DNA from: Candidatus Omnitrophota bacterium
GTDB taxonomy: Bacteria > Omnitrophota > Gorgyraeia > B26-G9
Assembly: GCA_043806135.1 (NCBI GenBank)
Contig: JAZDHG010000098.1
Location: 1,660 to 65,659, forward strand
DNA: 64,000 nt
Direction: 5' to 3'
Shown: in pieces, positions 1 through 64,000 of the stretch
How the letters are laid out: each line of letters begins with the position of its first letter
How positions within the stretch are numbered: the first letter of the stretch is position 1
Notes under the pieces: model-generated
Seen by the model: only the letters and a program-made list of their open reading frames with translations
Database searches by the model: none
Told to the model about the DNA's origin: nothing
Program-made: the position numbers and the translations under genes

Positions 1-8
1 TTACCGGA

Positions 9-1172
9 TTGATTATTTTTGACGGCCCGGCCTGGATCCTGGCATTGGGAGGAGATGGAGAGTCTCTGGAGAGAACACAAAGAACGCATGTGACGACTTT
101 GTTTGAAAAAGGACAGATTGCGGGATTATTTGATACGGAAGACTATTTAAGGCAGAGTTATGCCGATGGAAACGATTCGATTGATATCCTTGCCCAAATG
201 GATGAATACTCTAAGCGCTTTAGCAGTGAAGTATCAAAAAATTTATTCAGGCGGCATAAACAGGTATCTCTTGATCATGATATGCAGAGTGTAATCAAGA
301 AATACGGACCATGGGACTATGCGGATTTACTCAGAACTGATGAAAGGATCGAGCCAACAACTCTGCGTTATGAAAAACGGGAAGAATATTTATCCAGATA
401 TTACCTGTCGGCATTAGTTGTGGACAGTACTCAAAGCATGCGGAACAATGTGCAGACAAAGGAGATATTAAGAGAGGATATTACCTGGTCAGAGCGCGAG
501 CAATTACTGCGAAAGCTCAATTATGCTACAGAAGGGCTGTCATATGTAGTTTATCGTTCAAAAATAAAAAATTTCTCAAATATGTTTCTTGAGATGCTTC
601 GAAAAGGGGAGACGTCATCAAAGGAGCTGAGTGGTCTGTTTTTCAGCGATGATTTTTCCATAGAACTGCGGTTAGCTGCAGTACAGGCTATATACAGAAA
701 CTTCCATTTTATCAATGGCGGGGAGAAGCTAACTCGAGAAATAGGCAGTAAGCTTATGGACATGATGCAGGACAAACAAAACAACGTGTTCCTGGTTGCA
801 GAAATAGCAAAAACTGTGGGCATTATCGGCTTTGAAGATGCTATTGATTTATTGCATGATTTTCTTGAAAATCCTAAGGCTTATGGTGACTGGCCGTTCT
901 TTAATCTTTATTTTTATCCTTATGCAAAAAGAAGGATAATAGATACCGCTGAGCGGTCTTTGCGGATGCTTATTGAAAAAGTATTAGCCCGTGATGGAGC
1001 ACAAAAGGCCTGGGTAATTTTCAATAAAGTCAACGGTACGCATCCTCTGTTTAAGGATCTGGGTGATAGGATCAGTTTGAAATTGGATACGGACAGGATC
1101 AATGCGGCATTAGGTAAAACGGATTTTCCGCAAATGCACTTTGCTTTTGAGGTCATTACTCAGGCGATATAA
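9..1172 (+). CDS. hypothetical protein, probably 5'-truncated at window edge; alpha-helical HEAT/ARM-like repeats
   Basis: Long ORF open to the window start (begins at a TTG at nt 9, no upstream stop in frame). Helical repeat-like composition. No catalytic motif recognised. Confidence 0.45.
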   Translation: MIIFDGPAWILALGGDGESLERTQRTHVTTLFEKGQIAGLFDTEDYLRQSYADGNDSIDILAQMDEYSKRFSSEVSKNLFRRHKQVSLDHDMQSVIKKYGPWDYADLLRTDERIEPTTLRYEKREEYLSRYYLSALVVDSTQSMRNNVQTKEILREDITWSEREQLLRKLNYATEGLSYVVYRSKIKNFSNMFLEMLRKGETSSKELSGLFFSDDFSIELRLAAVQAIYRNFHFINGGEKLTREIGSKLMDMMQDKQNNVFLVAEIAKTVGIIGFEDAIDLLHDFLENPKAYGDWPFFNLYFYPYAKRRIIDTAERSLRMLIEKVLARDGAQKAWVIFNKVNGTHPLFKDLGDRISLKLDTDRINAALGKTDFPQMHFAFEVITQAI

Positions 1173-1301
1173 AGCATCAAGTTAAAAGTTAAAAGTAAAA
1201 AGTAGGGGAAGCAGTATTGGCTAATAGTCAATGGCCGATAGTCGGGTAAAACAAAAAGCATATCAACAGGCTAACGCGTCAACGCACTAACTCTTAAAAG
1301 C

Positions 1302-2441
1302 ATGAAAAAAATAAACAGAATAATCGCATTTGTTTTACTGCAGATATTTTTAATTTCCTGCTCTGCTGCAGGAACGCAGAGAGTATCAGCGCCTGATGAA
1401 TTCGCAATAAGAGACAGTCTTTCTCCCGCTTTAAATCTGAATTCCTCTTATTTGGTAAACGTTTTCCATTACTGGGCGTATCTTAAAAACGTGAATGACG
1501 AGAATATCCAATTTGAACTTACGCGTGGTTTATTAGACAAAACGGGAAAACAGGCCGCAGTTGATAATTCCATAACAAAAGAAAAAGGTGATCCTTCCCG
1601 TGTTTATAATCTTAAAGCGGCATTGGAAGAGCATAAAACAAGTATTTTAATTTTAGTAGAAAAAGGCATGCTGTTTGAAGCATCAGCTAAGTTTCGGATG
1701 ATGAAAGGCCGTGGAGTTGATTTGGATGAGGAACAGGTTGAGCTGCTTAGGGCGCTCAAAAAAACCGGAGATTTTGTTTTTCAGGCCAGAGAATATAAAG
1801 AAGCGCTCAGGTATTATCAGGAGATCATTGATATTGCTCCGCATGAAACAGACATTTATTTTTATATAGGAGCAGCTATGTATATGCGGGGGAATATGGA
1901 CATTGCGCAGGTTAATTTTGAAAAAGCTGTAAAAAAACAGCCGCAGATGCCTATGTTTGTTCTTGTAACCCTGATGTTTGAGGCAAAGAAGCTGGGAGAA
2001 CGCATTTTAGAGCTTACAGATAAGAATAATTTGCAGGTGAAAAAAACACCCGGTAGTTTATTCGATACCTTAAAAAAGTATGATAAATTAATAGGGCATG
2101 TAGAGTACATATTTAAAAACCGGGCTGAAGAAATAGAAACTTTTGTTCTCAATGATGTAAACGGAATGATTATTGACAGCATTTTTGCTGATTTCATCGG
2201 TTATCTGAATAGCTTTGAGAGAAGTTTGCAGGATAGAGAAATACTAGAAATGAACGATATTCTCAAAACTCCTGAGCTTTTCTGGTGGTTGGAAAAGTTG
2301 ACTAAAGGCAAGGTTGTTCCGCTTATACGACCGGTCCGGAGCGGGGAATTTTTAAAATTGGAAAAAGATTTTTTAAAAATAGCAACGATTCTTTCTTTTT
2401 CGGATAAAAAGATGCTTGAATTTGCCGGCCAAGCAATATAA
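1302..2441 (+). CDS. putative lipoprotein with TPR-like repeat
   Basis: N-terminus MKKINRIIAFVLLQIFLISCSAAG has a signal peptide and a lipobox-like LISC. Internal TPR-like segment (REYKEALRYYQEIIDIAPHETDIYFYIGAAMYMRGNMDIAQVNFEKAV). Confidence 0.55.
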   Translation: MKKINRIIAFVLLQIFLISCSAAGTQRVSAPDEFAIRDSLSPALNLNSSYLVNVFHYWAYLKNVNDENIQFELTRGLLDKTGKQAAVDNSITKEKGDPSRVYNLKAALEEHKTSILILVEKGMLFEASAKFRMMKGRGVDLDEEQVELLRALKKTGDFVFQAREYKEALRYYQEIIDIAPHETDIYFYIGAAMYMRGNMDIAQVNFEKAVKKQPQMPMFVLVTLMFEAKKLGERILELTDKNNLQVKKTPGSLFDTLKKYDKLIGHVEYIFKNRAEEIETFVLNDVNGMIIDSIFADFIGYLNSFERSLQDREILEMNDILKTPELFWWLEKLTKGKVVPLIRPVRSGEFLKLEKDFLKIATILSFSDKKMLEFAGQAI

Positions 2442-2617
2442 AATTCAGCTTTAATTTGCCAAAAATCAGTTGAATTTATGCTGTTTTTAAACGGCTTAAA
2501 GCAGGTAAAAATAGGCAAATTTTGACAATAATTTTAAATCTAGAAAAAAAAGTATTTTATGATGTTGCATCTTGTTTATTTTCAATCATTTATGATATAA
2601 AAAATTTTAAAATAATG

Positions 2618-2646
2618 TTGATATCCTTAACTTTCTATGGTATACT
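2618..2646 (+). promoter_or_regulatory. sigma70-like promoter of giant gene 1 (TTGATA-17 bp-TGgTATACT, extended -10)
   Basis: TTGATA at 2618-2623, 17-nt spacer, TATACT at 2641-2646 preceded by TGG. The same -10 context (ctatggtatactt) recurs upstream of the other giant genes. About 250 nt upstream of the likely ATG. Confidence 0.5.
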
Positions 2647-2893
2647 TAAAATGTCTTAAAGAAGTGCTAATGGCTTGTAGATGTTGTTGTAAACACAGTA
2701 AGTTAGAAAAATTAGAAAAACAATTTAATCTGAACAAATTGGATGGGTGGGTGGGGTGAAAGTGTAAAATCGCTTTCACCTGGCCCGCTTTGTATATTTA
2801 GGAACTGGACGCAAAAGTTTCACTACACCTAAAAGTGTCAATCCTAAGTAGGGGCTAAGGACGAACACTTAATATAAATAAATTCGAAATCAG

Positions 2894-5800
2894 GTGATCA
2901 AAATGTTTAACGCTGGCAAAAAATATAATCTGGCTTTCAGAATAATATCGGCGTTCATTATCCAATCGTTTCTGATTATGGATATTGCTTTTGCTGCCGG
3001 CGGCGACCTGAGATGGATAAAGAAACCTCAAGTTCCCCAATCAAACCTGGCCCCGACTTTCAACATGGAAAAGGGCGCTTTCCGTACAAGATTTGACCTA
3101 ATCGTTTCTCTGATGAACGCTTTTAAAAATAAAGATGAATTGAACTTAGAGCAAATGCGTTCTATGGGAATTAAGTATTTTACAGATTCTATTCTTCAGC
3201 TAAGAGGAGAAAATGAAGTCCTCTATATTTATGAATCCGACAGCAAGGATATCCCGGCTTTTCTTCAAAAATCAGATAATAAGGTCCGCTTTAACGGGTA
3301 TGTGATCGCTGCGGTAACACTTAGCGAACTGGAAAGAGCGGAAAAACCTGCTTTTGACATAAGTAAAGAGGAGTTTAAAAAACAGGGGCTTTTTCCCCGT
3401 CTTAGAATAAAAGTCGAAGAGTACCAGCGAAGAAAACAGTTCATAGATACTTCTGGTCATTATAAGCTTGCTGCTTCTCTTTTAAATGAAGCAATTGATC
3501 TCCCGGAAATGGTCGAAGAACTGCTTTCCAACACCGGAAACCTTAAAAAACTTTATGCTGTTCTTGGTAAAGCCAAAAAGAAATATAATCTGGAAAAAGA
3601 AATTAACTCAAGCCAGCGGCTTTTCATAATAAATGCTTTGCGTGATTTTGATTTTATGCCAAAGGAAACTATCGATGAGCTGAAATGGCGTGCTGAGCAG
3701 GAAGGAATTAATGTAAAGCAACTTGAGCGTCTGAGTCTTGCCAAACTCCGTGTTGAAGGGGCAGCTCAGGCAATTAAAACACAAAGGCCGATCAATGTAT
3801 TTGAGGCTATCAAAGATATTACTTCGCTTGAAAAAGAAATGCTTGATCTTACGGACGAACAGCTTAAAGGGAAAACCGCAGAGTTAAGAGACAGGCTTTA
3901 TGGAAAAGGAAACTTTTCCGGCAAACAGGAAAATTGGGAAGATGTTTTGCCTGAAGCGGCGGCGGTTTTCCGCGAGGCGCTAAGGAGAAAACATCCTGAT
4001 CATCCGCTGCTTTATGATGTTCAGATGATCGCGGGTATTGTCGTTTCTTTCGGCGGCAAGCTCTTACAGCAGTCAACAGGTGAAGGTAAAACATTTACCA
4101 CTGCACTTGGCGCATACTTGCTTTCACTGCGTGATGAAATAAAAACAGGCGTGCATTGCGCAACTGTAAACAACTATTTGGCGCAAAGAGATGCTGAAGA
4201 GGTGGGCAACGTTTTTCAAGCACTGGGCATGAGCGTTAGTGCCTTAGGGGAAGATCATAAAGGTATAAAAATTGTAAACGGCCGCGCAGAAGACACCGAT
4301 CGCAGGAGTGCTTATGAAAGCGACATTGTTTACGGCACAGCTCATGGCTACGGATTTGATTATCTGCAGGATCATCTCAGTACAAGAGTCGGGACAAAGG
4401 TTCAGAAAGGGTTTTTCGCTTCTGTAATTGATGAAGCTGATGAGATCCTGGTTGAAGAAGCTAATACGCCGTTGGTTATGTCCGGCGCTGCTGAAGAAAT
4501 GCCGGAAAAAGAAAGAAATATAAATTACCAGATAGACAATCTCATCAGAAGCTTAATGACCCGTAATGAAAATCAGAAGTATTTCAAGATAAAGCTGGAT
4601 GGAGGAGACAGCCGCAGCGTTACATTTACTGAAGCGGGTTATGATTATATTTACGGCATACTTTCCGGCATGAGTGAAGAGGAATTAAACGACCCGAACC
4701 GGTCTTTTAATGAAGAGCTCGATAGTGAATGGGCATATTTGCGCGCCATTGCGGATAATGCCTTAAAAGTACATCACCTTTATGTTAAAGACACTAAGAG
4801 CGATGAGGCTATTGCAATCGAAGAAGGTAAAATTCGTTACGCGGTTGCAAACGGAGAAGTGTTAACTGTTGCCACAGGCCGAACCCAGGAAGGCCGGCGC
4901 TTTAAAGACGGAATTCACCAGGCATTAGAAGCAAAAGAGCATAATGAAGAAGTACTGGCAGGAATAACTCCGACCATTGAGGTAAGACAAGACCCGGAAA
5001 CAGTTGCCAGTATTTCATTACAGAGTTTTTTTAAAAATTATCTCATCCTTTCCGGGTTAACCGGAACTACCCAGGGTATTGAACAAGAAGTAGCGGAGAC
5101 TTACGATCTTGATACCTTGAATATTCCTACGAATAAGCCGAGCATTCGCCAAGATCTGCCGGATGTCATTTTCAAAACAAAAGAGCAGAAAGATGCGGCA
5201 GTAGCTGCGGATGTCATTAACGAGCATGAAAATGCTACCCCTGTTCTTATTGGAACCGGCGGTGTAAATGAATCTGCGGAAATGGCTCTAAAAATTCAAC
5301 AGGCATTTCCGCGGGCAGTGGGAACAGAAATCATTGATTCAAAAGAGGCTTTGATCAGCCTGGCAGCCAGGATTTTAAACCGCGAAGTTAATGAAAATAA
5401 TCTTTTTAAAGCACTGGAAGAGATCAAAACAAAGGGTGATTTCGGCAAAGAAACTCCCATATTTGTTTTAAATGATACCACTAAGCACCTCGAAAAAGAA
5501 ATAGTGCTGCTGTCCGGATTAAAGGGGTCGATAACTGTGGCTACGGATATGGCCGGCCGCGGTACAGATTTTAAACTGGTTGATTTTGCCAGGATGGTGC
5601 AGGGTTTGTATGTAATAGGTACTGAATATCCGGAAAGCCTGCGTACGGAATACCAGCTGCGCGGCCGAAGCGCCCGGCAGGGACAGCCGGGAAGAACGCG
5701 TTTTTATATAAGCCTTGAAGACAAACTTTTCACCGGTCTTGGCGCAGATATTCCTAAGAAGCTTGCAGATGCAATTAAAAATTCCGGGTCTGAGATATCC

Positions 5801-8800
5801 GGAAAGATAAAGTTGAGCATTACTGTCTTGCGCGGAAAACGCCTGAGTAATGCTTTTAAACAAAGACAGGAATTAAGTAAGGATGACGCGACCCTTAATG
5901 TTTATAGAAAGGTTATTTATAATTTGGTTGATAACCTTATCGATGAGGAACAACCTGTAGACATAGCATCAATTTTATTTTCTTTATATGGAGATAAGAT
6001 CAGCGCGCAGACCTTAGAGATGCAGAAGTCAGCGCTTCTTGAAAAGATGAGCGAGGACGATGTTAAAGCGATCATTGTTGATCTGCTTACCACGCACTGG
6101 ACATATTTTATTAACGGCCTTGAAACAATAAGTAAAACCCGCGGTTTATCAGATCAGCTTTCCGGAAAAGATGAAAAAGTCAACCGCGCTTTATATGAGA
6201 AGAAAACATCTGAGATATTCGATGAGATGCTATCAGACCTGAAGGAAAATGTATTTGCGGCATTGTTGATGCCGTTCATGTCGGAAAACGACAGGGCTGC
6301 TCTTAACAGCGAAGCAGAAGAGACTATAGCACTTGAAAAAGAAGGAGCAAGTATTTTTGATAAACTTGATCCTGAGGAGATAGCGCAAAGGATCAAAAAA
6401 GGGCTGAACATCACAGTAAAAGAAAAGGTGCCGAGTATTGCCGAGCGGTTCAGTAAATGGGTTTTTGGTGAGGAACGCGGAACTACAGCCTTATTAAGTT
6501 CTGTGCTTGCCAAAGGATTTTATGCGTTTATTACAATAGCAGGAATTTTTGGCGGGGTAATTACTCCTGCTAAAACTGAAGCTTCGATTATACCTTCTGA
6601 TGAAGGGTTAACTGTAAAAGTACAGGAAACAAAAGCAGAATTTTCCTTGAATGATAAGAGAAAAACACAGATACTGGCGGAAATTTCTTTTGCGAAGATA
6701 GCTCAGCTTGTCGACTTAAAACTTCGGTCTTCTGAGTTTCAGGAAAAATATACCGGCCGTCCAAAAGAGCAGTTACAAAGCCTGGCTTACGATGAAGTTA
6801 TCCGCGATATTATCAAAAAGTCAGAACTTGGCCAGGATGTGCTGGCTTCATTAAATGATATAAAGGAAGTTGAGCTTGAATCTATTCCTGTTGTGCAGAG
6901 AGCACAATCAGATGTTTTATCCGGTATTGTGGCTGATACGACGTTACAACAGGTTGTAAAAAAATTCCGTATTCCGGTAAAGACACCCTACCGAACAAAT
7001 CTAATGAGCGAGTTCGAAGCAATCCGTGACCAAGGACGGCGAATACATCAAGGTTTTGATTTCCTTGTACAGGCAGGTACGGATATCTATCCGGCAATGC
7101 CGGGAAAAGTAATTTTTTCAGGAGCACTTAACGGTTACGGGAACATGGTGCTGTTGGAGCATGAAGTTGCGGACAGCACAACAGGACTAGTAAATTATTT
7201 TTACACTCTATACGGGCATAATGAGTCGAATCTGGTTAAGGCCGGGGACTATATCGGAGTTGATACTGTGATCGCTAAAGCAGGAGTTACAGGCAACGCG
7301 TCATCAGCTACCGGCGGCTGCCTGCATTTTGAAATCAAACAAACCACGCAAAAAGTCACCAACTATGCTAAATACCTGAATTTGGCAGCTCTTGATCCAG
7401 AGGTTGTGTTAGGGAAAAATTTATATTTGCCTGCCGATATTAACAAACGCGAGCCGATTCTTGTTGCATCAGCAGATCCAAACATGCCTTTGTTCGCAGC
7501 GGATAGGCGGGAAAAGACAAAACAGCCAAAACCTGTTGAAGCGCGAACTCAGACAAGAAGTATTATCGGAGGCCAGATCAGGCATGAGGTAGCACCAGGG
7601 CAAACGCTTAGCATGATCGCTGAAAAATTCTTTGTTAACGGTACTTCCGGGGAAAAAATCAGAGAATTTTATAATAAACAGCATCCGGAAGCTCCTATGA
7701 AAAATTTGATGCTCCTTACCGGAAAGACACTTGTCCTGGATATAGACGAGGAGATAGCATCTTTATTAAGGCCGGAAGATAAAGACATATCAATACAAAG
7801 ACCTGATTCGGAGTTTTCTAATATAACAGAAAATATTCGAATAAGAGAGCAGGGAATAGAGGGGATAGTCAACTTGCCAGTGCGCCTTAAGGGTGGAAAA
7901 ACATCCTTTGAATTTGATGAACGCACGAAGTTTATGGCTTTGCGCGGTGAAAATAAAGACAAAAAAAATCCGGGAGTTGATTTTGTCTTAAAAGAAGAAA
8001 CGCCTGTATATGCTGCAGCTCCAGGAGAGGTTTTCTTTGTAGGTAAAGCAGAAGCATACGGCAATCTTGTTATTATTCATCATACTGTTAAGGATCAAAG
8101 GGAAAATATAAATCATTTTTACTCTCTGTATGCGCACAATAAGAGCAATAATGTAAAAGTAGGACAGTTGGTAGATGCGACAACTCAGATTTCTGTTGCC
8201 GGCAAAACAGGCAAACCGCCAATAAGTGATGCAGATGCTGTGCTTCATTTTGAAATCAGGCGCGGGATAGAAAAACTTGAAAATCATCAGGAATATCTAC
8301 ATGATGCTTCCTACAGTGCTCTTTATCCCGGAATTGCTCTGAAAACTCAGGTGTTAAATCCTGAATTGTTTTTCAATAAGACATTTGACTCAGGCCTTAA
8401 AGCAGGAAGGCTGATTGTTCCACAAAATGAATATAAGCCTTTATCTGCTCGAAATATTGAGCAAGATAAAGTAATATCCCGTCAGGATCTTGAGTATAGA
8501 ATTGCCCAAAGTATGAGAAATAGAAATTTAAACATTATCCCTGAAGGATTGATGAACGCGATTGTATATCAGCAGCTGGCTAAGGAGTTTGGAGTTGAGT
8601 TTTATCAGCCTGAGGCGGGTCTAAAGGGTGATGATTATTTTGAAAAACTTATGAAGGCGGTTCGTGCAAAGCATGGAGAAGATGTTCTTATTGTTGAAGG
8701 GCATTTTAATTCAGTACCAGAAATGATGTTCTTTTTTAAAGAAAACGGGATTCAATATATCTCTAAAGTTAAGCACGGTGAAGTAAAACAAAAAAAACAT

Positions 8801-11800
8801 GAATACCCAGATGTATCTGCAATGATTAAAGAATATGCTGTTGTTGCTGAATTCGGGTCTGCAGAATTGTTTTGCTCCTTACAACAGGAAGATTACCAGC
8901 GATATAAAATGGAATTCAAGAAAATGCTACAGCTGTATATCGATAATCATCCTGAGTGTAAAGGGAAGAAGATTGTTTTTATCCCCGGGCATGGAGGAGC
9001 AAATTATAAGACATCCTATTATATAGGGCCACAAGGACATTCTACAGGAGCTAATATTTCCAGATCAATTGTTAAAAGTACATTAGCTGAATATGATAAA
9101 TATACGCAGGATCTGCTGACTGCGGCTTTGGAAAAGGAGCATCAATTACCAAAGGTTGTGCAAGAAATAACTAGAACTGAGTTAGCGGTTATGGATTCAA
9201 GGTTAGAGCCTGTTGCAGGACAGGAAGGTATTGTAATTAGGGATTTAGCGCCAATTCCGGTTATATCAAAAGAAAAGGTTATTACTCCTAACGAAAAAAT
9301 AATCAAGCAGCCGGTTGCGCCGAAAACTCCGGAACCTACAGCAGGTGAATTCCAAAAGAAAAAATGGGAATATACAGTTAAACACGGTGATACATTGTCT
9401 GGAATTGCAAAAAAGTTGTTAGGCAGAGCTGATCTTTGGGAAAAACTTCGGGAGGATTATAACAAACAGCATCCGCAAAGACAGATACAGATAACTACTA
9501 ATGAAAATACGGGAATTATTAATGCGCTGATATATGCTGGTGAAAAATTAACTCTTGATATTGACCGGGATATTGCCGCATTGATTACGCCCCAGGCGCG
9601 GGAAAATCTGGGCATAGTTCTCAGTGCCGGCGGCCCGCCACCGTTAGCGCCTTTACCACCGCAAGAGAAACCTGAAATTACTGCGCCCCTGGCGGTCCCT
9701 GCTTATGTTGCAGCTGATGACAAGAAACAACTTGATAAAGAAAAGGTTGCTGTTCGTGCCGCAGAATTAATGGAAAAGGCGAAAAGTAAACAAGGTGAGG
9801 AGATATACTATCCGGAAAATCCTACTCCTGAGCGCAATTATGAACGCGGCATAGCCAAGGCGATCATACAGGTCATGATCAATAATAAGGACGGGGGGCA
9901 TTTTGCGGTTGCGGAAAACCCTGCTTTACAAGGTGAACTAAAAGATCTTGGTAATCTGCATTTTTATTTTCGTGATACAGGTAAAGAAATCAATGCCCGT
10001 GATAAGAGATTGTATGAACTTATTCAAAAAGATATAGCAGACAAGACAACTAAAGCAGCAGATATTGAGATATGGATCGGCAAAAAAGGAACCCCGGGTG
10101 CAAAGCCTTATATCCCTACGATAAAAGATGATCTTACTAAAAAAGAAAAACAGCTTGTATTTGATTCCTTGCTTGATATCAGTAATGTACAGCATTTACT
10201 GCATTTTTATAAATTCCCTACTCAGCTTGAAAAAAGAGACGAATTTGGCAGAGGACAGGAATTCACAAGCCCTACTGAAATCCGTGAGCATCAGGAGAAG
10301 GGATTTCCATTTGATATCTGGATTGAAAAAAGAGATACTCAGGAAAAACTCATCAGAATTTTCGGGCCTCAGAGTAAAGATTGGCAGCAATTTGTCAAAC
10401 CACCTGACCCAACAGATAAAGACCGGACATATATACAGTTTAAACCTGACTTCCTTGATTTGGTAAATAAATCCAGTGTTGTAAATAAAAAAGAATTAAT
10501 ACGGTTGTGGGAGGATTCCGAACGTACCGGTGATTATGCCTATCGCTTGCATTTTGGGTCAGTTGCGGCGAGTAAGACTCTTGAAGGTGTAAACAGTTAT
10601 GCTCTAGCTAGAGCTCTGCAGCTTGAAGTTGCCGATAAGATATTAAGCAATTTGGATATAGAAGCGCAACAGGGATTAATAAATAGGGCTAATTCTGAAG
10701 GCATTGTTTCTTTAGGTCCTAATGTTCCTGTAAAAGGAGTTGCCGGGCAGATACCGGAAAATCCAATGATGAAGAAAAGCCCTTATATAGGAGCTATTGT
10801 CGTTCAGAGAGAAGGCAACCCGGTAAAGGTAAATACATATTTTCAAAGCGAAAACCTTAATCAGAACTATGCTGAAGAACTGAAATTACCTAGGTTGGAA
10901 AAGACAGGTTTTGATATTGTTTACTATTTTTACAAGGATTCTCAAGGTAACATACAGCATAGGCGGATGCATTTCTTATCTTATAACCGTCAGGGAAAGC
11001 TGGTGGAGGTTAATGCCCGCTCTGCTCACGATATTATAGTTCTAGAAACTGACAAAAAGGCAGAGGAAAACGGGGATTGGTCAAAAAGCGATGTTCTATG
11101 GTTTGGCAAGAACGCAACCAATAAAGAAATCCTTAATGTATCTATCGGCACCCTGATGCATCAGATCGCTGTTGAAAACGCGCATAAGACCGCTAAACAG
11201 TTAAAGCGAAGGATGGTTTTTGAAGCCGTACTTCTTCCGATCAATGTTCTCGGCGGGTACGGGGTAGGCGGTATTGTATCAAAGTTGTCACAGCCATGGG
11301 CGCAGGCAGGGATACGTTTAATATATGATATGCTTTTTACTGCCTGGGAACTGCCGACAGGCGCGAAGATGCAAGGCCCGCCCAGTAAGGATACGGTTGA
11401 GACCTTTATTTCAAGTTATTTGTTCTTTACACAAGGCCCCGGAAAAAACAGGGAACAAAAAGGGCTGGAATTTATCACGACAGAAGATAAAAGCGGAAAT
11501 TTAACTATTACTGATGAAGAGTTTCGTACTTATGTTGAAAACCAGAAAAAAGATACAAAATCACCTCTTAACCTCTGGCTTACTATGGCCATGGATGATG
11601 AGGCCAGTAAAGGGTTTGTTAAATATGTGCAAGGGCAGAGAAAATTTGCTATTGCCATGTTCAGTATCGGGATTCTGGATAACCTGGCGCGTTTAAATAC
11701 AGAAAGCTATAATACACCGGGTAATGCGTTCAAAGATATTCTTGCCAGCCGGTATTTCAGTTTAACCGGAGAAGTAAATGTGTTGGCAGTAATCGGCGCG

Positions 11801-14800
11801 ATTGCCGGAAACGATGTACTTGGCGCCGGAGTGCATATGGGAGCTTTCCGCGAGGGATGGGGGAATTTCTGGGAGAATTATTTAAACTTCTTCGGTGTTA
11901 CAGTTGATGCTAAAGCTGTTATTAATACATTGAGTACTTTATTTACTAAAGACGGGAGTAAGGTATTTGAATATACTCCTGAAGTTCCGCAGAGACGTGC
12001 TTTTAGCCTTTACTTCCTTGGGTTCCCGATCATGACGTATTTTGACCTTAAAAACACAGAAGGTTTTATTAACTCTTCAACCTCGTTTGCTTTTGAAATG
12101 GAAAGCAGTAAGAATCCGTTTAATAAAAAATGGTGGAAAGATAAGGTTACCCAATACACAGAAGATGAATTTAAGCAGCTGAAACTGGTTCCGCTTGGCA
12201 AGGTAAAAGCAGAAGGTGAAAACGGACAGCCGATATGGAGAGTTTATTATATCAATGCTGATACCGGCGGGATTGTCTTCTTAGGTGATAAAGGGTACAA
12301 AAGCAAACTCCAGAGGTTAAAAGACGATGTGCAGCTTTTTGATAGATTTATGTCTTTAATCGGCGAAGGCGGCGGACGCATAGAAAAGAAAAGCTATGAC
12401 GCCGGTGCTGTAGTTGAAATAAAAAGAACAACACCATCTCAGCAGCAATCTTCACAACAGCCAATTCCGGATCTAACCGGGAAGATGCTTTCTTTTGCGC
12501 TTAATGTTAGACATCCTTTGACCGGAGTTTCTCCAAGCCATGTTTATGATACAAAGGCCACAGCCAACAATATTAACTGGGCTTTTACTTATGATATGGC
12601 TTTACAGTCTTTAGGGTTTTCCGCAGGGGGGTTGTCCAAAGAGTCGGATGCTTTACTTGATTATTTTGTTCAAAACCGTTGGTTATACCGTTATGAGGAA
12701 AAAGGTAAGTTTAACGGCGGAGTATATAATGCGATAGATATATCTCAACTTCCTACCGACACACAAAAACCCATTGCTGATTTTAGAAATGATGCAGGAA
12801 ACAGCAACTGGGTAGCAGCTGCGCTTATAAAGGGTGCAATGCGCCATGTTAGTGATCCTAATGCATGGCAGGCGGTTCTTGATGAGCAAAGAGAAGACAG
12901 GCAAAAGGCTTCGGCTAATTTCATTAAAACCGGAGATATTAATAAAATTTTTGAAGGCCGCGGGGAAACGCAGTGGCGCTTTTTAGGACTGCGTACTACC
13001 AAGCTAAAAGTTTTTCTTGAATCACTTGATGTGAAAGGAAAACAATATCTTTCTCAGGCAGAAAAAATTGCTGAGTCCCTGATAAGTTTGCAGGATAAAG
13101 ACGGCGGGATCCGTCACGGGCCGACAGAACTTAATATAAAATCAACAGAAGAAAATATAAACGCGTTTGGATTATTTATGATGCTTCATGATGTTACCGG
13201 AGAGAGCAAGTATAAAGACGCGGCTAAAAAAATCCTACAATGGCTGCCAAAAGTTTATGATACAACTCAAGGAATGTTTTTGCGCGGAATGCAAAATAAA
13301 TCAAAAGAGGATCAACCTGCTAAATGGGAAGTTGATCATATTTACGCAACAGATGCTAATGCTTTAGCAATAATCGTAATCGGACCGCAAATATTGGACA
13401 AATTAAAATCTAAAAATGAATATATTTCAGCGGATAAAATTATGGGATCGCTTGCGGACAGAAAGGTAGAACTGCTAACTGAAAGTGGAGACAAAATTTT
13501 AGGCTATGACTATACAGATAAAGTAGGCAGAGGAGACAGGGATGCTGTTATCTCACCGGAAATGACCGCTCATGTGGTTAAAGCGCATAAAGTAATGTCC
13601 AGATATTATGCTGAGCAGGGTGAAGATCTGATTGCAGATATTCATGCAAAACAGGCAGAATCCTTACTTACTAGTATTCAGCAATTAGCCGTTAACTCTT
13701 TACTTGGGATATCATTCCCTGACAGTACTCTGCCTAAAGATGCAATAGGCGGACAGATAAAAAGATATCATGACAGCAACTTTAATACTGTATCTTTAGC
13801 CAGCTTAAATTCTCTTTGGATAGTATTGGCCAAGGAAGATGTAAATCCTTTTGATGTACGCGCAAATGATCAAGTCCCTCTTATGCCTGTTTCAATAAGC
13901 GAGGAAAAAGGTTTTAATGCGGAGATAATAAAGCAGAAAACAACTATCCAGACTCTTTTGATTCGAAAACAGAATGATCCAAAATCTTGGACAGATAATG
14001 ATGAACTTGAATTGAACCAGTCCATTGAAAAGATAAATGAAATGATCCGTGAATATACAAAGGGTGCAATATTCACGGCCACAGAAGAAGATGAAACAAC
14101 ACTTAAAAGGATAATAGAACTTTTAAGTAACAAAGCCAAAGGCATACAATTAACTGATGCTGAAATAAAAGAACTGGAACAAAAGAAAGCGTCTCATCCC
14201 TATTATGAAGGGTGGATACGTCTTAGCGCGCTTTCTGAAAAAAAATTTATAATGAGTAAGTTTGAACAGATAAAACAGCTTCTAACTAAAAAAGCAAAGG
14301 AGATGCAGCTTAAGGAGTTAGGGCAAGAGTTGGATAGACAAACGGGTGTTGAAGAAAAGAAGCGTTTGCAAGAAGAGATCCAGAAACTTAAAGATAAAAT
14401 AGCTATTAGCGAGGAGTTAAAAGATCAAAAGTTTGTAGTATTAATCAATGAAACTATAGATGGCTACTTCGGTAAAGGAGAAGAAAAATCCGTAGAAAGA
14501 GAATCAACAAGAAATAGATTTTTTGGTAAACTTTCTAATACCCCAGCTGAAGATGTTGTTGTAGGTCTGATAGAAAAATTGTATGGCAAAAACAGGCTTC
14601 TCAGTGAAGATATTTTTAAGGGTGTTTATCAGTATTTCAATGCTGAAGATAACAGCGTGGTCACCGTTACCTTAATCGCTCCTGCACAGGCTATTGAAGT
14701 TGAAAGAATAAAAAGAGAAAAAGAACAGGAAACAGCAGCGAAACAGTATAAATTACTTGATGAAGGCGGAGTTATTATTACTGATAAATCAACGGGAAGA

Positions 14801-17800
14801 CTTATAGAGATAAGAGTTGGAGACAAACAAAAGGGAGTTGATGTATTAGGAGATTTTCTGGGTAGGATAAAGAATATGGTGGCTGCTGATGAAATCAATG
14901 CTGCTCAGATGCAGAAGATTATGCGCGATAGATGGGTTTTTACAATTCCAAAAACAAGTTCACAGGCTGTTGATATAAATGGGCAGAAGCAAGATCAAGA
15001 TATAACTGTTACTTTGGTTTTCCCGTATCATAGCGAATATGTGAGGGAAGAGACAAATTTAAGAACCGGAGAATCTGAACTTCGTATTTTTAATTACGGA
15101 TTACTTGATCGTGTAATTACCCGCGATAAGATTACAGTAATGAAATATAATGATCTTGATGTTGAAATTTCAAGCGATGTCTATGTGAATGAAACCGGCG
15201 AGATTATAAAAGATGCAAAGGAAGGAAGCTACTTACAGAAAACAGAAACTGTAGCTTTTGATACAAAGGATGTTGATCCTGTTTCTAAAGCGGTGAGCCC
15301 GGTGGTTATCAAAAAAGTCACAGACCCTGCTTCCCATGCGGTTAAATATGAAGTGTATAAGGATTATGAATTGCCGGTCATGACCTTTAGCGAAAAATAT
15401 GTTACGATTATTGAATTTGATGAATGGGGCAGAGAAAAAACAAGCAGAACTTATGTTAATACCGGATCGCTGGATAAACCGCGCTGGGGCAAACAACCTG
15501 TGCTTAGTTCAGAAGTTTTACCGCTTGTGGGTGAATTGGACGTAAAGGGCCGTCCGGCTACCTGGGATAAGAATTCAAAATGGTCAAGCAAGCTGGTAAT
15601 TGATCATGAAAGGAATAAACATTTTGTTGAAGTAAGGGATCAATACGGACGTCTTATCAAAAAGTATGACGGAAAAATGGAAGAAAAGCCAGGTGCCGAG
15701 CAGAACAAACTGCAGGTAATTCCTTACGGAGCGAATCAACCTTTTGAAATAGATGCCAGAGACCCGCAAGGCAGGCGCTTTGTAGTTGAGAAAGAAACAT
15801 CATTTTATCATAAATATGAGGAGCGCTTTGCTGCTCTTGGTGTTGATGCGTCTGTTATGAACCTATTAGGACTGCAGGGCACGGCTATGGTTGGGGAAAC
15901 TTATCTTTATGAGTTTAACCCGAAAACCGGACAAGGTAAAAGGGTAAGTGAAGATCCTGTCGGCAGGTCTGTGGCTCAAGTGCAGCGGCCTCAAAAAACA
16001 GGCATAGAAAAATACTTTGATGATCAAGGTAATGTTTTACTGCAGATGTCCGCACCAAGACAAAAACTTGTCTGGCAGCAGGTGATTGACAACCAGGGAA
16101 GAAAAGTTACGGATTATTATGGTTATTTGGTCGATGCTCAGGGTAGAAGAGTAACGGATATCTCAAAATATAAAGGTGATATTGATAAACTGAGATTTGT
16201 CAGGGAAAAGGTCTCTTACTCGATATATACGATAGGACAATTAAATGTTTTAAGAAAACAATACCCGAAACTCTACGATGAACTTAAAACAGAGCTCAAA
16301 AATTTGAATGTGGATATAGAATCAGAGCAATTCTTAAAAGATCTAATCTCTCAGGGGAAAATTGATGTTGCCTTAATGGGAGTAACATTTTCCTATGATG
16401 ATAAGACAAAAGCCCCTATTGAACTGGCAGCATTTTCCACAGTGCAGAAAAATGAGAAAAACAAATATATAAGTGACGGCGGAGAAGTTTTAGTTATCAG
16501 CAAAGATACACAGAAAAAGGAAGCTACTCAGCAGATAATCGATAGCGAGGGAAGAATTAAACTCAAGTACAACGGGAGATTTGACAGCAAAGCAAAACGT
16601 TTTATCAGGGAAAAGATAACCAAGTTTTTCTATACATATGAGGATCGTTTTGCCGGTGAATATTTCATTAATCCTGAGTTTGCCCGTGATATGAAAATCC
16701 TTGGCCTTTACGGCGTGGCCATGGTTGGAGAAACATTTACTTATGACGATACAACAGGCCGGCAGAGCAAAGAGCCTATTGCGTATTCTTTCTTGAGAAC
16801 ATTTAAAGACGGCAATTATGTTGACAATGAGGGTAATATCCTTGTTCAGATGACTAATGCCAACCAGCATATGAGCCGCCAGGATGTTATTAATAATCAG
16901 GGGCATACAATTATCCGGTATCTAGGAAAACTAATTGACCCCGAGACAAAGGAATTTGAAAAAGCCCAGTCATCGCGTTTTTTCTACAGCACGCAGCAGC
17001 TTGAGGAATTCAGCCAGAACGAGAAAACAAAAGGGCTTTATACTCAACTGATCAAAGAGTACGCGGCATTAGGCTGGGATATAGAAAGTCCTGCATTTAA
17101 AGCAGATCTTAATCGATATGGTAAATTCGGTGTTGCCCTTATCGGAGCAACCTATATCTATGATCAGGAGAATGATAAAGAAGTTGCTTTAATGTCTGTA
17201 TCTCGTATTAAGAAAAATGAACAAGGTGCACATATTGATGCTCAGGGTAATGTTCTTGTTGAGATGAAGAATATCATTAACAACCTGCATTGGCAGGAGT
17301 TAATTGACAATTCAGGCCGGATACAGGTTAAATATGACGGTGTTGTAATAGATGGCCAGTTTATTAGAAATCAAAAGACTTATTATTTTTATGATTACGC
17401 CAGTTATGATGCCTACCGCAAGGCACATCCTGAACTTAAGGCTGAGCTTGATGCATGGGAAGAAAAACTGACAAAACTTAAGAAAGTTAATGTTCAGGGA
17501 ATAATGGATGAACTTGGCCGCCGCAATATCGCTTTGTTTGGATTTACTTACCTTTATGATGAAGCGAATGCTGTAGCAGAAGATGTCATTAAAGAGTTGG
17601 GTTTGAATTCAGATAATAAAGAGCTTCTAAATGATATAAAAAATGAAGTATTTGCTATTGCCCAACCTGATAAGCAAAAGTCTCAGCTGGCTGTCAAAAA
17701 ATTAACTGAATTATTGGGTTCCAAATATAATTTTATAATTACAGATCAAAAGCTTGAGGGTATTGTAAAGGATAGCAGACTTAAATTAGCTGCATCTACT

Positions 17801-20800
17801 AAATATTCGCAAGTTGCTGATACAGAGGCTCTTGCTTTTTCATCTTTGAATGTAATGCAGGGAGACGGAACTGATGTTAAGGATTATTTCAGTGAAAAAG
17901 AGGGTGAAAAAGGCAATATATCGGTACAAAATGTTCGCCTAAAACAGCAGCTTACCTGGGAGGAAATAAAGGACAATTTCGGCCGTCCGGTCAAGGTATA
18001 TGACTATCAGCTTGGCAAGGACAAGAAATATCATCCCATAAAAGTCTCAAACTATTACTATGTCTATCAGGATAGGTTCAGCAAATTAGGTGTAACTGAG
18101 AGAGCAATGAATGAGATGGGCAGGCTTGGATTTGCCATGGTAGGTGAAACTTATCTGCTTAAACGAGACTCAAAAGAAGCGTTGGTATCTGTGTCTGTAA
18201 TGGTACCGCATAAAAACACAACGGGAAGTAAGTTCAACGATTATTTTAATAAAAGAGGCGAAATGATCATCGAGCTTGATAATCAGAGAACGCATCTTGT
18301 CTGGAGGGAAGTGAAGGACGCTCACGGACGCGTTCTTGTGTCCATAGACGGCAATAAAGAGAACGGTATCTTCAAGCCTCAGAAAGCAACAAGATTTTAT
18401 TATGATTTTGAAAAAAGAGTATTTGATTCTATTGCTACTAAGATGGAAAAAGACTGGGCAAAACTTGGCATAACAAAAGATAAGATGGGTGTTGAGATGC
18501 TCAATGCTATGTCGCGCCTGGGTAAATTTGATATAGCTACTTTAGGCAGTACTTATTTATATGATGGCCGTTATGAATACGGCATTAATCCTGATCTTGA
18601 TCAGCTGAATGAGAGTGAAAACAGACTGTTAGCTGTATCAATATTGGGAAAATTTGAAAAAAATGAATACGAAAAAAATGTTCCGGCTGGAGAAACAGAT
18701 TATATCAATGATGCCGGATATGTTAAAGCCATGATCTATGATGCCAAGACCAAGCTGCTTTGGGTAGGGCTTAAGGATAATAAAGGTGATATACGCGTTA
18801 AATATGCCGGTTATGAATACATGAACCCTCAGACAAAGCAGGATGAATTTAAATGGGTATGGGTTTCCAGAATAAATTATAATTGGCCTGATGAACTGGA
18901 AAACCTTGGCGCTTTAGGTATTGCTTATGATTCCAAGACATATTTTTATTATGACCCTCCTGCAGGGAAAAAGATAGAACGAGTTGATTTTCATAAGCTT
19001 GCTCCTGAAATCACGGAACTCGTGATTAGAAACGGGAAAAATGATCTGGAGGATATTTTAAAGAAGAAACTGGCTCCTTATGTGCAGGGTAAACATCACG
19101 CAAGAAAAATAATCAAAGAGATACAGGATCTTCCAAAAATCGATGATAATCAGGCAAAGAGCAATGCGATCATGGATATACTTGTCAAATATTTCTCTCA
19201 TAATATTAATTATGAATTCGGTGAAGGTGATTATCTGGTTACTGAATCCCAGATAGTACCTTTTAATTATGACCCCAATGATCCTAAAAAGAAATTAGAA
19301 TTTATAGATAAAAAAGGCAATGTTATCTTCCATATGCATCAGGTAAAAAGAAATCTTGATTATCAGGAAGTAAAAGATAATAAAGGCAGAATAATTATCC
19401 TGTTTGACGGTGATTTGGAGCCGGGGAAGAAGTTTGATTTAAGATATCAGGTATTTAACCGGAATATAATGTCTTTTTCCTATTTTGAAGATAATGATCT
19501 TGATGCAGTTGGGATTTCAAACAGAGGAGAAGCTTTCTTCTCCCGTACAAATGAAGAAACCCTGCAGGGGCTGTCTTTAACGACATTGGAAAAGGCAAAG
19601 GCTGCTTTCAGGGTATACAGAGGGACTTTAAGAGGTGACCAGCTTCTGAAATTTGATCAGGCAGTAAAGAAAGCCGGCGGTGAAGATGCTGTGGCGGCTA
19701 AGTTTCATAAAGCGGTTTTAACCATTCTCAAGTCAAATTACAGCGAGCCTAAAAATATACTTCGATTTATATCTCCTGCAGATATTGCGGAAAATATTTT
19801 TATACAGAGAAATAGTTATAATCTTGATGATTTTCTGGAAATGCATCTTGCCGGTATGTGCAGCGGATTGTTTGAAGATAAAGTCAGCAGATCATGGCTT
19901 GTAGAGATTGACAAAGAATTCTTCTGGGATACAAGCAGTGAACAAAACAAAAAGAAATGGCTTACAAGAAACGGAAATGATAAATCTGCGGCAAAAGAAG
20001 CATTGTTTAAATATATGAAATGGGATAGGCTTACTAACGATGTAAAACAACAATGGCTTGCAAGATACGAAAATAATGAAGCTCGGGCAAAGGAAGCTTT
20101 TTATAAAGATAATCTTACTTCTATAGACAGGTACATCAATGCTGAAGGAAGCATACAATACGAAGGAGAGGAGCACTGGAGATCAGACATTACCAAAGAC
20201 GGCCGGCCTATGAGCACAAAAGCAGATGTGCATTACCGCAAGATAAAAGATAAGCTCGGGCGGGTTATGAATCATATCTGGGGGTACTGGGATAAGCAAA
20301 GCGATTTTCGGGGCATAATGCAGCTTAGGGCCAGATTCGACACCTTATACGGTAAATTCGGTATTGCTGATGTTACAACTGCTTTTTTAACGGAACAGGG
20401 ATGGACATTGTTTAACTACTCAAAAGCGGTCAATCTTGAATACGAGACAGGTGCTGTAGACTATGCGGTTGTTAAAACCCTTGTTCCTGAGGACAAAAAA
20501 GAGGCGTTGAAGATGGATGAATCAAGAGCTGCTCCGCTTGAGAAGAAGTTTGAAGATTCATGGGTATTATTCCGTTTACCGAAGCCGCGTGCGGAATTAA
20601 TACGTGAATTAATAAACATAAGGCCAAGTACGGCGCAAGGAGATATAGCAGATAAAATCATTGATAAGATGATCAAAGATAAATATTACAAAGAAGGCTT
20701 TACAGACGAAGAAGATGTTGTTGCTTTTTTTGAAAAAGAAGGTATTAAGCTGGATTTTAAAACAGATAGTGAGTTTATTTCTAGGCTTTACAGAGGATTG

Positions 20801-23800
20801 CAGCACCGCACCGCAACAATCGCTGTCGCGCCGAAAGGCGATGCCGCTGAGCGTCCGAAAGTAATTCAGATGTGGATGGAAATAAAGAACAAAAAGGGAG
20901 AGCTTGAAATAATATTCAACGGCTATGTTGACCGCATTTCTGAAGCAGGTAAAAAAGGACAGATAAAGCAGATAGAGCTTGAAAAAACATATGTTACTTT
21001 TCTTGAATATCTGGAAAAGAAAAATATGGGTTTATCGCAAAGAAGTTCGACTTTTGATTTTAACCCAAATTTCATGAAAAACGGCCAGTCTACGGAAAAG
21101 ATGCTTAAGCAGTTTAAAGCAAAAATCTCCCTGCGTGCCTCTACAGACCAGCTGATATTACTGCCTGATGGGACGATGGTCTATGACATGAAAGATACGA
21201 GCAAAGATAAGCTGGCGCTGGTAAGAACTCTTTATTATCCGGACGGAAGAATTAAATTCCAGATATCCAAGAAAATGATGGGTGAAGACCCGCGCTGGAG
21301 AATTGATGTTTTTGATGAGCGCCAGAACCTGGTAGCAACACTGCGCGATGATACATCGCGTACGCCTGAAGAGGTGATTAGCAACCTCGGTAATATTGAA
21401 AACTGGCGGCCTTATGAGATACATCACTCTGTACATACTGAATATGCGCATACATTTGTGCTTACAGATATGGTAGGAGAGACCGGCATTTCCACATTTG
21501 CAGGACAGAAAGCGCTGCTGTTAAGCAACGGCAAGCCTTTGATTAAAGGTACAAATATCCATCAAAATATCGGACTATCGCAAAAAGAGCATTTTTCAGA
21601 TAAAGCGGTGCCTTACGAAGAAACAAAATATATTAATCGCCAGTTATGGTGGCTTTATTTTGATAAATTCCAAAATAATTTTATTAATCAGGTGGGTAAT
21701 ATTGGAAAACACCAGTTGGAGCGTTTTAATATCAAGCTGACCAGTGAGCGGTTTAGAGATGAACAATTGTTTGCGGATTTGCTGCAGGAGGCAAACGCGC
21801 AAAAAGCTAAGGATGATATTCAGCAGGGGGCCGCGGTTAAAGTAAGCTATTTGAAAGACGGACAGATGCAGGAAGTGGAGATCGCGCCGCGCGGATTAGG
21901 GTTTAAAATTAAAAAGATTTTTGACTATAAAATTCAGGTGCCTTTTACCGGATGGTATGTATTCTGGTGGACAATGCCGCTGGCTTTAGGAATTTATCTC
22001 TTAGGCGCAAACCGCATTACAAGCTGGTGGTGGGGAAGAAAAGCGCGCAAAGCAAAGGAAAAAGGCAGGAATAATATCAACCGCATGTGCGAAGATGAAA
22101 TAAAGGATCTCCTGCTGCCTGATAAGAAAAATGCGAAAGAGCTGGAAAAAACTGATGCCGTGAATATAGCAAGTCAAATTGTAGATCGCAGAAGGCGAGT
22201 AAAGAGCTTTATGGATGAAGCTGAAGTAGAAGAGTTCTTAGGTAAATTAGGTGTAACTGCTGAAACTATATCCAGGATCATGGATAATATTGTAGTTGCA
22301 GATATTATTCCCGACTTCTATAATGACGCGAATTTAAGATTGCAGCAAGTTAACAGGATGAATGAACAGGAACTGGCCAAATTACTGATGCAGGCAGGAG
22401 TTGAGAAAGAAACAGCGCTGAATGCATCCGAAGCCTTTGTCAAAGAACTGGCAGATAAAAAACCATTTATCAAAGCACTTGGTCAAAACGGATTTGAAAC
22501 TCTGGATCAGGTTAAGGCATTTTTAAGAGACCATGGCATTGCGTATAAGATTTTGAATACTATCTTCGGCTCAGGCGATCTTTTACGCGCACCGCCGCGT
22601 TCAGCGCAGTCAAGGCAGCAGGTAATCGATGAACTGCAGGAAATCCTTGCTGCTGCGGATATTAGCTTGGATGAATTAAACAAAGTATTAAGTGAAAAAC
22701 TCCCTGATCCAAAAGATTCTTTTGACTCTACCCTTACCCCGCCGATCGCGTTAATCGTGAAAAACCTTCTGGATGAAGAAGGCCTTGGTTTATTAACAAG
22801 AGAGCAATTTAAAGAAGTAATTAACGAGCTTATCGAAAAACTGCGTAATAACAAAAGAATCCCTTCTGCTATTGACTACTATGTCATAGAAGAATGCATA
22901 GACAAGGCCTTTAGTCCGATAGTAAAGCAGTATTTAATGGATTTAGACCCTAATAATGAACTTGAAGGTGAATACGAGCGGTTGATAAAAATGCGCTTAA
23001 GTGAAGTTCTTTCTGTAATGATAAAAAATCCTTATGGCATAAGAAAAAAAGAAAGTGGCACATACAAAGGAGAATATGAAATAGAAGAACCTGAAATGAT
23101 AGGATTGGATAAAGATAATGCTCTTAAAAAAGAAGCATTTGATGGAGAACCTGCTCCGTTTACATTGCGCTTTCAGGCATGGCAAAGTGTTTTCTTGCTG
23201 CCATATTATCCTTATAAGTTAGGATCAGCCTTGGCATCGCGTTCTACTTTAACCCGCTATTTGTTCCGTAAATCATTTGCTTTATATATGGATAAAAGAG
23301 CTAATGAGATATTACCTTTAATGAGATTACATGTTCAATTATGGAGAGCCATTATAGTTGATCAGATACAGGGCAAGCTGGAGCCTTATCGTAGAAATAA
23401 TATAGGGATAAATGAAAGGCTTATCGATGACCCTACGATATTATTTGGACAAGAAGATATGGACGATTTGTTCCGTTATTATGAAGACCCTATAAATGAA
23501 CTTAATATTAATTTAAGTCAGGAAGTCGGTAATATCAAAAATCAGCCTGATGAGAAAACTGCTTCTGATTATATACAGAAGCTTGTTGATAGCAAGCTTA
23601 AACCTGCTGTAGACAAAGCGTTAAACGAACACGAATCATTTATTGGTACTTACAGATTAGGCTGGCTGGCTTTCTGGCATGAACTCATGACTCCTTTTAG
23701 AGCGCTGTATAGCAAATGGACCGGTAAAGAACAGCGTTTTTGGACTGAAGGTACGGAAAAAGGGCCGGCAGGGTTAAAAAGCAAAAAAGGCAAACGTTTC

Positions 23801-26800
23801 TGGCAACAGACTATGATAGTTACGGCATTTTTCAATTTTATTATGGGATATATTGTGATCGAATATGCCATCGCCTGGGGTATTGCCTTAGGATTTCCTT
23901 TAGGGCTTGTGTTTATATTCTCAGTGCTGCCGTTCCTGATTTTCATGCCGCTGACATATTTTTCCATTAAGGAAATGGGTGTGACATTTGTATCCTGGTT
24001 GACGGAAAGAAGGCAAAAAATAGCTCCTATAAACAACTGGGTTTGGGGCTGGAGCCGGTCACGACTTAAAAACCATCTTGATAAGATATTCATAGATACA
24101 AATGGTGAGCTTAAAATAGAAGATTATTCCGGTAAAACCAGAGTTCAGGTATGGAATGAAGGAGTTGAACATTTATTTGAAATCGCAAAGATTTCTGAGA
24201 CTGAACGCAATGACTATTTGTTTGGGCTTGAGGATATGATTAATGCTGCTTCAGTGAGAAGCAAATTGAATAGAATGAAGCTTGCTAAGCCAAAGAATAA
24301 AGAAGCTAGGCAGCGTTTACGCAGATGGATTGCCGGATATTTGCGTTATAAACCCGGCATAGAAGGTTTTGAACGTTTGCCTACATTCAGCATTTTTATT
24401 CTTAACGGCGGTGGAGATGAAGCGTATTATTTCTTTGCTGATGATTTGCTTAAGCGAAGAGTTGAAAAAGGTGTAATAGAAGATACTACGCATTTGCAGT
24501 ATCTCAAAAACCGGTATGATGATGAGTTTGATAATTTGATGCATTTAATAGATACAAAATGGAACGTATTAAAGAGTTTATTAGATAAAAATGATGCAAA
24601 AGTTATCAGCGAATTTGTTGAGAGTATTCGGGATTTGAGTTTTGGCCAGGAAATTGATGTTACGCAAATTAGAGCAAAACTTACAGACCAAGAGTCCATT
24701 AATGAATTTGACAGCCTGGTTGAGATGATTGAGGATTGGGCAAATTACAGATTGTCTACAACCTGGCGCTGGACACAGTCTCATAAGTATATGAGACAAA
24801 GATATTATGAATATATTGAGAATTATTATCAGAATGAATTATTTAAAATTCTGAAAATGGAAAGAGATGGGAAAGAGTTAACAGAAGAAGAAGCAAAAAC
24901 GATTGCCGGAATGACGCAGGATCAGAAAGTGGAATATTATGAGAAAATTGCTGCTGAATATACCCGCCTGGTTGACTTAAAATATCAGTTTATCAACTCT
25001 GAGAGTGCTACTAAAGCGCAGAATAACCCTAATTTCCTGAGAATTAATTTTGATACAATGACAGAAGAAGATCTTAAGAGCTTGGATATCGGCAATGCAA
25101 AGCAGAAAAGGATCCTGATTGATTATAAAAAGTATAAAGCGGAATATATAAAATATTATATGCCAAGTAAACCTGATGGAAAGCAGATCAATCCGAATAT
25201 TATAGGTAAGCAAGGTGATCAAATCCGTTTTTCAAAATACGGCCAGGCAAGTTTTTCATCTCCTTATGTGCGCGGTGAGATTGTCTGGGGTATGGATACG
25301 CATCTTGAAATAGATTACGAAGAGACCCCCAATATGCTCCGCACACTTACAGAGTTTAATAGAAATCCAAAACTGGGTGTTGTTTTAAGCACTATTACAA
25401 TTTTTGTTGAAAAGTTAAATGCTATCGGTCGGGCTATGGCACTTGCTGAGCAGGCATGGCAGAGCTCAGTAATGAGAGCTAAAGAAACAGTGGATGTTCT
25501 TGGCTATTATGGAAAGGGAATTTACCGCAATGATTTCATGAATAAATATGAAGGGTTGCAGGATGATTATGTATCTGAAGATATTGTTACTGCTTTTATG
25601 TTTATGCTTTTTGGTTTGATGACTAAGCATGTCAGCTATCTGAAACTGCAATGGAGAATGCCGCCGCCGCTTAAAAGTATTATTGTTCCGCTTGCCAAGT
25701 GGGCAGCTGGAAGCGTGGAATTTCTCTTAAGACGCCAGTTCAAGCGTGTGCTTGCAAGCAGAATAATTCCATGGAATGAAAAATTTGGGACGATGGTTTC
25801 AGCGGCGCATTACTGGAAAAAACCGTTTGTAATCCTAGGGGTTATATCTTTTACAGTAGTTGGTCTTATCATGACCGGGCTTTTAATGCCGGTTAACCCG
25901 TTCTTGTCATTATCGTTTCCTCTTTTCTGGATTGTTATGGGTGCATTCTTTGCCGAGGCAATAAACTTGCCGTCCTTTTGGTCTCATTCAGAAAGGGAAG
26001 GAAGTTACTTGAAGGGTGTTGGGGCAACATTATGGGGCATTGCAACGAACTTTGTATTTTTTAATATGCTTATACCGTTATATGTTATTAAAGGCATAAA
26101 CGAAGGCGTCTGGGCGCGTCCGGTATTTTTGCCCACAGATAAAGAGCTCAAACTTGAAAAGCCGTTAAAAGCTACTTATGAATATTTCCGAAAAGAATTC
26201 GGCAGCTGGCCGGCCAAAATAGCAGCGGTATTACTGCCGATTACAATGCTTGTGGTTCCGGTAACTGTGATGCTTTTAGGCACATGGTTCCTGTATTTCT
26301 TTGCTTTGGGTGCCTGGGTATTCAGTCCGTATATATTGAGCTTTGCTATCAGAAGCAAGATACTTACAGTTTTCAATAAATACATAAAGGAAAAATTTGC
26401 TAAAAAGGCTATAGATCAAAAGAGAAAGAGCTTTGCACAGGTTTGGACGGAAAACTTCAGACAGGATATGTTTGATCAGAATATTTTCAGAGGAGTGTTC
26501 TCAGGTATAGGTAATCTTTATATCAGACCTGCTTGGAGAGGAATACATGAACGCTTATTTAAAAAAGGCAGTTGGTTTGATAGACACTTTTATGTTGTCC
26601 CTTCGACTATTCTTAGCTTAGTAGCTTCCGGGCATATTATTGCTATGCTGTGTGCACCGGCAATCTCAGTTTTAACAACTCCGTTTATTATATTGTTTCT
26701 CCTGTATTTCCCGTTGCGTTTACTTTTTACTCCAAAATATGATGAAACAACCTTTACACTTAAAGAGCAGTGGAAAGAAGCTGGTATAAATTTTAAACCT

Positions 26801-29800
26801 GCTGATTGGTCCAAAGCACAGGATGCAGGAGCAAGGCCGGCTCGTTATATAATTGAAGCTTTAGCTATTCTTTTATATTTTCCATTTAGCGGTTGGATGG
26901 CAGCAGCTTTTGGTATTACAGCAGTTGTAGAGATTGCGATAGCTAAATTCATTCCGTCGCCGATGTACGGGCCGGATTTAAGATCAAGATTATTCCGCTA
27001 TATTGGATGGGGATCTTTGCTGTTATCCGGGTCATTCTTACCTTTAACCGGAGCCGTATCTATAGGATTTTACGCTCTGGTGATGTTGGCTATTACTGCA
27101 GAAATTTTCTGGGCAATATTTAATAAAAAACCATTATTTTCTTTGATCAGAAGCAAGGAACTAAAAAGTCCAGGGACAGAAGCTACTTTTCAAAAAGGTG
27201 AAGATTTCGATTCAAGAGCAAGTCAAACACAACGCGATACTATAGCTGGCTACACGAGAGAGAAAATAAGATACTATCGTGGTCTTAAATGGGGTGATAG
27301 CCTGGTTGATATTGATAATATCAGTACAGAAGTGCTGGATAAAATATTTGCTTCTGTTGAAATAAGAGCCCTATATGATGCAAATAAAGAAAAGTTAAGA
27401 AATATACGCAGGAACAATACTGAATACGAGAGCCTTAAAGAAACAATATGGGCTGGTATTTCAGCGCAGGAGCAGGAACTTTGGCTGACTGATAACAACA
27501 ACGATGAAAATCAGGCAAAGCAAGCGCTATATGAATATATGCAGGCATATGACCAGCATATATTGAAAAGTATGAAATATGAGGCAGAGGAGATAGTTCT
27601 GCCTGCTGTTTTAAATAGCCTGACTTCAGACATGAGGGCAATCAGAAGAATTAAGGCAGGGGTAACAAGCGGAGAGCTTGAGCAGCAGGTTTTAGATAGC
27701 AAAGCAGCTGACTTAAGAGAAAAATTTTGGAACGCTTTACCAGTTGAAATACAGCAATATCTGCTGTTTACAAATAATTTTGACAGGGAAGCTGTTTTAG
27801 ATCAGCTAATGAAAAAGCTTGAAGAAGTTACTAACGATAAAATTAAAGCTGATTTTAATAGAATCAAGGACTATATTGTTCCTCAAATAGTAGGACGCTA
27901 CAAACGACAGTTGATTGATGTTATAACTGGCAGGGTAGAGAAAAACAGCATTTTAAATTTTTATTATGTGGATAGTCTAATGAATATTCTTGATGAGATA
28001 ACAAGTTATGACAAGCAAGCATCAATTGATTTGTTGTTTGGATTGCTTTTGAGAGGGTTGCATAATTCATTAATTCCGGATATTAAACCCAAAGTCATAA
28101 TTGAAAAATTAATAGATAAGGGGTTAGATGAAGGACAGCTTGCTAAGATCAATTGGCTTACCGAGGTGTTGAGTAATGAAGAGATTGTCAATTTTGTAAG
28201 ATTGAACAGAACTAGTATTAGAATGGCTAAGTATGATAATGATTTAATACGAGAAATTGAATTGACCAGAGAATTGCTGGATTTGGTTGAAGGTATTAAT
28301 CCGGATGTTTTAAATAAGCTTAAGAGTATTTTTGAATCAGATGAGGAAGCACAAGCTTATCTATTCACAAGCTTGGATATAATAATTATCAAAGGAGCAA
28401 TTAAAAACATAAATGAATTCAATAATTTAAAAGAGAATGAAACAAGCAAACAATTATTCAATGAATTTGTATCTTCAAACTGGCAATATTTCTTAAGTGC
28501 TCATTTTTCAAATGACAATAATGCTGAGAAGTATTTAAAAGCTGCTTCCTGGGATATGTTGCCTTTAGATATAAAGGAAGCATATCTAGATATTGCTAAA
28601 GGTGATTTAGAATTAGCAAAAAAACTAGCTGTTGAAGGAAAAGGATGCAGTTACGCTACAGTATTAGGAACAGCTAAAGATAAAATTAAAAAAATATCGG
28701 AGGGATTGAAATCAATTAATAATGAAGAAAGAGATGATTTGCTGCGCTGGTTATCATCTGTTGGCGGAATTCAGGAAGTACAGACTGTTGAATCAGCATG
28801 GCTTCTCCAAAGGATAATAATAATGCTCGATGCAAATAAAGATAATTTTAAGGGTTTATTTAATGCAGATGATTTAAACATATTTATAATTGAGTTAATT
28901 ATTGCTAGCTCTGGAATTACTTCAAGAAGGTCCGAAATTGAGCAGGAATTGAGATTAGTTGTTAACACTTATTTAGCAATTCTTAATGAGGGGCTTGATA
29001 TAGATGCGTATATATTAAGCAAAGATGAACAGGGTCTTAAGAATAAATTGGTGAATACAGCGATTTTCTTATTTGGTAAAGTACTTGATGATTATCTTAA
29101 TTTCGAGAAATTGGCCTCTAATTATGGGCAGATAACTAATGAAATTAAAGAAGCATATCTTAATCAGCTTTATGCGGATTACGGGTTGACCGGTGTTGAG
29201 CCTATGCCGGTATGGATGTCTGAAATTGCGCGTGCACTTAAAAACCATATTTTAGACAGGCCATATCCTACATTTGATGGTTTTGTAAAGGAAATCTTTG
29301 ATGCTTTAAAAGCGAAATTACCCAATGATTCAGGTAAGCCTGGCGCACCGGTCACTTCTGCAGATTCGCCTGATAATCCAAATGCTCCTGCCCCTGGTAC
29401 AGGTACAGAAGTTGTTTATCAGGAAAGTACAGCGGATACTGGTACAACAGGAGCAGAATCTAAAGTTGAAGAGATTATTGACTTAACACCTGAGATGATG
29501 GTTAGACCTGAAGAGGATAAAATTATTGACCTTGTAGATGTTGTTGAAGAACGTGAATTACCGGTTCCGGATAAGGGAGACATAACTGAAGAGGAAGCTC
29601 TTGAAGGGGATGTTGATTTAGTTGCGTATAGGAAATCATTAGAAGAACCTGACCAGGCTGTTATGGATGCTTTAGATGAAATCCTTATTAATGAGCCGAT
29701 GGCTGAAGAACCTGATCTGGATGCTGCTGTAAATATAATGGAAACATATCTTATGGAGATAGAACGTCAATTAGGCGAAGAAACGCGTAATGGATTTAGA

Positions 29801-30283
29801 GACTTTGTGGAGGAGTTTGGCTTTGGTGATTTAATAAAAACGCAAACAGAGCAGATTGTGAGATTATTGCTTATACTCTATATGGTTAGTAAAGAAGTAA
29901 CGATTAATATATTTGATTTACCCGATGATCCGGCTGGTTTTATAAATGCCATGGAACATCTCAATATTAATTATAAAGCGATTGAAGATGAGATTATTAA
30001 CACTGATTTGAATGTTAAGGCAAAACTTGAAAGCGGGCAATCAGTAGGACTCTTTAATGGTTTATTAGAGATAAGGGTTAATGAAAGAGGTCAAGATAAG
30101 GTTTTGGTATTAACAGTTTCAGAGTCTGCTGACAAAGAAAAGATCATTGACTTAACACCGGAGATGATCATTAAGCCTGAAGCTCAAAAGGCTACTGAAG
30201 ACGCTTTAGATAAGGCAATACCCGGAATTGAGAAAAAATTAACGCTTGAAGATACCAGAGAGCTTATTGGTAATGCAATTTAG
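2894..30283 (+). CDS. giant multidomain protein (9129 aa): signal-like leader; embedded SecA-like ATPase motor; two M23 peptidase-like and two LysM-like modules; ~9 tandem repeats; polytopic membrane domain
   Basis: Uninterrupted 27.4-kb ORF. A good RBS (AGGTGA) sits 5 nt before the ATG at 2903, which is the likely true start; the GTG at 2894 is in frame. The SecA hallmarks span nt ~3830-5950. They include [110 protein letters not shown]...[76 protein letters not shown] and an HSD-like [25 protein letters not shown]. M23 motifs: HQGFD...CLHFE (7046-7345) and NPGVD...VLHFE (7966-8265). LysM-like segments lie at 7577-7745 and 9370-9566. TM helices lie at 21950-22020, 23800-24010 and 25806-27130. 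Confidence 0.85.
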   Translation: [9129 protein letters not shown]

Positions 30284-30498
30284 AAAAAGAGTAGCGAGTA
30301 GCAAGGAGCAAGTAGCGAGAAAAAAGAACGAAGACCGAAGGACGAGAAATAAGTTATGAATGACGAATTATGAATTATGAGTGAAAAGCTGAGGTATTGT
30401 AGCAAAAGTAACAGAATAAGAAAAACAAAGACACGAGAGAGTATTTTTTACTATCAGCCATGAGCTATTAGCTATCAGCTGATTACGGAGTAATCACA

Positions 30499-30858
30499 AT
30501 GGATAAAGAAAGACGTTACAGCATAAGAAAAGAAGCACGCAATATTTCCGTAAGCCTGCGTCCGCTTGACCCTAGCGTGTGGTTTCGTTGCTGGAATGGA
30601 ACAGAATGTATTATACGTGATATGAGTATGGTCGGAGTAGGAGTATTTTCAAAAGAGAATATACCTCAAGGGACGCCTTTGAGCGTTGATTTGCGTCTTG
30701 GCGAAAGTGCCGCTACCATCCGTATTTTCGGAAAAGTGGCATGGGTTATAAAGGAAGAAAACTGCTTCAGATCCGGAGTGAGCTTTTCCTGGTGGAAGGA
30801 TGACCAGGACAAAAAAATCGCCGGCACCTTTCTTGAAAAACTATCGTCTATTAACTGA
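30499..30858 (+). CDS. PilZ domain protein (c-di-GMP-binding family)
   Basis: N-terminal ERRYSIRK (RxxxR-like) followed by DMSMVGVGV (D/NxSxxG-like). Size 119 aa is typical of stand-alone PilZ. RBS ACGGAG upstream. Confidence 0.65.
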   Translation: MDKERRYSIRKEARNISVSLRPLDPSVWFRCWNGTECIIRDMSMVGVGVFSKENIPQGTPLSVDLRLGESAATIRIFGKVAWVIKEENCFRSGVSFSWWKDDQDKKIAGTFLEKLSSIN

Positions 30859-30961
30859 AAGATGTAATTCTCTAGCATAAGACAGTTTTTCAACCCCAAT
30901 CCTAAATCCACAATCTCATGATTTCTTGACACCCCCCACCAATTCAATCTAAAATATAGCT

Positions 30962-30996
30962 AACCCAATTCTGACACCGGGAGTCAGAATTGGGTT
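30962..30996. repeat. REP-like perfect hairpin upstream of the RAYT (14-bp stem aacccaattctgac / gtcagaattgggtt, 7-nt loop)
   Basis: Read directly from the sequence. It shares the core ctgac-N-gtcag with the hairpin downstream of the RAYT. Confidence 0.6.
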
Positions 30997-31048
30997 AAAT
31001 GGATGATTTTGGATATAGGGGAATTATTGATTTAGGAAAGGAGCTGGT

Positions 31049-31687
31049 ATGCCTATAAGAGCGGACGTGGTTAGCGGAAGAATGTATCATGTTTTTACGA
31101 AAAGCATCGCCGGATTTATTGTTTTTAATAATGATGCTGAGTATGACAGGATGATCTATGCATTAAACTATTATAAGATCATGGGAATTGGCTACTGCTA
31201 TTCAGACTATATCAAACATGTTTATAAAACTGATTTATTGAAAGATAAAGATCAAACAGTAGATATTATCGCATATTGTTTAATGCCCACACATTTACAT
31301 TTTATTCTCAAACAAAATGTCGATAAAGGCATATCACTCTTTATGAGAAAGGTTCTCAATAGTTATTCTAAATATTTTAATTGCAAAATTAAAAGAAAAG
31401 GCCCTTTGTGGGAAAGTAGATTTAAAAATGTTAAGATAGAGAATGATGAACAGTTAATGCATTTAACCCGATATGTGCACTTAAATCCTGTTACCGCAAA
31501 CTTGGTAAAAAAACCAAATTTTTGGAAATATTCTTCATATAATGAATATCTGAACAAGACAAAAGAAAAAATATGCAACTATGGCGAGGTTTTGGATATT
31601 GATCCAGGGGAATATAAAGAATTTGTTGGGTCCCAAATAGATCATCAAAAAGAATTAGCGCATATCAAGCATTTAATCCTTAAATAA
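31049..31687 (+). CDS. REP-associated tyrosine transposase (RAYT) / IS200-like Y1 (HUH) transposase
   Basis: HUH motif in CLMPTHLHFIL. Conserved GPLWESRF (compare G-x-LWQ-RF of Y1 transposases). Catalytic Tyr context RYVHLNPV followed by ...WKYSSY. RBS AAAGGAG upstream. Flanked by REP-like hairpins. Confidence 0.8.
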   Translation: MPIRADVVSGRMYHVFTKSIAGFIVFNNDAEYDRMIYALNYYKIMGIGYCYSDYIKHVYKTDLLKDKDQTVDIIAYCLMPTHLHFILKQNVDKGISLFMRKVLNSYSKYFNCKIKRKGPLWESRFKNVKIENDEQLMHLTRYVHLNPVTANLVKKPNFWKYSSYNEYLNKTKEKICNYGEVLDIDPGEYKEFVGSQIDHQKELAHIKHLILK

Positions 31688-31691
31688 CCAG

Positions 31692-31714
31692 ACTCTGACC
31701 CCCGCGGTCAGAGT
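31692..31714. repeat. REP-like hairpin downstream of the RAYT (9-bp stem actctgacc / ggtcagagt, loop cccgc)
   Basis: Read directly from the sequence. Same tctgac...gtcaga core as the upstream hairpin. Confidence 0.55.
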
Positions 31715-31861
31715 GGGGTTGGGTTTTACAATTAACTTGATCTGTTTTTTTTCTTGCGTTTAAATTTTTAGTTTATCCCGCTTGTTTTATCAAAAAAATC
31801 AACTCTGTAACCCGCAAACGCGTTAACACGATAACTATCTTATTTTCAATATGTTATGAGC

Positions 31862-31890
31862 TTGCATTGTCGTGAATCCTATGGTATACT
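31862..31890 (+). promoter_or_regulatory. sigma70-like promoter (TTGCAT-17-TGgTATACT) within a diverged copy of the repeated promoter cassette, upstream of giant gene 2
   Basis: TTGCAT at 31862-31867, 17-nt spacer, TATACT at 31885-31890. The surrounding caatatgttatgagcttgca...aatcctatggtatacttt matches the repeats at 40367-40416 and 41857-41906. Confidence 0.5.
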
Positions 31891-32040
31891 TTCACGTGTT
31901 TTTAAAACGCTTTATAAAGTAATTTAATTTTGAACAAAGAGATAAGTTAAGTATGTAAAATTTTTTAAGATTTTATTTAAAGTATTATTTTGAAGAATGT
32001 AATAACTTTCGTTTAAGCGTAAGGCAAATTAGGTGAGCAC

Positions 32041-32400
32041 ATGAAAAATATCATGCATTTTCTTAGTTGGAGGTTGATGTTCTTAACGACCGTACTTCTA
32101 TTTTTAATGCATTTTTTTGTCTTTATGTCGTGTAGTAAGTTAGATGAAAAAGTGATTGCCTGTGACCAAGGTAATAAAATGCGATTTGTTATCTATAATA
32201 CACTTTCAACTAAAGTTATGATAGGTTATGAGGATTTTAGGCAATTATTTTATCAACCCCTGCGCAAAGGTTCAACAGCAGTAATGAATGCTGAGTTATT
32301 AGGTTCAATGTTTTATTCTTCATCAGTGCCTGTAATTACGAGACGACTCAGGATCAAGGATCCCAGGGGTCACTATATAATGATAGGTAGTGCTATTTAG
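32041..32400 (+). CDS. small hypothetical protein with N-terminal hydrophobic/signal-like segment, immediately upstream of giant gene 2
   Basis: ORF with AGGTGA RBS. Hydrophobic N-terminus ending in FMSCSK (possible lipobox). 8-nt gap to the next ORF suggests co-transcription. Confidence 0.4.
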   Translation: MKNIMHFLSWRLMFLTTVLLFLMHFFVFMSCSKLDEKVIACDQGNKMRFVIYNTLSTKVMIGYEDFRQLFYQPLRKGSTAVMNAELLGSMFYSSSVPVITRRLRIKDPRGHYIMIGSAI

Positions 32401-32408
32401 TTGGAAAA

Positions 32409-35400
32409 TTGCTTATGAAAAGCTTGACTTTAAAAAAACAAAAGGCAGTATATTATCGCGCAAATTCCTTAATTATTGCTTTTGCCTTTGTTTGTACATC
32501 GATAATCCCTCCTGGGTATGCACAGAGCATAACGACTTTGAATCTTCCAAAACCGGGAGTAATGATTCCCCAAAGCCCTGCATTTGTGCCAGTTTTGCTT
32601 AAAGGTATGACGATTTATCCGGATAATCCATTACGGTTTGACTTCATTGTTGATAATGGAAATACTAATTTTATACCTGATGAAATCAAAGAAGAGTCTA
32701 ATCGGCTAGTAAAATATTTTCTTGCCGCCATGACTATTCCGCAGAATGATTTGTGGGTCAACCTGTCTCCCTATGAAGCAAATAAGATTATTCCAACTGA
32801 ACTTGGGAAGACTGAATTAGGCAGAGATATGCTGGCGCAGGATTATATTCTTAAGCAGTTGACAGCATCATTACTTTATCCCGAAAAAGAGCCGGGAAAA
32901 GCTTTCTGGGCCAAGATATATATGAAAGCTAAAGATAAGTTCGGCACAGCAGAAATCCCCATCAATACATTTAATAAGGTCTGGATAATCCCTGAAGAAG
33001 CGCTGGTTTATGAAAATGGCAATGCGGTCTATATTGTTAAAAGCCGTCTAAAAGTGATGCTGGAGGAAGATTATCAGGCTTTGCATCAAAACAGAAAAAG
33101 CGTGAAACTTAAAGTAGATCAATCATCGGATTTACAGACTAAAGGTGCAGCATTAATTTCTTCACAAATAGCGCGTGAAATTATTCTTCCGGAAATTGAA
33201 CGTGAAGTTAATGAAGGTAAAAATTTTGCTTCTATCCGGCAAATTTATCAAGCTTTGATTCTTGCCAAGTGGCACAAAGAAACAATCAAAGAAAGTCTTA
33301 TGTCAAAAGTTTATATTGATCAGAAGAAAATAATGGGAGTAGATTTGTCTGACCCAATGGTTAAAGACAAGATTTATGCCCAATATGTCGAAGCGTTTAA
33401 GAAGGGAGTTTTTAATTTTATCAAGGAAGATTATGACCAAGTGAGTCAGAAGGTTATCCCGAGGAAGTATTTCTCTGGCGGTGAAAAGTTTGGCGATATA
33501 CCTTTGAAGCGAACAAAAGACGCCAGACAGCTTAATTCTTCGCCAATAGGCGATTATTATAAATTAGTAGTAAAAATAGATCCACAGATGAAAACTGGAA
33601 ACGATGATCATGAGATAAAGAATTTGGCTGGAGTCAATCCAAGTAGGGGGTCTCCCCAACTTAAAGAAACTAACGCCGACAAACTAGAATTTGACGCTGA
33701 AGGACTTGATATTGCATTTAAAATTTTCGATTCAAAGGCAGATGTCCCTGAACTCCTTAAAAAAATATCAGGGATTCACGGGGTTGAGAGAGTTGATTGG
33801 AAAGACGGAGTCTTAACAATTATCAGTAAAACAGAGGCTGTCAAAGTCCACCCTAAAGATTTGGAAATAAATGAACGCCATCAAATAAAAGATAGATTTT
33901 ATGTTAAACCTATCTCTGCTTGCGGTGAGATGGCTGTAAAAATTTATCACCGTGATTCTCGTGATGAAATAAAACGGCCCAATAAACCGGTTTATGTGCT
34001 TGGCGTTGTGCGTCCTAGCCATGATGCAGGGGCTGCTTTAATTAAAGACGGGGTTCTTGTCGGAGCTATCGAAGAAGAACGTTTGAATTTGGACAAACAT
34101 GCCAATGCGTACTTCCCTAAGGAGGCAACGCGTTATTTATTAGAAGCTAACGGAATTACCTGGGAAGACATCGACCATATAGCGGTTACTTATGATTATA
34201 ATTTTTACCAGGAAACTCCAAGCAGCAAAGAGCCACATTATTATTATCGTCAAAAATACAATCTTCCTTTTAAGAATTCTTATCGACGATACGATATAAA
34301 TAAGTTTCAATCATTTTTAGAAGGTATGGCTGTTGATTATGGCACAGGATATATTCCTCCAGTTACTTTTGTCAAGCATCACAAGGCTCATGCAGCAGCC
34401 GCATATTATTCTAGTGGATTTACAGAACCGACTTTAGTCGTGTCCATTGATGGCCAAGGAGAAGATGAATCCACAACCATTTGGATAGCGAAAGATGGTC
34501 AATTAAAAAGGATCGCACGCACAACTCCTTTCACGCATTCGTTAGGACATTTTTATCATATCATGACAGTTTACTTGGGATATCAAAGACATGATGAAGG
34601 AAAAGTCATGGGGTATGCTCCTTATGGGGCGCCAAGAAATCTCCAAGAAGAGAGGACGGTCAATCAATTAAGAGAAATAATGCGAGAATTGATATGGTTT
34701 AATCGGAAAACCGAGCAAATTGAAATGAATCAAGAGAATTTTGAATTAACAACAATATCTGCTTTTCCTGGAGTTAAATTTTCAGAAAGTTTTTTACAAC
34801 GGTTAGTTAAGATTATCCCGCCTATGCCTGAAAGCAAGTCTGGTCGTGATTTACAACCAGAAGACCGAAAGAGGGCACATTTGGCATTTGCCATGCAAGA
34901 ACGAGTGGAACAAGTTATTGATGATATGGTTTCTTATTATCTTAATGAAAATAAGGAAACAAAGGGAGTAAAATACGTTGTCATGACTGGAGGCCTTGCT
35001 CTTAATATTGCTTCCAATGGGAAACTTATTGAAAAGGGCACCGTTCAAGCAGATAAATTTTTCGTGCCGGCTTATCCGGCTGATGACGGGACAAGTGTCG
35101 GCGCTGCTCTCTCGGTTTCAACTGAAGAGTATGGCTTGGATGTTCAGAATAAGGTTCAAAAAATATCTTTTGGAAAAACATATTCTGATGAAGAAATTCA
35201 AAGGACATTAGAATGTTTTGGCTTAGAAGAGGGCGTTGACTATGAGCGTATTCAGAACGATGAGCAATTAGTTAATGAGGTAACTGATGCGATTGTGCAT
35301 GACAAAACGGTGGCTTGGTTTCAGGGAGGATCAGAATTAGGTCCAAGAGCCTTGGGGAATAGAAGTATTTTGAATAGGTTAACTGATCCGGAAGGGAATC

Positions 35401-38400
35401 TCAAAGTTAATCGAATCAAAAACCGGGAACTTTGGCGACCATCTGCTTTATCTATTCAAGAAGAACGGGCAGCAGAATTTTTGGATGGAGTAAACACATC
35501 TCCTTTTATGACAATATCATTCCCAGTAACAAAGGACAAAAAAGATATAATCAAAGCTGGGGCTCATCCAGGAGATGGAACGACTCGTCCTCAAACAGTT
35601 TCTCGTGAGGCCAATCCTCTTTATTGGGAATTGCTTGGTGAAATGGGAGAACGCACAGGCGTTCCAGGAGTCCTTAATACATCTTTTAATAGGCGAGGAC
35701 CTATTGTTGAGACACCGGAAGATGCCCTCAATACGTATTTTTATGGCGAAGGATTAGATGTGTTAACCATAGGGCATTATATTCTAAGGAATAAGGAAAA
35801 AATCGTTCCAAGTGTGTTGAATGGTGGAGATGAAGTAGATTTGAAAGAATTTTTCAAGTTAGGAAAAAATAAATCCGAACCATTAAACAAAGTGTGGGAT
35901 GAGTTTTGGCTACAAGCCAATAACGTAGCGGCTTCAAGAGCTTCTGCGCATCAGCACTACTTGATAGTTAATGTTGATGATGCTGGTGAGAATCGTGAAA
36001 TCTTAAGAATTCCATTAATTAAAGAAATGTTTCAAGAGGGGCCGCGTGAATTTATGGTTGCAGACCTTGCCGCAAGAATTCAAAAAGGCATAGGGAGTGA
36101 TAAACTGACAACAATAGCTATTGAAACAACAGCACCTCAATTTAGAGAGATAGTTGTTGATTTATTTGAAAAGTTAGCCCCGGAAAATCTTAAAAGAAAT
36201 TGGAATATTGTTAAATTAGGTTTTGGCGAATGCTCGTCTCTTAAAGAGGAGCTACAACAAAGACGAGTTAATTCTACGGAAGCTGTTAAGGACTTAAATA
36301 GGAATATTAAAAAATGGCAAGGAGAACAGCGTATTGATCCTATTTTTATTGCTGTTACGGGACCAGGCGAAAGCGGCAGAACTTCCATTGTGAATGGATT
36401 GCAAGAGAAACATTTTGTGATTAATGCCGATAGATGGAAGCTATCAGAACATCAGATAAATAATTTGCTCAACTATCCATTTTCGCATATGAGATTTAAT
36501 GATTATGTCAATGCGTTAAAAAGATTACAACAGGGTCAAACAGCTATGATCCCGTTACAGAAAACTCTATCAGCAAAATCGCCACAACGAGGGTTTGCTC
36601 TTTTAAATGAAGAAACAAAAGAAAAATATAAGTATATTTTGGTAAAGGAAAACAGTCAGGTTTGGATCCGACATGACGGACAACTATTTGAGGAAGTTAG
36701 ACCTGAGGCGTCTGATATTTTTATTGTCAATACATCTGTTGCATTAAACTATCCGATATTGCGAAATTTATTTGAAGAAGTTTATTTTGTCGCATCCAAT
36801 GAAGAATTGAAAGAACCATCGAAAAAAGGCGAAGATGGCATTATTCCACCCCACAGGCGTGGAGTTGAATTTGCAACAACTATCGTTGAATTAGATGATG
36901 CCCAAACTTTTTGGACTCCGCTTAAGACCCCGCAGCCAATTAAGCAAATAGACTCAATGTGTGTAGCCCTTGCGAATTATTGTCCAGTGGGTTGTTCATT
37001 TTGTTTTATGCGGTCAGTTCAAGATAAAAGAAAAAGAATAGCATTAGGGTCTAAAGCTATAGAAAGAATTCTTTCTTATGCTAAAGAAAATCAAGTTTTT
37101 CGTATTATGTTATCAGGGGGTGAACCTCTTAGCGAGATTGCAACTGTATTAAGGGTAATACGCGAGGCGGAAGTGCCGCATATCACGATTTTTACTAGTG
37201 GCTATTTTGCAGTAAATGCATCTCGGACGGAAGAGGTCCTTGATCAGTTAGTTGCGGCTGTTAGAGAAAGGAAGCAATCGGGAAAGAAGCCTGTACATAT
37301 ACTTTTTGAAGTAAGTGTTGATGAGTTTCATGGCCGGCGTGTACCGCAAAAGAATATTATCAATATTATCAGAGAATTCGAAAAGGATATGGGTGCGAAG
37401 TACTCAGATATGACCCTTGAAGTTAAGGGCATACTAAATGATGGGGATACAATTCCAGAAATAATGCAAACATTAGGGGGAAAGATCCAGGAAGTTCATC
37501 AAAGCGGACCTTTTCCTACTAAACCGATTATTCTCCCATCTGGCTACACATTTAATGTTCGCTATTCTGAAATAAAACTTGTAAAAGACACGATAAATAC
37601 GAAATTATCAAAAAAACGGTTTGATAGGGTCTATCAAAGAAGATTGGAAGATGATATTATCTATATGGGGAGGGGAGAGAAAAGTGGCGCTAGTTTCTCT
37701 GTTAATTATGACGGAGTGGTCTCTGTTAATGACTATTTAGCAAAAGATTTCGTGTTGGGGAATGCAAATAATGATAACTTCAGTGAGGACGTTGACAGGC
37801 GTTTAAGGTTTGACCCTCTTGTTGTTGCATTACGAGAAATTGGATTAAATACTGTTTTAGACATTACTTCTCGTTTGCGACCAAATATACGGAAAAAATC
37901 GATAGAAATGAACAATCAGTTTATTACAATATCCGATATTTTGGAAGACGAAGAATTGAGAGAAAATATCTATAAGGAATTAATTCAATTGATAGAAAAA
38001 AAAGAGAATCCTGCGTTAAAAGGATCAGCTAATAATGTGCAGTTCTTAAATACTGGTGTTGCTGACTTGACTAAAAAGGTATTTATCATTGGTGATGGCC
38101 ATATTGAATTAGGTGGTTCAGTGACCGTAAAAGGCAATAGAAGCCAGATTAGATTCCAAGGAGAAAATCAAGAGAACTTAGTTATTCGGATGGGTAACGG
38201 CTTGGTAATGGAAGATTGCTTTATTTCTTTAAGAAGGAGCCAAGGGGAGGCTCGTGTGGAATGGCAGGGCGATACTTTGATAATAGAGGAAATGGATATT
38301 GGGGAAAATGTCAGAATCACTAAAGGTGGGGAAATCATGAATGTTCCATGGATAGGTGATGATGTAGAGATTGCAGGGTCATTTTTGATTGAGATGGATA

Positions 38401-39938
38401 ATGCGGGCGTTGGCGACCGAACAAAAATTCTAAGTAATAGCGAAGCAAGAATGAGTACTATTGGTTCAGATGTTGTTATTGACCAGCAATCAAAGATATT
38501 TAAATCAATAGTATCTTCAGGAGCTAAAATCATAAATACGAGTTTAGTGGGGGGGCAGGATGAACTCGTTGGTGGATGGAGACAAAAAGATGACGGAGGA
38601 AAAGGGCGCGGTGTGGTTATTGGAAAGGGCGTGGAGTTTCGTAATGGGATTGCACAACATTTAGGTGTTAAAGAAGGCAAAATAAATCCAATAACTGTGG
38701 CTGATGGAGTAAATCTGGATGGAGTTTTTCTGATTTCCGAAAGGAACAAAGGCATACATGCAATCGTTGATTTAGAGCTCGAGGTAGGTCAACGTGTTTA
38801 TATTTTTGATGGTGTTATTGTTGATGAAGTGGTTAAAAAACAAATTCTAGATAAGCTTGATACGTCGGACATTGTTAAAGTAAGTTTTGAAGAGGGGATT
38901 GCCAAAGTAGAAAGTGTTGCTGGATCAGTGGTAACGCCGGAATTATTAAATGTACCCCAGCTAAAAGAGGAATACGCAACTCAAAAGACTCGTGGAATAC
39001 CAAAGGTATACTCAATAGATACCATACAAGAAGCTAAAGATTTAAACGATCTTTTGTTAAAGAGTGATATTTTTATTAGTCGAGCAGGGGAGATCCTGAC
39101 TTCAAGAGGCGAGAGGGATGACATTGCGGTTCGGATTGGTCAGGGAGCATTTGTTTACCCTGGGGTAGAGATTTATGCGAATGAAGGACGAACAGTTAAT
39201 ATAAATGTTTGGGATTTAGGTAATAGGGGTGGAGCTCTAATAATTGCTGATGAACAAGATGTTCAACTTGGCCCCAAGAATCGGCTGGCAGGCCGTATAG
39301 TTGCGGCAGTTATCAGAGATGTAAATGTCGATGCAGAATTTAATAATTTTGGAGGTATTGCGGATACTATTACAGGAAATGCTAAGATTACTATTAGGAA
39401 TCAAGGCATGCTTAAAAATGCTAATCTTTCATCTGATGGAAAAGGCAAAGGTGAGATCGTTTGGGGGTCGTATCAAGGTGAAAACGTTGATATCGAAGTA
39501 ACTGGTGATGTTGTCGTGGGTTTATCATATGGTGGAATAATTCAAGGACAAAGTTTAAGTGATGGGAGAAACTCAATAAAATTAGTTTCAGGATTTAATT
39601 CTGGTTATAGGTCAGTAATTATAGATGAACGTCAAGAACCGGTTGAACAAATTATTTATGATAGTCTTTATAATGCAACGGATTTTATAATGAAGAGTTT
39701 TTCTTCGCATTCTCCTAAGTATGGTGGTATTGATATGACTGATATAAAGTTCAATCGTAGGGGGGCTGGTGTTGATATCCAAATTGATCCGGTGGTGTTG
39801 CAGAGCATGCTCGAACGGGGAATAAATGGATTTACTCCAGTGATTATCAATTTAACACCGATTAATAACATTATGCCTCTTTTAGGACTTGAACCGAAAA
39901 GCAGAGAAAAGGAGTATGAGTTGTCGAGTTTAAATTAA
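32409..39938 (+). CDS. giant multidomain protein (2509 aa): signal peptide; NodU/CmcH-type carbamoyltransferase; degenerate P-loop; radical-SAM core; C-terminal beta-helix-like repeats
   Basis: Likely true start is the ATG at 32415 (MKSLTLKK...). Signal peptide ends ...SIIPPGYAQS. Carbamoyltransferase N domain spans 33985-35110 (VYVLGVVRPSHDAGAALIKDGVLVGAIEEERLNLDKHANAYFPKEA; HHKAHAAAAYYSSGF; VMTGGLALNIASNGKL; FVPAYPADDGTSVGAAL). Carbamoyltransferase C domain spans 35310-35800 (GPRALGNRSIL, SPFMTISFPV, NTSFNRRGPIVETPEDA). IAVTGPGESGRTS lies at 36346-36390. The radical-SAM motif CPVGCSFC lies at 36981-37004, followed by MLSGGEPL. Glycine-rich hexapeptide-like beta-helix repeats span 38080-39560. 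Confidence 0.85.
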   Translation: MLMKSLTLKKQKAVYYRANSLIIAFAFVCTSIIPPGYAQSITTLNLPKPGVMIPQSPAFVPVLLKGMTIYPDNPLRFDFIVDNGNTNFIPDEIKEESNRLVKYFLAAMTIPQNDLWVNLSPYEANKIIPTELGKTELGRDMLAQDYILKQLTASLLYPEKEPGKAFWAKIYMKAKDKFGTAEIPINTFNKVWIIPEEALVYENGNAVYIVKSRLKVMLEEDYQALHQNRKSVKLKVDQSSDLQTKGAALISSQIAREIILPEIEREVNEGKNFASIRQIYQALILAKWHKETIKESLMSKVYIDQKKIMGVDLSDPMVKDKIYAQYVEAFKKGVFNFIKEDYDQVSQKVIPRKYFSGGEKFGDIPLKRTKDARQLNSSPIGDYYKLVVKIDPQMKTGNDDHEIKNLAGVNPSRGSPQLKETNADKLEFDAEGLDIAFKIFDSKADVPELLKKISGIHGVERVDWKDGVLTIISKTEAVKVHPKDLEINERHQIKDRFYVKPISACGEMAVKIYHRDSRDEIKRPNKPVYVLGVVRPSHDAGAALIKDGVLVGAIEEERLNLDKHANAYFPKEATRYLLEANGITWEDIDHIAVTYDYNFYQETPSSKEPHYYYRQKYNLPFKNSYRRYDINKFQSFLEGMAVDYGTGYIPPVTFVKHHKAHAAAAYYSSGFTEPTLVVSIDGQGEDESTTIWIAKDGQLKRIARTTPFTHSLGHFYHIMTVYLGYQRHDEGKVMGYAPYGAPRNLQEERTVNQLREIMRELIWFNRKTEQIEMNQENFELTTISAFPGVKFSESFLQRLVKIIPPMPESKSGRDLQPEDRKRAHLAFAMQERVEQVIDDMVSYYLNENKETKGVKYVVMTGGLALNIASNGKLIEKGTVQADKFFVPAYPADDGTSVGAALSVSTEEYGLDVQNKVQKISFGKTYSDEEIQRTLECFGLEEGVDYERIQNDEQLVNEVTDAIVHDKTVAWFQGGSELGPRALGNRSILNRLTDPEGNLKVNRIKNRELWRPSALSIQEERAAEFLDGVNTSPFMTISFPVTKDKKDIIKAGAHPGDGTTRPQTVSREANPLYWELLGEMGERTGVPGVLNTSFNRRGPIVETPEDALNTYFYGEGLDVLTIGHYILRNKEKIVPSVLNGGDEVDLKEFFKLGKNKSEPLNKVWDEFWLQANNVAASRASAHQHYLIVNVDDAGENREILRIPLIKEMFQEGPREFMVADLAARIQKGIGSDKLTTIAIETTAPQFREIVVDLFEKLAPENLKRNWNIVKLGFGECSSLKEELQQRRVNSTEAVKDLNRNIKKWQGEQRIDPIFIAVTGPGESGRTSIVNGLQEKHFVINADRWKLSEHQINNLLNYPFSHMRFNDYVNALKRLQQGQTAMIPLQKTLSAKSPQRGFALLNEETKEKYKYILVKENSQVWIRHDGQLFEEVRPEASDIFIVNTSVALNYPILRNLFEEVYFVASNEELKEPSKKGEDGIIPPHRRGVEFATTIVELDDAQTFWTPLKTPQPIKQIDSMCVALANYCPVGCSFCFMRSVQDKRKRIALGSKAIERILSYAKENQVFRIMLSGGEPLSEIATVLRVIREAEVPHITIFTSGYFAVNASRTEEVLDQLVAAVRERKQSGKKPVHILFEVSVDEFHGRRVPQKNIINIIREFEKDMGAKYSDMTLEVKGILNDGDTIPEIMQTLGGKIQEVHQSGPFPTKPIILPSGYTFNVRYSEIKLVKDTINTKLSKKRFDRVYQRRLEDDIIYMGRGEKSGASFSVNYDGVVSVNDYLAKDFVLGNANNDNFSEDVDRRLRFDPLVVALREIGLNTVLDITSRLRPNIRKKSIEMNNQFITISDILEDEELRENIYKELIQLIEKKENPALKGSANNVQFLNTGVADLTKKVFIIGDGHIELGGSVTVKGNRSQIRFQGENQENLVIRMGNGLVMEDCFISLRRSQGEARVEWQGDTLIIEEMDIGENVRITKGGEIMNVPWIGDDVEIAGSFLIEMDNAGVGDRTKILSNSEARMSTIGSDVVIDQQSKIFKSIVSSGAKIINTSLVGGQDELVGGWRQKDDGGKGRGVVIGKGVEFRNGIAQHLGVKEGKINPITVADGVNLDGVFLISERNKGIHAIVDLELEVGQRVYIFDGVIVDEVVKKQILDKLDTSDIVKVSFEEGIAKVESVAGSVVTPELLNVPQLKEEYATQKTRGIPKVYSIDTIQEAKDLNDLLLKSDIFISRAGEILTSRGERDDIAVRIGQGAFVYPGVEIYANEGRTVNINVWDLGNRGGALIIADEQDVQLGPKNRLAGRIVAAVIRDVNVDAEFNNFGGIADTITGNAKITIRNQGMLKNANLSSDGKGKGEIVWGSYQGENVDIEVTGDVVVGLSYGGIIQGQSLSDGRNSIKLVSGFNSGYRSVIIDERQEPVEQIIYDSLYNATDFIMKSFSSHSPKYGGIDMTDIKFNRRGAGVDIQIDPVVLQSMLERGINGFTPVIINLTPINNIMPLLGLEPKSREKEYELSSLN

Positions 39939-40269
39939 ACTTGTAGTAGTAGAAATCATTTATTCCTACAGATGACAAAACGATTTACAGCGAAGACACA
40001 GCATCTCAAAACGTAGATATTATTGCTGAATTCAATTATTTGGAATTAAATCGCACTAAATAATCAATTGATTAATCGGTTTAACTCTCTCTCCTTGCTT
40101 TGTAATTAGAGAAGCTAATTTAGTGCTTTGCATTTACTCTAGATGGGTTTACGTGTGTTTGGAGATATTTCAGTTTTTAACAACCATAAACTAGATTCTA
40201 TACTTATTGGCGATAAGCCATCACTACTGTCCCATTATAAGCTATAAGTTTTTCTTAGCATCTGCAACT

Positions 40270-40460
40270 TAAATACTTCTTATTACTTGCGGCATATAGT
40301 TTGCAGCATTCAGCCAGATTTTTTAACTTTTCTTCAAACGCTAATCGTTATACGCTAACATATGTATTCGCAATATGTTATGAGCTTGCAAAGCTTCTAA
40401 TCCTATGGTATACTTTGCTGTAATTTTTACTTACTTTTTAAAGTCCTTTAATTTTAAAAT
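40270..40460. repeat. ~190-bp intergenic direct repeat, copy A (second copy at 41770-41950), containing a strong promoter
   Basis: Near-identical 94-nt core (tat(t/c)(c/a)caatatgttatgagcttgcaaagcttctaatcctatggtatactttgctgtaatttttac(t/a)tacttttttaaag) plus ~100 nt of more diverged upstream similarity (gcagc(a)ttcagcc...aaacgctaatc). Confidence 0.8.
40387..40415 (+). promoter_or_regulatory. sigma70-like promoter TTGCAA-17-TGgTATACT (in repeat copy A) driving the MntA/HepT pair
   Basis: TTGCAA at 40387-40392, 17-nt spacer, TATACT at 40410-40415 preceded by TGG. Confidence 0.55.
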
Positions 40461-40758
40461 GATCACACAGATTTTAGAAAAATGATTACACCGATTAATA
40501 ATAAATCAACGCGGTAACGCGTTAACGCATATTTGCATATAGCTGATAGCTCATGGCAAAAGCAAAAAAAGAGTAAAAAGTTTATGGTCAATGAGAAAAG
40601 CAAAAAAGCTCTAAGCTTTTATAGCTGAGTGCTCCCCTTTTAATCTCCATAACCCTATTAAATTTGCTTTTATTTTTTTCTTTTGCTATACTTATAATTA
40701 AATTAGACACGAAGTTATTTAATGCTGATTGGATATATAATTTTAAAAAGGCAGAAAA

Positions 40759-41160
40759 ATGAGTATATTATTAAAAGAAGACATAATCAGGAAAGCAACG
40801 GATTTCTTTTTAAAAAGGCCGGAAGTTAAATTTGCTTATTTGTTTGGGTCTGTCGCTCTTGGAAAGAGCAATAAATTGAGTGATGTGGATATTGCTGTGT
40901 TTATTGACAATGATTATTTAAAAGAAAATAAATTTACTTATGGATATAAAGCAGAGCTTATAACAGAGCTTATTAAAGTTCTAAGAACAAATAGCGTGGA
41001 TTTAGTTATTTTAAACAGTGTCCCTGTTCTGCTTAAGCATAAGGTTTTGGTAGGAGGTAAATTGCTTGTTTGCCGTGATGATTCAGAAAGAATTAGATTC
41101 CAAGTGAAAAGCCTGAATGAATACAGTGATCTTAAATGTTTGTTTTTAACGCATAATTAG
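40759..41160 (+). CDS. mntA: MntA-type minimal nucleotidyltransferase, antitoxin of a HepT/MntA type VII TA pair
   Basis: GS-x9-11-DxD Pol-beta NTase motif in YLFGSVALGKSNKLSDVDIAVFID. 133 aa. Directly followed (11-nt gap) by a HEPN/DUF86 gene. Confidence 0.8.
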   Translation: MSILLKEDIIRKATDFFLKRPEVKFAYLFGSVALGKSNKLSDVDIAVFIDNDYLKENKFTYGYKAELITELIKVLRTNSVDLVILNSVPVLLKHKVLVGGKLLVCRDDSERIRFQVKSLNEYSDLKCLFLTHN

Positions 41161-41171
41161 AAGAGGCCGCA

Positions 41172-41591
41172 ATGGTTGACGCGCAAATATTGGTCGTAAA
41201 GCTTAAGGAATTAGAAAAATATATCGCTGAATTAGAAAAATTAAAAACAACTTCCCTTGAAACGCTGTCAAAGGATTTAAACAAAATATGGTCACTTGAA
41301 CATGGTTTGCAGTTATCGATTCAAATAATTATTGATATTGGCAATCATATTTTAGCTGATATGAAAGAAAGCAATATAGAAACTTATACTGATGTTATTG
41401 ATCTGTTAGGTGTGAAAAAAGTAATTCCCGTTGATTTCGCGAAACGTATACGCGCAATGGTTGGGCTTAGGAATATTCTTGTTCATGAATATGTAGAAGT
41501 GGATTTAAAACAGCTTTATTCAGTATTGCGGAATAATTTAGATGATTTTAAAGAATTCGTTAAATTAATTAGATGTTTTTTGAAGAAATAA
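41172..41591 (+). CDS. hepT: HepT-type HEPN (DUF86) toxin of the type VII TA pair
   Basis: R-x4-HxY HEPN motif in GLRNILVHEY. 139 aa. Gene order NTase-then-HEPN is typical of MntA/HepT. Confidence 0.8.
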   Translation: MVDAQILVVKLKELEKYIAELEKLKTTSLETLSKDLNKIWSLEHGLQLSIQIIIDIGNHILADMKESNIETYTDVIDLLGVKKVIPVDFAKRIRAMVGLRNILVHEYVEVDLKQLYSVLRNNLDDFKEFVKLIRCFLKK

Positions 41592-41769
41592 TTGTTGCGT
41601 TAAATGTTAATTAAGTTTTTAGCTGTCCTATGAGCCATGAGCTAGAATCTGTCATCTTTTTTCCAACCTCCAAATTACAAACCAAGTTTCTTATTTCCCC
41701 TTGTGACCTTTTGACTTGTGTCTGATGACTTTATTTCTGTTTTTTCCACCATCCCCAAACCAACCACTT

Positions 41770-41950
41770 TTTCATTGCTTGCGACATGCAGCTTGCAGCT
41801 TCAGCCCAAATCGTTCAATTTTTCTCTAAACGCTAATCCCTAGGCTCTAAACGCTGTATTTACAATATGTTATGAGCTTGCAAAGCTTCTAATCCTATGG
41901 TATACTTTGCTGTAATTTTTACATACTTTTTAAAGGCCTTTAATATTAAA
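41770..41950. repeat. ~190-bp intergenic direct repeat, copy B (matches 40270-40460), containing a promoter
   Basis: See copy A. The embedded promoter is TTGCAA (41878-41883), 17-nt spacer, TATACT (41901-41906). Confidence 0.8.
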
Positions 41951-42005
41951 TAATAAAATTATTTTACGAAAACGTGCAAACTCGATAACGTGAAAGGAAT
42001 ATGTC

Positions 42006-45000
42006 ATGAACAATTTACTTTCCAAATCCTGGTTTCGCTTTATTTCCATTATACTTATCCAGTCATTTTTAATATTAGATATTGCCTGGGCAGGAGGCAC
42101 AGAACTTAATCTTAAGAAAAATTCCGATACGCTTTCCGCCCCGGTTGAAATCTCCCAGCAGATGTTTAATACAAGTTTTGGGAAACTTTATGAGATGAAC
42201 GTTCCTAAGGCGGCTAAGAATTTATCTGTTGGAATAGAAGAAAAAAAATCAAAATGGTCATTATCACAAATATGGCAATCTTTTAAGAAAAGTTTAAAAA
42301 ATAATCTGAGTTTGTTGCATCAGGCTTTTTCAATGGACAAAAAATCTGATGATGACAATGATTTTACGTCAGGCCTTAGATCTATCTTAATCCTGGCAAT
42401 GCTAACCCCCGCTCTTATTGCTTTAAGCTCAAGTCTTGGCTGGACAGGAGATAAAAATTTAATAGAAAGTACAAATGGGCTTATTTCTTATATCCCATTT
42501 AAAGAAATAAAAGATAGCACATATGCTTTCTATTACAACCTTTCCATACAGGGGCAAGTGGTTTTGTTTTATACAATTCTGCCGGTAATGCTCGGTCTTG
42601 TTATTGCTGGAGTTAAGGGTGTATTCGATAGTATAAGTAATAGAAATATTAAAAAAGCTGATCGCTCAAAACTACAATCATTTATGATTCCTCTTATACT
42701 CTCTCCCGCACTTATTGCCTTAAGTTCCAGTCTTAGCTGGGCAGGGGAGGGCACATCAATAGATGGCTCAATAATAGGCGGGGTGTTGGGTACATTGGCC
42801 CTTGCTGTAGGTATCGGGGCGGTGAAGTTCAGGAAAAATATACGCCTTGGTTTAAAGAAGTCATCAAATAAAATTACAGATAAAACTGCCAATGTGTTGA
42901 CGCCAATTTTACAGAAAGTTGTGAAGTCAAAATATTTCTGGGCGGGTCTTGTTGGGCTTTCGGTTTTTGTGAATGGGGGGGGTGTTCCAATGAATGTTGC
43001 TGTAATAGCAACTGTGATATCAGTTTCAGCAGCAATTTCGATTTTGTTTACAACTAAAATATCCCGTTCAACTAAAAAATTACTTACTCTATTATTGTCA
43101 GTGGTTATTTTTACTATTATGGGGTGTTCTCTTCATGAAACTAAAGTTACGAGCAGAAGCTTAACCGAATATCAAAATGTTGGTGATAATAAAGATACAT
43201 TTTCAAAAATAAGTAAAGAAAAAATGAGCTTTAAACAATTGGTTGCTATTTTAGAAAACGAAAATGAGCAGGAAGAAAATAGAATTAAAGCAGCTTTAAT
43301 GTTAAGTGACTTTAAACATAAAAAATTAGAGGATATACTCATAAAACAATTATATGCAACTAAAAAAGTTGATATAAACTTTGAATCAGGGCGAGAAATT
43401 GGTTATATCCGTAGTTTTCATTATGATAAACTAGATGCTAATAAATTGCAAGCAACAGCTGCTTGGATATTGGGGGAAAGGAAGAGTGAAAAAGCTGTTG
43501 AGAACCTGATACTTTTATCTGAATCAGGAGATAACTATGATCATTATCCTAAATTGAATAACTATATTTCTGCTTACTGGCCTCAATATACGGATTTGAT
43601 TGATTCCCGCTTAAATCTTCAAATTAATAGTATTATTGCTTTGGGAAAGATAGGCAACAAAAAAGCAGAGAAGTATTTAAAAACAAGGATGCTAAATAAT
43701 AATAATTGGCAAGTAGATTACGCGGTGTTATCTGCGCTATCTGAATTGGGAGATGAGAAAGCAATATTTTATGAGAAAATTTTTCGAAGTGATATTAGTT
43801 TTGTAGATAGAATAAGCAATGTTGCTAAACAAATAATCCGTGAATACCAGGAAAAGGGATTAGAAAGTCGTGTTAGAGAATATCTGATCGAAGTTTTTGT
43901 GGCAAATTCTAAATGGATAAATAATAGCTTGTATTCTAATCTTCGCTATCAAATGACGGCAGGTGTCTTGCTAAAGTTTTTAGGCGGAGATGATGTTGAT
44001 AGAATCTTTGCTGAATTTTCGAATAACATAGGGTCGAGAAGTATTGGTTATGATTTAAAAGTATTCTATGATCGTCTATTATCAAAGCATGATGATTATT
44101 TCGTTGATTCTTTAGATGTAAGACAATTAATTGATAATTTAAGTTTTACAGATCGAGTAGTGCTATTAACTCGATTAGAGAAGTTATTTGCTCTTAATGA
44201 AGAAGTAAAGCGAACAAATCAATGGTTTCTATTACGAAGGAATGAAATGAAGCCTTCAATAAGGGATAGGGTGGGCAGAGAAATCCCAAAACTAAAAGAG
44301 TTTATTATTAAAGAAATTTCTTCTATTGATGGTTTCGAAGAAATTGTAAAAGAAATGTGCTTTCTTAGGGGGCAAGGTGCTCTTTTTAGAGAAATAAAAG
44401 AGAAACTAAAACAATTTGAATATAAAGATGATAATAGTTCAAAGGAAAGATCGAATATCAGCAAGATTATAATAGCAGTTTTAGCTTCTCCCGTTCTTGT
44501 TGCCTTAAACTCAGGTATTGGCTGGGCGGGGGACGGGGGGCAACAGACGGCAGCGGGATTTAGTAGCCTTTTGAATGGGCAAACGGCACTGGGGATTTTG
44601 TTGGCTGCAGCTGCGTTAATAAGTTTAGACTTTGTATTTTATCGTCACTTTTCAACTAAGATTAAACAATGGGTTTCAAATATTAAGAGCAAGCTAAAAG
44701 ATGATAATACTTCAAGTTATAAAGTAATATCCCCCTCTGAACATGGAAAAAGCAGGCTTTCTGAAAGTCGTGATGAGGCTCAGAAGATCATTTCGTTTTT
44801 AGCCCCACAGGATCAACTGCCTGAAAAAGTAAACGCACTACTGGCGTTTGGTAATGAAGATCTCGAGACGCCTATCCGGGCGGCCAAAGTATATTTTGAT
44901 ACAAAGCCTGAGGTTGTTGTTTTTGCCGGTGGTATTGGTCATTCTACACAAAATCTTTGGGAAATAGGCAGCGAATATTTAGGCGTAGATCTGGAAACAT

Positions 45001-47975
45001 TGAAAGGCTTAAGCGAGGCAGAAATTTTTGCCTGGATTTTTAAGGAAGAATTGAAAAAACTTGGCATGCCTGCCGAGGAAATAGGCAAAATAAAAATATT
45101 ATTGGATACAACCTCACGCAATTCTCAGGAAAATGCCAGAAACAGCTTAAAACTGCTTTATAATAACGGATTTCTAGCAGGCCAGATGAGTATTATTCTT
45201 ATGCAAAAGCCATTGCTGCAAATAAGAGCAGGCGCGAACTTAAGAAGAGAAATTAAGACCATGGAAACAGAGCTTGGGGAGAAATTTTCAATACAATGCT
45301 TTAATCATGCACCATATGTGCCGGATATAAGCTTGATGCAAGATGCAGAATTAGAAGAAATCACAAATGATGCCTTGGGTGAGATTGAAAGGCTGAAGAT
45401 GTACCCTGCTCTGCGTTTTAATTTCATTGATACAATTGAAATTCCAGAAAATGTAAACAAAGCGTATTATGAACTTAAAAAAAATCTTTACCCGGACCGA
45501 TCTATTGAATCTGAGGGAAAACTTGTTGCCGGGTTAATTAAGGAACAGGATAGAACAAGGACTGATATAGATAGGCCTATCCAGGTTGAGTCAGGAGAAT
45601 ATAAAGCAGGTTCGTCTTTTATTAACTTTGCGACTGAACGTTATCAGGGATCCTTATATTTGATTGAAGGAAGCGCTAATGCACAGATAAAAGGTGAAGA
45701 GGGAATTATTCAAACCATAGAATTGGGTAAAGGAGATATTATTAATCTGTTTGTTAACTCTGATATTGTTTTTACAGAGGATTCTAAATTTTATATTTTT
45801 AGGCAGACCGATGCTTCTCAAACTTCAGTAGATCATAAAGAAAAACTTGATGGTGAGGTAACCATTGATTCACGCAATGTTATCGAAAAAGATAGGAATA
45901 TAATTGCTGACGTTTACAGAGATGCGCGAGGTGACTTAATAGCTACTGTTCATAGAATTGATATGGCTTCGCCGGCAAAAATGGTGATGACTACGCCGCG
46001 CAGCGCTGCTATTGGTATTGGTGTAAAAACAGCTATTGGAGATGAAGCTGCTCATCGTCATGAATTAGACGGAAAAAGCAAGATAGAGATTGCACTTTGC
46101 CGAATGGGGTCTCTGACTGCCTATGTTGGGAATAAAGAGGGTAAAGATGTTAATGAAGTCGATGTTAAACAGAATGAGCTGTTAATTCTTTATCCAGACA
46201 GTACTCATGGATTTGAATTCAATAACGCTAAAATGGCAATTATTATCCAGGATCCCGGACGCGGGATTGACAAGGTTGATGCTAAACTTGAAAAAACAAC
46301 TGAAATAACGCTTGGTGCAGCGGAAAAACTTAAGACAGAGCCGGAATCGGTAATTACGGAAGCTATTAAACTTCAGGAACAGGATAAACAGGAAGAGGCA
46401 ATGGCTCTTATCCTTAACTCTTTGCTGGACAAGAACCTTAATCCAGCGGATTATGCGTCTTTTTACCAGGTTTTTGATAAAGAAAGCGGCGATTTTATCG
46501 GATATATGCTTGACGGCAAAGTATATATCAGAGGGGTAGGGTATGAATATAAAGAGTTACTTAATGGCGGGTATAATCCTCTTAAACATGTGCTTCGTGC
46601 CATTTCTGATTTATCTTTTGAAGAAATTATTTCGCTGCCATATGCAGGCAGCTCTTTTAACAAGAATGGGAGGTTGATCGGCACGGTTATTAAAGCAGAT
46701 GATTCGAGGGCACAGAACGGGCCGTATTTGTATACAGCCCAGGAAAATCCTTTAAGAGTCAGGAGTTTTCACGCCGCAAAAGGAACAAAAAGCGAAAAGT
46801 ATCTGCTATCGCCGGTCTCTGAACCTAATCCGTTTGGCAACAGGCCGAGACAGGAAGTATGGCATGTGTTAAAGGGAAAAATCAGGTGTGTGTTCTATAC
46901 CAAAGACAATGAGTATATAGGCGAACAGGTCATGTCTAAAGGCGACACTGCTTTGTTTTCAGAAGCTCATCAGGTGTTTTTTGAAGAAGATTCTATAGTC
47001 CTTGAAATAAGGCAAGGCCCGTGCTCTGCTGATGAGTCGGATAGGCAGATTCTGGATGATGTTGATAATGCTGTTTCAGGATATATAGAAAATGCCGCAG
47101 ACCTTTCGTTCACCGCATTCAAAAAGGAAAACAGGTTAGTTGGAGCAGTAGTCAAAGCAAATCATGTGCCTTTTGACAAGCTGCAAAAATTCTCCGCAAT
47201 GCCTGATCCTATCCAATTTAACAGCTTTTACAAGGATAAAGGCATGAGGGGAACAAAACTTTATCACCCTCCTGTACAGGGTGAAAGTCCCTTCAAGGAC
47301 CAGCCGAGACAGGAAGTGTTATTTATCCTCAAAGGTAAGGTAAGGGTTAAATTTTCTACTGTGGAAAATATCGATGTGGCAGAGGAAATATTAGAGGCCG
47401 GGGATGCTGTTTTGTTTACAGAGGGACATGTGGTTGAGTTCCTGGAAGATACGGTTTTTTTAGAAGCTAAACAAGGACCGTATCCGTCTTCAGGCAATAA
47501 AGATGATGATCAGATTGTATTAAATGAAAACATTGCTCCGGAAAATACAAAATTCGGAAAGCTGGGAATTAATTTTGAACATATTACAAAAACAGCACAA
47601 CTTAACCCTGAGCTGCCGCTTTTTGACTTGATTCTTCAAGATAGTAATTCTCTGGATCCAACCCTGAAGGGAAAAGTTGACCAGTTACAACAGATGGCAA
47701 CAGCGTTCTTTATTAAAGGGGAATTTGATAAAGTAATAGAAACTATTCAAGAAATAATCAAGATATATCCAAATAGTTTTGAAGTGATGCGGCTAATAAT
47801 GGACGGAGTGAAAGAACATAAAGCATTAGCTTCACGCGAACCTGAGATGAAGCTTTTTATTGAATCTAAAGGGACTGTTCTTGAACTGACCGGGGATGAA
47901 ATGCCGTTAAAAGATGCTGTAGGAGCCATTGAAGCAGGTATGAGAGCCGGACAGTTTTTGATGCAGGCGATATAA
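42006..47975 (+). CDS. giant membrane-associated protein (1989 aa): conserved leader; reiterated hydrophobic-helix+WAG modules; DUF218 (SanA/ElyC/YdcF-like) domain; two tandem cupin-like domains
   Basis: RBS AAAGGAA upstream of the ATG. Leader MNNLLSKSWFRFISIILIQSFLILDIAWAGG. Internal modules PALIALSSSLGWTGD (42381-42452), PALIALSSSLSWAGEG (42681-42752) and PVLVALNSGIGWAGDGG (44466-44540). Several other TM helices lie in 42540-43130. DUF218-like segment at 44815-45250 (LLAFGNED...VVFAGGIGHST...TTSRNSQENARNSLKLL). Cupin-like repeats at 46680-47030 and 47140-47490, each with PRQEV...LKGK(I/V)R...GD(T/A)(A/V)LF(S/T)E(A/G)H. Confidence 0.85.
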   Translation: MNNLLSKSWFRFISIILIQSFLILDIAWAGGTELNLKKNSDTLSAPVEISQQMFNTSFGKLYEMNVPKAAKNLSVGIEEKKSKWSLSQIWQSFKKSLKNNLSLLHQAFSMDKKSDDDNDFTSGLRSILILAMLTPALIALSSSLGWTGDKNLIESTNGLISYIPFKEIKDSTYAFYYNLSIQGQVVLFYTILPVMLGLVIAGVKGVFDSISNRNIKKADRSKLQSFMIPLILSPALIALSSSLSWAGEGTSIDGSIIGGVLGTLALAVGIGAVKFRKNIRLGLKKSSNKITDKTANVLTPILQKVVKSKYFWAGLVGLSVFVNGGGVPMNVAVIATVISVSAAISILFTTKISRSTKKLLTLLLSVVIFTIMGCSLHETKVTSRSLTEYQNVGDNKDTFSKISKEKMSFKQLVAILENENEQEENRIKAALMLSDFKHKKLEDILIKQLYATKKVDINFESGREIGYIRSFHYDKLDANKLQATAAWILGERKSEKAVENLILLSESGDNYDHYPKLNNYISAYWPQYTDLIDSRLNLQINSIIALGKIGNKKAEKYLKTRMLNNNNWQVDYAVLSALSELGDEKAIFYEKIFRSDISFVDRISNVAKQIIREYQEKGLESRVREYLIEVFVANSKWINNSLYSNLRYQMTAGVLLKFLGGDDVDRIFAEFSNNIGSRSIGYDLKVFYDRLLSKHDDYFVDSLDVRQLIDNLSFTDRVVLLTRLEKLFALNEEVKRTNQWFLLRRNEMKPSIRDRVGREIPKLKEFIIKEISSIDGFEEIVKEMCFLRGQGALFREIKEKLKQFEYKDDNSSKERSNISKIIIAVLASPVLVALNSGIGWAGDGGQQTAAGFSSLLNGQTALGILLAAAALISLDFVFYRHFSTKIKQWVSNIKSKLKDDNTSSYKVISPSEHGKSRLSESRDEAQKIISFLAPQDQLPEKVNALLAFGNEDLETPIRAAKVYFDTKPEVVVFAGGIGHSTQNLWEIGSEYLGVDLETLKGLSEAEIFAWIFKEELKKLGMPAEEIGKIKILLDTTSRNSQENARNSLKLLYNNGFLAGQMSIILMQKPLLQIRAGANLRREIKTMETELGEKFSIQCFNHAPYVPDISLMQDAELEEITNDALGEIERLKMYPALRFNFIDTIEIPENVNKAYYELKKNLYPDRSIESEGKLVAGLIKEQDRTRTDIDRPIQVESGEYKAGSSFINFATERYQGSLYLIEGSANAQIKGEEGIIQTIELGKGDIINLFVNSDIVFTEDSKFYIFRQTDASQTSVDHKEKLDGEVTIDSRNVIEKDRNIIADVYRDARGDLIATVHRIDMASPAKMVMTTPRSAAIGIGVKTAIGDEAAHRHELDGKSKIEIALCRMGSLTAYVGNKEGKDVNEVDVKQNELLILYPDSTHGFEFNNAKMAIIIQDPGRGIDKVDAKLEKTTEITLGAAEKLKTEPESVITEAIKLQEQDKQEEAMALILNSLLDKNLNPADYASFYQVFDKESGDFIGYMLDGKVYIRGVGYEYKELLNGGYNPLKHVLRAISDLSFEEIISLPYAGSSFNKNGRLIGTVIKADDSRAQNGPYLYTAQENPLRVRSFHAAKGTKSEKYLLSPVSEPNPFGNRPRQEVWHVLKGKIRCVFYTKDNEYIGEQVMSKGDTALFSEAHQVFFEEDSIVLEIRQGPCSADESDRQILDDVDNAVSGYIENAADLSFTAFKKENRLVGAVVKANHVPFDKLQKFSAMPDPIQFNSFYKDKGMRGTKLYHPPVQGESPFKDQPRQEVLFILKGKVRVKFSTVENIDVAEEILEAGDAVLFTEGHVVEFLEDTVFLEAKQGPYPSSGNKDDDQIVLNENIAPENTKFGKLGINFEHITKTAQLNPELPLFDLILQDSNSLDPTLKGKVDQLQQMATAFFIKGEFDKVIETIQEIIKIYPNSFEVMRLIMDGVKEHKALASREPEMKLFIESKGTVLELTGDEMPLKDAVGAIEAGMRAGQFLMQAI

Positions 47976-48470
47976 AGACACAGATTGACACAGATAGACA
48001 AAAACCGTGCAGATGAACACTGATAACTACTGAGGGATGAGGGACGCAATAAAAATTATTAGCTATGAACGACTAGTTATGAGTTATTAGTTACGAATTA
48101 TAAGTTATTTGTATTATTTGGGAGATATGTTTACAATGAAAGATGTTATCAGTTGGTGGCTGAAAAAACTATTTTTACTCATTCTCGACAGACATCCATG
48201 TCTGTCTGCGAGGGCAAAACCTGCTTTTACACATCCATGTATCAGCAGTCTTTGAATCCGCAAAAATAGTTATTTCCATCCAAATACTGTCAACACCAAG
48301 TTACAATAATACAAGTTATTTGTGAAAAATAAAAGCAAAGGAAGAGCTGGTCAATAGTCCATAGTCGATGGTTAATGGGAAAAGAAGTTTCCTGTTACCG
48401 GTTGCCGGTTATGCTGCGGAAAAGAATAGAGTCTAAAAGTGAAAAATAGTTGGAAAACACAAGGGAATAA

Positions 48471-49343
48471 ATGGAAAAAAATTTGATTTTAAAGACGATA
48501 TTGATTTTGCTGATGAATAGTTTTTTATTGCTTGATATCGCTTGGGCAGGGGGTGTTAATTTGTCTGTGTCTGAAAATTCGGATACCCTTGCTGCCCCTA
48601 TACAGATAAATAAAACTTCATTTTTCAATACAGCCTATACCATCAATGTAAAACCCCAAATACTTACGAGTGAAAAAGGAGAGATGCCTGCTGAACTTGC
48701 CAAATTGCTTCCCAGAAGGAAGGTGGATAGATGGGTTTGGAATGATGAATTAAATATGTATATAGGTATTTATGCTAAAGACAATACGGAAGAAAAAAAG
48801 AAGAATTTGGAATTGTCCGGCCCAGAAGAACAAACATCTGCTCAACTAATTGAAAAACGCCGTATTCCTATATTTGAATCAAAAAGGGATGTAATTCTTT
48901 GCATAGGATTATTGGCGACGTTTTATGTCGCGGTTATGGTCCCGCTGATAGCGGGGGTTTGGAATCGTGTCTATGACATCTTCCCGAGAATGTTTATGTC
49001 GTATTCCATATGTATGGGTGGGGCTATTGCCATAGCTGCTATAGTTTCTGCGTTAATAATCCCTAATTTACTGCCTTGGCAAAAAATCGGGTTGGCTTTA
49101 AGTGAAATATTTAAATCTTCATCTACAGAGCCAGAACCGATAGTTAGCAACAAAAAAGATCAGTATTTGCTGAATAGTCAGAATTTAGACAGCTTGCCGG
49201 GAAATCTATATCAAGAGCCTGTACAGGCTGGAAAAACACCTGAGCCTATAGCCTTTAGCGAAGCGGTGAAAAGCCTTGATAAGGGGTTGTTAGAGAATAA
49301 CCTTCTTTTATTTAATCTTAAACTTATTGCTGCTTCTTTATAA
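48471..49343 (+). CDS. membrane protein (290 aa) carrying the same conserved N-terminal leader as giant proteins 3 and 1
   Basis: N-terminus ...LILLMNSFLLLDIAWAGGVNLSVSENSDTLAAPIQINKTSFFNTAYTINV aligns with G3 ...LIQSFLILDIAWAGGTELNLKKNSDTLSAPVEISQQMFNTSFGKLYEMNV. Two to three C-terminal TM helices. RBS AAGGGA upstream. Confidence 0.6.
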   Translation: MEKNLILKTILILLMNSFLLLDIAWAGGVNLSVSENSDTLAAPIQINKTSFFNTAYTINVKPQILTSEKGEMPAELAKLLPRRKVDRWVWNDELNMYIGIYAKDNTEEKKKNLELSGPEEQTSAQLIEKRRIPIFESKRDVILCIGLLATFYVAVMVPLIAGVWNRVYDIFPRMFMSYSICMGGAIAIAAIVSALIIPNLLPWQKIGLALSEIFKSSSTEPEPIVSNKKDQYLLNSQNLDSLPGNLYQEPVQAGKTPEPIAFSEAVKSLDKGLLENNLLLFNLKLIAASL

Positions 49344-49465
49344 AAAATAAAAGAGTATGTATTAAAGCGATAGTTAATTTATTGATAGCCGATGGAATAC
49401 CAGCCTATATAATAAGGAAACAAATATAGAAAATTAATGCTGGATCATGCTTTTGGGGATTAATC

Positions 49466-49494
49466 TTGACATATATTCTTATTTATGTTATAAA
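49466..49494 (+). promoter_or_regulatory. sigma70-like promoter TTGACA-17-TATAAA upstream of a leader region and the GPH transporter gene
   Basis: TTGACA at 49466-49471, 17-nt spacer, TATAAA at 49489-49494. Confidence 0.5.
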
Positions 49495-49639
49495 ATTAAC
49501 TTCTATAGATATCGGAAAGAGACTAGATCTTAACTACTTTTAATTAGGTTTTAACACTTTTAAAGAGGATGTTACTATTAAAATGACTGGTATTTGCGCC
49601 TGTTTTGGGCGCTTAACATATAGAATAATCGGGAAAAAT

Positions 49640-49667
49640 TGGATAATATGCCCATACCTTATGGTAT
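49640..49667 (+). terminator. rho-independent terminator/attenuator hairpin (cccatacc-ttat-ggtatggg followed by TTTTTTT) in the leader of the transporter gene
   Basis: Perfect 8-bp GC-rich stem, 4-nt loop, then a 7-T run. Lies ~110 nt upstream of the start of the 49773 gene and downstream of the 49466 promoter. Confidence 0.6.
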
Positions 49668-49772
49668 GGGTTTTTTTGTCTGTATAAACAGGACTTGATC
49701 AGACTTGTAGGGTTTAGTGATGCAGGGAAGAAGATAGCAGCTATCTACAAAAAAACTAGGAAGGAGCTCTAA

Positions 49773-51212
49773 ATGAGTGAGGGGAAACATATCGCTACCG
49801 CACCCAAAGACCGTGTTAGTGTTTCGCAGAAATTAGTCTATGGGATAGGCGGGCTGGTTAATAATTTGCTGGGTGCAGCAGTAGGATGTATGGCGATCGT
49901 GCTTAATCTGGGCCTGGGCATGAATCCGGTAACAGTAGGCATGCTTATGTCTATTCCCCGTATTTGGGATGCTGTAACAGATCCTGTAATGGGCTATATT
50001 TCTGATAATACAAAATCCCGGTGGGGCCGACGCAGGCCGTATATATTCTGGGGCGCGATTTCTTCGGGAATTATATTTGCTCTGATGTGGCAACTTCGCT
50101 CCGGATGCACTCAGAATTTCTATTTCTGGTATTTTCTTATTGCGTCATTGGGTTTTTATGTTGCTTATACTGTTTATGCAACGCCCTGGGTAGCTCTTGG
50201 ATACGAAATGACTCCGGATTATCATGAGCGCACACGCCTTATGGGTTTCAGTAACTGGATTGGCCAGTTTGCCTGGGTTATAGCGCCCTGGTTTTGGAAG
50301 ATAATGAACTTTAAATATTTTAGCAGCAATGTTGAAGGAGCTCGTGCACTGGCGATCATGGTTGGAGCATTTGTTTGCGTAGCCGGGATATTACCTGCTA
50401 TTTTCTGTCGTGAAAAGCAGGGTTATCAGAAAAAAGATAATGGAAAAAAATCCGTAGAAATCGTGGGTGTTTTGAAGCACACCGCAAAGTTTTTTAAAGG
50501 TTTTGCGATTACTCTGAGATCTATGTCATTTCTTAAACTTTGCGGAGCGACGTTACTTGTGTTTAATGGGTTTATGGCTGTATCCGCATTTTCTTCATAT
50601 GTGATCATTTATTATATTTTTAAAGGAGACCAGAATGCAGGATCTACATATATGGGTTGGTTTGGCTCTGCTTCTTCTATTGCAACTTTTTGTGTTATTC
50701 CCTTTATTACCTGGGTCTCTACGAAAATAGGAAAAAAGAATGCTTTTATCCTTTCAACAACTATTTCTATTGTCGGATATGCGATGAAATGGTTTTGCTA
50801 TGATCCGGATGCACCATGGAAACTGCTTATTCCGGCTCCTTTAATTGCGTTTGGGCTTGGCGGACTTTTTACTCTGATGGGAGCGATGATCGCTGACGTA
50901 TGTGATGTCGATGAACTGGAAACAGGAGAACGCCGTGAAGGCGTTTTTGGCGGTATATACTGGTGGATGGTAAAGCTTGGAATGGCGTTGGCGTTTGCGA
51001 TATCAGGATATCTTCTTAACGCGACAGGTTTTAATGTTGAGCTGGCGGGCAATCAAACAGTTAATACATTATTAATGTTAAGGGTATTTGATATTAGTGT
51101 TCCGGTTATAACATCTCTTCTGGCTGTAATTATAATTAGCACTTTCGACGTCACTGAAGAAAAGGCATATCAGGTTCGCTTAGAGCTTGAGAAGCGGCGG
51201 GGCTGCCTGTAA
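49773..51212 (+). CDS. GPH-family (MelB/glycoside-pentoside-hexuronide:cation symporter-like) MFS sugar transporter
   Basis: N-terminal signature KLVYGIGGLVNNLLGAAV...RIWDAVTDPVMGYISDNTKSRWGRRRPY matches the GPH motif (K..YG.G......DA..DP..G...D.T.SRWG..RP). About 12 TM helices. 479 aa. Confidence 0.8.
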   Translation: MSEGKHIATAPKDRVSVSQKLVYGIGGLVNNLLGAAVGCMAIVLNLGLGMNPVTVGMLMSIPRIWDAVTDPVMGYISDNTKSRWGRRRPYIFWGAISSGIIFALMWQLRSGCTQNFYFWYFLIASLGFYVAYTVYATPWVALGYEMTPDYHERTRLMGFSNWIGQFAWVIAPWFWKIMNFKYFSSNVEGARALAIMVGAFVCVAGILPAIFCREKQGYQKKDNGKKSVEIVGVLKHTAKFFKGFAITLRSMSFLKLCGATLLVFNGFMAVSAFSSYVIIYYIFKGDQNAGSTYMGWFGSASSIATFCVIPFITWVSTKIGKKNAFILSTTISIVGYAMKWFCYDPDAPWKLLIPAPLIAFGLGGLFTLMGAMIADVCDVDELETGERREGVFGGIYWWMVKLGMALAFAISGYLLNATGFNVELAGNQTVNTLLMLRVFDISVPVITSLLAVIIISTFDVTEEKAYQVRLELEKRRGCL

Positions 51213-51307
51213 TAAAAGTTACGATGGGATCAAAGAAAAACCTGATGCCTTTGTTAGGTCTGGTAATAAAGAATAAATTTTGACAAAATTAAAAAGGGTG
51301 ATTTGAA

Positions 51308-53206
51308 GTGAATAAAAAACCGGTACTTTTAACTGTCCTGAGCATGAGCGTATTTTTTATGGTAGCCAATGTTTTTGCCGCTCCTGCGCCTGCTTTTGAG
51401 CTGGATGACAAGGGAACGGAACAGATCGTCGACTATGAGAAATACGGCGAGTTTCAAAACGTGGACAAAGCCGGTTATAAATATAAAATAAAAGACCAGC
51501 AAGGATTAGCAAATGCAGTAGGGGAAGGAATCTATCCTAATACAAAAAGCGTGCTGAAGTCCCCTCAGTTTAAAAAATATAAGGATGAAAAAAAACTCCT
51601 GGGCAGTCATTGGGCTTTTGTGAACACCTCGGATCATCAGGCAAATTTTTACCGCTGGGCAACAGCAGCGGAAAGTCCGGGTGTGAAATTGTTCTATACT
51701 GCCCAGGCCCTGGAAAATGCCATGCAGATCAGGCATGCGGTCAAGGCTTATTATGCCCTTGTGGTGAATTTTCCCAAAGAAGTCGGAACGACTTACTGGG
51801 GGACCCCTTGGTATGTGGGGCCGGCATCACTGGACAGGATACTTTATCTGACGAGAAAATATCCTGAGATGGGGATAAAACTTGTCGGTGCTAATATAAC
51901 GGTTGAAAATCGTTACGATGATGATAGGAGTAATGATGTTTTTGTAGTCGATCCCGGTAAATTGGTTTTTTGCGATCCGAATGATGTTGTAGAAAAAAGA
52001 GCGGATCTAAGTAAACTATCAGTCATAGAAAACAAAGAATTCGGAGAGATCAGTTTTGTTAAATATGAAAACGGCCATTGGCAAATGCGTCTTAAAGACG
52101 AGCCTTTTATGGTCAAAGCAGTTGCTTATCAGCCGTCTAAAATCGGCCAGAGCCCGGATATCGGAACGCTTGAGGATTGGTCAAAGGCAGATGAAAACAA
52201 AAACGGTAAAATTGACAGCCCATATGATGCGTGGGTAGATAAGAATAAAAATAATATTCAGGAAGGCGATGAGCCGGCAGTCGGTGATTTTCAGCTGATG
52301 AAGGATATGGGTGTTAACGTCATCAGAGTTTATCATCATGCTTTTGTTAGTAATAAAAAGATATTTCAGGATTTGTATAAAAATTACGGGATCCGGATCG
52401 TAATCGGTGATTTTCTGGGAATGTACGCGGTAGGTTCCAAAGCCCCCTGGGATCCGGGCACTGATTATTCTGACCCCCAGCAGCAGCGCAATATGCTTGA
52501 ATCGGTAATGAAGATGATAAATGAATATAAGGATGAGCCATGTGTTCTGATGTGGGTTTTAGGCAATGAAACTAATTACGGAACGGCTAACAACGCAGAT
52601 GTAGAGCCGCAAGCCTACTATCATTTTGTAAATGAAGTCGCGAAAAAAATAAAAGAAATAGATCCGAATCATCCGGTAATGATTTGTAACGGCGATATCC
52701 AATTTCTTGATATCTTTGCCCAAAAGTGTCCGGATGTTGATGTGTTCGGGATCAATTCGTATAGAGGTAAACCTGGATTCGGATATTATAATTTCTGGCT
52801 GCCGGTAAAAGAACTTGCCGATAGACCGGTGTTTATAACAGAATACGGCTGCCCTGCTTATGGACACAAATATAGCCGTGAATATGCGGAAAATTTTCAA
52901 GCGGAATACCTTGTGGAAAACTGGATGGATATGGTAATTAACAGCGCGGGAGAGGGAGCAGGTGTTTCTATCGGCGGCTCTTTGTTTGAATTTGTTGATG
53001 AGTGGTGGAAGACAGGAGCTCCTCCCGGATATCCTGATATTATTCAGGATGTAGTGCCTAATGTGGGGGGGCCTTTTGTGGACGGATGGTATTACGAGGA
53101 ATGGTTTGGAGTAGTCAGCCAGGGAGACGGTACGGATTCTCCTTTTATGCGTCAGCTGCGTAAGTCTTATTTCGAACTGCAAAAAATCTGGAAAGAGAAA
53201 GAATAA
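51308..53206 (+). CDS. secreted glycoside hydrolase, clan GH-A TIM-barrel (GH2/GH5-like), paralog 1
   Basis: GTG start with RBS AAAGGGTGA. Signal peptide (…VANVFAAPAPA). Asn-x-x-Arg-x-x-His context VNVIRVYHH. Acid/base motif MWVLGNETNYG. Nucleophile motif FITEYGCPAYG (compare ITEYG of GH2 beta-glucuronidases). Paralogous to the 54574 gene. Confidence 0.65.
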   Translation: MNKKPVLLTVLSMSVFFMVANVFAAPAPAFELDDKGTEQIVDYEKYGEFQNVDKAGYKYKIKDQQGLANAVGEGIYPNTKSVLKSPQFKKYKDEKKLLGSHWAFVNTSDHQANFYRWATAAESPGVKLFYTAQALENAMQIRHAVKAYYALVVNFPKEVGTTYWGTPWYVGPASLDRILYLTRKYPEMGIKLVGANITVENRYDDDRSNDVFVVDPGKLVFCDPNDVVEKRADLSKLSVIENKEFGEISFVKYENGHWQMRLKDEPFMVKAVAYQPSKIGQSPDIGTLEDWSKADENKNGKIDSPYDAWVDKNKNNIQEGDEPAVGDFQLMKDMGVNVIRVYHHAFVSNKKIFQDLYKNYGIRIVIGDFLGMYAVGSKAPWDPGTDYSDPQQQRNMLESVMKMINEYKDEPCVLMWVLGNETNYGTANNADVEPQAYYHFVNEVAKKIKEIDPNHPVMICNGDIQFLDIFAQKCPDVDVFGINSYRGKPGFGYYNFWLPVKELADRPVFITEYGCPAYGHKYSREYAENFQAEYLVENWMDMVINSAGEGAGVSIGGSLFEFVDEWWKTGAPPGYPDIIQDVVPNVGGPFVDGWYYEEWFGVVSQGDGTDSPFMRQLRKSYFELQKIWKEKE

Positions 53207-53209
53207 GCA

Positions 53210-53827
53210 ATGAAAAGAAGCATTTTTTGGACAACTTTGTCAGGGTGGTTTATTATCCTGTTTTTGTTGGCTTTTGCTTGTTTTGCTCAAGATACAAAAC
53301 AGATAAAGGAAGAAAAACCGCAGGAACTGCTGGTTTATTTTGATAAGGACAGTATTGATAATCATTACTTTGCTTCCCAAAGGATCGGAGATTGCGAGTC
53401 CTTAGAGTTTGATGATCAGTGGAAAGAAAATGTCCAGTCAGGTCAAACCTGCATAAGGATTAAATATAACGCGACCGGACCGTTTGGTTTTGCCGGTATT
53501 TACTGGGTTAATCCCAAGGATAATTGGGGGGATGAAAAAGGCGGTTATGACCTGCGTTTTGCCAAAAAACTCACTTTTTGGGTCAGAGGGGAAAGCGGTT
53601 CAGAACATGTTGCCGTGTTTAAATTTGGAGGACTTAAGGGAGTGTACCCTGATTCGGACAATCATGGAATCGGGCCTTTAGTGCTAAGTGATCAATGGCA
53701 GCAAATAACAGTTGATCTAAACGGCAGAGATATGCGGCGTATAAGTGCCGGATTCAGTTTTGCTATTACAAAAGCACATAATCGTAAGGGTTGTGTTTTT
53801 TATATAGATAATATAAAATATGAATAG
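53210..53827 (+). CDS. secreted beta-sandwich (putative carbohydrate-binding, CBM-like) protein, paralog 1
   Basis: Signal peptide. Shares TCI(R/K)..Y...G..G..G..W.NP..NWG(D/E)(E/V)KGG(Y/F)DL..AKKLTFW..GE.G.E....F..GG..G.YPDSD..GIGP..L...W.Q.T.DL...D with the next gene. Aromatic/Gly-rich pattern typical of jelly-roll binding modules. Confidence 0.4.
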   Translation: MKRSIFWTTLSGWFIILFLLAFACFAQDTKQIKEEKPQELLVYFDKDSIDNHYFASQRIGDCESLEFDDQWKENVQSGQTCIRIKYNATGPFGFAGIYWVNPKDNWGDEKGGYDLRFAKKLTFWVRGESGSEHVAVFKFGGLKGVYPDSDNHGIGPLVLSDQWQQITVDLNGRDMRRISAGFSFAITKAHNRKGCVFYIDNIKYE

Positions 53828-53878
53828 AAACAATTTGATTTGGTTTAATTTGGTTATTAATGAAAGGAGGAAGTTTAA

Positions 53879-54538
53879 ATGAAAAAGCTGAATTTATTGG
53901 TTGTGATGTTTTTTTTCTGCTTGATTTTGAGTTTTAATGTTCAGGCCCAGCAGATGCTCGATGATGATAAGTATATCGAGGAGGAAGAGCTGGTGGGCAA
54001 GGAAGTAAAATTTGATGATGACGGGATTTTCCATGTTTATGTTGACCGCGGGGATCGGGGGAATCATTATATACCGTCCGGCTGGATGGGAGATTACGGT
54101 GATATTAAGATGAATGACAACTTTAAAGATTTTGCGCATAACGGCAAAACATGCATAAAATTTACTTATACTGCTGAGGGTAAGCAGGGTGCAGGATGGA
54201 CCGGAGTTATGTGGCAGAATCCGGCGAATAACTGGGGAGAAGTAAAAGGCGGGTTTGACTTAAGCGGCGCTAAAAAGCTGACATTCTGGGCCAAAGGTGA
54301 AAAGGGCAATGAGCGGATAATGGAGTTTAAAATGGGCGGTATCGGCGGCCCCTATCCGGATTCTGATTCTATCGGAATCGGGCCTATTGACCTGACTACT
54401 GAATGGAAACAATACACGATAGATCTGACTGATATTGATCTGAGTTATGTTAACGGGGGTTTTTGCTGGTCCTCTAATGCGGATTCAAATCCCGAAGGCA
54501 TGGTTTTTTATCTGGATGACATCCAGTACCAATTATAA
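53879..54538 (+). CDS. secreted beta-sandwich (putative CBM-like) protein, paralog 2
   Basis: Paralog of the 53210 gene. See the shared motif listed there. Signal peptide present. Confidence 0.4.
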   Translation: MKKLNLLVVMFFFCLILSFNVQAQQMLDDDKYIEEEELVGKEVKFDDDGIFHVYVDRGDRGNHYIPSGWMGDYGDIKMNDNFKDFAHNGKTCIKFTYTAEGKQGAGWTGVMWQNPANNWGEVKGGFDLSGAKKLTFWAKGEKGNERIMEFKMGGIGGPYPDSDSIGIGPIDLTTEWKQYTIDLTDIDLSYVNGGFCWSSNADSNPEGMVFYLDDIQYQL

Positions 54539-54573
54539 ATCTTATTTTGTAAAATAAAGGGTAGGGGCTAGGT

Positions 54574-55857
54574 ATGATGAGGCTTCTACCCTTTATTTCT
54601 ATGCAATGCTGGATGAGGAGTTTTTATATGATCGCGCGTAAATTAGTAATAATTTTAATGATTCTCTTAGCTGCCGGTTGCGGGAAGGCAAAAGCGAAGA
54701 AAGACAGTGTTTCTATCAAGAAACTTGAAAATGGACATTATCAATTGCTTGTTAATAAAAAACCTTATGTTATAAAGGGTGTCTGCTATTCTCCCGTGCC
54801 TATCGGCAGGAGCCCCTTGTTTAATTTTATGTGCGATCCGGCTAAACCATGGATTGTAGACGGAAAACTTATGCAGGACATGGGCATTAATACGGTACGT
54901 TTGTATATGACAGGGGACGAGCTTGAATTTTGCAAAATTATGATTGAAGAGCTGTATACATTGTATGGCATAAGGACTATACTAGGGCATGATCTTGGAT
55001 TCTGGGGATATCCGCCAGCCAATTACGCGGATCCAGAGTTTAGAGAAGAAATTACGAAGAACATGATGGAGGTAGTTGCCTATTTCAAAGACACCCCGGG
55101 ATTGCTGATGTGGAATCTGGGTAATGAAAACAACTATAGTTTTGACGGGCGGTTAAACCCGTGGAGCTCCGATGAAATAGATGCAATGCAGAATTTTAAT
55201 GACAAACGGGAAGCCCGTGCCAGGATTTATTATTCCTTTGTTAATGACCTTGCTAAAAAAATAAAAAAGATCGATAAGGCTCATCCTGTGGGTCTTGGCA
55301 ACGGGGAGACAGTCGGCCTTAAGAGCGCTGCCAAGTATTGTCCTGATGTGGATTTTATCGGAGCGATTGTTTATCGCGGCAAGGTATTCGGCAGTTTCTT
55401 TAAGGAAATCAAGAGAATGTTTGATAAGCCTGTTATTTTGACAGAATTCGGCTGTGACGCGTATAATATGGAAAAACAGGAAGAAGATCAGAATAACCAG
55501 GCGAAATTTTTGAAAAGCCAGTGGCTGGATATGCAAAAGCACATGGTAAACGGAGAAGGCGAGGGCAACTGCCTGGGCGGAGCTATCTTTGAATGGAATG
55601 ATGAGTGGTGGAAAACATCAGACAGTGACCGGGACAGCTGGAATGTGCATGATACAGTTGCCGGATGGGGGATGGGATCCTATGACTTTGATGCTAAAGC
55701 AGGCAAAAATATGAATGAAGAGTGGTTTGGTATTGTTGCGATATCCCCGGAACTAGAAAATGGGATCAATAAAAGAACTCCCAGAAAAGCCTATTATGTT
55801 TTGCGCCAGTTATGGAATGAAGCATATAAAAAAGAGGAAAGTAAATCCGCGAAATAA
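54574..55857 (+). CDS. glycoside hydrolase, clan GH-A TIM-barrel, paralog 2 (probable lipoprotein)
   Basis: Motifs NTVRLYMTG, LMWNLGNENNY, ILTEFGCDAYN and FEWNDEWWKTSDSD parallel the 51308 gene. The lipobox LLAAGCG suggests the true start is the internal Met (MIARKLVIILMILLAAGC, ~nt 54631). Confidence 0.65.
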   Translation: MMRLLPFISMQCWMRSFYMIARKLVIILMILLAAGCGKAKAKKDSVSIKKLENGHYQLLVNKKPYVIKGVCYSPVPIGRSPLFNFMCDPAKPWIVDGKLMQDMGINTVRLYMTGDELEFCKIMIEELYTLYGIRTILGHDLGFWGYPPANYADPEFREEITKNMMEVVAYFKDTPGLLMWNLGNENNYSFDGRLNPWSSDEIDAMQNFNDKREARARIYYSFVNDLAKKIKKIDKAHPVGLGNGETVGLKSAAKYCPDVDFIGAIVYRGKVFGSFFKEIKRMFDKPVILTEFGCDAYNMEKQEEDQNNQAKFLKSQWLDMQKHMVNGEGEGNCLGGAIFEWNDEWWKTSDSDRDSWNVHDTVAGWGMGSYDFDAKAGKNMNEEWFGIVAISPELENGINKRTPRKAYYVLRQLWNEAYKKEESKSAK

Positions 55858-55883
55858 TACCGAAGTCGATAACCTAAATAGGG

Positions 55884-55912
55884 TCTGCTGAAAAACTCAT
55901 CAGACCCTGATT
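55884..55912 (+). terminator. terminator-like hairpin after the GH paralog 2 (agggtctgctga...tcatcagaccct), lacking a clean U-tract
   Basis: A ~11-bp imperfect stem read from the sequence. The downstream sequence is gattatag rather than a T-run, so assignment as an intrinsic terminator is weak. Confidence 0.3.
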
Positions 55913-56217
55913 ATAGAGATTAAAGACAAGATTACATAGATTAAATATAGACGGGAAAATTACTGTAATCATTTAAAAATCTGTGTAATCATGGTTCGCT
56001 GAAAAATGTATTTCTGTTAAAAAGTGCAAGGGTTGGAACACTTTTATTCAAAAATCATGCACTTTTGGATATATTTTTGCTGCTGGTTATGTTTAAAATA
56101 CCGACAACATATGAGTTCACATTTGTATTTTCAGTGAACCCTAAATACTGGAAGAAATGGCGAGTAAGACCAAAAGGAAGTAGCGAGAAAAACTTATAAA
56201 AAAAGAAGTGGTGAGAT

Positions 56218-58044
56218 ATGAAATATTTACTCAAAAATGATCAATTTTGTTGCAGAGCGCTGTTAATAATTTGTTGTTTTGTTTTAATGATTTTTGTAAG
56301 TATACATGCAGTGGATACGGTTTTTGCTCTTGAGCTAAAAGCGCAGGTAGAGGATTTTATTAGGCAGGAGAGATTTACCGACCTGCTGGATTTTTTAGAT
56401 ATTCTAAAGCTGGAAAAGGGACAGAATATAACAGATCTGCAGATAGAATATTACTCTGTGCTCGCAAAATCAAAGTACCTCGATTATCTTGAGCAAAAAG
56501 AGGATTGGGAAAATTATTACAGTCATGTGGATCTTTTTAATGCTGAGATAATAAAAAGTGCCAGAGATTTTGTGGCAAAACATCCTGCCTCGCTTGAGAC
56601 CATCGAAATACAGTATATGGCCTGGAAAGCTATTACCCGGGATGAGGAAACGGCATCCGCGGAAGAGACCTTTAGCAAACTTATTGATTTAGTTATCACT
56701 TATACAGAAAAAAGCGGTGATACAGCTGTTTTTAGGGAAATTGCCAGTAGAATGAGTGATGCAGGCAGAGTTCGTCAGCTGAACAAGCTGTTTGATTCTT
56801 ATAAGGAGTTTTTGTCTACCAATGCCGGAAGCGATTCAATTGAACGTCTTGGAGGTATTGCCGAGGAATATTTGCAAAAAGAAAGAATAGAAACAGCAAT
56901 AGTTATTTATGAACATTATATCGACTTGGTATTAAGGCAGTATCCTCAGGCCAAAGCCCAGCTTGTACTAAATGAGCTTGCCGATAAGTTTAGACATCAT
57001 GGGTTTTCTCCTGCTAAAGACGCTGATTTTGCGGAAAAAATTTATAAGTTGATCACCCAAAAATTCGGCCAAGATGCTCTGCGAGAAGAGGATTTGTTCG
57101 GCCGCGGATATAATTTGGAATCGCTGAATATCTATGACAGGGCACAGGAGGAGTATAAATATTTCGTTAAAAAATTTCCCGAAAGCGTTTACTTACCGGA
57201 AGTTTATACGAGAATTGCTGTTATTAATTTGTATTCCCTGGGGCGTTTTGGCATAGCTTTGCAGTTTTTTCAAAAAGTATCGGATGATTTTCCGGATTCA
57301 GCATATGCAGAGTTCTGCGCTTATAAAGCGGCAATACTTTTGCAGTGGAAATCAGAAGATGAACAGGCTAGCCGTCTTTATTCCATGCTTGTTGCCTCCG
57401 GAGGACTTTTTTCCGAGCCGGCAAAGAATCGCCTTAATGAAATAAAAAACAAGGATAAAATGGATGAAGAGGTGCGAAATGTACTTGAGCATTTATCCGG
57501 CAGTGAAGAAAGTTCTGCTATTATGATGACGCTTAAAAGCATGCCGCAAAGGTCTTTTGTCGGTGAACAGGTTATATGGTCGGGCACTGCTCAGGATTTT
57601 TCATCAGGTACTGTGCAGCCGTTTTTTGTCTATGAATGGTTTGGGGATACGGGTATCAATGAAGACCCGGGAAATACCGCTGAATTTTCCACCGGTTATG
57701 ATAATGCTATGCCTCAAATAGCGTGTTTTTCTGCAATGGTTGTCCAGACACAGGGAATAATATGTAAATCACTTTGGGTACATGAATTGAGAGTGAAAAC
57801 ACCAAATAATATTATGAGCTTTAAAACAGGCGAGCCGGTTGAACTTATTGCGGAAGTTTTTCCGAAGAGTATTGAAGATAAAGGTGTGCTCTGGCAATGG
57901 AAGATCGGCGCGGAGGCCGCTAGAGTCATAGGAAATAAGTTCCTGCATTCATATGATGCGCCGGGACGTTACGAAATAGAACTTGTTGCTGATGTGCAAG
58001 GTTCAAGAATATTTAAAAAAATTAATGTGGATATTGTAGAATAG
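56218..58044 (+). CDS. hypothetical secreted protein (signal peptide, helical N-domain, beta-rich Ig/PKD-like C-terminus)
   Basis: ORF with RBS GGTGAG. Hydrophobic N-terminus ...LIICCFVLMIFVSIHA. No catalytic motif recognised. Confidence 0.45.
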   Translation: MKYLLKNDQFCCRALLIICCFVLMIFVSIHAVDTVFALELKAQVEDFIRQERFTDLLDFLDILKLEKGQNITDLQIEYYSVLAKSKYLDYLEQKEDWENYYSHVDLFNAEIIKSARDFVAKHPASLETIEIQYMAWKAITRDEETASAEETFSKLIDLVITYTEKSGDTAVFREIASRMSDAGRVRQLNKLFDSYKEFLSTNAGSDSIERLGGIAEEYLQKERIETAIVIYEHYIDLVLRQYPQAKAQLVLNELADKFRHHGFSPAKDADFAEKIYKLITQKFGQDALREEDLFGRGYNLESLNIYDRAQEEYKYFVKKFPESVYLPEVYTRIAVINLYSLGRFGIALQFFQKVSDDFPDSAYAEFCAYKAAILLQWKSEDEQASRLYSMLVASGGLFSEPAKNRLNEIKNKDKMDEEVRNVLEHLSGSEESSAIMMTLKSMPQRSFVGEQVIWSGTAQDFSSGTVQPFFVYEWFGDTGINEDPGNTAEFSTGYDNAMPQIACFSAMVVQTQGIICKSLWVHELRVKTPNNIMSFKTGEPVELIAEVFPKSIEDKGVLWQWKIGAEAARVIGNKFLHSYDAPGRYEIELVADVQGSRIFKKINVDIVE

Positions 58045-58066
58045 GCTACAGCAGGTATAAAAACAC

Positions 58067-60013
58067 ATGTATATAGAAAAAAGAAAGTATATCCGTCTAA
58101 ATAAGGTTTTTCCCGTCGAATTACAGGTTCAAAACTCTGAAAACGAAACTCTTGATGACTTAATCCAGGGGTTTACCCGGGATGTAAGCTTGGAAGGCCT
58201 ATGTGTTCAGGTTAATGACTTTAGCAACGAAAACATAAAGGCGCTAAGAGAGAGAAAAGGCAAGGTTGTTGTCTTTTTAAACTTCCCTTTAAAGCGCTTT
58301 CCGATTAAGGCAGTTGCCAATGTTGCCTGGGTTAAAAAAGTGGCAAAGCCTTATCCGGAAAGCTGTCTGTTGGGACTGCACTACGAAGTGATCGATCCCA
58401 AGGAGCAAAAACGCATTATAAGTTTTGTGAAATACTGCAATGCTGTTCCCAGAATAGCCGGTTTGTTGATCTTGCTGCTGTTAGTTGTCTGTTCTGCTCT
58501 TGCACTTAAAAATCTCCAGCTCATTCATGATAATACAAAGCTTATTTACAATATTAGTAAATTCAGCAGAGAACAGTCGGATATAAACCAGGAACTCGAC
58601 ATGATCAAAACCGAAAAACAGGATTTGATCATGATGATGAAGAAAAGCGCAGCACAGGTAATTTTATTAAAAAAAGAACTTGCTGCTGTTGAGGCGGTAG
58701 CACAAAAGCAATGGAAGAAAAAAGACGGAGCGAACCTTGATATCTCCATGGAAGAGCGTAATAAACTTAATCTTGAATTAGTCCGGTTGATAGAAGAAAA
58801 TGCAGTTATGGAAAAGCGTCTGCATGAGCATGCCAACAGCCAGGAAAAGTTGAGATATCAACTAGAAGAAATTAAAAGAAAAAGAACAATTATCGACGAC
58901 AAAACACTTGAGCTAATGCGTCAGTGGCTAATCTCGTCCCAAAGCTCAAAGACAGGACTTGTCATCAGCTATGATGATGATTATGGATTCCAGGATGTAG
59001 GGTTTACTTATGATCAGGCTCTGAGCGCTTTCAATTTTATTAATTTTAAACAGTACAAAAACGCAAAAAGAATTTTTGAATTTTACAAATCCGAGGCCGT
59101 TAAAGTCAAAGAAGGATATGCAAATGCGTATGATGTGATAACCGGTAATGTCAGCGAATATATTGTTAACAGCGGTCCTTCAATTTACCTTGCTTTGGCA
59201 ATGCTCAGGTTTGAAGAGTTAACAGGTGATGACAGCTATCACAAAGTGGTTGAGGAAATAGGACAGTGGCTAATAAATCTTCAAAACGAGAAAAGCGATG
59301 GATCTTTGCCGGGAGGACCGCAGATGCAGTGGTCTGGAACTGAGCAAAATATTGCCGCGTATAGGTTTTTCGTCAAGCTCTTTAGCAGAACAAAAGACGC
59401 GCAGTATGATTTGGCGGCAAAAAAGATCCGCAGATGGCTCGGGATGCATGCTTATAACAAAAATCTGAAACGATTTAACCGGGGCGCAGGGGATCCAATG
59501 ATAGCAACAGATGCGATTGCTTTAAGTATTATGGGGTTGGGGCCGAAACTGCTTGAAGAGATGGGAGTTGATCTTGACCTTTTGGTCGCTTCTGTTGAAG
59601 AAAACTGTAAAACCAAAGTGCGGGTTGAGAATTTACTAGGAAAAAAAGCAGAAGTCAACGGATTTGATTTTTGTTCTCCCTCAAGTGTGGGCAGGAGCGG
59701 GGCGATTTCTGTAGAATGGACATCGCAAATGATAATTGCTTTTCAGATCCTAAGCAGGTTTTATCAAGAAGAGCAAATGATGCAAAAAGCAGATGATTAT
59801 AGGCGGAAGGCGGATTATTATCTGGGAGAGCTGGAAAAGCTGCTTATAATTCGGGCAAATTTCGGTATGCGCAAAGCTCATGCTGGATTGCCTTATGCAA
59901 GCAGCGGCGGGATTGATACCGGACATGGCTGGCATACTCCAAGTGATAGCTCGATATCTGCCGCGGGAACTAACTTTGCAATTTTTGCCAAAGAGGAGTA
60001 TAATATATTTTAG
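58067..60013 (+). CDS. PilZ-domain membrane protein with coiled coil and a C-terminal domain homologous to a segment of giant protein 1
   Basis: N-terminal PilZ motifs KRKYIRLNK and RDVSLEGLCV. TM helix IAGLLILLLLVVCSALAL, then a long coiled coil. The C-terminal segment (59010-59545: GFTYDQALSAF...LINLQNEKSDGSLPGGPQ...TEQNIAAYRFF...AAKKIRRWL...ATDAIALSIMGLGP) aligns with G1 nt 12520-13390. Confidence 0.55.
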   Translation: MYIEKRKYIRLNKVFPVELQVQNSENETLDDLIQGFTRDVSLEGLCVQVNDFSNENIKALRERKGKVVVFLNFPLKRFPIKAVANVAWVKKVAKPYPESCLLGLHYEVIDPKEQKRIISFVKYCNAVPRIAGLLILLLLVVCSALALKNLQLIHDNTKLIYNISKFSREQSDINQELDMIKTEKQDLIMMMKKSAAQVILLKKELAAVEAVAQKQWKKKDGANLDISMEERNKLNLELVRLIEENAVMEKRLHEHANSQEKLRYQLEEIKRKRTIIDDKTLELMRQWLISSQSSKTGLVISYDDDYGFQDVGFTYDQALSAFNFINFKQYKNAKRIFEFYKSEAVKVKEGYANAYDVITGNVSEYIVNSGPSIYLALAMLRFEELTGDDSYHKVVEEIGQWLINLQNEKSDGSLPGGPQMQWSGTEQNIAAYRFFVKLFSRTKDAQYDLAAKKIRRWLGMHAYNKNLKRFNRGAGDPMIATDAIALSIMGLGPKLLEEMGVDLDLLVASVEENCKTKVRVENLLGKKAEVNGFDFCSPSSVGRSGAISVEWTSQMIIAFQILSRFYQEEQMMQKADDYRRKADYYLGELEKLLIIRANFGMRKAHAGLPYASSGGIDTGHGWHTPSDSSISAAGTNFAIFAKEEYNIF

Positions 60014-62403
60014 TGCTTTTAGATTTAAAACATTTACCAAGGACGGTTAAAATTAAAGTGTTAGAATTATTAAATGCAAAAAGCATAAAAGTCTTTGATT
60101 TCTTCAGGCTTTATTTTCAAAATAAAGCACTCCGGTTTTTATTTCTAAATACATTATCTTTTCTTTTACTTCCTAAAAATAGTAAATATTTTCTTAAGCT
60201 TCTTTTTATTGTCTTCACCGGATTTTTCTTTTTATGTCTGTTGCTGCCAAATGGCCTTTATGCCCAGAATTATTCTGCGCAGCGGTATCCTGGATATGTC
60301 GATGAAGAAGATGAGGAAGAGGTTGCGGAGGAAGATGAATATGAGCCAACAGAACTTAGGGAGACGGTTGTAAAGGGAAGTTATCGTTTTAATTTTGGCG
60401 TTGAAGACAATGATTTTATCTGGAAAGATGCGAATTATCTTTTACAGGAAGGTTCGTGGAGATATTTTTTCGGCGAAAAACGCTATAATACTTATGATCC
60501 GGCCATTTATAATAATCTCAAGCTGACCATAGATTCTCCTTTAAATGAGAAATTGTCGTTTTACACAAAAATAGCGGTTGATCCCTGGTCTTTTGTAGGG
60601 AAATCAAAATTAACGACAATCCCCAGCTGGTATGGTACGACCAATGGTGATGACCCGGTTGAAATACAGTTAAAATACTGGTCTAATTCTGGCCGGCTCT
60701 ATCCGCAAATCGTGCGCTCGGAACAAGGAGACTCGTTTGCTTTGCCGGAGACAAAAGTTGTGGATGACTATACGCAGACGGATAGTGTGTTAAGTGACTG
60801 GGGAGGCGGGACGCACAGGCTCGATCTGCCAAGTTTAGAAATTGACCGCGAATTTAAACCGATAAGAGCTTTATGGTTTGATTTAAAAGAAGATGAATAC
60901 CGGGCCATCCTTTTCCTGTATGCTGAGGAAAACATTTCTATGTGGACGGATGATCCGCTATCGCTGGTCAATAATCATATTGTATGGGAGCCAAGTCCCT
61001 GGCTGAATATGTGGCAGAAAGGGAAACTTTATGGGGCAACAGGCTGGGAGAACGGCACATGGACATTCGACAGCCAACTGCGTGACAGTGAAAGTAACTG
61101 GCTTACACTGCTGCGCGCGTTTCGCTACGAGGGTGAAATCGCTTCGATATATACGGATTTTATGATCGCAGCGCCTATGGACCCATGGGATGATTATGAT
61201 CAGATTAATAATGTCCCAATGGCGGTGCGGTTTAAAAAGGGAATAACAGACTGGCTGACGCTTGGCTCAATCTATACCGCGCGCTGGGGATATGATCTGG
61301 GATCCTATGATGCCTTTGATCAGGCCATGGCCGTAGATAGCGTTGTTGCCGTGAACGAATACCATAATTTAAAACTTGAATATGCGGTTGCGATGACAAA
61401 GCATAATCTCAATGTTGAGGCCCAGAAGACCGCAGAGGATGACTCTGCCTATAAAATGGTAATAGAGAGTGATGTCAATCCATTTGACCTTGAAATAAAA
61501 TCAGACCTTAGCTTTTCCCGCATGGGCAGGGAATTTGAAGCGCCTTTGTCAAACTATACATATACACGTGATGACCTGGCGTGGGGAAGACACCTTTCTT
61601 TTTATAAACGCAGTAAAGAGGAAGAGATGTATCGTGTAGGAAACGGTCTTGATAAGGATAGGCAGGTAGCGGCCTGGGATGTATTCTTTGGCGGATATGA
61701 TGAGGCAGATGCTTATTTTAACTACCGCAATGTTAGAAACGCAACAGACAGCGGCTTTATTGAAAATGTTTTCCGCAATGAATTCTCTTATCAGTACAGT
61801 GATGAATTGTTTTATAAGTTATTGTTTTTGTATCACCAGAGAGATGAGACCGCAGATCATAAAAGCCAGGATACGTCAACAGTGTCTTTGGGATTTCAAT
61901 ATGATTTTTGCCAGTGGATAAGATGGGAGGAAATTTGGGAGAGAACTAATCAGTACCCGGATTATCCGGACAGGATTTATGACTGGCTGACGATCAACCC
62001 TGTGCCGCCTTATCCGAATTATTATATTGTTTCATCGCGACTGATACTTGTTCCCCGTGATTGGGTAGAGATATCTCTGGAAAACACCTACAATGAATTT
62101 GAGCACGCGACAACGCTGGATGATTTTATGAATTATTCAGGGACAACAATTCGTTTTTGGCCCAACCGCAAGTTATCTGCCAATGTGGTTTACCGCTACA
62201 GTAATGTCGCTGATTATCATAGAAATTATAAGAAAATCGGACATCATAATGTATACTTTGATTTTGCTTATGATATATTCAACGATGCCCGCGTCAAACT
62301 GCAATTCAGTGACCTCGGTACTTATATAGAGGGCAGCGGCTGGCAATCCTCAGTATTAGATACGCAGCATATTATACGTTTGATTTATGAAGGAAAATTT
62401 TAG
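60013..62403 (+). CDS. putative outer-membrane beta-barrel protein (true start probably internal, near nt ~60190)
   Basis: Signal-like segment KLLFIVFTGFFFLCLLLPNGLYAQ. Tyr/Trp/Asp/Gly-rich alternating composition. C-terminal ...YEGKF ends in an aromatic residue, as OMPs typically do. Confidence 0.45.
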   Translation: MLLDLKHLPRTVKIKVLELLNAKSIKVFDFFRLYFQNKALRFLFLNTLSFLLLPKNSKYFLKLLFIVFTGFFFLCLLLPNGLYAQNYSAQRYPGYVDEEDEEEVAEEDEYEPTELRETVVKGSYRFNFGVEDNDFIWKDANYLLQEGSWRYFFGEKRYNTYDPAIYNNLKLTIDSPLNEKLSFYTKIAVDPWSFVGKSKLTTIPSWYGTTNGDDPVEIQLKYWSNSGRLYPQIVRSEQGDSFALPETKVVDDYTQTDSVLSDWGGGTHRLDLPSLEIDREFKPIRALWFDLKEDEYRAILFLYAEENISMWTDDPLSLVNNHIVWEPSPWLNMWQKGKLYGATGWENGTWTFDSQLRDSESNWLTLLRAFRYEGEIASIYTDFMIAAPMDPWDDYDQINNVPMAVRFKKGITDWLTLGSIYTARWGYDLGSYDAFDQAMAVDSVVAVNEYHNLKLEYAVAMTKHNLNVEAQKTAEDDSAYKMVIESDVNPFDLEIKSDLSFSRMGREFEAPLSNYTYTRDDLAWGRHLSFYKRSKEEEMYRVGNGLDKDRQVAAWDVFFGGYDEADAYFNYRNVRNATDSGFIENVFRNEFSYQYSDELFYKLLFLYHQRDETADHKSQDTSTVSLGFQYDFCQWIRWEEIWERTNQYPDYPDRIYDWLTINPVPPYPNYYIVSSRLILVPRDWVEISLENTYNEFEHATTLDDFMNYSGTTIRFWPNRKLSANVVYRYSNVADYHRNYKKIGHHNVYFDFAYDIFNDARVKLQFSDLGTYIEGSGWQSSVLDTQHIIRLIYEGKF

Positions 62404-63107
62404 TGAACAGACTTTTAAAGCGCTCCGCTGTAACGCTTATCGAGCTGCTGGTTACTATGGGTATTCTTGTGCTTCTTGTGACCATCCTGTATTCCGTCTT
62501 TAATGTAACTCTTCGCGGCTGGCAAAAGTCTGATAATCTACTGCAGGTTACTACGGCTGCCCGGGTTGCTCTTGATCAAATGTCCAAAGAGATAGCAAGC
62601 TCTATTATAAAAGCAGGCAGTAACTCCTATTATTGCCTGGGGTTTGATAAGAGTTCAGGCAGCGGTTGGAGAACCGACAGTATTGGGGATGAGTTTTACT
62701 TTATTGCGCCTTTAAAACCCGGCAACACTGACGGAGGATCTGACCTGTGTGAAGTCGGATACTGGCTTGACGGGCAAGGCACGGCAGATACAAACGATGA
62801 TAGTCTGAGACGGTTTTATGTTACAGATACAAGGGACCAAGCAGGATCATTATTTGATTTTAATTTTTCCTCTCCATCCGGAAAGTCAAATTCGGATGAA
62901 TTTGTATTTAATGTTATTGGACTTGAATTTGAATTTTATAAAGCCGGGGATCCTACCCCCCAGAATACTTGGGATTCTACAACAGAAGGCGGTCCCCCGG
63001 CAAAGATAAAAATCCGCATAACCGTAGCCTTTGGTAAAGGCAACTCTTCTACTAATCCTGAATTTGCCAGTAAAATTTTCAGCACAGTTGTTTCCTTACC
63101 TCAATAG
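62403..63107 (+). CDS. prepilin-type N-terminal cleavage/methylation domain protein (type II secretion / type IV pilus pseudopilin-like)
   Basis: N-terminus MNRLLKRSAVTLIELLVTMGILVLLVTIL fits the class III signal (positive charge, TLIELLV with conserved Glu at +5). 234 aa. Confidence 0.6.
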   Translation: MNRLLKRSAVTLIELLVTMGILVLLVTILYSVFNVTLRGWQKSDNLLQVTTAARVALDQMSKEIASSIIKAGSNSYYCLGFDKSSGSGWRTDSIGDEFYFIAPLKPGNTDGGSDLCEVGYWLDGQGTADTNDDSLRRFYVTDTRDQAGSLFDFNFSSPSGKSNSDEFVFNVIGLEFEFYKAGDPTPQNTWDSTTEGGPPAKIKIRITVAFGKGNSSTNPEFASKIFSTVVSLPQ

Positions 63108-63307
63108 GTTATATCCAGGAGTAGTTATCCCAACCAACTTGTTTTTATAAAAAATTCCTCAAAAAATGTGTATAGTGGGATGATTATCCAATCTTTTTAT
63201 TGGAAACCTAACGTATTTATTTACAGCGAGTTAAAATTAAATACGCTGAGGGTCAAGAAGCAAAGCTTTTATGTTCTTTTTTATATAGCAGATACTAGGC
63301 GATTTGA

Positions 63308-63336
63308 TTGACAATCATGACCTTTTTTGTTATATT
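63308..63336 (+). promoter_or_regulatory. sigma70-like promoter TTGACA-17-TATATT upstream of the tandem inverted-repeat elements and the 63853 gene
   Basis: TTGACA at 63308-63313, 17-nt spacer, TATATT at 63331-63336. Confidence 0.45.
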
Positions 63337-63493
63337 ATTTTCAAATCAAAATAATCTAACTATTTATATTTACAATCTATTGCGATAAATTTTATTTTTG
63401 CAATTATGCTAAATTCATATAATAAAGAGAGCTATTTTAGTGAATGTTCGCGGTGTTCCTAGGCGCTGATACCTATTGTAGCCACTCCTGAAT

Positions 63494-63830
63494 ATTTGAT
63501 GGCACTGTTGAAAAACACACATCTGATGCGTTAAACGCTAGCTTACTTGTGCGGCGTACGACGAGTATGCCTCCGCGTTCGTTCCCGAATGCCTTGCCTG
63601 TGCCCAGAAGGGTACATCTGCACATTTTGTAACAGCGCCTTGATTGCCCCAGATGTAAACCAGGAAAGTTATCCCTATGTGTCTAATAGGGGGCTGTTGA
63701 AAAACACAGTTCTATACAGAACAGCGCAGATTAAAGATACGAGATAATCACAGATTATCGAAGAGCGATCTGCGATCATCAGTGAAACATCCGTGATCAT
63801 CTGCGCGGCTGTGTTGTTTTGTAACAGAGC
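63494..63830 (+). repeat. two tandem ~150-nt units each bounded by imperfect inverted repeats (ctgttgaaaaacaca ... tgttttgtaacag); candidate structured leader RNA or MITE-like pair
   Basis: ctgttgaaaaacaca at ~63497 and ~63683. ttttgtaacag(c/a)gcc at ~63625 and ~63815. The reverse complement of the 3' box resembles the 5' box. The unit interiors are GC-richer than their surroundings and contain internal hairpins. Confidence 0.4.
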
Positions 63831-63852
63831 CAATATATAAGGGTTCAAGATA

Positions 63853-64000
63853 ATGTACAAAGTTATTCTTACAGTTTTATCCAGCGCCTTCGTATTATGT
63901 TTATGGCTGCTGCCTGTTTTGGAAAAACTTGCCAAAAAAAAAGGTCTTATTACCCATGAATCTCCTGAAAAAATTGACAAAAGGAAAATCCCGTATATTG
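63853..64000 (+). CDS. 3'-truncated ORF, possible glycosyltransferase family 4 (WecA/MraY-like) N-terminus
   Basis: Open to the window end. N-terminal TM helix then ...LPVLEKLAKKKGLITHESPEKIDKRKIPYI loosely resembles the L..LA...GL.D.P..RK.H...P..GG entry motif of WecA/MraY enzymes. The match is weak. Confidence 0.3.
   Translation, partial: MYKVILTVLSSAFVLCLWLLPVLEKLAKKKGLITHESPEKIDKRKIPYI

What the first reader, a model, noticed from the sequence alone, without database searches (positions are those of the whole stretch)
2600..49343. Giant-gene island: three ORFs of 27.4, 7.5 and 6.0 kb with shared promoters and leaders, plus a TA pair, a PilZ gene and a RAYT
About 41 of 46.7 kb is occupied by three ORFs. 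All three encode secreted or membrane multidomain proteins combining enzymatic modules rarely seen together. These include a SecA motor, M23/LysM modules, carbamoyltransferase, radical SAM, DUF218 and cupins.

Four units in the island share a near-identical promoter, and G1, G3 and a 290-aa protein share an N-terminal leader. A RAYT with REP hairpins and a MntA/HepT pair are embedded in the island.

The peptidoglycan hydrolase and binding modules on a surface-exposed giant protein would fit an epibiotic or predatory attack apparatus, as proposed for giant genes of ultra-small bacteria. This remains inference.
Basis: partly seen in the sequence, partly recalled or inferred. Interest (0 to 1): 0.8.

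Follow-up and report, generated by a model that had tools for sequence, protein, structure and literature searches.

The report
Omnitrophota-type giant membrane-protein gene cluster
Three real, very long genes of an Omnitrophota-like bacterium; the 9,126-residue one joins a SecA export motor, cell-wall-binding modules and a previously unnoticed glucan-synthase-like enzyme, so it is a new member of a recently described class.

Summary

The genes are not artefacts. Related MAGs, mostly labelled Omnitrophota, carry collinear orthologues at 44-67% identity. The order G1, PilZ, (RAYT), G3 is conserved in two of them.

The class is already published: giant Omnitrophota membrane proteins with a divergent SecA domain, pilZ downstream and GH2 flanks.

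- G1 residues ~6970-8070 are a divergent GT48/GT2-type processive glycan synthase. A family profile hits FKS1 at E=3.5e-25, and the model folds like BcsA and FKS1.
- G1 also holds nine Rhs-like beta-hairpin/helix repeats.
- One M23 domain is degenerate and the other lacks a catalytic His.
- G2 and the toxin-antitoxin pair are absent from the relatives, and each sits behind a copy of the promoter element.

That promoter, with a downstream palindrome, is conserved across species upstream of G3.

My reading: an envelope-spanning, self-exporting machine that binds peptidoglycan and makes or extrudes a glycan. The adjacent PilZ suggests c-di-GMP control, but this is inferred. The predation reading is neither excluded nor shown. 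G1's membrane topology relative to its leader is unresolved.

The parts
2618..2646 (+). Promoter-like site upstream of G1: TTGATA, 17-nt spacer, TG-n-TATACT (extended -10)
   Evidence: It shares the CTATGGTATACTT core with the other three copies at 13 of 15 positions.
2653..2902 (+). Roughly 250-nt 5' leader of G1. It holds a strong hairpin at about 2745-2790 followed by a U-rich tract.
   Evidence: RNA fold z = -3.2, and none of 200 shuffles folds as well. No Rfam family matches. Its function is unknown.
2903..30283 (+). G1, the giant gene: 9,126 aa from ATG 2903 (the ORF opens at GTG 2894)
   Evidence: Collinear orthologues exist in L005, L009 and L006/P0121, and P0226 matches the N-terminal part.
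2903..3112 (+). Shared N-terminal leader module (about aa 1-70): K/R-rich start, hydrophobic stretch ending ..FLIMDIAFAAGG, then an NLAP..F motif
   Evidence: Alignment with G3 and p290. The same module is present in P0177 and in the G3 orthologues of L005 and L009 at 77% and 67% identity.
3797..6022 (+). SecA-like ATPase module (aa ~299-1040): NBD1, PPXD, NBD2 and the start of the helical scaffold. No wing/SecA_SW domain is detected.
   Evidence: Pfam. It is 34% identical to an Omnitrophica SecA over residues 21-632, with GEGKT, DEAD, MAGRGTD and QLRGRSARQG all kept. PDB SecA hits reach E=3e-89.
6491..6547 (+). Transmembrane helix at aa 1197-1215. The flanking charges fit an N-in/C-out orientation.
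   Evidence: Hydropathy scans. The orientation is my inference from the flanking charges.
7034..8299 (+). Two M23/LytM domains (aa 1378-1485 and 1665-1799) with a LysM-like segment between them (aa 1561-1587). A second LysM lies at 9371-9418 (aa 2157-2172).
   Evidence: M23-1 has HQGFD, YGH and CLH. M23-2 has NPGVD, YAH and VLH, which is a DipM/EnvC-like degenerate pattern.
13034..13852 (+). Region with a marginal Pfam GH76 match, which I read as an (alpha/alpha)6-type glycosidase-like domain (aa ~3378-3650). It is paralogous to the C-terminal half of the gene at 58067..60013.
   Evidence: Pfam GH76 scores 26.9 bits against a cut-off of 25.9. The region is 28% identical to f648 at E=4e-19. It recurs in related giants. 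No structure was predicted for it.
15581..19621 (+). Nine tandem repeats of about 115-145 aa (aa 4227-5573). Each is four beta strands, three helices and two more strands, with DNxGR and GxT[YF]xY[DE] motifs.
21953..22009 (+). Trp-rich transmembrane helix (aa 6351-6369, WYVFWWTMPLALGIYLLGA) followed by GRKARKAKEKGR. I infer an out-to-in orientation.
   Evidence: Sequence located. The orientation is inferred from the positive-inside rule.
23816..27118 (+). Polytopic membrane block carrying a GT48/GT2-type processive glycan-synthase-like domain (aa ~6972-8072). The conserved core is aa 7440-7815, at 25220-26347.
   Evidence: 103 homologues. The family profile hits FKS1/GSC2 at E=3.5e-25 and BcsA at 3e-16. 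Pfam Glucan_synthase matches 13 of 24 family members. The AlphaFold2 model has pLDDT 78, and Foldseek's top hits are BcsA, HAS, Chs, FKS1 and CesA. D7465 and E7559-D7560 are invariant.
30499..30858 (+). Stand-alone PilZ protein (119 aa) with RxxxR (RYSIR) and DxSxxG (DMSMVG) motifs
   Evidence: Pfam. The motifs were read from the translation. Orthologues sit directly after the G1 orthologue in L005 (76% identity) and L009 (62%).
30961..31720 (+). RAYT-like Y1 (HUH) transposase gene at 31049..31687, bracketed by two related hairpins at 30961-30997 and 31686-31720
   Evidence: An orthologue lies at the same position in L005 at 66% identity.
31841..31948 (+). Promoter element copy 2 (TTGCAT, 17-nt spacer, TGGTATACT at 31862-31890) with the CTTTATAAAG palindrome downstream
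32041..32400 (+). 119-aa ORF with an N-terminal hydrophobic segment ending in a Cys (lipoprotein-like). No family matches.
32409..39938 (+). G2 (2,509 aa). It has an N-terminal hydrophobic segment and an N-domain (aa 22-381) shared with other giants. Then come a NodU/CmcH-type carbamoyltransferase (aa 531-1127), a P-loop-like GPGESGRT segment, a radical SAM domain (aa ~1512-1742) and a weak left-handed beta-helix match.
   Evidence: The N-domain is 47-49% identical to the N-termini of P0192 and P0212. No close relative exists in GTDB genomes, and G2 is absent from L005 and L009.
40277..40458 (+). Promoter element copy 3, a 182-nt direct repeat of 41769-41950 at 82% identity
40759..41591 (+). 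MntA (nucleotidyltransferase antitoxin, 40759..41160) and HepT (RNase toxin, 41172..41591), a type VII toxin-antitoxin pair
   Evidence: A Logan contig is 100% identical to 40401..41922. GC is 0.30-0.31.
41769..41950 (+). Promoter element copy 4 (TTGCAA, 17-nt spacer, TGGTATACT at 41878-41906), upstream of G3
   Evidence: The element is conserved upstream of the G3 orthologues in L005 and L009.
42006..47975 (+). G3 (1,989 aa). It has the shared leader, about 8 transmembrane segments and three internal leader-like motifs. It also has HEAT repeats, a DUF218-like domain (aa 959-1082) and WbuC/cupin-like domains (aa ~1615-1810).
   Evidence: Orthologues with the same leader follow G1 and PilZ in L005 and L009.
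48471..49343 (+). 290-aa membrane protein with the shared leader and two further transmembrane helices. A terminator-like hairpin lies at 49650-49671.
   Evidence: The identical protein occurs in two SRA runs, SRR13662870 and SRR27925880.

Best explanation
**What it is.** A chromosomal gene cluster of an Omnitrophota-type (PVC-group) bacterium, built around G1, a member of the recently described giant membrane proteins that carry a SecA-like domain.

**Shown: the parts of G1, in order.**
- A conserved leader.
- A SecA-like ATPase with intact nucleotide-binding motifs.
- A transmembrane helix.
- A stretch of about 5,100 aa holding two LytM domains (one degenerate, one lacking a catalytic His), two LysM segments, a GH76-like region and nine Rhs-like beta-hairpin/helix repeats.
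- A second transmembrane helix.
- A membrane-embedded GT48/GT2-type processive glycan-synthase-like module. It keeps the Asp of the DxD position, the ED of the 'TED' finger and the Lys equivalent to Fks1 K1082.
- An acidic C-terminal tail of about 1,060 aa.

**Also shown.** A PilZ gene with intact c-di-GMP-binding motifs follows G1 in three genomes. G3 follows with the same leader and a cross-species conserved promoter plus palindrome.

**Inferred: how it works.**
- The SecA module sits in the cytoplasm just before the first membrane anchor. It drives export of G1's own huge outer segment.
- It may also export the other proteins that carry the same leader (G3 and p290), much as accessory SecA2 systems serve a few special substrates.
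- The LytM and LysM parts tether the machine to peptidoglycan.
- The synthase module polymerises a sugar nucleotide and threads the glycan outward. The neighbouring PilZ would control this, by analogy with BcsA.
- G2 (carbamoyltransferase, radical SAM, beta-helix) and G3 (DUF218-like, cupins) are co-regulated modifiers of a glycan or of the envelope.

**Embedded passengers.** The RAYT is a domesticated, vertically inherited gene. G2, the 119-aa ORF and MntA/HepT are lineage-specific insertions, each sitting behind a duplicated copy of the promoter element.
For: **The genes are real and conserved.**
- L005 is collinear with G1 aa 4129-8818 and 9073-9126 at 57-70% identity, with 77% nucleotide identity over 6.8 kb.
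- L009 is collinear over aa 4371-8352 at 44-61%.
- P0121 is collinear over aa 4234-8346 at 41-50%, and its ORF is open to the contig edge.
- P0226 is 67% identical to aa 194-620 and carries SecA_DEAD.
- P0177 shares the leader, aa 2157-4119 (43% identical over its longest 1,410-aa alignment) and the synthase core.
- There are no nucleotide tandem repeats inside the giant genes.
- Logan contigs from two sequencing runs are identical to parts of the window.

**Taxonomy.** The labelled relatives are Omnitrophica/Omnitrophota, apart from one labelled Planctomycetia and one Elusimicrobia.

**SecA module.**

**Synthase module.**
- The family profile hits FKS1/GSC2 at 3.5e-25 and BcsA at 3e-16.
- Pfam Glucan_synthase matches 13 of 24 members and Glyco_trans_2_3 matches 16 of 24.
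- The AlphaFold2 model has pLDDT 78, and all top Foldseek hits are processive membrane synthases.
- The invariant D and ED map to Fks1 D1102 and E1221/D1222, which PMC10499315 names as active-site residues.

**Synteny and regulation.**
- PilZ synteny is shown. Published giant-gene loci also carry pilZ downstream.
- The promoter and palindrome are conserved in three genomes.
- The leader is conserved.

**Topology.** The charge pattern around the transmembrane helices at aa 1197 and 6351 puts SecA and the synthase inside and LytM/LysM outside (orientation inferred).

**Insertions.** G2 and the toxin-antitoxin pair are absent from L005 and L009. The pair is bracketed by 182-nt repeats.
Against: - G1 itself gives no Pfam or PDB hit for the synthase region. 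Only the family profile and the fold do.
- The N-terminal half of the GT-A domain was not confirmed. Profile A4 finds no significant PDB hit.
- The G1 subfamily has WRMPP where Fks1 has the K1246-G-R1248 motif, so catalysis may be altered or lost.
- The leader looks like a cleavable signal peptide. If it worked as one, the SecA module would be outside the cytoplasm, which contradicts the proposed topology.
- G2 has a single N-terminal hydrophobic segment, yet it carries enzymes that need ATP, SAM and Fe-S clusters.
- No expression data, no c-di-GMP binding data and no polymer are known.
- None of the 103 synthase-family representatives shares G1's SecA and LytM N-terminal part. How general the fusion is therefore rests on one 421-aa fragment (P0226).
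Confidence: 0.55

Rival explanations
1. Predatory or epibiotic attack apparatus, the reading of the first reader and of West-Roberts 2023. G1 is a surface giant whose M23/LysM and glycosidase-like parts bind and digest the cell wall of a prey or host cell. G2 and G3 are further secreted enzymes acting on or in the prey.
For: - G1 has M23, LysM and GH76-like modules in the segment predicted to lie outside the cytoplasm.
- It has Rhs/teneurin-like repeats.
- GH2-type hydrolases and a sugar transporter lie next door.
- The published giant-gene loci have the same context, and their authors favour predation.
- G2 and G3 carry cytoplasm-type enzymes behind export signals. That would make sense if they act inside another cell (inference).
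Against: - M23-2 is degenerate and M23-1 lacks one catalytic His.
- The best-conserved part of the family is a synthase, not a hydrolase.
- GH76 is only marginal, at 26.9 bits against a cut-off of 25.9.
- The window holds no type II secretion or pilus genes.
- Nothing here bears on lifestyle.
- The two readings are not exclusive. A glycan-extruding adhesin could serve attachment to a host.
Confidence: 0.25
2. Rhs/teneurin-type toxin or effector delivery protein. The nine beta-hairpin repeats form a shell or tube that encloses or conducts a C-terminal effector, and the TA pair and transposase mark a polymorphic-toxin locus.
For: - YD-like motifs (DNxGR and GxTYxYD) are present.
- West-Roberts compare the beta-helix tubule with Rhs and VgrG.
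Against: - The repeat unit is about 135 aa and includes three helices, unlike the roughly 20-aa YD repeats.
- Pfam finds no RHS_repeat, no Rhs core and no recognisable toxin domain.
- No immunity gene is present.
- The repeats lie mid-protein between two membrane anchors.
Confidence: 0.08
3. The whole region is a horizontally acquired mobile island, with the RAYT, the TA pair and the repeated promoters as scars of transfer.
For: - A Y1 transposase and a TA pair are embedded, and both have lower GC (0.30-0.31) than their surroundings.
- 182-nt direct repeats bracket the TA pair.
- G2, the 119-aa ORF and the TA pair are missing in relatives.
- Nielsen & Lui report mobile-element-rich flanks at giant loci.
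Against: - G1, PilZ, (RAYT) and G3 are syntenic in genomes that have diverged to 44-77% identity.
- The GC content and strand skew of the giant genes are like those of the flanking genes.
- No tRNA or integrase is present.
- Only the G2 and TA segments look like insertions.
Confidence: 0.1
4. Assembly artefact or decayed pseudogene fusion: the long ORFs are chimeras of ordinary genes.
For: - The exact proteins of G3, the RAYT and the MFS transporter are not on record in the public collection.
- Public short-read contigs of the same organism are only 1.5-2.3 kb long.
Against: - Three independent assemblies give collinear ORFs of more than 4,800 to 6,193 aa, each cut only by a contig or locus edge.
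- There are no in-frame stops over 27.4 kb in DNA of about 39% GC.
- There are no tandem nucleotide repeats.
- The domains are in a functionally coherent order.
Confidence: 0.02

Closest known systems
Giant Omnitrophota membrane proteins with divergent SecA DEAD domains ('Archaeovorin'-type; West-Roberts et al. 2023, bioRxiv 10.1101/2023.11.21.568195; Nielsen & Lui 2026, bioRxiv 10.64898/2026.06.07.730766)
   Same: - The relatives are Omnitrophota.
- G1 has an N-terminal signal-like segment and many transmembrane helices.
- Its SecA DEAD and preprotein-binding domains come without a wing domain.
- It carries glycosyltransferase, glycosidase-like and peptidase modules.
- It has a beta-hairpin array with external helices.
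- pilZ lies downstream, and GH2 hydrolases, a transposase and a TA gene lie in the flanks.
   Different: - At 9,126 aa, G1 is below the size cut-offs of both catalogues (10,000 aa or more; genes above 90 kb).
- No methyltransferase, NUDIX, dockerin or C39 domain was found.
- The main texts of both papers mention no glucan or cellulose synthase, M23, LysM or promoter.
- No type II secretion genes lie in the window.
Processive membrane glycan synthases: fungal Fks1/GSC2 (GT48) and bacterial cellulose synthase BcsA (GT2) with its c-di-GMP-binding PilZ domain
   Same: - Profile hits reach E=3.5e-25 (Fks) and 3e-16 (BcsA), covering the second half of the GT-A domain and the following membrane helices.
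- The fold matches.
- The Asp of the DxD/DAN position, the ED of the TED finger and the equivalent of Fks1 K1082 are all kept.
- A PilZ protein is genetically linked.
   Different: - The module is embedded near the C-terminus of a 9-kaa protein.
- G1 alone is too divergent for Pfam.
- WRMPP replaces the K-G-R motif.
- PilZ is a separate gene rather than a fused domain.
- The first half of the GT domain is unconfirmed.
- The product and activity are unknown.
Accessory Sec (SecA2/SecY2) export of very large surface glycoproteins with special long leaders (own knowledge; not tested here)
   Same: There is a dedicated SecA paralogue. A small set of co-encoded proteins shares an unusually conserved, extended N-terminal leader. 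Sugar-modifying enzymes lie in the same locus.
   Different: The SecA paralogue is fused into one of its presumed substrates. There are no SecY2 or Asp genes. The organisms are not Gram-positive. The link is an analogy only.
Non-catalytic LytM factors (EnvC, NlpD, DipM)
   Same: The best PDB sequence matches of the two M23 domains include EnvC and DipM. M23-2 lacks the metal-binding His, as they do.
   Different: M23-1 keeps three of the four His/Asp positions. Both domains sit inside a giant multidomain protein.
Rhs/teneurin YD-repeat shells
   Different: The unit is about 135 aa with a three-helix insert. Pfam finds no RHS match and no core or toxin domain.
RAYT/REP systems and type VII MntA-HepT toxin-antitoxin pairs
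   Same: - The HUH (HLH) and Tyr (RYVHLNP) motifs are present, and hairpins flank the gene.
- MntA and HepT pass the equivalog cut-offs, with GSx10DxD and Rx4HxY motifs readable in the sequence.
   Different: The RAYT score is below the NCBIfam cut-off, and only two hairpins can be seen in 64 kb. The TA pair is ordinary.

Membership tests
Omnitrophota giant SecA-domain membrane proteins (West-Roberts 2023) | Encoded in an Omnitrophota genome | tested here: inconclusive
   The window holds no marker genes. The nearest homologues are labelled Omnitrophica/Omnitrophota in 6 cases, Planctomycetia in 1 (the closest, L005) and Elusimicrobia in 1.
Omnitrophota giant SecA-domain membrane proteins (West-Roberts 2023) | Giant size: genes above 90 kb in West-Roberts; 10,000 aa or more in Nielsen & Lui | tested here: not met
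   G1 is 9,126-9,129 aa, or 27.4 kb.
Omnitrophota giant SecA-domain membrane proteins (West-Roberts 2023) | Divergent SecA DEAD and preprotein-binding domains without the scaffold/wing domain, together with many transmembrane helices | tested here: met
   SecA_DEAD, SecA_PP_bind and P-loop_SecA are found, but not SecA_SW. About 14 hydrophobic segments are present. The phylogenetic position of the SecA domain was not tested.
Omnitrophota giant SecA-domain membrane proteins (West-Roberts 2023) | pilZ and carbohydrate genes next to the giant gene | tested here: met
   PilZ lies at 30499..30858 and is conserved in L005 and L009. An MFS_2 sugar transporter and two GH2_C-like proteins lie downstream. 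Compare.
SecA translocase ATPase | Walker A, DEAD box and NBD2 arginine-finger motifs | tested here: met
   GEGKT, DEAD, MAGRGTD and QLRGRSARQGQPG align with canonical SecA.
SecA translocase ATPase | Complete helical scaffold, wing domain, two-helix finger and C-terminal linker | tested here: not met
   The alignment stops at about residue 632-668 of canonical SecA. SecA_SW (PF07516) is not detected.
GT48/GT2 processive membrane glycan synthases | Significant sequence similarity to Fks/BcsA across the catalytic and channel regions | tested here: met
   This is met at the family-profile level: E=3.5e-25 and 3e-16, and Pfam PF02364 in 13 of 24 members. G1 alone gives no hit.
GT48/GT2 processive membrane glycan synthases | GT-A fold followed by a transmembrane channel | tested here: met
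   The AlphaFold2 model has pLDDT 78. Foldseek finds BcsA at TM-score 0.58, Fks1 at 0.64, and also HAS, Chs and CesA. Only aa 7430-7825 were modelled.
GT48/GT2 processive membrane glycan synthases | Catalytic signature: D, D(xD), (T/S)ED and QxxRW, or the Fks1 K1246/R1248 pair | tested here: inconclusive
   The second Asp (D7465) and ED (7559-7560) are invariant. AKW sits where RW would be. WRMPP replaces KGR. The first Asp lies in the N-terminal half, which could not be aligned. Residue roles are taken from PMC10499315.
GT48/GT2 processive membrane glycan synthases | Glycosyl transfer and polymer export activity | not testable with these tools
   This needs biochemistry.
Peptidase M23 (active LytM-type endopeptidase) | HxxxD and HxH metal/catalytic motifs plus the central catalytic His | tested here: not met
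   M23-1 has HQGFD and YGH but CLH. M23-2 has NPGVD, YAH and VLH. Neither domain has the full set.
PilZ c-di-GMP receptor | RxxxR and (D/N)xSxxG motifs | tested here: met
   RYSIR and DMSMVG are readable in the translation of 30499..30858. Pfam PilZ scores 2.5e-8. Binding itself was not tested.
RAYT (REP-associated tyrosine transposase) | Match to the RAYT model with HUH and Tyr motifs | tested here: inconclusive
   NCBIfam NF047646 scores 69.8 bits against a cut-off of 80. HLH and RYVHLNP are present.
RAYT (REP-associated tyrosine transposase) | Single-copy gene flanked by REP hairpins that are dispersed through the genome | tested here: inconclusive
   Two related flanking hairpins are present. 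The gene is syntenic in L005, which fits domestication. The genome-wide REP count cannot be obtained from 64 kb.
Type VII toxin-antitoxin MntA/HepT | Adjacent MntA nucleotidyltransferase and HepT RNase genes that pass the equivalog models | tested here: met
   The scores are 92 and 123 bits against a cut-off of 60. The genes are 11 nt apart.

The most novel reading that the evidence does not exclude
**Reading.** G1 and its roughly 100 relatives form an undescribed family of bacterial giant envelope machines. Their conserved heart is the closest prokaryotic counterpart of the eukaryotic GT48 beta-1,3-glucan synthases (Fks, callose synthase).

**In G1 specifically.**
- A cis-encoded SecA motor exports a 5-kaa outer arm.
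- The Rhs-like beta-helix tube of that arm guides the nascent glycan away from the cell.
- A separate PilZ protein switches the process on in response to c-di-GMP.
- The shared leader marks a small regulon of substrates (G1, G3, p290) for that private SecA.

**Status.** This is not excluded by any result here. It rests on profile and fold similarity, synteny and analogy. It has no biochemical support.
Probability: 0.25. Interest if true: 0.8.

Novelty: new member of a known kind. Interest (0 to 1): 0.55.

Why it matters
- Giant Omnitrophota proteins are known mainly from catalogues. What they do is an open question, and the favoured idea is digestion of prey cell walls.
- This 9-kaa example is small enough to dissect. 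It shows that the best-conserved module of its family is a processive glycan-synthase-like domain related to Fks1 and BcsA, with a PilZ gene conserved next to it.
- That offers a concrete alternative or complement that can be tested: these proteins may build or extrude a surface polymer under c-di-GMP control.
- It also provides bacterial relatives of a glycosyltransferase family (GT48) that, to my knowledge, has been characterised only in eukaryotes.
- The conserved promoter with its palindrome, and the conserved leader, give handles for studying the regulation and export of giant proteins.
- If the synthase proves inactive, the locus is simply one more well-annotated member of a known class.

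Tried and rejected
- **Word-index search with G1 aa 1-1300.** It returned only canonical SecAs at 29-36% identity and no giants.
- **Word-index search with aa 6900-8100.** Nothing at E<=1e-3. The exhaustive HMMER search was needed.
- **Genome scan with G2.** No relative found.
- **Two metagenome scans with the G1 N-terminus.** Nothing found.
- **Exact-protein look-ups.** They failed for the MFS transporter, the RAYT and G3.
- **My by-eye GT48 similarity.** Pfam on G1 itself did not confirm it, even at E<=1. Neither did phmmer against the PDB. It was confirmed only through a family profile and the fold.
- **N-terminal half of the synthase domain.** Profile A4 gave no PDB match, so the motifs I saw by eye there (EAxxRLRR, WANYRxxT) remain unverified.
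- **Three-repeat alignment for structure prediction (A5).** MAFFT aligned the overlapping rows by identity rather than in repeat register, so I dropped it and used single repeats instead.
- **Alignment A3 as a locus query.** It was too divergent.
- **Rfam.** No family in the window, and none in the G1 leader.
- **tRNAs.** None found.
- **Promoter-like hexamer counts.** They are no higher than in shuffled sequence. The promoter claim therefore rests on conservation, not on the scan.
- **Codon table.** The 'G1b' row was computed out of frame and is disregarded.
- **A double-glycine (C39-processed) leader.** I considered and rejected it. The motif ends in GG, but the segment is strongly hydrophobic and has an AxA-type site. 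No C39 peptidase is present in the window.

Full report
**1. The observation.**

The window holds three very long ORFs on the + strand:
- G1 at 2894..30283 (9,129 aa)
- G2 at 32409..39938 (2,509 aa)
- G3 at 42006..47975 (1,989 aa)

Together they are 40.9 kb of the 46.7-kb span. For G1 the likely start is ATG 2903, preceded by AGGTGA. All G1 residue numbers below run from that ATG (9,126 aa).

- PilZ at 30499..30858
- a Y1 transposase at 31049..31687
- a 119-aa ORF at 32041..32400
- MntA at 40759..41160
- HepT at 41172..41591
- a 290-aa protein at 48471..49343

A 27-kb stretch of about 39% GC DNA with no in-frame stop cannot arise by chance. This is my inference from stop-codon frequency.

**2.

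Pfam confirms the following:
- SecA_DEAD (8.7e-70), P-loop_SecA and SecA_PP_bind in G1
- two M23 domains and two partial LysM domains in G1
- carbamoyltransferase N- and C-terminal domains and radical SAM in G2
- HEAT repeats in G3

DUF218 and the cupins sit at or below their curated cut-offs. MntA and HepT pass the NCBIfam equivalog cut-offs. The transposase matches the RAYT model at 69.8 bits, below the cut-off of 80.

Two related hairpins (TCTGAC..GTCAGA) bracket the transposase gene. None is expected by chance. With only 64 kb available, a genome-wide REP family cannot be assessed.

**3. Promoters and leader.**

A 15-nt core, CCTATGGTATACTTT, is exact at 31878, 40402 and 41894. It has two mismatches at 2634. 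Around it lies TTGCA(A/T), a 17-nt spacer, then TG-n-TATACT.

The three downstream copies are 69-82% identical over 108-182 nt. The G1 copy shares only the hexamers and the extended -10.

Hexamer counts in the region are no higher than in shuffled sequence, so the scan alone is not evidence. The evidence is conservation:
- The same -35 hexamer and TGGTATACTTT block recur upstream of the G3 orthologues in two other genomes.
- So do a downstream CTTTATAAAG palindrome and a TTTAAT block.
- The surrounding DNA in those genomes has diverged.

The N-terminal leader (..Q[SA]F[LI]xLD[IVM][AS]WA(A)GG, then ..LAP..I..Q..F) is shared by several proteins:
- G1, G3 and p290
- the G3 orthologues, at 77% and 67% identity
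- an unrelated-sample giant, P0177

G3 also contains three internal copies of the hydrophobic-stretch plus [GS]W[AT]G[DE]G motif.

**4. Are the giant genes real, and whose are they?**

Short-read Logan contigs from SRR13662870 and SRR27925880 encode HepT and p290 exactly. One contig is 100% identical to window 40401..41922 and ends inside the two promoter repeats.

An exhaustive HMMER search with G1 aa 6950-8100 found 103 representative proteins. Of these, 38 are 2,000 aa or longer and 18 are 5,000 aa or longer.

The relatives are:
- **P0121** (MCG2711356.1, Candidatus Omnitrophica), the best hit. It is collinear with G1 aa 4234-8346 at 41-50% identity, and its ORF is open to the contig edge.
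- **L005** (CAYTGV010000010.1, labelled uncultured Planctomycetia). It has 57-70% amino-acid identity and 77% nucleotide identity over 6.8 kb.
- **L009** (JAZDHZ010000007.1, Candidatus Omnitrophota). It has 44-61% identity.
- **Three further Omnitrophota contigs** from the same scan.
- **P0226**, a 421-aa partial Omnitrophica protein. It is 67% identical to G1 aa 194-620 and carries SecA_DEAD.

There are no tandem nucleotide repeats inside the giants. The source is most likely an Omnitrophota (PVC-group) bacterium.

**5. Synteny.**
- In L005 the G1 orthologue is followed by PilZ (76% identity) and the RAYT (66%). A 1,032-aa G3-like gene then follows, with the same leader and the DUF218/cupin part.
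- In L009 the order is G1 orthologue, PilZ (62%), four small ORFs, then a G3-like gene.
- G2, the 119-aa ORF and MntA/HepT are absent from both.
- In the window, G2 and the toxin-antitoxin pair each lie behind a copy of the promoter element. The toxin-antitoxin pair is bracketed by 182-nt direct repeats.
- The RAYT, MntA and HepT have GC of 0.30-0.31, against 0.37-0.43 elsewhere.

So the core G1-PilZ-G3 cluster is vertically inherited. G2 and the toxin-antitoxin pair look like lineage-specific insertions at the promoter. This last step is inference.

**6. Anatomy of G1.**

*SecA module (aa ~299-1040).*
- It aligns with canonical SecA residues 21-632 at 34% identity.
- GEGKT, DEAD, MAGRGTD and QLRGRSARQG are all intact.
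- It aligns with E. coli SecA residues 16-668.
- No wing/SecA_SW domain is detected.

*Hydrophobic segments.* They lie at aa 14-32, at 1197-1215 and in a cluster from 6972 to 8072. A Trp-rich helix at 6351-6369 is followed by GRKARKAKEKGR.

*M23 domains.*
- M23-1 (aa 1378-1485) keeps HxxxD and YGH but has CLH where HLH is expected.
- M23-2 (aa 1665-1799) has NPGVD and VLH. It aligns best with the non-catalytic DipM.

*aa 3378-3650.* Pfam GH76 matches marginally, at 26.9 bits against a cut-off of 25.9. I read the region as an (alpha/alpha)6-type glycosidase-like domain, but no structure was predicted for it. It is paralogous to the C-terminal half of the PilZ-domain protein at 58067..60013 (28% identity, E=4e-19).

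*Repeats (aa 4227-5573).*
- This stretch holds nine repeats of 115-145 aa.
- A single repeat folds with pLDDT 93 into four strands, three helices and two strands.
- This fits the 'antiparallel beta-helix with exterior helices' that West-Roberts et al. predicted in other Omnitrophota giants.

**7. The synthase module, the main new point.**

The most conserved part of the family is G1 aa 7440-7815. The evidence is:
- **Invariant residues.** In a 24-sequence alignment the invariant residues are D36, G108 and E130-D131 of the segment. These are G1 D7465, G7537 and E7559-D7560.
- **Profile against the PDB.** The profile matches Fks1/GSC2 1,3-beta-glucan synthases at E=3.5e-25, with profile positions 7-368 against Fks1 1080-1492. 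It matches BcsA at 3e-16.
- **Pfam on family members.** Thirteen of 24 members hit Pfam Glucan_synthase on their own (best 1.1e-23). Sixteen hit Glyco_trans_2_3. G1 itself hits nothing.
- **Fold.** An AlphaFold2 model of G1 aa 7430-7825 has pLDDT 78 and pTM 0.74. It finds only processive membrane synthases: BcsA at E=5e-7, hyaluronan and chitin synthases, Fks1 at TM-score 0.64, CesA and Cgs.
- **Residue mapping.** Using the roles given for Fks1 in PMC10499315, G1 keeps the equivalents of K1082, D1102 and E1221/D1222. It has WRMPP where Fks1 has K1246-G-R1248.

The N-terminal half of the GT-A domain could not be confirmed. So G1 carries a divergent synthase-type module. Whether it is catalytically active is open.

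Neither giant-gene preprint mentions glucan or cellulose synthase in its main text. Their supplements were not searched.

**8. Topology and mechanism (inferred).**

The charge distribution suggests the helix at aa 1197-1215 runs in-to-out and the helix at aa 6351-6369 runs out-to-in. That arrangement gives:
- the SecA ATPase and the synthase in the cytoplasm
- about 5,130 aa outside, comprising the LytM and LysM parts, the GH76-like region and the repeats

This is the only arrangement in which every recognisable module sits where its chemistry works.

In that arrangement the SecA motor lies just upstream of the anchor that must start export of a 5-kaa segment. This fits self-export, which West-Roberts also suggested. 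G3 and p290 share the leader and the promoter, so they may be further clients. That idea is an analogy with accessory SecA2 systems, drawn from my own knowledge.

PilZ next to a BcsA/Fks-like synthase in three genomes suggests c-di-GMP control in trans. The RxxxR and DxSxxG motifs are intact in the translation.

G2 and G3 carry sugar- or envelope-modifying enzyme types:
- a NodU/CmcH-type carbamoyltransferase
- a radical SAM domain
- a weak left-handed beta-helix match
- a DUF218-like domain
- WbuC-type cupins

An MFS_2 sugar transporter and two GH2-type hydrolases lie downstream. The cluster as a whole therefore looks carbohydrate-centred.

**9. What does not fit.**
- The leader looks like a cleavable Sec signal. 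In P0177, G3 and p290 it precedes membrane or exported parts. In G1 it would put the SecA module outside.
- G2 has only one N-terminal hydrophobic segment, yet it carries ATP-, SAM- and Fe-S-dependent enzymes.
- Such implausible predicted locations are also noted in the literature.
- None of the 103 synthase-family representatives shares G1's first 2,100 residues.

**10. Comparison and verdict.**

The class is known: giant Omnitrophota membrane proteins with a divergent SecA domain, pilZ downstream, and GH2 and mobile-element flanks.

G1 is a small member, below both catalogues' size thresholds. The predatory reading remains possible but gains little here. The LytM domains are incomplete, and the conserved core is a synthase.

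New in this analysis:
- the GT48/GT2-like module and its family of about 100 mostly long proteins
- the conserved G1-PilZ-G3 synteny
- the cross-species conserved promoter with its palindrome
- the conserved leader module
- the insertion history of G2 and the toxin-antitoxin pair

I rate this a new member of a known kind, of moderate interest.

Noticed in passing
window 2653-2905: The roughly 250-nt 5' leader of G1 folds more stably than shuffled sequence (z = -3.2). It has a strong hairpin at about 2745-2790 followed by UUUGUAUAUUU, which could be an attenuator. No Rfam family matches.
   Followed up: partly
window 31895-31925, 40420-40450, 41912-41945; L005 ~17535-17560; L009: A CTTT(A/T)TAAAG palindrome followed by TTTAAT lies about 15-35 nt downstream of the -10 hexamer. 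It is conserved in the window's G2, TA and G3 copies and upstream of the G3 orthologues in two other genomes. It could be an operator.
   Followed up: partly
window 58067-60013: This 648-aa protein has an N-terminal PilZ domain with RxxxR and DxSxxG present, a transmembrane helix and a coiled coil. Its C-terminal domain is 28% identical to G1 aa 3382-3650, and that domain recurs in many related giants.
   Followed up: partly
window 40277-40458 and 41769-41950: 182-nt direct repeats (82% identical) bracket the MntA/HepT cassette. A public short-read contig (SRR13662870_25915) equals window 40401..41922 and breaks inside both repeats.
   Followed up: yes
window 42006-47975 (G3 aa ~120-150, 223-250, 821-845): G3 holds three internal copies of the leader-like motif: a positive patch, a hydrophobic stretch, then [GS]W[AT]G[DE]G. 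They could be internal signal-like or cleavage sites.
   Followed up: no
window 32472-33551 (G2 aa 22-381): The G2 N-terminal domain matches no Pfam family. It is 47-49% identical to the N-termini of two other giants (P0192, 6,502 aa; P0212, 5,066 aa) that carry the synthase core. It is therefore a second type of giant-protein N-terminal module. A third type (..AVPLAEAxQ..) occurs in P0130, P0152 and P0171.
   Followed up: partly
window 30290-30490, 40540-40640, 41620-41650, 48054-48108: The intergenic DNA contains odd word-like low-complexity motifs, such as AGTAGCGAGTAGCAAGGAGC, TTATGAATTATGAG and AGCTATTAGCTATCAGC. It also holds a 14-nt tandem array.
   Followed up: no
window 51308-53206 / 54574-55857 and 53210-53827 / 53879-54538: There are two paralogue pairs downstream of the cluster: GH2_C-like hydrolases at 34% identity, and 205- and 219-aa proteins of unknown family at 41% identity.
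   Followed up: no
L005 ~14500-15300 (C-terminal part of the G1 orthologue): The closest orthologue has an extra C-terminal stretch with a HIT/GalT-like PRHMHFQAF motif that G1 lacks.
   Followed up: no
window 60013-62403: This 796-aa ORF has one N-terminal hydrophobic segment and matches no family. It overlaps the stop of the PilZ-domain gene, so the two are probably co-transcribed.
   Followed up: no

Follow-up and report, generated by a model that had tools for sequence, protein, structure and literature searches.

The giant protein encoded on the + strand of the analysed DNA (the window, 64,000 nucleotides in all), whose source is probably a bacterium of Omnitrophota type, looks built to bind the bacterial cell wall and perhaps to cut it as well. 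On balance, we read its residues ~1360-2240 as a membrane-proximal, extracytoplasmic cassette for peptidoglycan binding and remodelling, in which two M23 modules, two LysM modules and a conserved domain, here called X, are arranged in the order M23-1, LysM-1, M23-2, X and LysM-2. The features of the locus are as follows:

2894..30283, +, giant ORF, 9,129 aa, numbered from the GTG at 2894
2933..3007 (aa 14-38), +, signal-peptide-like hydrophobic N-terminal segment (...IAFA/AGG), kept in the giants L001, L002 and L003
3797..5581, +, SecA-like ATPase region (SecA_DEAD, SecA_PP_bind, P-loop_SecA)
6491..6562 (aa 1200-1223), +, transmembrane helix TM2, boundary between the SecA-like part and the cell-wall cassette
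7040..7348 (aa 1383-1485), +, M23-1, Peptidase_M23 core; key residues H1385, D1389, H1442, C1476, H1478 (HDHCH)
7571..7777 (aa 1560-1628), +, LysM-1, with tail NKQHP...LVLDIDEEIASLL
7967..8263 (aa 1692-1790), +, M23-2, degenerate Peptidase_M23 core; N1692, D1696, H1748, V1783, H1785 (NDHVH)
8519..9067 (aa 1876-2058), +, domain X, a conserved family without Pfam match; candidate residues E1884, H1937 (EGHFN), E1986 (AEFG), H2033 (PGHGG)
9356..9595 (aa 2155-2234), +, LysM-2, YTVKHGDTLSGIA..., with an insertion and the tail NKQHP...LTLDIDRDIAALI
9629..9718, +, Pro-rich linker (GGPPPLAPLPPQEKPE...), end of the cassette, kept in homologues

The true start of the ORF is likely the ATG at 2903, 5 nt downstream of AGGTGA. 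No further copies of M23 or LysM modules, and no rRNA or tRNA, were found within the window. The host protein is a member of the published class of giant membrane proteins with a SecA-like domain, best known from Omnitrophota: it has divergent SecA_DEAD and preprotein-binding domains without scaffold/wing and many transmembrane helices, and its 9,129 aa fall short of the 30,000 aa or more that defines 'giant' in the West-Roberts et al. 2023 preprint. The SecA_DEAD match has an E of 1e-69, the Walker A and DEAD motifs of the ATPase are intact, a SecA scaffold/wing domain was not detected in the SecA-like region, and SecA NCBIfam models reach 456 bits, well under the equivalog cut-off of 814. 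The protein had been described in the earlier note as secreted; it crosses the membrane several times, carries a SecA-like ATPase and is not demonstrably secreted. Protein homologues carry the name Candidatus Omnitrophota, and the nearest genomic homologue bears the label 'uncultured Planctomycetia bacterium'.

Altered M23 modules and paired LysM modules

The two M23 modules proposed in the earlier note are both matched by Pfam Peptidase_M23 (PF01551, MEROPS M23B; gathering score 28.7 bits) with E about 1e-20 each (M23-1, 72.1 bits, E 4e-20; M23-2, 72.7 bits, E 3e-20), and the motifs quoted there from 7046-9566 were all recovered in place on the + strand of ORF 2894..30283. M23-1 contains HQGFD at aa 1385 (nt 7046), YGHN at 1440 and CLHFE at 1476, and M23-2 contains NPGVD at aa 1692, YAHN at 1746 and VLHFE at 1783. 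Homology between the two modules spans aa 1363-1513 and aa 1669-1823 (37% identity, E 1e-27), and they match M23 structures of the PDB at E 4e-8 and 1e-7, respectively. The PDB relatives of M23-1 are the active M23 9gy1 and EnvC, the top PDB match for M23-2 is DipM, and its top NCBIfam match is the amidase activator ActS. Family-specific NCBIfam models were missed (ActS, 89 bits vs cut-off 375; DipM, 71 vs 740; NlpD, 67 vs 311; EnvC, 60 vs 270).

Among the best database matches, 133 of 168 M23 domains show the pattern HDHHH. The HxxxD zinc-ligand motif is complete in M23-1, where H1385 and D1389 match the His and Asp of 9gy1 and of 152-157 of the 168 domains, and incomplete in M23-2, where N1692 stands for the first His, as had been noticed before, and D1696 is retained. 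It had also been pointed out that both modules have LHFE instead of HxH; the first His of HxH, present in 136 of the 168 domains, is indeed C1476 in M23-1 and V1783 in M23-2. The second HxH His, a zinc ligand (H1478 and H1785), and the catalytic His ~30 aa upstream of HxH (H1442 and H1748) are present in both, so that M23-1 retains all three zinc ligands and M23-2 is short of one.

In HxH, the first His has a catalytic role and is not a zinc ligand, and LytM H291A is an inactive enzyme (PMC9662197; PMC3046168). Because the missing residue is the catalytic His whose loss inactivates LytM, the earlier suspicion that one or both modules may be degenerate, binding rather than cleaving, is well founded: this His is missing in both, yet M23-1 keeps its zinc ligands and a conserved Cys. 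The Cys-for-His motif GC[LV]HFE is kept in P0010, L002 and L003, and since the zinc ligands are intact and the Cys is kept in homologues, M23-1 is not simply decayed. It probably still binds zinc without the water-activating His, and as a conserved Cys replaces that His, it may represent either a non-canonical enzyme or a binding/regulatory module. The closest relatives of M23-2 are M23-1-type modules of the same family, which marks it as a duplicate. Lacking one zinc ligand and one catalytic His, this diverged duplicate would be non-catalytic, putatively a LytM-type adaptor, and its incomplete metal/catalytic set (NDHVH) on an M23 fold is a trait of degenerate LytM factors.

In the HMM check suggested in the earlier note, both M23 modules and LysM-2 are above threshold and LysM-1 is below: Pfam LysM (PF01476, threshold 20.9) gives 24.9 bits for LysM-2 and 15.5 bits (E 0.017) for LysM-1 by itself. 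The two LysM-like segments are paralogues (33% identity, E 9e-13), and the match covers the unusual tail NKQHP...LxLDIDxxIAxL common to both (NKQHP at aa 1594 and 2190), in agreement with the shared tail remarked on earlier. A profile of 10 such modules matches solved LysM domains at E 1e-14 to 1e-7, including LytE (1e-14), SafA (7e-8) and Kbp (2e-7), and matches phage gp61 at 4.5e-8 over columns 3-59 of 71. A LysM-like module had been placed directly after each M23; the LysM-type modules are genuine, but M23-2 and LysM-2 are separated by a 365-aa stretch holding X.

Domain X, a candidate permuted amidase

The amidase-like domain X between M23-2 and LysM-2 is absent from the earlier note. Conservation of X extends to at least 10 Omnitrophota proteins, where it adjoins LysM, M23 or SLT domains, and its AlphaFold2 model has a pLDDT of 81.8 and a pTM of 0.83. 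The PGHGG strand of X matches the N-terminal motif of Amidase_3; canonical Amidase_3 has the GHGG strand first, whereas it stands last in 10/10 full-length X members. None of 11 native X sequences matched Pfam Amidase_3 (PF01520). With the strand moved to the front, Amidase_3 was the sole Pfam match for two of 10 members (E 0.016 and 0.055), the artificially permuted sequences scoring 15.7 and 13.9 bits, under the cut-off of 27. After permutation, the hhalign alignment covers 101 columns and brings GHGG, Glu and HxN into register, and the alignment of PDB 3ne8 to permuted X is likewise in register. H2033, E1884 and H1937 thereby align with the GHGG His, the Glu and the SIHxN His, and the Glu-to-His spacing of 53 residues is the same as in AmiP. 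E1986 is near-invariant in the family, lies outside the alignment to Amidase_3 and may be the equivalent of the catalytic Glu.

The candidate H/E/H/E residues are almost invariant across the X family, and the member P0029 lacks both candidate His ligands, lost together, which along with near-invariance elsewhere is the pattern expected for a working metal site. An X-only protein carries the JGI name 'N-acetylmuramoyl-L-alanine amidase', and a Foldseek search found no amidase. Judging from the model and the permuted alignments, X apparently adopts an Amidase_3-like fold with the GHGG strand at the C-terminus, and it is the likeliest hydrolase of the cassette. An obligatory LytM-amidase partnership for X is not supported, since X stands without any M23 in P0009, P0012 and P0022.

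Orientation, target and alternative readings

The cassette begins ~160 aa past TM2 and, in the predicted topology, forms the membrane-proximal end of a ~5,000-aa ectodomain, the charge bias at TM2 and at the helix aa 6354-6372 placing aa 1224-6353 outside. It would most likely face the periplasm. A simple reading of the conserved N-terminal signal-like segment together with TM2 puts the SecA-like ATPase outside and the cassette inside.

To our knowledge, M23, LysM and Amidase_3-type domains are extracytoplasmic wherever they have been characterised, which argues against a cytoplasmic cassette. We regard as very unlikely such an arrangement, with the N-terminal segment as a true signal/anchor, the SecA-like part outside, and the M23 and LysM folds mediating protein-protein contacts with no link to murein. 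The ATPase, whose Walker A and DEAD motifs are intact, needs ATP from the cytoplasm, the charge bias at TM2 and aa 6354-6372 is opposite, and the SLT domains co-occurring in relatives point to a murein context. On the other hand, the conserved N-terminal segment resembles a Sec signal peptide with an AxA site, a two-helix N-in model brings the chain back to the cytoplasm after TM2, and a 2026 survey predicts a mostly cytoplasmic bulk for many Omnitrophota giants.

Among the homologous giants, both LysM modules are present in the collinear L001, where they stand alone, and in L002 and L003, where M23-1 accompanies them; M23-2 and X occur only in the window protein. The LysM pair is thus the conserved part, and M23 and X come and go; being missing from homologous giants, they are accessory. 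In the reading of an extracytoplasmic binding and remodelling cassette, the LysM pair would tether the start of the ectodomain to murein, and X, as a circularly permuted Amidase_3-like zinc amidase, would do the cutting itself, at the MurNAc-L-Ala bond; the degenerate M23-2 next to it might control X in cis. EnvC, NlpD, ActS and DipM control Amidase_3 enzymes, and dedicated hydrolases open the sacculus for flagella, pili and secretion systems. Most likely, the cassette would serve to bind the sacculus of the producing cell itself and to open it locally, allowing the very large ectodomain to pass through and remain anchored.

Action on a cell wall, the organism's own or a host's, had been suggested before and is still the sensible reading of the cassette; going by position alone, we prefer the own wall over a prey wall. 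Lying ~160 aa from its membrane anchor, at the proximal end of the ectodomain, the cassette is least able to reach another cell. This weighs against a predatory effector displayed on or released from the surface and degrading prey or host peptidoglycan, as do the catalytic His missing from both M23 modules, the failure to find a C39 or S8 processing protease domain in the giant protein, and the only cultured Omnitrophota predator, which attacks an archaeon without murein. Such an effector is therefore a possibility that we hold to be unlikely, although adhesion to prey and digestion of its wall have been proposed for the class of SecA-domain giants (West-Roberts et al. 2023 preprint), and attack on the peptidoglycan of prey or hosts is what the cell-wall-active domains of Omnitrophota giants are proposed to do. 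The neighbouring genes (pseudopilin-like, PilZ, MFS sugar importer and glycosidase-like) are of the kinds reported at such loci, the turnover of hydrolase modules between homologues fits adaptation to differing targets, and the M23-amidase-binding-domain order resembles that in the available account of the phage 2638A endolysin. It is improbable, too, that no module is catalytic and that the LysM pair, both M23 modules and X only bind peptidoglycan or dock proteins, stapling the giant to the wall, given that M23-1 retains the second catalytic His along with its three zinc ligands (H, D and H) and has a conserved Cys, and that the only X member short of one candidate His lost both. Consistent with a mere anchor are the absence from both M23 modules of the His whose loss inactivates LytM, the frequent role of degenerate M23 folds as interaction hubs (PMC9662197), the sufficiency of the LysM pair alone in L001, and the divergence of X, too great for any amidase model.

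Returning to the remodelling cassette, we tentatively propose a stronger form of it, itself rather doubtful: X would found an undescribed circularly permuted branch of Amidase_3, so far only in large proteins of Omnitrophota, and would here be fused in cis with M23-2, its own degenerate regulator of LytM type, and with an M23 variant that has Cys for His; the three would make up a self-contained 'wall-drilling' unit threading the 5,000-aa ectodomain of the SecA-type giant through the producer's sacculus.

Significance and comparison with known systems

The giant proteins of Omnitrophota were recognised as a class only recently and are still almost entirely uncharacterised, and their proposed attack on cell walls has so far been based mostly on carbohydrate-active domains. 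With the present locus there is now a fragment of ~900 aa, compact and expressible, whose parts are recognisably directed at murein, so that the wall-attack hypothesis can be tested directly in binding assays, by zymography and through muropeptide analysis. Hydrolase modules gained and lost between homologues show the way in which the giants evolve, with cassettes inserted around a LysM anchor that is conserved. It may also be asked whether an M23 domain can function with Cys replacing the water-activating His, whether a permuted Amidase_3 lineage has been overlooked by current domain libraries, and whether a LytM-type activator and an amidase can be fused in one chain.

In the LytM-factor/Amidase_3 pairs (Escherichia coli EnvC-AmiA/AmiB, NlpD-AmiC and ActS-AmiC; Caulobacter DipM), regulator and amidase are the counterparts of parts that are here fused, LytM-like and amidase-like, in one 9,129-aa membrane protein. 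Unlike in those pairs, the amidase-like X seems to be a circular permutation and satisfies no amidase model, the scores lie far below all family-specific NCBIfam cut-offs, and no autoinhibitory helix was identified in the giant protein. With LytM/lysostaphin-type M23B endopeptidases the modules share the M23 fold, and M23-1 also the HxxxD pair, the His that acts as ligand in HxH and the catalytic His upstream of it; they differ in the first HxH His, Cys in M23-1 and Val in M23-2, the counterpart of the inactive LytM H291A, and in the first ligand of M23-2, which is Asn. As in Helicobacter pylori Csd1-Csd2, an active and a degenerate M23 (PMC9662197), a fuller M23 occurs together with a degenerate paralogue, but here both are in one chain with a LysM module between them, and neither has the full catalytic set.

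The order M23-2, X and LysM-2 parallels the peptidase-like, amidase-like and wall-binding order of modular endolysins and autolysins, as in the available account of the staphylococcal phage 2638A endolysin. That endolysin reportedly has canonical active domains, an Amidase_2 amidase and an SH3b binding domain, where the giant protein has altered M23 modules, X and LysM. A further comparison is with the Omnitrophota giants (West-Roberts et al. 2023 preprint; 2026 complete-genome preprint), for which SLT is the murein-active domain noted, M23, LysM and amidase domains being unmentioned in the main texts of both preprints. Shorter than the 30,000-aa class of the 2023 preprint, the window protein shares with them SecA_DEAD and a preprotein-binding domain without scaffold/wing, many transmembrane helices, and neighbours including pilin/T2SS-like, sugar-import and glycosidase genes.

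The LysM and M23 modules

The giant protein is encoded by one + strand ORF (window 2894-30283, 9,129 aa), and since AGGTGA lies five bases upstream, the ATG at 2903 (codon 4) is suggested as the true start. Two M23 modules and two LysM-like modules had been claimed within it in an earlier note, and every motif quoted there was found at its position in the ORF. The cassette is arranged as follows (amino acids of the giant protein).

1383-1485 (+): M23-1, with HQGFD at 1385 (nt 7046), YGHN at 1440 and CLHFE at 1476
1560-1628 (+): LysM-1, with NKQHP at 1594
1692-1790 (+): M23-2, with NPGVD at 1692, YAHN at 1746 and VLHFE at 1783
1876-2058 (+): conserved domain X, with candidate residues E1884, H1937, E1986 and H2033
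2155-2234 (+): LysM-2, with NKQHP at 2190

Pfam Peptidase_M23 matched M23-1 at 72.1 bits (E 4e-20) and M23-2 at 72.7 bits (E 3e-20), against a gathering score of 28.7, and the two modules share 37% identity (E 1e-27). A chance motif match was ruled out because the E-values are ~1e-20, and the earlier observation is confirmed far above chance. Hidden extra copies of either module were ruled out by HMMs built from the M23 pair and the LysM pair, which picked up no additional copy in any of the window's reading frames. In the Pfam LysM search, LysM-2 passed (24.9 bits, threshold 20.9), whereas LysM-1 on its own stayed sub-threshold at 15.5 bits and was recognised as a paralogue of LysM-2 (33% identity, E 9e-13), in a match including the tail that had been described as common to both. 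A profile of ten LysM modules, taken from the window, the homologous locus L001 and the protein homologues P0009, P0010, P0012 and P0014, matched B. subtilis LytE (E 1e-14) among solved LysM domains, a phage LysM protein (E 4.5e-8, columns 3-59 of 71), SafA (E 7e-8) and Kbp (E 2e-7). These modules are genuine LysM domains; their subtype is characterised by a second helix with Trp, a variable insertion ahead of the last strand and, conserved at the C-terminus, the extension LxLDIDxxIAxLxxP.

The residue census covered 168 aligned M23 domains from the 150 best matches obtained when 1.84 billion representative proteins were searched exhaustively, and 133 of them carry the full set of H and D of HxxxD, the upstream catalytic H and both H of HxH. 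At these five sites M23-1 reads H-D-H-C-H and M23-2 reads N-D-H-V-H, as the earlier note had remarked for the first His of HxxxD in M23-2 and the first His of HxH in both. The latter His is no zinc ligand according to an M23 review (PMC9662197), which gives activation of the water for attack as its proposed role, and LytM H291A, altered at the equivalent position, is inactive (PMC3046168). M23-1 accordingly has the complete trio of zinc ligands but just one of the two catalytic His; M23-2 lacks that same HxH His plus one zinc ligand. The closest solved relatives of M23-1 are the active M23 peptidase 9gy1 and EnvC, and for M23-2 it is the LytM factor DipM, which is non-catalytic. Among NCBIfam models, M23-2 scores best with ActS, an amidase activator; every family-specific cut-off was missed widely, so only a domain-level M23 call is safe.

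The motif GGC[LV]HFEI[KR]Q is kept in the Omnitrophota protein P0010 and in the metagenomic homologues L002 and L003, despite just 50-65% identity in the M23-1-type domain, and the Cys of M23-1 is not random decay. A fourth Omnitrophota large-protein M23, in P0014, has Met at this site. M23-2 is best read as a diverged internal duplicate, since its nearest relatives are M23-1-type modules (36-42% identity over 139-156 residues), ahead of generic M23s. A word-indexed protein search with the cassette returned generic M23 proteins only, and a single-sequence AlphaFold model of aa 1340-1669 (M23-1 plus LysM-1) was unusable (pLDDT 33).

Domain X and modular variation of the cassette

LysM-2 does lie downstream of M23-2, as had been claimed, but the gap from aa 1790 to 2155 holds an overlooked amidase-like domain, X. 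The segment aa ~1870-2065 is independently conserved in many large proteins found by exhaustive search (local E down to 1e-51), namely P0009, P0011-P0015, P0019, P0020, P0022 and P0029, which have the motifs EGH[LF]N, [IV]EFG and PGHGG in common. Every member with an NCBI name derives from a metagenome-assembled genome of Candidatus Omnitrophota, and one short X-only protein bears the JGI name 'N-acetylmuramoyl-L-alanine amidase'. X adjoins LysM pairs in P0009 and P0012, M23 plus LysM in P0014, and in P0029 an SLT lytic-transglycosylase-like segment read by eye from the sequence; its company is murein-related.

Native X matched no Pfam model, its profile found no meaningful match among PDB sequences, a word-indexed protein search returned nothing, and a Foldseek search of PDB and viral structures was without a match, amidases included. 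The DPGHGG strand, a hallmark of Amidase_3, is last in X and first in canonical Amidase_3 domains. When the GHGG strand was moved to the front in silico and the searches repeated, Amidase_3 was the sole Pfam match in 2 of 10 members, still sub-threshold (E 0.016 and 0.055), and 81 residues aligned with the PDB Amidase_3 3ne8 (E 0.44); the ligand Glu and GHGG stood in register there, as did the SIHxN-type His. In hhalign against Amidase_3 N-terminal fragments, permutation lengthened the alignment, 15 columns with the native order, to 101 (probability 83%, same register), although GHGG by itself accounts for most of the score (35.7 native, 40.5 permuted). The comparison set, from a search seeded with an Amidase_3 fragment, held short N-terminal amidase fragments only, and the catalytic-Glu region therefore falls outside the comparison. 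The Glu-to-His spacing of X, 53 residues, equals that of Glu32-His85 in AmiP, and the one member without a candidate His ligand, P0029, has lost both His together. E1986 would be the catalytic Glu equivalent, judged solely by near-invariance and strand position. X is probably a circularly permuted Amidase_3-like domain; that it is an active amidase is predicted with less confidence. A literature search found no reported circular permutation in Amidase_3, which does not prove its absence.

Collinear homologues of the giant protein, with a common N-terminus and common downstream regions (62-74% identity for L001), are encoded by L001 (CAYTGV010000010.1, a genome locus) and the metagenome loci L002 (Ga0180007_10000218) and L003 (Ga0180007_10000972). 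L001 is labelled uncultured Planctomycetia, at variance with the Omnitrophota labels of the protein homologues. Homologous giants differ in their cassettes by whole-domain indels: L001 has LysM-1 and LysM-2, L002 and L003 have M23-1, LysM-1 and LysM-2, and the window protein has all five modules. X domains in related loci were rejected, none being found in the 80 loci fetched. The LysM pair is the conserved core; modules of hydrolase type are accessory, inserted or lost. Off-diagonal BLASTP matches to L001 (23-26% identity) at aa ~4200-5200 (window ~15490-18490) point to internal repeats.

Membrane topology and putative role

The N-terminal third of the giant protein carries SecA_DEAD (E 1e-69), SecA preprotein-binding and SecA P-loop domains; no SecA scaffold/wing domain was detected in it. 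The SecA-like region and the motif of the second transmembrane helix recur in L001 and L003, and in L002 the ATPase is more divergent and this region holds a larger number of transmembrane helices. Hydrophobic helices span aa 17-35, aa 1200-1223 and aa ~6354-6372, and a cluster of them occupies 6975-8075; 'secreted', the word used previously, is corrected to a multi-pass membrane protein that carries a SecA-like ATPase. Helix 1200-1223 has two K/R before it and a net charge of -2 after it, and a strongly basic stretch follows helix 6354-6372; this charge bias putatively places aa 1224-6353 outside the cytoplasm, which agrees with an inside location for a SecA-like domain that depends on ATP and an outside one for domains directed at murein. 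At odds with this picture is a conserved Sec-signal-peptide-like segment, MFNAGKKYN...IAFA/AGG (aa 4-38, window 2903-3007), conserved also in the N-termini of L001, L002 and L003; because this segment precedes a SecA-like ATPase expected in the cytoplasm, the first 1,200 aa have a paradoxical topology. The picture is made less certain still by two weak, Gly-rich hydrophobic segments (aa 2778-2981). At aa ~3380-3486 there is a weak GH76-like match, and aa 6001-9129 (window ~20894-30280), including the helix cluster, are without a Pfam match.

The identity, order and residue states of the domains, their variation as modules and their closeness to a membrane anchor were observed here; beyond this, we propose that the cassette forms the membrane-proximal beginning of a ~5,000-aa ectodomain, in which the LysM pair would bind murein, M23-2 would serve as a non-catalytic LytM-type adaptor, M23-1 would be a zinc-binding, non-canonical module, and X would be the likeliest hydrolase, a MurNAc-L-Ala amidase, perhaps under the control of M23-2 in analogy to EnvC, NlpD, ActS and DipM acting with Amidase_3 enzymes.

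On positional grounds only, since the cassette lies at the membrane-proximal start of the ectodomain, the producer's own sacculus (anchoring plus local opening for passage) is favoured as the target over a prey wall. A prey-directed effector is rather unlikely given that position. A purely binding anchor, with the LysM core and the altered M23 sites on its side and the amidase-like X against it, is unlikely; a cytoplasmic, non-murein role, which would have to set aside the charge bias and the murein-related domain company, is highly improbable. The earlier interpretation is supported with two corrections, the missed amidase-like domain and 'secreted'.

Gene neighbourhood and the Omnitrophota giant-protein class

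Downstream of the giant gene, the window contains the following.

31049-31687 (+): ORF directly downstream, weak IS200-like Y1 transposase match (E 1.6e-7)
32409-39938 (+): 2,509-aa ORF, carbamoyltransferase N and C domains fused to a radical-SAM/4Fe-4S domain
39939-42005: 2-kb stretch where GC falls to the window's minimum (0.316, bin 40001-42000), no ORF of at least 150 aa and no Rfam or tRNA match
42006-47975 (+): 1,989-aa ORF, HEAT repeats; weak DUF218 and Cupin_2 matches below cut-off
48471-63107: MFS sugar transporter, two GH2_C/GH72-like TIM-barrel proteins, PilZ-domain protein, TPR/PKD protein, and a pseudopilin-like (N_methyl) ORF, weak and below cut-off

No Rfam or tRNA feature was found across the whole window, and one of its proteins, searched for as an exact match among public assemblies, was not found there.

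M23 and LysM domains in themselves are nothing unusual, and automatic annotation already records them in proteins of this kind: NCBI automatic names are 'peptidoglycan DD-metalloendopeptidase family protein' for P0010 and P0014 and 'LysM ... protein' for P0009 and P0012, so these calls are routine. The main texts of a 2023 preprint on Omnitrophota giant proteins and a 2026 survey note SLT as the murein-active domain, and make no mention of M23, LysM or amidase domains. What is new is a conserved Cys-for-His M23 clade, an apparently permuted Amidase_3-like family without a Pfam model, and the fusion of both with a degenerate LytM module beside the anchor of a giant protein with SecA-like domains. 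The giants of the 2023 preprint have divergent SecA DEAD domains without scaffold/wing and many transmembrane helices, and their genes neighbour type II secretion/pilin-like and carbohydrate-import genes; in its SecA-like domains without scaffold/wing, its transmembrane helices and its gene neighbourhood, the giant protein described here is alike.

Follow-up and report, generated by a model that had tools for sequence, protein, structure and literature searches.

Old paralogues of an uncatalogued, glycosidase-like six-hairpin barrel family in a giant protein and a PilZ membrane protein of Omnitrophota

The 64-kb stretch of Omnitrophota DNA analysed here (the window) encodes a giant protein and, far downstream, a membrane protein with a PilZ domain, and raises the question of what module these two proteins have in common, what it might do, and how it came to lie in both. 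The initial annotation had proposed, from peptide strings which we all found in frame, that giant protein G1 (an uninterrupted 9,129-aa ORF at 2894..30283, + strand) and the PilZ protein (648 aa; 58067..60013, + strand) have a homologous domain of about 290 aa. The homology is borne out: BLASTP aligned the G1 segment with the PilZ protein over 275 aa at E=1e-22 (28% identity, 50% positives), with a second, N-terminal and colinear HSP (the FTYD... region) at E=0.033, and the Smith-Waterman score of 232 stands at z=37 against 300 shuffles (37.6 +/- 5.2, maximum 57). By tblastn the window holds exactly two copies, those of G1 and the PilZ protein. The domain had, however, been drawn too small; end-to-end profile alignment pairs 461 aa of G1 (aa 3195-3655; 12476..13858, + strand) with the last 368 aa before the stop codon in the PilZ protein (aa 281-648; 58907..60010, + strand), the G1 barrel being longer mainly through a 66-aa insertion, plus smaller loop insertions. 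The best reading of these data is that the two segments are old paralogues, belonging to one uncatalogued family within the six-hairpin, (alpha/alpha)6-barrel glycosidase-like superfamily.

The label of PilZ-membrane protein given to the 648-aa product proved right. Its PilZ domain (aa 4-121; 58076..58429, + strand) matches Pfam PF07238 at E=4.8e-8, with 33.7 bits against a cut-off of 22.5 and over profile positions 1-100 of 102, and its c-di-GMP motifs are intact: RxxxR as RKYIR (aa 6-10), and DxSxxG as DVSLEG. Across the full-length family members RxxxR is present in 72/72 and [DN]xSxxG in 58/72. A single transmembrane (TM) segment follows (aa ~128-148; 58448..58510, + strand; Kyte-Doolittle peak 2.66), found at the same place in all 72 of these proteins, and then a linker of ~130 aa (aa ~149-280; 58511..58906, + strand) which, from its Glu/Lys/Leu-rich composition, would form a helical or coiled-coil stalk leading to the barrel. 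Full-length homologues of this protein measure 646-677 aa, are 32-80% identical to it, and come from sources named Omnitrophica or Omnitrophota.

In G1 the barrel belongs to a giant-protein subfamily. The 66-aa insertion (aa 3317-3382; 12842..13039, + strand) was placed between barrel helices 4 and 5 by alignments A1 and A2 together with the secondary structure of the model; only the giant-protein clade has it, and extra helices are predicted within it. Pfam assigns to G1 an ATPase region resembling SecA (aa ~302-896), a pair of M23 peptidase domains and a LysM fragment, and a hydropathy scan clusters its TM helices at aa ~6975-8067, so that the barrel sits in a long TM-free stretch with the M23 peptidases and LysM. 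The topology of G1 is uncertain, because the SecA-like ATPase comes after a signal-peptide-like N-terminus. G1 is colinear with three other giant proteins (P0147, P0115 and P0111) at 37-45% identity. Some 216 nt 3' of G1 lies a small stand-alone PilZ gene (119 aa; 30499..30858, + strand; Pfam PilZ E=2.5e-8), whose product is predicted to be a second c-di-GMP receptor of the island; such a gene also follows giant P0115 in locus L003, and a small PilZ gene following a giant gene has been reported by West-Roberts et al. 2023.

How large, and how well conserved, is the family to which the two barrels belong? An exhaustive profile search of representatives gave 2,032 clusters at 50% identity with E<=1e-3, and 267 with E<=1e-30; neither Pfam nor NCBIfam has a model covering it, and NCBIfam gave no match on either barrel. 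Relatives of the PilZ-protein barrel occur in 427 species genomes, and most of the 80 listed carry an Omnitrophota label. The domain is found in three settings: PilZ-TM-linker-barrel proteins of ~650 aa, secreted stand-alone proteins, and large and giant proteins. In a set of 187 family proteins, made up of the listed representatives, the homologues that earlier searches had given and the two proteins of the window, 84 bear an N-terminal PilZ domain as well and about 35 are of at least 1,000 aa, the largest reaching 7,886 aa. Word-indexed searches added little on the giant side: the G1 domain retrieved only fragments of the same sequence, and the giant-type alignment A2 brought in six proteins, none of them giant. 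Two relatives, P0029 and P0030, are listed with the model PF28533.

Five positions stand out among 144 full-length domains (domain numbering): Asp36 (137/144), Gly90 (140/144), Glu146 (141/144), Asp202 (142/144) and Glu270 (143/144), which fall, in the secondary structure of the model, at the starts of helices 2, 4, 6, 8 and 10. The four carboxylates are nearly invariant while the subfamilies are otherwise only about 25-30% identical. They correspond to Asp316, Glu426, Asp482 and Glu550 of the PilZ protein and, in G1, to Asp3234 (12593-12595), Glu3419 (13148-13150), Asp3487 (13352-13354) and Glu3556 (13559-13561), a span of 12593..13561 on the + strand that is marked by invariant columns in alignments A1 and A3 as well as by the 144-domain conservation.

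The initial annotation had guessed at an (alpha/alpha)-toroid of either glycosidase-like or terpenoid-cyclase-like type. AlphaFold models (PilZ-protein barrel, pLDDT 92.6 and pTM 0.93; G1 barrel, pLDDT 79.9 and pTM 0.86) predict twelve helices in two rings of six, one inside the other, the arrangement of the six-hairpin superfamily; the terpenoid-cyclase or prenyltransferase-like reading, along with a LanC-like one, was rejected on lower structural scores and an absence of family matches. At the level of sequence, PDB profile matches to GH76 (E=3e-6) indicate kinship to six-hairpin enzymes, and several family members have weak Pfam matches to GH76, GH88 and GlcNAc-2-epimerase. Among the nearest known enzymes are the GH76 alpha-1,6-mannanases (PF03663; for example 4mu9, 6u4z, 6shd and 4d4a). 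On G1, PF03663 scores 27.4 bits with an 800-aa fragment and 24.2 bits with a 4,500-aa half of the protein, either side of the 25.9 cut-off and over profile positions 109-223 of 366 only; on the PilZ protein it has no match.

Membership of GH76 was nevertheless rejected, because the consecutive catalytic Asp-Asp of that family (D136/D137 in Salegentibacter GH76A; PDB entries 6shm and 6y8f) is replaced by Gly-Pro. In the profile alignment to 4mu9 the string YYDDNIW stands opposite htGpNaW, and the aligned stretch of 6shd begins at chain residue 136, facing profile position 91; where GH76 has its Asp-Asp, the barrel family has the invariant Gly90 followed mostly by Pro91, and conserves other carboxylates. 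GH15-like barrels and MmpH (dextran dextrinase 9ju0, isomaltose glucohydrolase 5z3a, glucoamylases, and MmpH 7qsj) are only ~10-12% identical to the family and gave no sequence-level match to it. In GH15, of clan GH-L, the general-acid Glu lies in the alpha5->alpha6 loop (PMC12446779); helix order in the model would place Glu146 at the end of that same loop. The alpha11->alpha12 loop, which in GH15 carries the general-base or nucleophile Glu, has no family-wide acid in residues 318-351 of the 144 domains, and GH15 membership was rejected for this reason; Asp337 is frequent in the PilZ subfamily alone (59/73) and is unmatched in G1.

We favour, with a probability of roughly 0.6, the view that the domain is a module working outside the cytoplasm that cleaves glycans, or at the least binds them, and that in the 648-aa protein would be tethered to a cytoplasmic c-di-GMP receptor. 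In (alpha/alpha)6 glycosidases the active-site funnel opens at the face formed by the N-terminal ends of the inner helices. The four carboxylates, assigned to the active site only by their position in the helix order, would lie at just these ends, and this argues for the reading as a glycan-cleaving or glycan-binding module. An unlikely alternative is that the barrel is a non-catalytic pseudo-enzyme serving as a carbohydrate-binding or scaffolding module that anchors proteins to glycan or to partners: the Gly-Pro replaces the catalytic pair of the sole family detected by sequence, the GH15 general-base loop has no conserved acid, and no curated enzyme family model attains threshold on the PilZ copy. 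Against this, four almost invariant carboxylates in subfamilies so far diverged are typical of a retained active site, and (alpha/alpha)6 families often carry acid and base on different helices. Foldseek, on the other hand, gives its top ranks to sugar epimerases and isomerases, and non-hydrolytic chemistry is therefore possible; that the barrel is an epimerase or isomerase of the AGE/cellobiose-2-epimerase type, or another non-hydrolytic six-hairpin enzyme (a lyase, or a phosphorylase-like, terpenoid cyclase or LanC-like protein), seems to us improbable as a whole.

The initial annotation had also hinted at domain exchange between the two genes and, if recent transfer is meant, this does not hold, since the copies are merely 28% identical and belong to separate, old subfamilies. 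A recent swap of the domain between these genes of the island might be suspected from the occurrence of both copies on the same strand of one 64-kb window, with an IS200-like transposase lying between G1 and the PilZ-protein gene. The relationships of each copy speak against it: the G1 barrel is closer (42-51% identity) to the barrels of three other giant proteins, which have it in the equivalent place and with the private 66-aa insertion in common, while for the PilZ-protein copy many genomes hold full-length orthologues at 47-80% identity. A neighbour-joining tree separates the two kinds fully: one clade takes all 73 PilZ-linked domains, and the other all 22 domains of large proteins. We consider a recent swap very improbable.

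Around the PilZ-barrel gene lies an operon-like cluster, all on the + strand. Upstream, Pfam assigns a sugar transporter of the MFS_2 type (49773-51212), a pair of TIM-barrel proteins resembling GH2_C/GH72 (51308-53206 and 54574-55857) and a protein with TPR/PKD matches (56218-58044); genes for two secreted proteins of ~210 aa each (53210-53827 and 53879-54538) lie among them. This upstream order (49773..58044) is kept in loci L001 and L002 and in roughly 16-18 of 80 related loci, and the cluster around the PilZ-barrel gene is conserved in L001, L002 and L010-L019. Downstream, within 60013..63107, two further genes each have a start that overlaps the preceding stop by 1 nt. The former encodes a protein of 796 aa that starts with a signal-like segment and ends in ...YEGKF, a putative outer-membrane barrel on these sequence features, for which neither NCBIfam nor a PDB sequence search gave a match; the latter encodes a 234-aa prepilin-type pseudopilin (Pfam N_methyl). 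These two genes are conserved in 19 and 13 of the 80 loci, respectively, with T2SSJ 'faint' in L001. Rfam and tRNA scans of the window were empty.

The cluster does not extend to the phylum. In most Omnitrophota it is not glycan genes that adjoin the PilZ-barrel gene but one for a TPR/transglutaminase-like protein, a nuclease or an EndoIII-like product, a point against the glycan reading; as the glycan-gene cluster is limited to the window's subclade (~16-19/80 loci), no phylum-wide argument can be drawn from it. A distant member of the barrel family does adjoin GH2_C, MFS_2 and GH94 genes. In a second genome a single 399-kb contig encodes both the giant protein P0115, whose barrel is 51% identical to that of G1, and the PilZ-barrel protein P0015; about 22 kb separate the two genes, which share a strand and keep the order seen in the window. 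With the PilZ motifs intact and this gene order kept in the second genome, the link to c-di-GMP-controlled envelope functions suggested by the initial annotation is plausible.

We propose a model in which catalysis, substrate, membrane topology, c-di-GMP binding and PilZ-barrel coupling are all points that we infer. In G1 the barrel would act on envelope glycans beside the peptidoglycan-directed domains. In the 648-aa protein the N-terminal, cytoplasmic PilZ domain would bind c-di-GMP, and the single TM helix and ~130-aa helical stalk would join it to a periplasmic barrel; c-di-GMP may thereby modulate how active a periplasmic glycan enzyme is, how it oligomerises or how it binds its partners, in a form of 'inside-out' signalling, the gene of this enzyme adjoining TIM-barrel glycosidase-like, MFS sugar transporter, putative outer-membrane protein and pseudopilin genes. 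Tentatively, and with considerable doubt, this could be extended to a phylum-wide Omnitrophota class of PilZ-TM-stalk-(alpha/alpha)6 proteins, inside-out c-di-GMP effectors whose receptor directly switches a fused periplasmic glycan hydrolase; a sister enzyme would be borne on giant surface proteins, and c-di-GMP would coordinate envelope or prey-glycan processing with giant-protein deployment.

Parallels for such a protein exist among known systems. LapD carries out inside-out c-di-GMP signalling with an EAL domain that is degenerate and, in the periplasm, a domain that traps a protease; by analogy, cytoplasmic c-di-GMP binding would alter the action of the periplasmic domain in the 648-aa protein too, although there the parts are a PilZ domain and a barrel. 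In certain exopolysaccharide operons the c-di-GMP receptor and an (alpha/alpha)6 hydrolase are two distinct proteins, as in BcsA-PilZ with the GH8 enzyme BcsZ, or PssE with PssZ in Listeria, whereas the 648-aa protein has receptor and barrel in one membrane-spanning polypeptide, and its barrel is not GH8. The alginate co-polymerase Alg44 is listed with a PilZ-TM-periplasmic domain architecture by Galperin and Chou (bioRxiv 10.1101/814665). As predicted for the 648-aa protein, its PilZ domain is N-terminal and cytoplasmic, and one TM helix leads to an output domain in the periplasm; Alg44 works in a polysaccharide system. Its periplasmic part, however, is HlyD/membrane-fusion-like, where the 648-aa protein is modelled with an (alpha/alpha)6 barrel behind a long stalk and has no HlyD-type Pfam match. 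No polysaccharide synthase gene adjoins the 648-aa gene in the window. The literature searched describes no protein in which a PilZ receptor is joined to a glycosidase-type barrel in the periplasm.

No new principle is involved: both the fold and the PilZ receptor were already known, as was the association of giant genes with pilZ genes and with a GH76-like fold. What is gained is that a sizeable domain family without annotation (some 2,000 clusters at 50% identity) is now named and bounded; its members turn up repeatedly in Omnitrophota giant proteins, which are poorly understood. In addition, a conserved ~650-aa 'PilZ domain-containing protein' is predicted to span the membrane and to fuse a c-di-GMP receptor with a glycosidase-like barrel. 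The 368-aa barrel and the 125-aa PilZ domain are small and expressible, and would allow the chemistry of the giant module and the role of c-di-GMP in the vicinity of giant genes to be tested without the 9,129-aa protein. A sister architecture also exists, in which PilZ, TM segment and linker lead to a GH2_C TIM barrel (P0037).

The giant protein G1, an uninterrupted ORF of 9,129 aa (2894-30283, + strand), and the 648-aa PilZ-barrel protein (58067-60013, + strand) contain segments whose homology, proposed in the initial annotation, is real and far above chance. All the peptide strings quoted there are in frame, and a BLASTP comparison of the G1 segment with the 648-aa protein returned E=1e-22 over 275 aa (28% identity, 50% positives); a second HSP between them, in the FTYD region, is upstream and colinear (E=0.033). 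By Smith-Waterman alignment the two domains scored 232, against 37.6 +/- 5.2 in 300 shuffles (maximum 57; z=37), and by tblastn these are the only two copies in the window. When the G1 segment was aligned with C-terminal regions from 14 proteins related to the 648-aa one (A1), the alignment ran end to end, and an HMM made from it placed the domain limits at aa 3195-3655 of G1 (nt 12476-13858) and aa 281-648 of the PilZ-barrel protein (nt 58907-60010). The domain size of ~290 aa first suggested describes the best-conserved core; the full domain is larger. The G1 barrel is 93 aa longer than that of the PilZ-barrel protein, chiefly by a 66-aa insertion (aa 3317-3382; nt 12842-13039).

AlphaFold2 modelled the PilZ-protein domain, on A1, as 12 helices (mean pLDDT 92.6, pTM 0.93) and the G1 domain, on an alignment of giant-type relatives (A2), with pLDDT 79.9 and pTM 0.86; the G1 model has the same helical core, plus extra helices from the insertion and four low-confidence loops, so the predicted folds agree. 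The initial annotation had suggested an (alpha/alpha)-toroid that was either glycosidase-like or terpenoid-cyclase-like. The (alpha/alpha)6 toroid holds, and its cyclase-like variant fits worse than the glycosidase-like one: fold comparison gave paired scores of 30.3 and 28.4 for MmpH (7qsj), 34.1 and 25.7 for dextran dextrinase (9ju0), 30.0 and 25.3 for the GH15-related 5z3a, 28.3 and 26.0 for CPF_2247 (3ren), ~25 and ~25 for GH76 mannanases and 27-28 and ~24-25 for cellobiose 2-epimerases, with ~24 and 22-23 for squalene-hopene-type cyclases. Foldseek was in accord (probability 1.00, TM 0.6-0.67).

Seven residues are invariant in a 27-sequence alignment whose mean column identity is 24%, and across 144 domains they are conserved as follows: Tyr35 (141/144), Asp36 (137/144), Gly90 (140/144), Glu146 (141/144), Gly193 (137/144), Asp202 (142/144) and Glu270 (143/144); Asp196 and Asp254 are nearly invariant. 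The four acidic residues of this set correspond, in G1 and the PilZ protein respectively, to Asp3234 and Asp316 (Asp36), Glu3419 and Glu426 (Glu146), Asp3487 and Asp482 (Asp202), and Glu3556 and Glu550 (Glu270). By the helix order of the model, the conserved residues occupy the N-terminal ends of helices 2, 4, 6, 8 and 10 or lie directly ahead of them, and it is on this face that (alpha/alpha)6 glycosidases form their active-site funnel. The machinery differs from that of the nearest families. In profile alignments the catalytic Asp-Asp of GH76 falls opposite Gly90-Pro91 of the barrel family, and while GH15 carries its base on the alpha11->alpha12 loop, the barrel family has no family-wide acid there, a DTGHGW motif in that loop being confined to the PilZ subfamily. 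By helix order alone, Glu146 may match the general-acid position of GH15 (loop positions of the GH15 acid and base from PMC12446779), and Asp36 may match the place of Asp47, the putative acid of MmpH (PMC9883506). The substrate-side loops are unlike between subfamilies (Trp142, Arg263, Trp271, DTGHGW); the exact specificity is probably not common to both copies.

No Pfam or NCBIfam model reaches threshold over the barrel domain: Pfam GH76 scored 27.4 and 24.2 bits on G1 against a cut-off of 25.9, the PilZ-protein barrel had no curated match in either database, and other family members likewise have just weak Pfam matches to GH76, GH88 and GlcNAc-2-epimerase. An exhaustive profile search over 1.84 billion cluster representatives found 2,032 proteins at E<=1e-3, 1,074 at E<=1e-10 and 267 at E<=1e-30. 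Among 187 proteins that we analysed (listed representatives, previously found homologues and the window pair) the barrel occurs in three settings: proteins of ~620-710 aa with an N-terminal PilZ domain, which is carried by 84 of the 187, fragments included; stand-alone barrel proteins of ~370-500 aa; and ~35 proteins of 1,000-7,886 aa, some with at least two copies. The barrel is most likely a six-hairpin glycosidase-like family that is new and unclassified and has two uses: it would serve as a module within giant envelope proteins and, widespread in Omnitrophota, as the output domain through which a membrane-spanning PilZ c-di-GMP receptor acts in the periplasm. Catalysis by the barrel, its substrate and its coupling to c-di-GMP are what we infer in this reading, the main value of which is that the chemistry of the giant-protein module becomes testable through the small protein. 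A GH76-like domain, predicted from structure, has been reported inside an Omnitrophota giant protein (West-Roberts et al., bioRxiv 10.1101/2023.11.21.568195); in the literature that could be searched, we found no (alpha/alpha)6 barrel described in fusion with a PilZ receptor, and no account of homology between such a barrel and a giant-protein module.

[quoted passage not shown] Full-length relatives retain RxxxR and the transmembrane segment in 72/72 cases and [DN]xSxxG in 58/72. To encounter c-di-GMP, the PilZ domain has to be cytoplasmic; with a single transmembrane segment, the C-terminal barrel would then be periplasmic. In one relative (P0037; L008 1614-3677) the same PilZ-transmembrane-linker module is joined to a GH2_C-like TIM barrel, replacing the toroid, which supports the view that a glycan enzyme in the periplasm is what the module drives. 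When one genome per species was scanned, 427 stretches encoded a relative of the PilZ-type barrel; the 80 listed are labelled mostly Omnitrophota or Omnitrophica, others being 'uncultured Planctomycetia/Planctomycetales', 'uncultured bacterium' and PVC group, with one record each from Ratteibacteria and Eisenbacteria. The PilZ domain was seen just upstream of the barrel in 68 of these 80 loci, and contig ends cut at least some of the rest. Auribacterota is among the names on other family members. PF28533 is a precomputed match on two PilZ-barrel relatives (P0029 and P0030).

The initial annotation also hinted at domain exchange between the two genes, and a recent one is not supported. The domain of G1 shares 51% identity with that of the giant protein P0115 (5,775 aa), 46% with that of P0111 (6,278 aa) and 42% with that of P0147 (6,383 aa), but only 26-35% with PilZ-type domains; all three giants have the insertion and are colinear with G1 over aa ~2300-4200, P0147 also over the SecA-like N-terminus. 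A neighbour-joining tree built from 144 full-length domains has two clades: one contains 73/73 PilZ-linked domains along with 13 more, most of which look like truncated ORFs of that type, and the other contains 22/22 domains from proteins of at least 1,000 aa; this split implies that the window copies are old paralogues of distinct subfamilies. P0115, the closest giant to G1 (L003 10001-27328), has a precomputed Pfam match to Glucan_synthase (PF02364), which is absent from the transmembrane-rich region of G1 (aa 6970-8102).

The PilZ-barrel gene belongs to a same-strand cluster comprising, in order, an MFS_2 sugar transporter, a GH2_C/GH72-like TIM-barrel, two ~210-aa secreted proteins, a second TIM-barrel protein, a TPR/PKD protein, the PilZ-barrel protein, a 796-aa protein (60013-62403, +) and a prepilin-type (N_methyl) pseudopilin (62403-63107, +). 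Each of the last two genes overlaps the stop before it by 1 nt; the 796-aa ORF begins at the final base of the stop codon that ends the PilZ gene. The 796-aa protein, kept downstream in 19/80 loci, has no sequence match in Pfam, NCBIfam or PDB; it has a signal-like N-terminus, many aromatic residues and a C-terminus (...LIYEGKF) that resembles an outer-membrane beta-barrel signal. The pseudopilin, whose homologue in L001 has a faint T2SSJ match, suggests a pilus-like or type II secretion-like part in the same operon. The cluster is kept in relatives at 49-80% identity (L001, L002, L010-L019) but not in the majority group at ~40% identity, where the upstream gene, overlapping by ~3 nt, encodes a ~800-aa TPR/DUF3857/transglutaminase-core protein (L004/L005 7575-9998; ~20 of L009-L088). 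Downstream, most Omnitrophota have a thermonuclease-like or HhH-GPD gene, and a distant family member adjoins GH2_C, MFS_2 and GH94 genes.

G1 itself has a SecA-like ATPase region (aa ~302-896), two M23 peptidase domains and a LysM fragment by Pfam. Between the ATPase and a transmembrane-free stretch that runs up to aa 6974 there is just a weak transmembrane segment (aa 1200-1218). The barrel, both M23 domains and the LysM fragment lie in that stretch; we infer that one extracytoplasmic compartment may hold the barrel together with these peptidoglycan-directed domains. A small stand-alone PilZ gene (30499-30858, +; 119 aa, Pfam E=2.5e-8, motifs RYSIR and DMSMVG) lies 216 nt past the G1 stop codon. 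In L003, from a 399-kb contig in a different Omnitrophota genome, such a gene likewise follows P0115, with a bAvd-like gene between, and P0115 lies ~22 kb from a PilZ-barrel gene (P0015) in the same strand and order as in the window. Small pilZ genes are reported immediately downstream of most giant genes, with glycosyl hydrolases and transporters farther downstream (West-Roberts et al., bioRxiv 10.1101/2023.11.21.568195); GH2-type flanks were noted again in a 2026 preprint.

Between G1 and the next large gene is an IS200-like Y1 transposase gene (31049-31687, +); a Y1_Tnp gene is also found near the PilZ-barrel gene in L006. A gene at 32409-39938 (+) encodes a 2,509-aa protein with carbamoyltransferase N- and C-terminal domains, a radical-SAM/4Fe-4S domain and a left-handed beta-helix region, which is an unusual fusion. 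Adjoining nucleotidyltransferase (Polbeta/NTP_transf_2; 40759-41160, +) and HepT-like RNase (41172-41591, +) genes look like an MNT/HepT toxin-antitoxin module within the island. Similar hydrophobic N-terminal motifs are seen in G1 (2894-3010), a 1,989-aa protein (42006-42100) and a 290-aa protein (48471-48540), reading ...IIQSFLIMDIAFAAGG, ...ILIQSFLILDIAWAGG and ...LLMNSFLLLDI, and may be a common sorting or signal sequence.

What the first reader, a model, noticed from the sequence alone, without database searches (positions are those of the whole stretch)
21950..27130. Large polytopic membrane domain (~14+ predicted TM helices) in the C-terminal third of giant protein 1
Hydrophobic helices cluster at 21950-22020 (WYVFWWTMPLALGIYLLGA, followed by a WWWGRKARKAKEKGR positive patch), at 23800-24010 (three helices) and at 25806-27130 (about ten helices, for example PFVILGVISFTVVGLIMTGLLMP and AKIAAVLLPITMLVVPVTVMLLGTWFLYFFALGAWVF). 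They are separated by long soluble inserts.

A protein combining a translocase motor, wall hydrolases and its own channel-sized membrane domain could form a trans-envelope conduit. That function is speculative, but the topology itself is striking.
Basis: partly seen in the sequence, partly recalled or inferred. Interest (0 to 1): 0.6.

Follow-up and report, generated by a model that had tools for sequence, protein, structure and literature searches.

The report
Glucan-synthase module inside bacterial giant protein
The cluster of membrane helices near the end of this 9,129-residue Omnitrophota protein is a divergent relative of the fungal and plant beta-1,3-glucan synthases (Fks1, callose synthase), so its "channel" most likely exports a sugar polymer, not protein, and it gives the first functional reading of the membrane parts of these giant proteins.

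Summary
One ORF (2894-30283, 9,129 aa) has hydrophobic helices at aa 6354-6372, 6975-7017 and 7646-8076, far above chance. I count 11-13 spanning helices plus two interface helices.

They are not an anonymous membrane domain. Residues ~6950-8100 form a module built like Fks1: a TM pair, a 628-aa cytoplasmic GT-A domain, then a TM bundle.
- Single-sequence searches found nothing.
- A profile of 35 homologues hits yeast FKS1/GSC2 (family GT48) at E=7e-62 over Fks1 724-1552. Bacterial cellulose synthase BcsA scores only 7e-23.
- An AlphaFold2 model (pTM 0.74) has Fks1/Fks2 as its top 11 Foldseek hits.
- K7448, D7468, E7562-D7563, R7588 and the gating-loop T-x-K match Fks1 catalytic positions.
- The module is the part best conserved against the closest relative.

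Parity and the positive-inside rule put the SecA-like ATPase and the GT domain inside the cell, and the M23/LysM wall-hydrolase region outside.

The likely function is processive synthesis and export of a beta-glucan through the inner membrane. Activity and linkage are inferred, not shown.

About 100 relatives exist. All seven genome loci are Omnitrophota-type MAGs, and the named homologues are called "hypothetical" or named after other domains. The Omnitrophota giant-protein papers I read do not mention a glucan synthase. I rate it a new variant of a known kind.

The parts
2894..30283 (+). Giant ORF of 9,129 aa that contains everything below.
   Evidence: No stop codon where about 662 are expected.
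3797..5593 (+). SecA-like ATPase region (aa ~302-900: SecA_DEAD, preprotein-binding and P-loop domains). Context only. Placed in the cytoplasm by parity.
   Evidence: Pfam. NCBIfam SecA models reach 1e-130 but stay below their cut-offs. Topology argument.
6506..6562 (+). TM helix aa 1205-1223, the proposed exit into the roughly 5,100-aa extracytoplasmic region (two M23 domains at aa ~1360-1490 and 1690-1791, LysM at ~2160).
   Evidence: Orientation is inferred from parity with the GT domain.
21953..22009 (+). Single Trp-rich TM helix aa 6354-6372, the proposed re-entry to the cytoplasm that ends the ectodomain. Not part of the widely conserved synthase module.
   Evidence: Shared only with the closest relatives.
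22025..22069 (+). Basic patch WWWGRKARKAKEKGR (aa 6378-6392) on the cytoplasmic side of that helix.
   Evidence: Fits the positive-inside rule.
22010..23815 (+). Cytoplasmic insert 1 (aa 6373-6974), helical. Its last ~200 residues (from aa ~6780) are conserved with more distant module carriers. Function unknown.
   Evidence: Pfam gives only sub-threshold hits.
23816..23944 (+). TM hairpin aa 6975-7017, immediately upstream of the GT domain. It sits where Fks1 has TM5-TM6.
   Evidence: (pLDDT 85-95). Fks1 domain order from PMC12715860.
23945..25828 (+). Cytoplasmic GT-A catalytic domain (aa 7018-7645), GT48-like. Motifs: EARQRLRRW (nt 24302-24328), PTFSIFILNGGGDE (24380-24421), LQYLKNRYDDEF (24494-24529), EDWANYRLSTTWRWT (24731-24775), SKYGQ with K7448 (25232-25246), VRGE (25268-25279), GMDTH with D7468 (25289-25303), YYGKG (25505-25519), VSEDI with E7562-D7563 (25571-25585), QWRMPP with R7588 (25649-25666), LAKWAAGSVE (25691-25720).
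   Evidence: Profile-versus-PDB alignments to FKS1 724-1290. Residue map, coordinates. AF2 pLDDT is mostly above 85.
25829..26341 (+). Conserved membrane core aa 7646-7816: two TM helices, two interface helices, the gating-loop motif VFLPTDKE (nt 26123-26146), and two more TM helices ending in SPYILS (equivalent to Fks1 PFIFNP). It aligns with Fks1 ~1300-1492, the region that holds the proposed glucan channel.
   Evidence: Conserved in about 100 homologues.
26588..26953 (+). Four further predicted TM helices (aa 7899-8020), shared only with the closest relatives L001, L002 and L005.
   Evidence: AF2 confidence is low here (pLDDT below 50).
26969..27139 (+). Window-specific 57-aa insertion (aa 8026-8082) that holds the last two predicted helices (8028-8046, weak; 8052-8076).
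   Evidence: Absent from L001, L002 and L005 in alignment A4. No internal duplication detected.

Best explanation
Residues ~6950-8100 of the giant protein (nt 23741-27193) are a membrane-integrated processive glycosyltransferase module of the Fks1/callose-synthase (GT48) type. The hydrophobic clusters are its transmembrane helices. The 628-residue 'soluble insert' between them is its cytoplasmic GT-A catalytic domain.

Proposed mechanism:
1. The GT-A domain binds a nucleotide sugar in the cytoplasm, most probably UDP-glucose. It uses the conserved Lys (K7448), the Asp at the DxD/DAN position (D7468), the Glu-Asp of the finger helix (E7562-D7563), an Arg (R7588) and the K-W-A-A-G..E motif.
2. 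It adds one sugar at a time to the growing chain.
3. The chain is pushed through a channel formed by the flanking TM helices (aa 6975-7017 and 7646-7816), with a gating loop (aa ~7744-7751) covering the active site.
4. The polymer emerges on the periplasmic face of the inner membrane, next to the protein's own ~5,100-residue ectodomain, which carries the M23 peptidases and LysM.

The lone helix at aa 6354-6372 is not part of the channel. It is the anchor that returns the chain to the cytoplasm after the ectodomain.

Shown: homology, fold, architecture, conservation of catalytic positions, topology consistency.
Inferred: catalytic activity (my estimate ~0.6), a glucan product (~0.55), beta-1,3 linkage (~0.4).
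Speculative: the biological role, such as building a surface coat or matrix, or a tether used in attachment to prey.
For: 1. Homology
- The core profile A1 (19 sequences) hits yeast GSC2/FKS1 at E=1.4e-30 over Fks1 1099-1511. BcsA scores 1e-17.
- The full-module profile A2 (35 sequences) hits FKS1 at E=7e-62 over Fks1 724-1552, that is the whole GT domain plus the following TM helices. BcsA scores 7e-23 over about 230 residues only.
- That alignment includes N-terminal-half motifs not covered by the BcsA match.

2. A continuous family links the window to eukaryotic GT48
- 7 of 19 members of A1 match Pfam PF02364 Glucan_synthase, best E 7e-49.
- Member P0080 hits a plant callose synthase at 3.5e-28 with 27% identity.
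- The yeast GSC2 fragment hits 29 family members directly.

3. Fold
- AF2 model: pTM 0.74; 450 residues have pLDDT of 90 or more.
- Foldseek against PDB: ranks 1-11 are all Fks1/Fks2 (E down to 2e-14, about 1,300 aligned columns). Then come BcsA, HAS, Chs, CesA and Cgs.

4. Catalytic positions (Fks1 residues from PMC10499315)
- K7448=K1082, RGE=RGE1094-96, D7468=D1102, E7562/D7563=E1221/D1222, R7588=R1248.
- SED, WR, AG..E and the gating-loop T.K are invariant in 8 Omnitrophota copies down to 25% identity.

5. Constraint
- Against the closest relative L001, identity is 77-93% across the module (peak at aa 7550-7699) and 21-81% elsewhere.

6. Topology
- All short K/R-free loops fall on one side.
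- Parity puts the GT domain and the SecA-like ATPase inside and the M23/LysM region outside.

7. Circumstantial
- Two secreted GH158-like proteins lie downstream next to an MFS sugar transporter. GH158 acts on beta-1,3-glucans (PMC7157763, PMC13195107).
- Other module carriers fuse hexokinase, ROK kinase or cytidylate-kinase-like domains.
Against: - The window copy on its own hits neither PF02364 nor any PDB chain. It sits at the divergent end of the family.
- Several residues listed for the Fks1 active site are not conserved here: K1246->Q, K1172->A, E1155->I, D1080->F/S.
- The C-terminal helices (aa 7820-8100) are modelled with low confidence, and the last two are a private insertion.
- No experiment or substrate prediction supports the sugar or the linkage.
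- The GH158-like genes are 21 kb away and could serve to digest foreign glucans.
- Topology rests on hydropathy, parity and homology, because no dedicated topology predictor was available.
Confidence: 0.8

Rival explanations
1. The module is a real synthase of this fold, but its product is not beta-1,3-glucan. It could be a beta-1,4 or mixed-linkage glucan, a chitin-like or hyaluronan-like polymer, or a heteropolymer. The mechanism is the same and only the chemistry differs.
For: - The profile also matches BcsA cellulose synthase (1e-17 and 7e-23).
- 9 of 19 members match the GT2 model PF13632.
- The window keeps a Trp in LAKWAAG. From memory, this recalls the GT2 QxxRW motif, where Fks1 has KIGAG.
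- The DxD position reads D-T-H. That is neither the Fks1 DAN nor a canonical DxD.
Against: - Similarity to GT48 is far stronger and longer than to any GT2 (7e-62 against 7e-23).
- The nearest family members pass the GT48 Pfam model.
- GH158-like enzymes, from a family active on beta-1,3-glucan, are in the locus.
Confidence: 0.25
2. The module is a catalytically dead relic. It serves only as a multi-span membrane anchor or scaffold, or as a glycan-binding or glycan-passing device without synthesis.
For: - Four Fks1 active-site positions are substituted in the window's subfamily (K1246Q, K1172A, E1155I, D1080F/S).
- The window copy is too divergent to hit PF02364.
- Giant Omnitrophota proteins evolve fast (West-Roberts et al., 10.1101/2023.11.21.568195).
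Against: - The core catalytic residues (Lys, Asp, Glu-Asp, Arg) and the gating-loop T.K are invariant in copies down to 25% identity.
- The catalytic stretch is the most conserved part of the whole protein against L001, at 93%.
- A pure anchor would not need a 628-residue GT-A domain.
Confidence: 0.15
3. One reading: the helices form a protein-conducting or trans-envelope conduit. It would be driven by the N-terminal SecA-like motor and would export the protein's own ectodomain or effectors.
For: - A SecA-like ATPase, wall hydrolases and a polytopic domain sit in one polypeptide.
- West-Roberts et al. speculate that SecA-like domains help secrete the giant proteins.
Against: - Every sequence and fold match of the membrane domain is to glycan synthases. 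None is to SecY, YidC, a type-secretion channel or a pore protein.
- The helices flank a GT-A domain with intact catalytic motifs.
- The SecA-like region gave no phmmer match in the other 103 module carriers.
- Related channels span only the inner membrane.
Confidence: 0.03

Closest known systems
Fungal 1,3-beta-glucan synthase Fks1/Fks2 (GSC2), CAZy family GT48 (PDB 7XE4, 8JZN, 9WZS and others)
   Same: - Best sequence-profile match (E=7e-62 over Fks1 724-1552) and best fold match (Foldseek ranks 1-11).
- Same order of parts: TM hairpin, a ~600-residue cytoplasmic GT-A domain, then a multi-helix bundle.
- Shared motifs through the whole GT domain.
- Conserved K1082, D1102, E1221/D1222 and R1248 equivalents, and the gating-loop position.
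   Different: - About 13% identity in the structural alignments.
- The window copy fails the Pfam GT48 model on its own.
- No Fks1 N-terminal accessory domain was detected by Pfam, and only two TM helices directly precede the GT domain where Fks1 has TM1-6.
- DTH replaces DAN. A Trp is kept in the K-W-A-A-G motif.
- K1246, K1172 and E1155 are not conserved.
- The host is bacterial, and the module sits inside a 9,129-aa protein instead of being a stand-alone ~1,900-aa enzyme. Rho1 regulation cannot apply.
Plant callose synthases (CalS/GSL, GT48)
   Same: - Family member P0080 matches Hibiscus callose synthase 5 at E=3.5e-28 with 27% identity.
- From memory, the motifs EARRRI.., ..TPYY.E.., ..YL..I.PDEW.. 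and ..WAS.RGQTL.RT.. have counterparts in the window (EARQRLRRW, PTFSIFILNGGGDE, LQYLKNRYDDEF, EDWANYRLSTTWRWT).
   Different: Same differences as for Fks1. The motif comparison with plant enzymes rests on my memory of their sequences, not on a tool alignment.
Bacterial cellulose synthase BcsA (GT2; PDB 4HG6, 4P00)
   Same: - Same superfold and the same logic of coupled synthesis and translocation.
- TED-like SED motif, QxxRW-like K-W motif and a gating loop.
   Different: - Much weaker similarity than to GT48, limited to about 230 residues of the GT core.
- No PilZ domain in this protein and no BcsB partner detected. A separate PilZ protein lies 28 kb downstream.
Omnitrophota giant proteins with SecA_DEAD domains and many TM helices (West-Roberts et al. 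2023, bioRxiv 10.1101/2023.11.21.568195; Seymour et al. 2023, PMC10066038; 2026 preprint 10.64898/2026.06.07.730766)
   Same: - Same phylum: 6 of 7 related genome loci are labelled Omnitrophota and one is labelled Planctomycetia.
- Same general architecture: giant ORF, divergent SecA_DEAD, numerous TM helices, wall-degrading domains.
   Different: - Those studies report the TM helices only as anchors or topology marks.
- West-Roberts et al. left TM regions out of structure prediction.
- None of the three texts mentions a glucan synthase. 'Glycosyltransferase' occurs only in the 2026 preprint, and only for LPS/capsule cargo genes.
- Here the TM clusters are assigned to a specific enzyme module.
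Cyclic beta-1,2-glucan synthase Cgs (about 2,800 aa; PDB 8RF9)
   Different: Different GT family (GT84, from memory), much weaker similarity, a cyclic product, and no extracellular hydrolase region.

Membership tests
GT48 (1,3-beta-glucan synthase; Fks1/callose synthase) | The sequence alone matches the family model (Pfam PF02364 Glucan_synthase, gathering score 37.2 bits) or a GT48 structure. | tested here: not met
   No PF02364 hit for the window sequence even at E<=10. phmmer against PDB finds nothing relevant.
GT48 (1,3-beta-glucan synthase; Fks1/callose synthase) | Homology to GT48 at profile level, through a continuous family of intermediates. | tested here: met
   - Profile hits to FKS1/GSC2 at E=1.4e-30 (A1) and 7e-62 (A2), ahead of every GT2.
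- 7 of 19 members match PF02364, best E 7e-49.
- P0080 relatives carry precomputed PF02364, and P0080 hits a callose synthase at 3.5e-28.
- The GSC2 fragment hits 29 members directly.
GT48 (1,3-beta-glucan synthase; Fks1/callose synthase) | Architecture: a large cytoplasmic GT-A domain inserted between TM helices, followed by a multi-helix bundle, and an overall fold like Fks1. | tested here: met
   AF2 model. Foldseek ranks 1-11 are Fks1/Fks2 with about 1,300 aligned columns. Hydropathy and topology.
GT48 (1,3-beta-glucan synthase; Fks1/callose synthase) | Putative active-site residues of Fks1 (K1082, D1102 of DAN, E1173, E1221/D1222, K1246, R1248, K1172, E1155, D1080; PMC10499315). | tested here: inconclusive
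   Conserved: K7448, D7468, the E1173 equivalent, E7562/D7563, R7588. Not conserved: K1246->Q, K1172->A, E1155->I, D1080->F/S. The core set is invariant across the family.
GT48 (1,3-beta-glucan synthase; Fks1/callose synthase) | Makes linear beta-1,3-glucan from UDP-glucose. | not testable with these tools
   Context only: GH158-like genes in the locus and hexokinase or ROK fusions in other members.
GT48 (1,3-beta-glucan synthase; Fks1/callose synthase) | N-terminal accessory domain (FKS1_dom1) and regulation by Rho1 GTPase. | tested here: not met
   No Pfam domain of this kind in aa 4201-9129. Rho-type regulation is eukaryotic, from established knowledge. The fold of the upstream cytoplasmic insert aa 6373-6974 was not modelled.
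GT2 processive membrane synthases (BcsA/CesA/HAS/Chs) | Signature D, DxD, TED and QxxRW motifs in a GT-A domain fused to a TM channel with a gating loop. | tested here: inconclusive
- SED stands for TED and K-W for R-W. D-T-H stands for DxD. The gating-loop T.K is present.
- Sequence similarity is much weaker than to GT48.
- The window copy hits no GT2 Pfam model.
Omnitrophota SecA_DEAD giant membrane proteins | Very long ORF, divergent SecA_DEAD domain without the C-terminal SecA domains, multiple TM helices, Omnitrophota origin. | tested here: met
   - 9,129 aa.
- SecA_DEAD, PP_bind and P-loop domains only. The full-length SecA models score far below their cut-offs.
- TM helices.
- Relatives occur only in Omnitrophota-type MAGs.
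Protein-conducting channels (SecY/YidC/secretion-system pores) | Sequence or fold similarity of the helix bundle to a known protein channel. | tested here: not met

The most novel reading that the evidence does not exclude
Omnitrophota giant proteins may harbour a large, deeply diverged prokaryotic branch of the GT48 family, which to my knowledge is otherwise treated as eukaryotic. It would show features intermediate between GT2 cellulose-synthase-like enzymes and Fks1/callose synthase, such as a retained Trp in the QxxRW-like motif together with GT48-type motifs in the N-terminal half. This branch could be the bacterial sister or source of the eukaryotic beta-1,3-glucan synthases. On this reading the giant proteins are single-polypeptide 'polysaccharide factories'. 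They would join sugar activation (hexokinase, ROK or nucleotide-kinase fusions in other members), polymer synthesis and export, and extracellular wall hydrolysis, perhaps to build the coat or attachment matrix of these ultra-small predators.
Probability: 0.3. Interest if true: 0.8.

Novelty: new variant of a known kind. Interest (0 to 1): 0.62.

Why it matters
1. It turns an anonymous feature of Omnitrophota giant proteins into a specific, testable enzyme. The literature notes 'numerous transmembrane helices' but leaves them uninterpreted. West-Roberts et al. explicitly excluded them from structure prediction. Seymour et al. call the ORFs poorly annotated. The result also fixes the inside/outside layout of the rest of the protein, which those studies found ambiguous.

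2. To my knowledge GT48 is regarded as a eukaryotic family. It is the target of the echinocandin antifungals and the maker of plant callose. A diverse bacterial clade of about 100 cluster representatives, linked by intermediates to Fks1 and callose synthase, bears on where that family came from. It also offers small, possibly more tractable, relatives for mechanistic work.

3. It suggests that these predators or epibionts make a polysaccharide as well as degrade one. That changes how their giant proteins, and the 'coat' of Velamenicoccus-type cells, might be understood.

4. Method point: the relationship was invisible to single-sequence Pfam and PDB searches. It appeared only with a family profile and a structure model. 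The public names seen for the ten homologues I looked up are 'hypothetical', 'NUDIX', 'histidine phosphatase' or 'GT2'.

Tried and rejected
- Single-sequence Pfam, NCBIfam and PDB searches of the region and its sub-segments gave nothing useful.
- The word-indexed homologue search returned only 1-3 relatives for the window and for profile A1. It appears swamped by hydrophobic words. The full HMMER scan of representatives was needed.
- The search for related loci with the broad alignment A1 failed because no stretch was conserved enough. It worked with the closer alignment A3. That search is pattern-limited, so seven loci is a lower bound.
- The afdb50 fold library was unavailable. I could not see how UniProt or AFDB annotates bacterial relatives.
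- I tested whether the private 57-aa hairpin insertion is a duplication of the preceding hairpin. No protein or DNA repeat was found.
- I looked for a second copy of the module in all six frames of the window. There is none.
- I tested whether the SecA-like, M23 or other N-terminal parts co-occur with the module in the other 103 proteins. They do not at phmmer level, but many of those proteins are contig fragments.
- Pfam and PDB searches of the PilZ protein's C-terminal part and its L004 homologue were uninformative.
- Literature searches for bacterial GT48, PF02364 in bacteria, or glucan synthase in Omnitrophota found nothing relevant. The library lacks most subscription journals and CAZy itself, so absence of a report is not proof.

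Full report
**What is there**

The window carries one uninterrupted ORF, 2894-30283 on the + strand, of 9,129 codons. From its base composition about 662 stop codons would be expected, so it is a real gene. All large ORFs of the window are on the + strand and GC skew is positive throughout.

Pfam and NCBIfam annotate only the first quarter:
- a SecA-like ATPase at aa ~302-900 (SecA_DEAD 1.7e-69, preprotein-binding and P-loop domains; full-length SecA models score far below their cut-offs);
- two M23 peptidase domains at aa ~1360-1490 and 1690-1791;
- a LysM fragment at ~2160;
- a sub-threshold GH76-like stretch.

Nothing is annotated after aa ~3500.

**Checking the observation**

- aa 6354-6372, followed by WWWGRKARKAKEKGR;
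- aa 6975-7017;
- a dense series from aa 7646 to 8076.

Two more lie at aa 17-35 and 1205-1223. The number of strongly hydrophobic windows is 122, against a mean of 10 and a maximum of 34 in shuffles.
- the middle cluster is two long helices, not three;
- part of the last cluster (aa 7705-7739) is better read as interface helices;
- one candidate (aa 8028-8046) is only weakly hydrophobic.

I count 11-13 spanning helices in the last third of the protein.

**What it is**

By eye, the 'soluble insert' between clusters 2 and 3 carried motifs that reminded me of Fks1 and callose synthase. I treated that as a lead only (note 1).

Single-sequence searches against Pfam and PDB found nothing, and the word-indexed homologue search found one relative. 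A full HMMER scan of 1.84 billion cluster representatives with aa 6950-8100 gave 103 homologues at E<=1e-3. Most lie inside proteins of 1,000-7,500 aa, and they share a core at aa ~7439-7820.

Profile searches against PDB gave:

| Profile | Best hit | E-value | Region of Fks1 | BcsA |
|---|---|---|---|---|
| A1, core, 19 sequences | yeast GSC2/FKS1 | 1.4e-30 | 1099-1511 | 1e-17 |
| A2, whole module, 35 sequences | yeast FKS1 | 7e-62 | 724-1552 | 7e-23, ~230 residues |

The A2 match covers the entire GT domain and the helices after it. It includes N-terminal-half motifs that the BcsA match does not cover:
- EARxRI.. with EARQRLRRW;
- FTVLTPHYAE with PTFSIFILNGGGDE;
- LEYLK..HPVEW with LQYLKNRYDDEF;
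- IWASLRSQTLYRT with EDWANYRLSTTWRWT.

The family forms a continuum reaching eukaryotic GT48:
- 7 of 19 members of A1 match Pfam PF02364 Glucan_synthase, best E 7e-49, while the window copy does not.
- Member P0080 and its relatives carry precomputed PF02364, and P0080 hits a plant callose synthase at 3.5e-28 with 27% identity.
- A 413-residue yeast GSC2 fragment hits 29 members directly. It hits the window's 50%-identical relative P0001 only weakly and does not hit the window.

**Structure**

AlphaFold2 with alignment A2 gave pLDDT 73.6 and pTM 0.74. Confidence is above 85 over aa ~6960-7370 and ~7450-7820 and is low after aa 7820.

Foldseek against PDB puts Fks1/Fks2 cryo-EM structures at ranks 1-11 (E down to 2e-14, about 1,300 aligned columns, TM-score 0.49 on the query). 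BcsA, hyaluronan synthase, chitin synthase, CesA and cyclic glucan synthase follow.

**Anatomy and residue map**

An alignment through the A1 profile, read against the Fks1 active-site residues named in PMC10499315, gives these equivalences:

| Window | Fks1 |
|---|---|
| K7448 (SKYGQ) | K1082 |
| RGE 7460-62 | RGE 1094-96 |
| D7468 (GMDTH) | D1102 of the DAN motif |
| AEQ Glu | E1173 |
| E7562-D7563 (VSEDI) | E1221-D1222, the TED-equivalent finger helix |
| R7588 (QWRMPP) | R1248 |
| LAKWAAGSVE | TKIGAGMGE |
| VFLPTDKE (aa 7744-7751) | YISTGRG, at the gating-loop position |
| SPYILS | PFIFNP |

Not conserved are K1246 (Q), K1172 (A), E1155 (I) and D1080 (F/S).

Across eight Omnitrophota copies down to 25% identity, SED, WR, AG..E and the gating-loop T.K are invariant. 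Across 19 broader members, K, D, YG and ED are invariant.

Against the closest relative (L001), identity is 77-93% across the module, with its maximum (93%) at aa 7550-7699. Elsewhere it is 21-81%. This is what one expects of an active enzyme.

**Topology**

The GT-A domain must face the nucleotide-sugar pool, so I took it as cytoplasmic and counted helices outward.
- Every predicted outside loop is 2-5 residues long without K or R.
- All K/R-rich loops, including the WWWGRKARKAKEKGR patch, fall inside.
- aa 6373-6974 is then cytoplasmic.
- aa 1224-6353 (M23, LysM) is extracytoplasmic.
- aa 36-1204 (the SecA-like ATPase) is cytoplasmic.

All three placements are biochemically sensible. This resolves the kind of implausible localisations that West-Roberts et al. 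reported for such proteins.

The lone helix at aa 6354-6372 is therefore the return anchor of the ectodomain. It is not part of the channel, and only the closest relatives share it.

The last two helices lie in a 57-residue insertion private to the window. As a hairpin it would not change parity. If only one of the two spans the membrane, the location of the C-terminal 1,050 residues flips.

**Mechanism**

Fks1, BcsA, CesA and HAS couple glycosyl transfer to translocation through a channel built by the helices flanking the GT domain (PMC10499315; PMC12715860). The window's module has all the corresponding parts.

Most likely it polymerises a sugar from a cytoplasmic nucleotide donor and extrudes the chain across the inner membrane, beside its own wall-hydrolase ectodomain.

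Status of each step:
- Shown: homology, fold, architecture, motif conservation.
- Inferred: activity, donor, linkage.

Circumstantial hints for a glucose polymer, possibly beta-1,3:
- GT48 is the nearest family.
- Two exported GH158-like proteins (best PDB hits E=4e-16 and 1e-10; one with a signal peptide, one with a lipobox) lie next to an MFS_2 sugar transporter 21 kb downstream on the same strand. GH158 acts on beta(1,3)-glucans (PMC7157763, PMC13195107).
- Other module carriers fuse hexokinase, ROK kinase or cytidylate-kinase-like domains.

These hints are weak, because the glucanases could equally digest foreign laminarin-type glucans.

**Rivals**

- Another product with the same mechanism: about 0.25.
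- A dead scaffold: about 0.15. This is disfavoured by invariant catalytic residues and by peak conservation at the catalytic stretch.
No similarity to any protein channel was found, the SecA-like part gave no match in the other carriers, and the related channels span one membrane.

**Distribution and novelty**

Seven related loci were found in one-genome-per-species GTDB contigs. Six are labelled Candidatus Omnitrophota and one, at 87% identity, is labelled Planctomycetia. In each, the module lies in a giant reading frame as far as the contig allows:
- L004, L006 and L007 are open over their whole 13-21 kb.
- L001's frame continues off the locus end.

Public names of homologues are 'hypothetical protein', 'histidine phosphatase family', 'NUDIX domain-containing' and 'glycosyltransferase family 2'.

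Three studies of Omnitrophota giant proteins describe the TM helices only as anchors or topology marks (10.1101/2023.11.21.568195; PMC10066038; 10.64898/2026.06.07.730766). They never mention a glucan synthase. The first explicitly excluded TM regions from structure prediction. Searches for bacterial GT48 found nothing.

That GT48 is considered essentially eukaryotic is my own knowledge of CAZy, not a tool result. Precomputed Pfam tags show PF02364 on some Omnitrophota proteins, so the raw signal exists in databases but appears undescribed.

I rate this a new variant of a known kind: a known enzyme class and mechanism, in an unexpected lineage and embedded in a giant multi-domain protein.

**Verdict**

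- Observation: confirmed.
- Interpretation: partly supported. It is a polymer channel, but for glycan, with its own catalytic domain.
- Interest: 0.62. The identification is solid and would surprise specialists in both Omnitrophota biology and glucan synthases. Activity, product and evolutionary direction remain untested.

Noticed in passing
window 51308-53206 and 54574-55857 (+), with 49773-51212: Two paralogous exported TIM-barrel glycosidases have GH158 as their best solved relatives (E=4e-16 and 1e-10). GH158 is a family active on beta-1,3-glucan. One has a signal peptide and the other a lipobox (LAAGC). They sit just downstream of an MFS_2 sugar transporter. Pfam also gives GH2_C and weak GH72 (beta-1,3-glucanosyltransferase) hits. 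This may be a beta-1,3-glucan link to the synthase module, or a pathway for using foreign glucan.
   Followed up: partly
window 26969-27139 (aa 8026-8082 of the giant ORF): An in-frame 57-residue insertion encodes the last two predicted TM helices. It is absent from the 78%-identical copy in L001 and from L002 and L005. No sign that it arose by duplication of the neighbouring hairpin.
   Followed up: yes
window 58067-60013 (+); L004 2189-3253: A 648-aa protein has an N-terminal PilZ (c-di-GMP-binding) domain. Its C-terminal part (aa 294-641) has a 33%-identical homologue fused in the same reading frame as the GT48-like module in the L004 giant ORF. This fusion hints at a functional link. The fused part has no recognisable domain.
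   Followed up: partly
window 31049-31687 (+); L001 16666-17301: An IS200-like Y1 transposase ORF lies directly downstream of the giant gene. It is kept at the same position in L001 at 66% protein identity. That is unusual for a mobile element and suggests a domesticated or REP-associated (RAYT-type) gene.
   Followed up: no
window 32409-39938 (+): A 2,509-aa ORF combines NodU/CmcH-type carbamoyltransferase domains with a radical SAM domain. No homologue was found within the ~21-kb stretches held for L001 or L005, where a homologue of the next window ORF (42006-47975; HEAT/DUF218/cupin) follows the giant gene. It could be a polysaccharide-modifying enzyme inserted into the locus.
   Followed up: partly
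window 2942-2998 (aa 17-35): An N-terminal hydrophobic segment looks like a signal peptide (..IAFA/AGG). A cleaved or N-in signal would put the SecA-like ATPase outside the cell. Parity counted from the GT domain instead requires N-out/C-in, or a segment that does not span the membrane. The true start codon is also uncertain (GTG at 2894, Met at codon 4).
   Followed up: partly
proteins P0045, P0061, P0108, P0110, P0002, P0021 (homologues): Other carriers of the GT48-like module fuse it to ROK sugar kinase plus PHP, cytidylate-kinase-like, hexokinase (PF00349) and radical SAM plus B12-binding domains. Two more are named after NUDIX and histidine phosphatase domains. This may explain the glycolysis-type domains that West-Roberts et al. 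found puzzlingly 'extracellular' in such giants.
   Followed up: partly
window 22100-22900 (aa ~6400-6660); P0002: The cytoplasmic insert before the module contains short helical stretches. One of them (aa ~6573-6652) matches several separate places in homologue P0002 (near aa 653-733, 849-892 and 4614-4722), so it behaves like a repeated small domain of unknown function.
   Followed up: no
window 62403-63107 (+) and 60013-62403 (+): A pilin-like protein with an N-terminal methylation motif follows a 796-aa unannotated ORF at the end of the window. This fits the type II secretion/type IV pilus genes reported near Omnitrophota giant genes.
   Followed up: no
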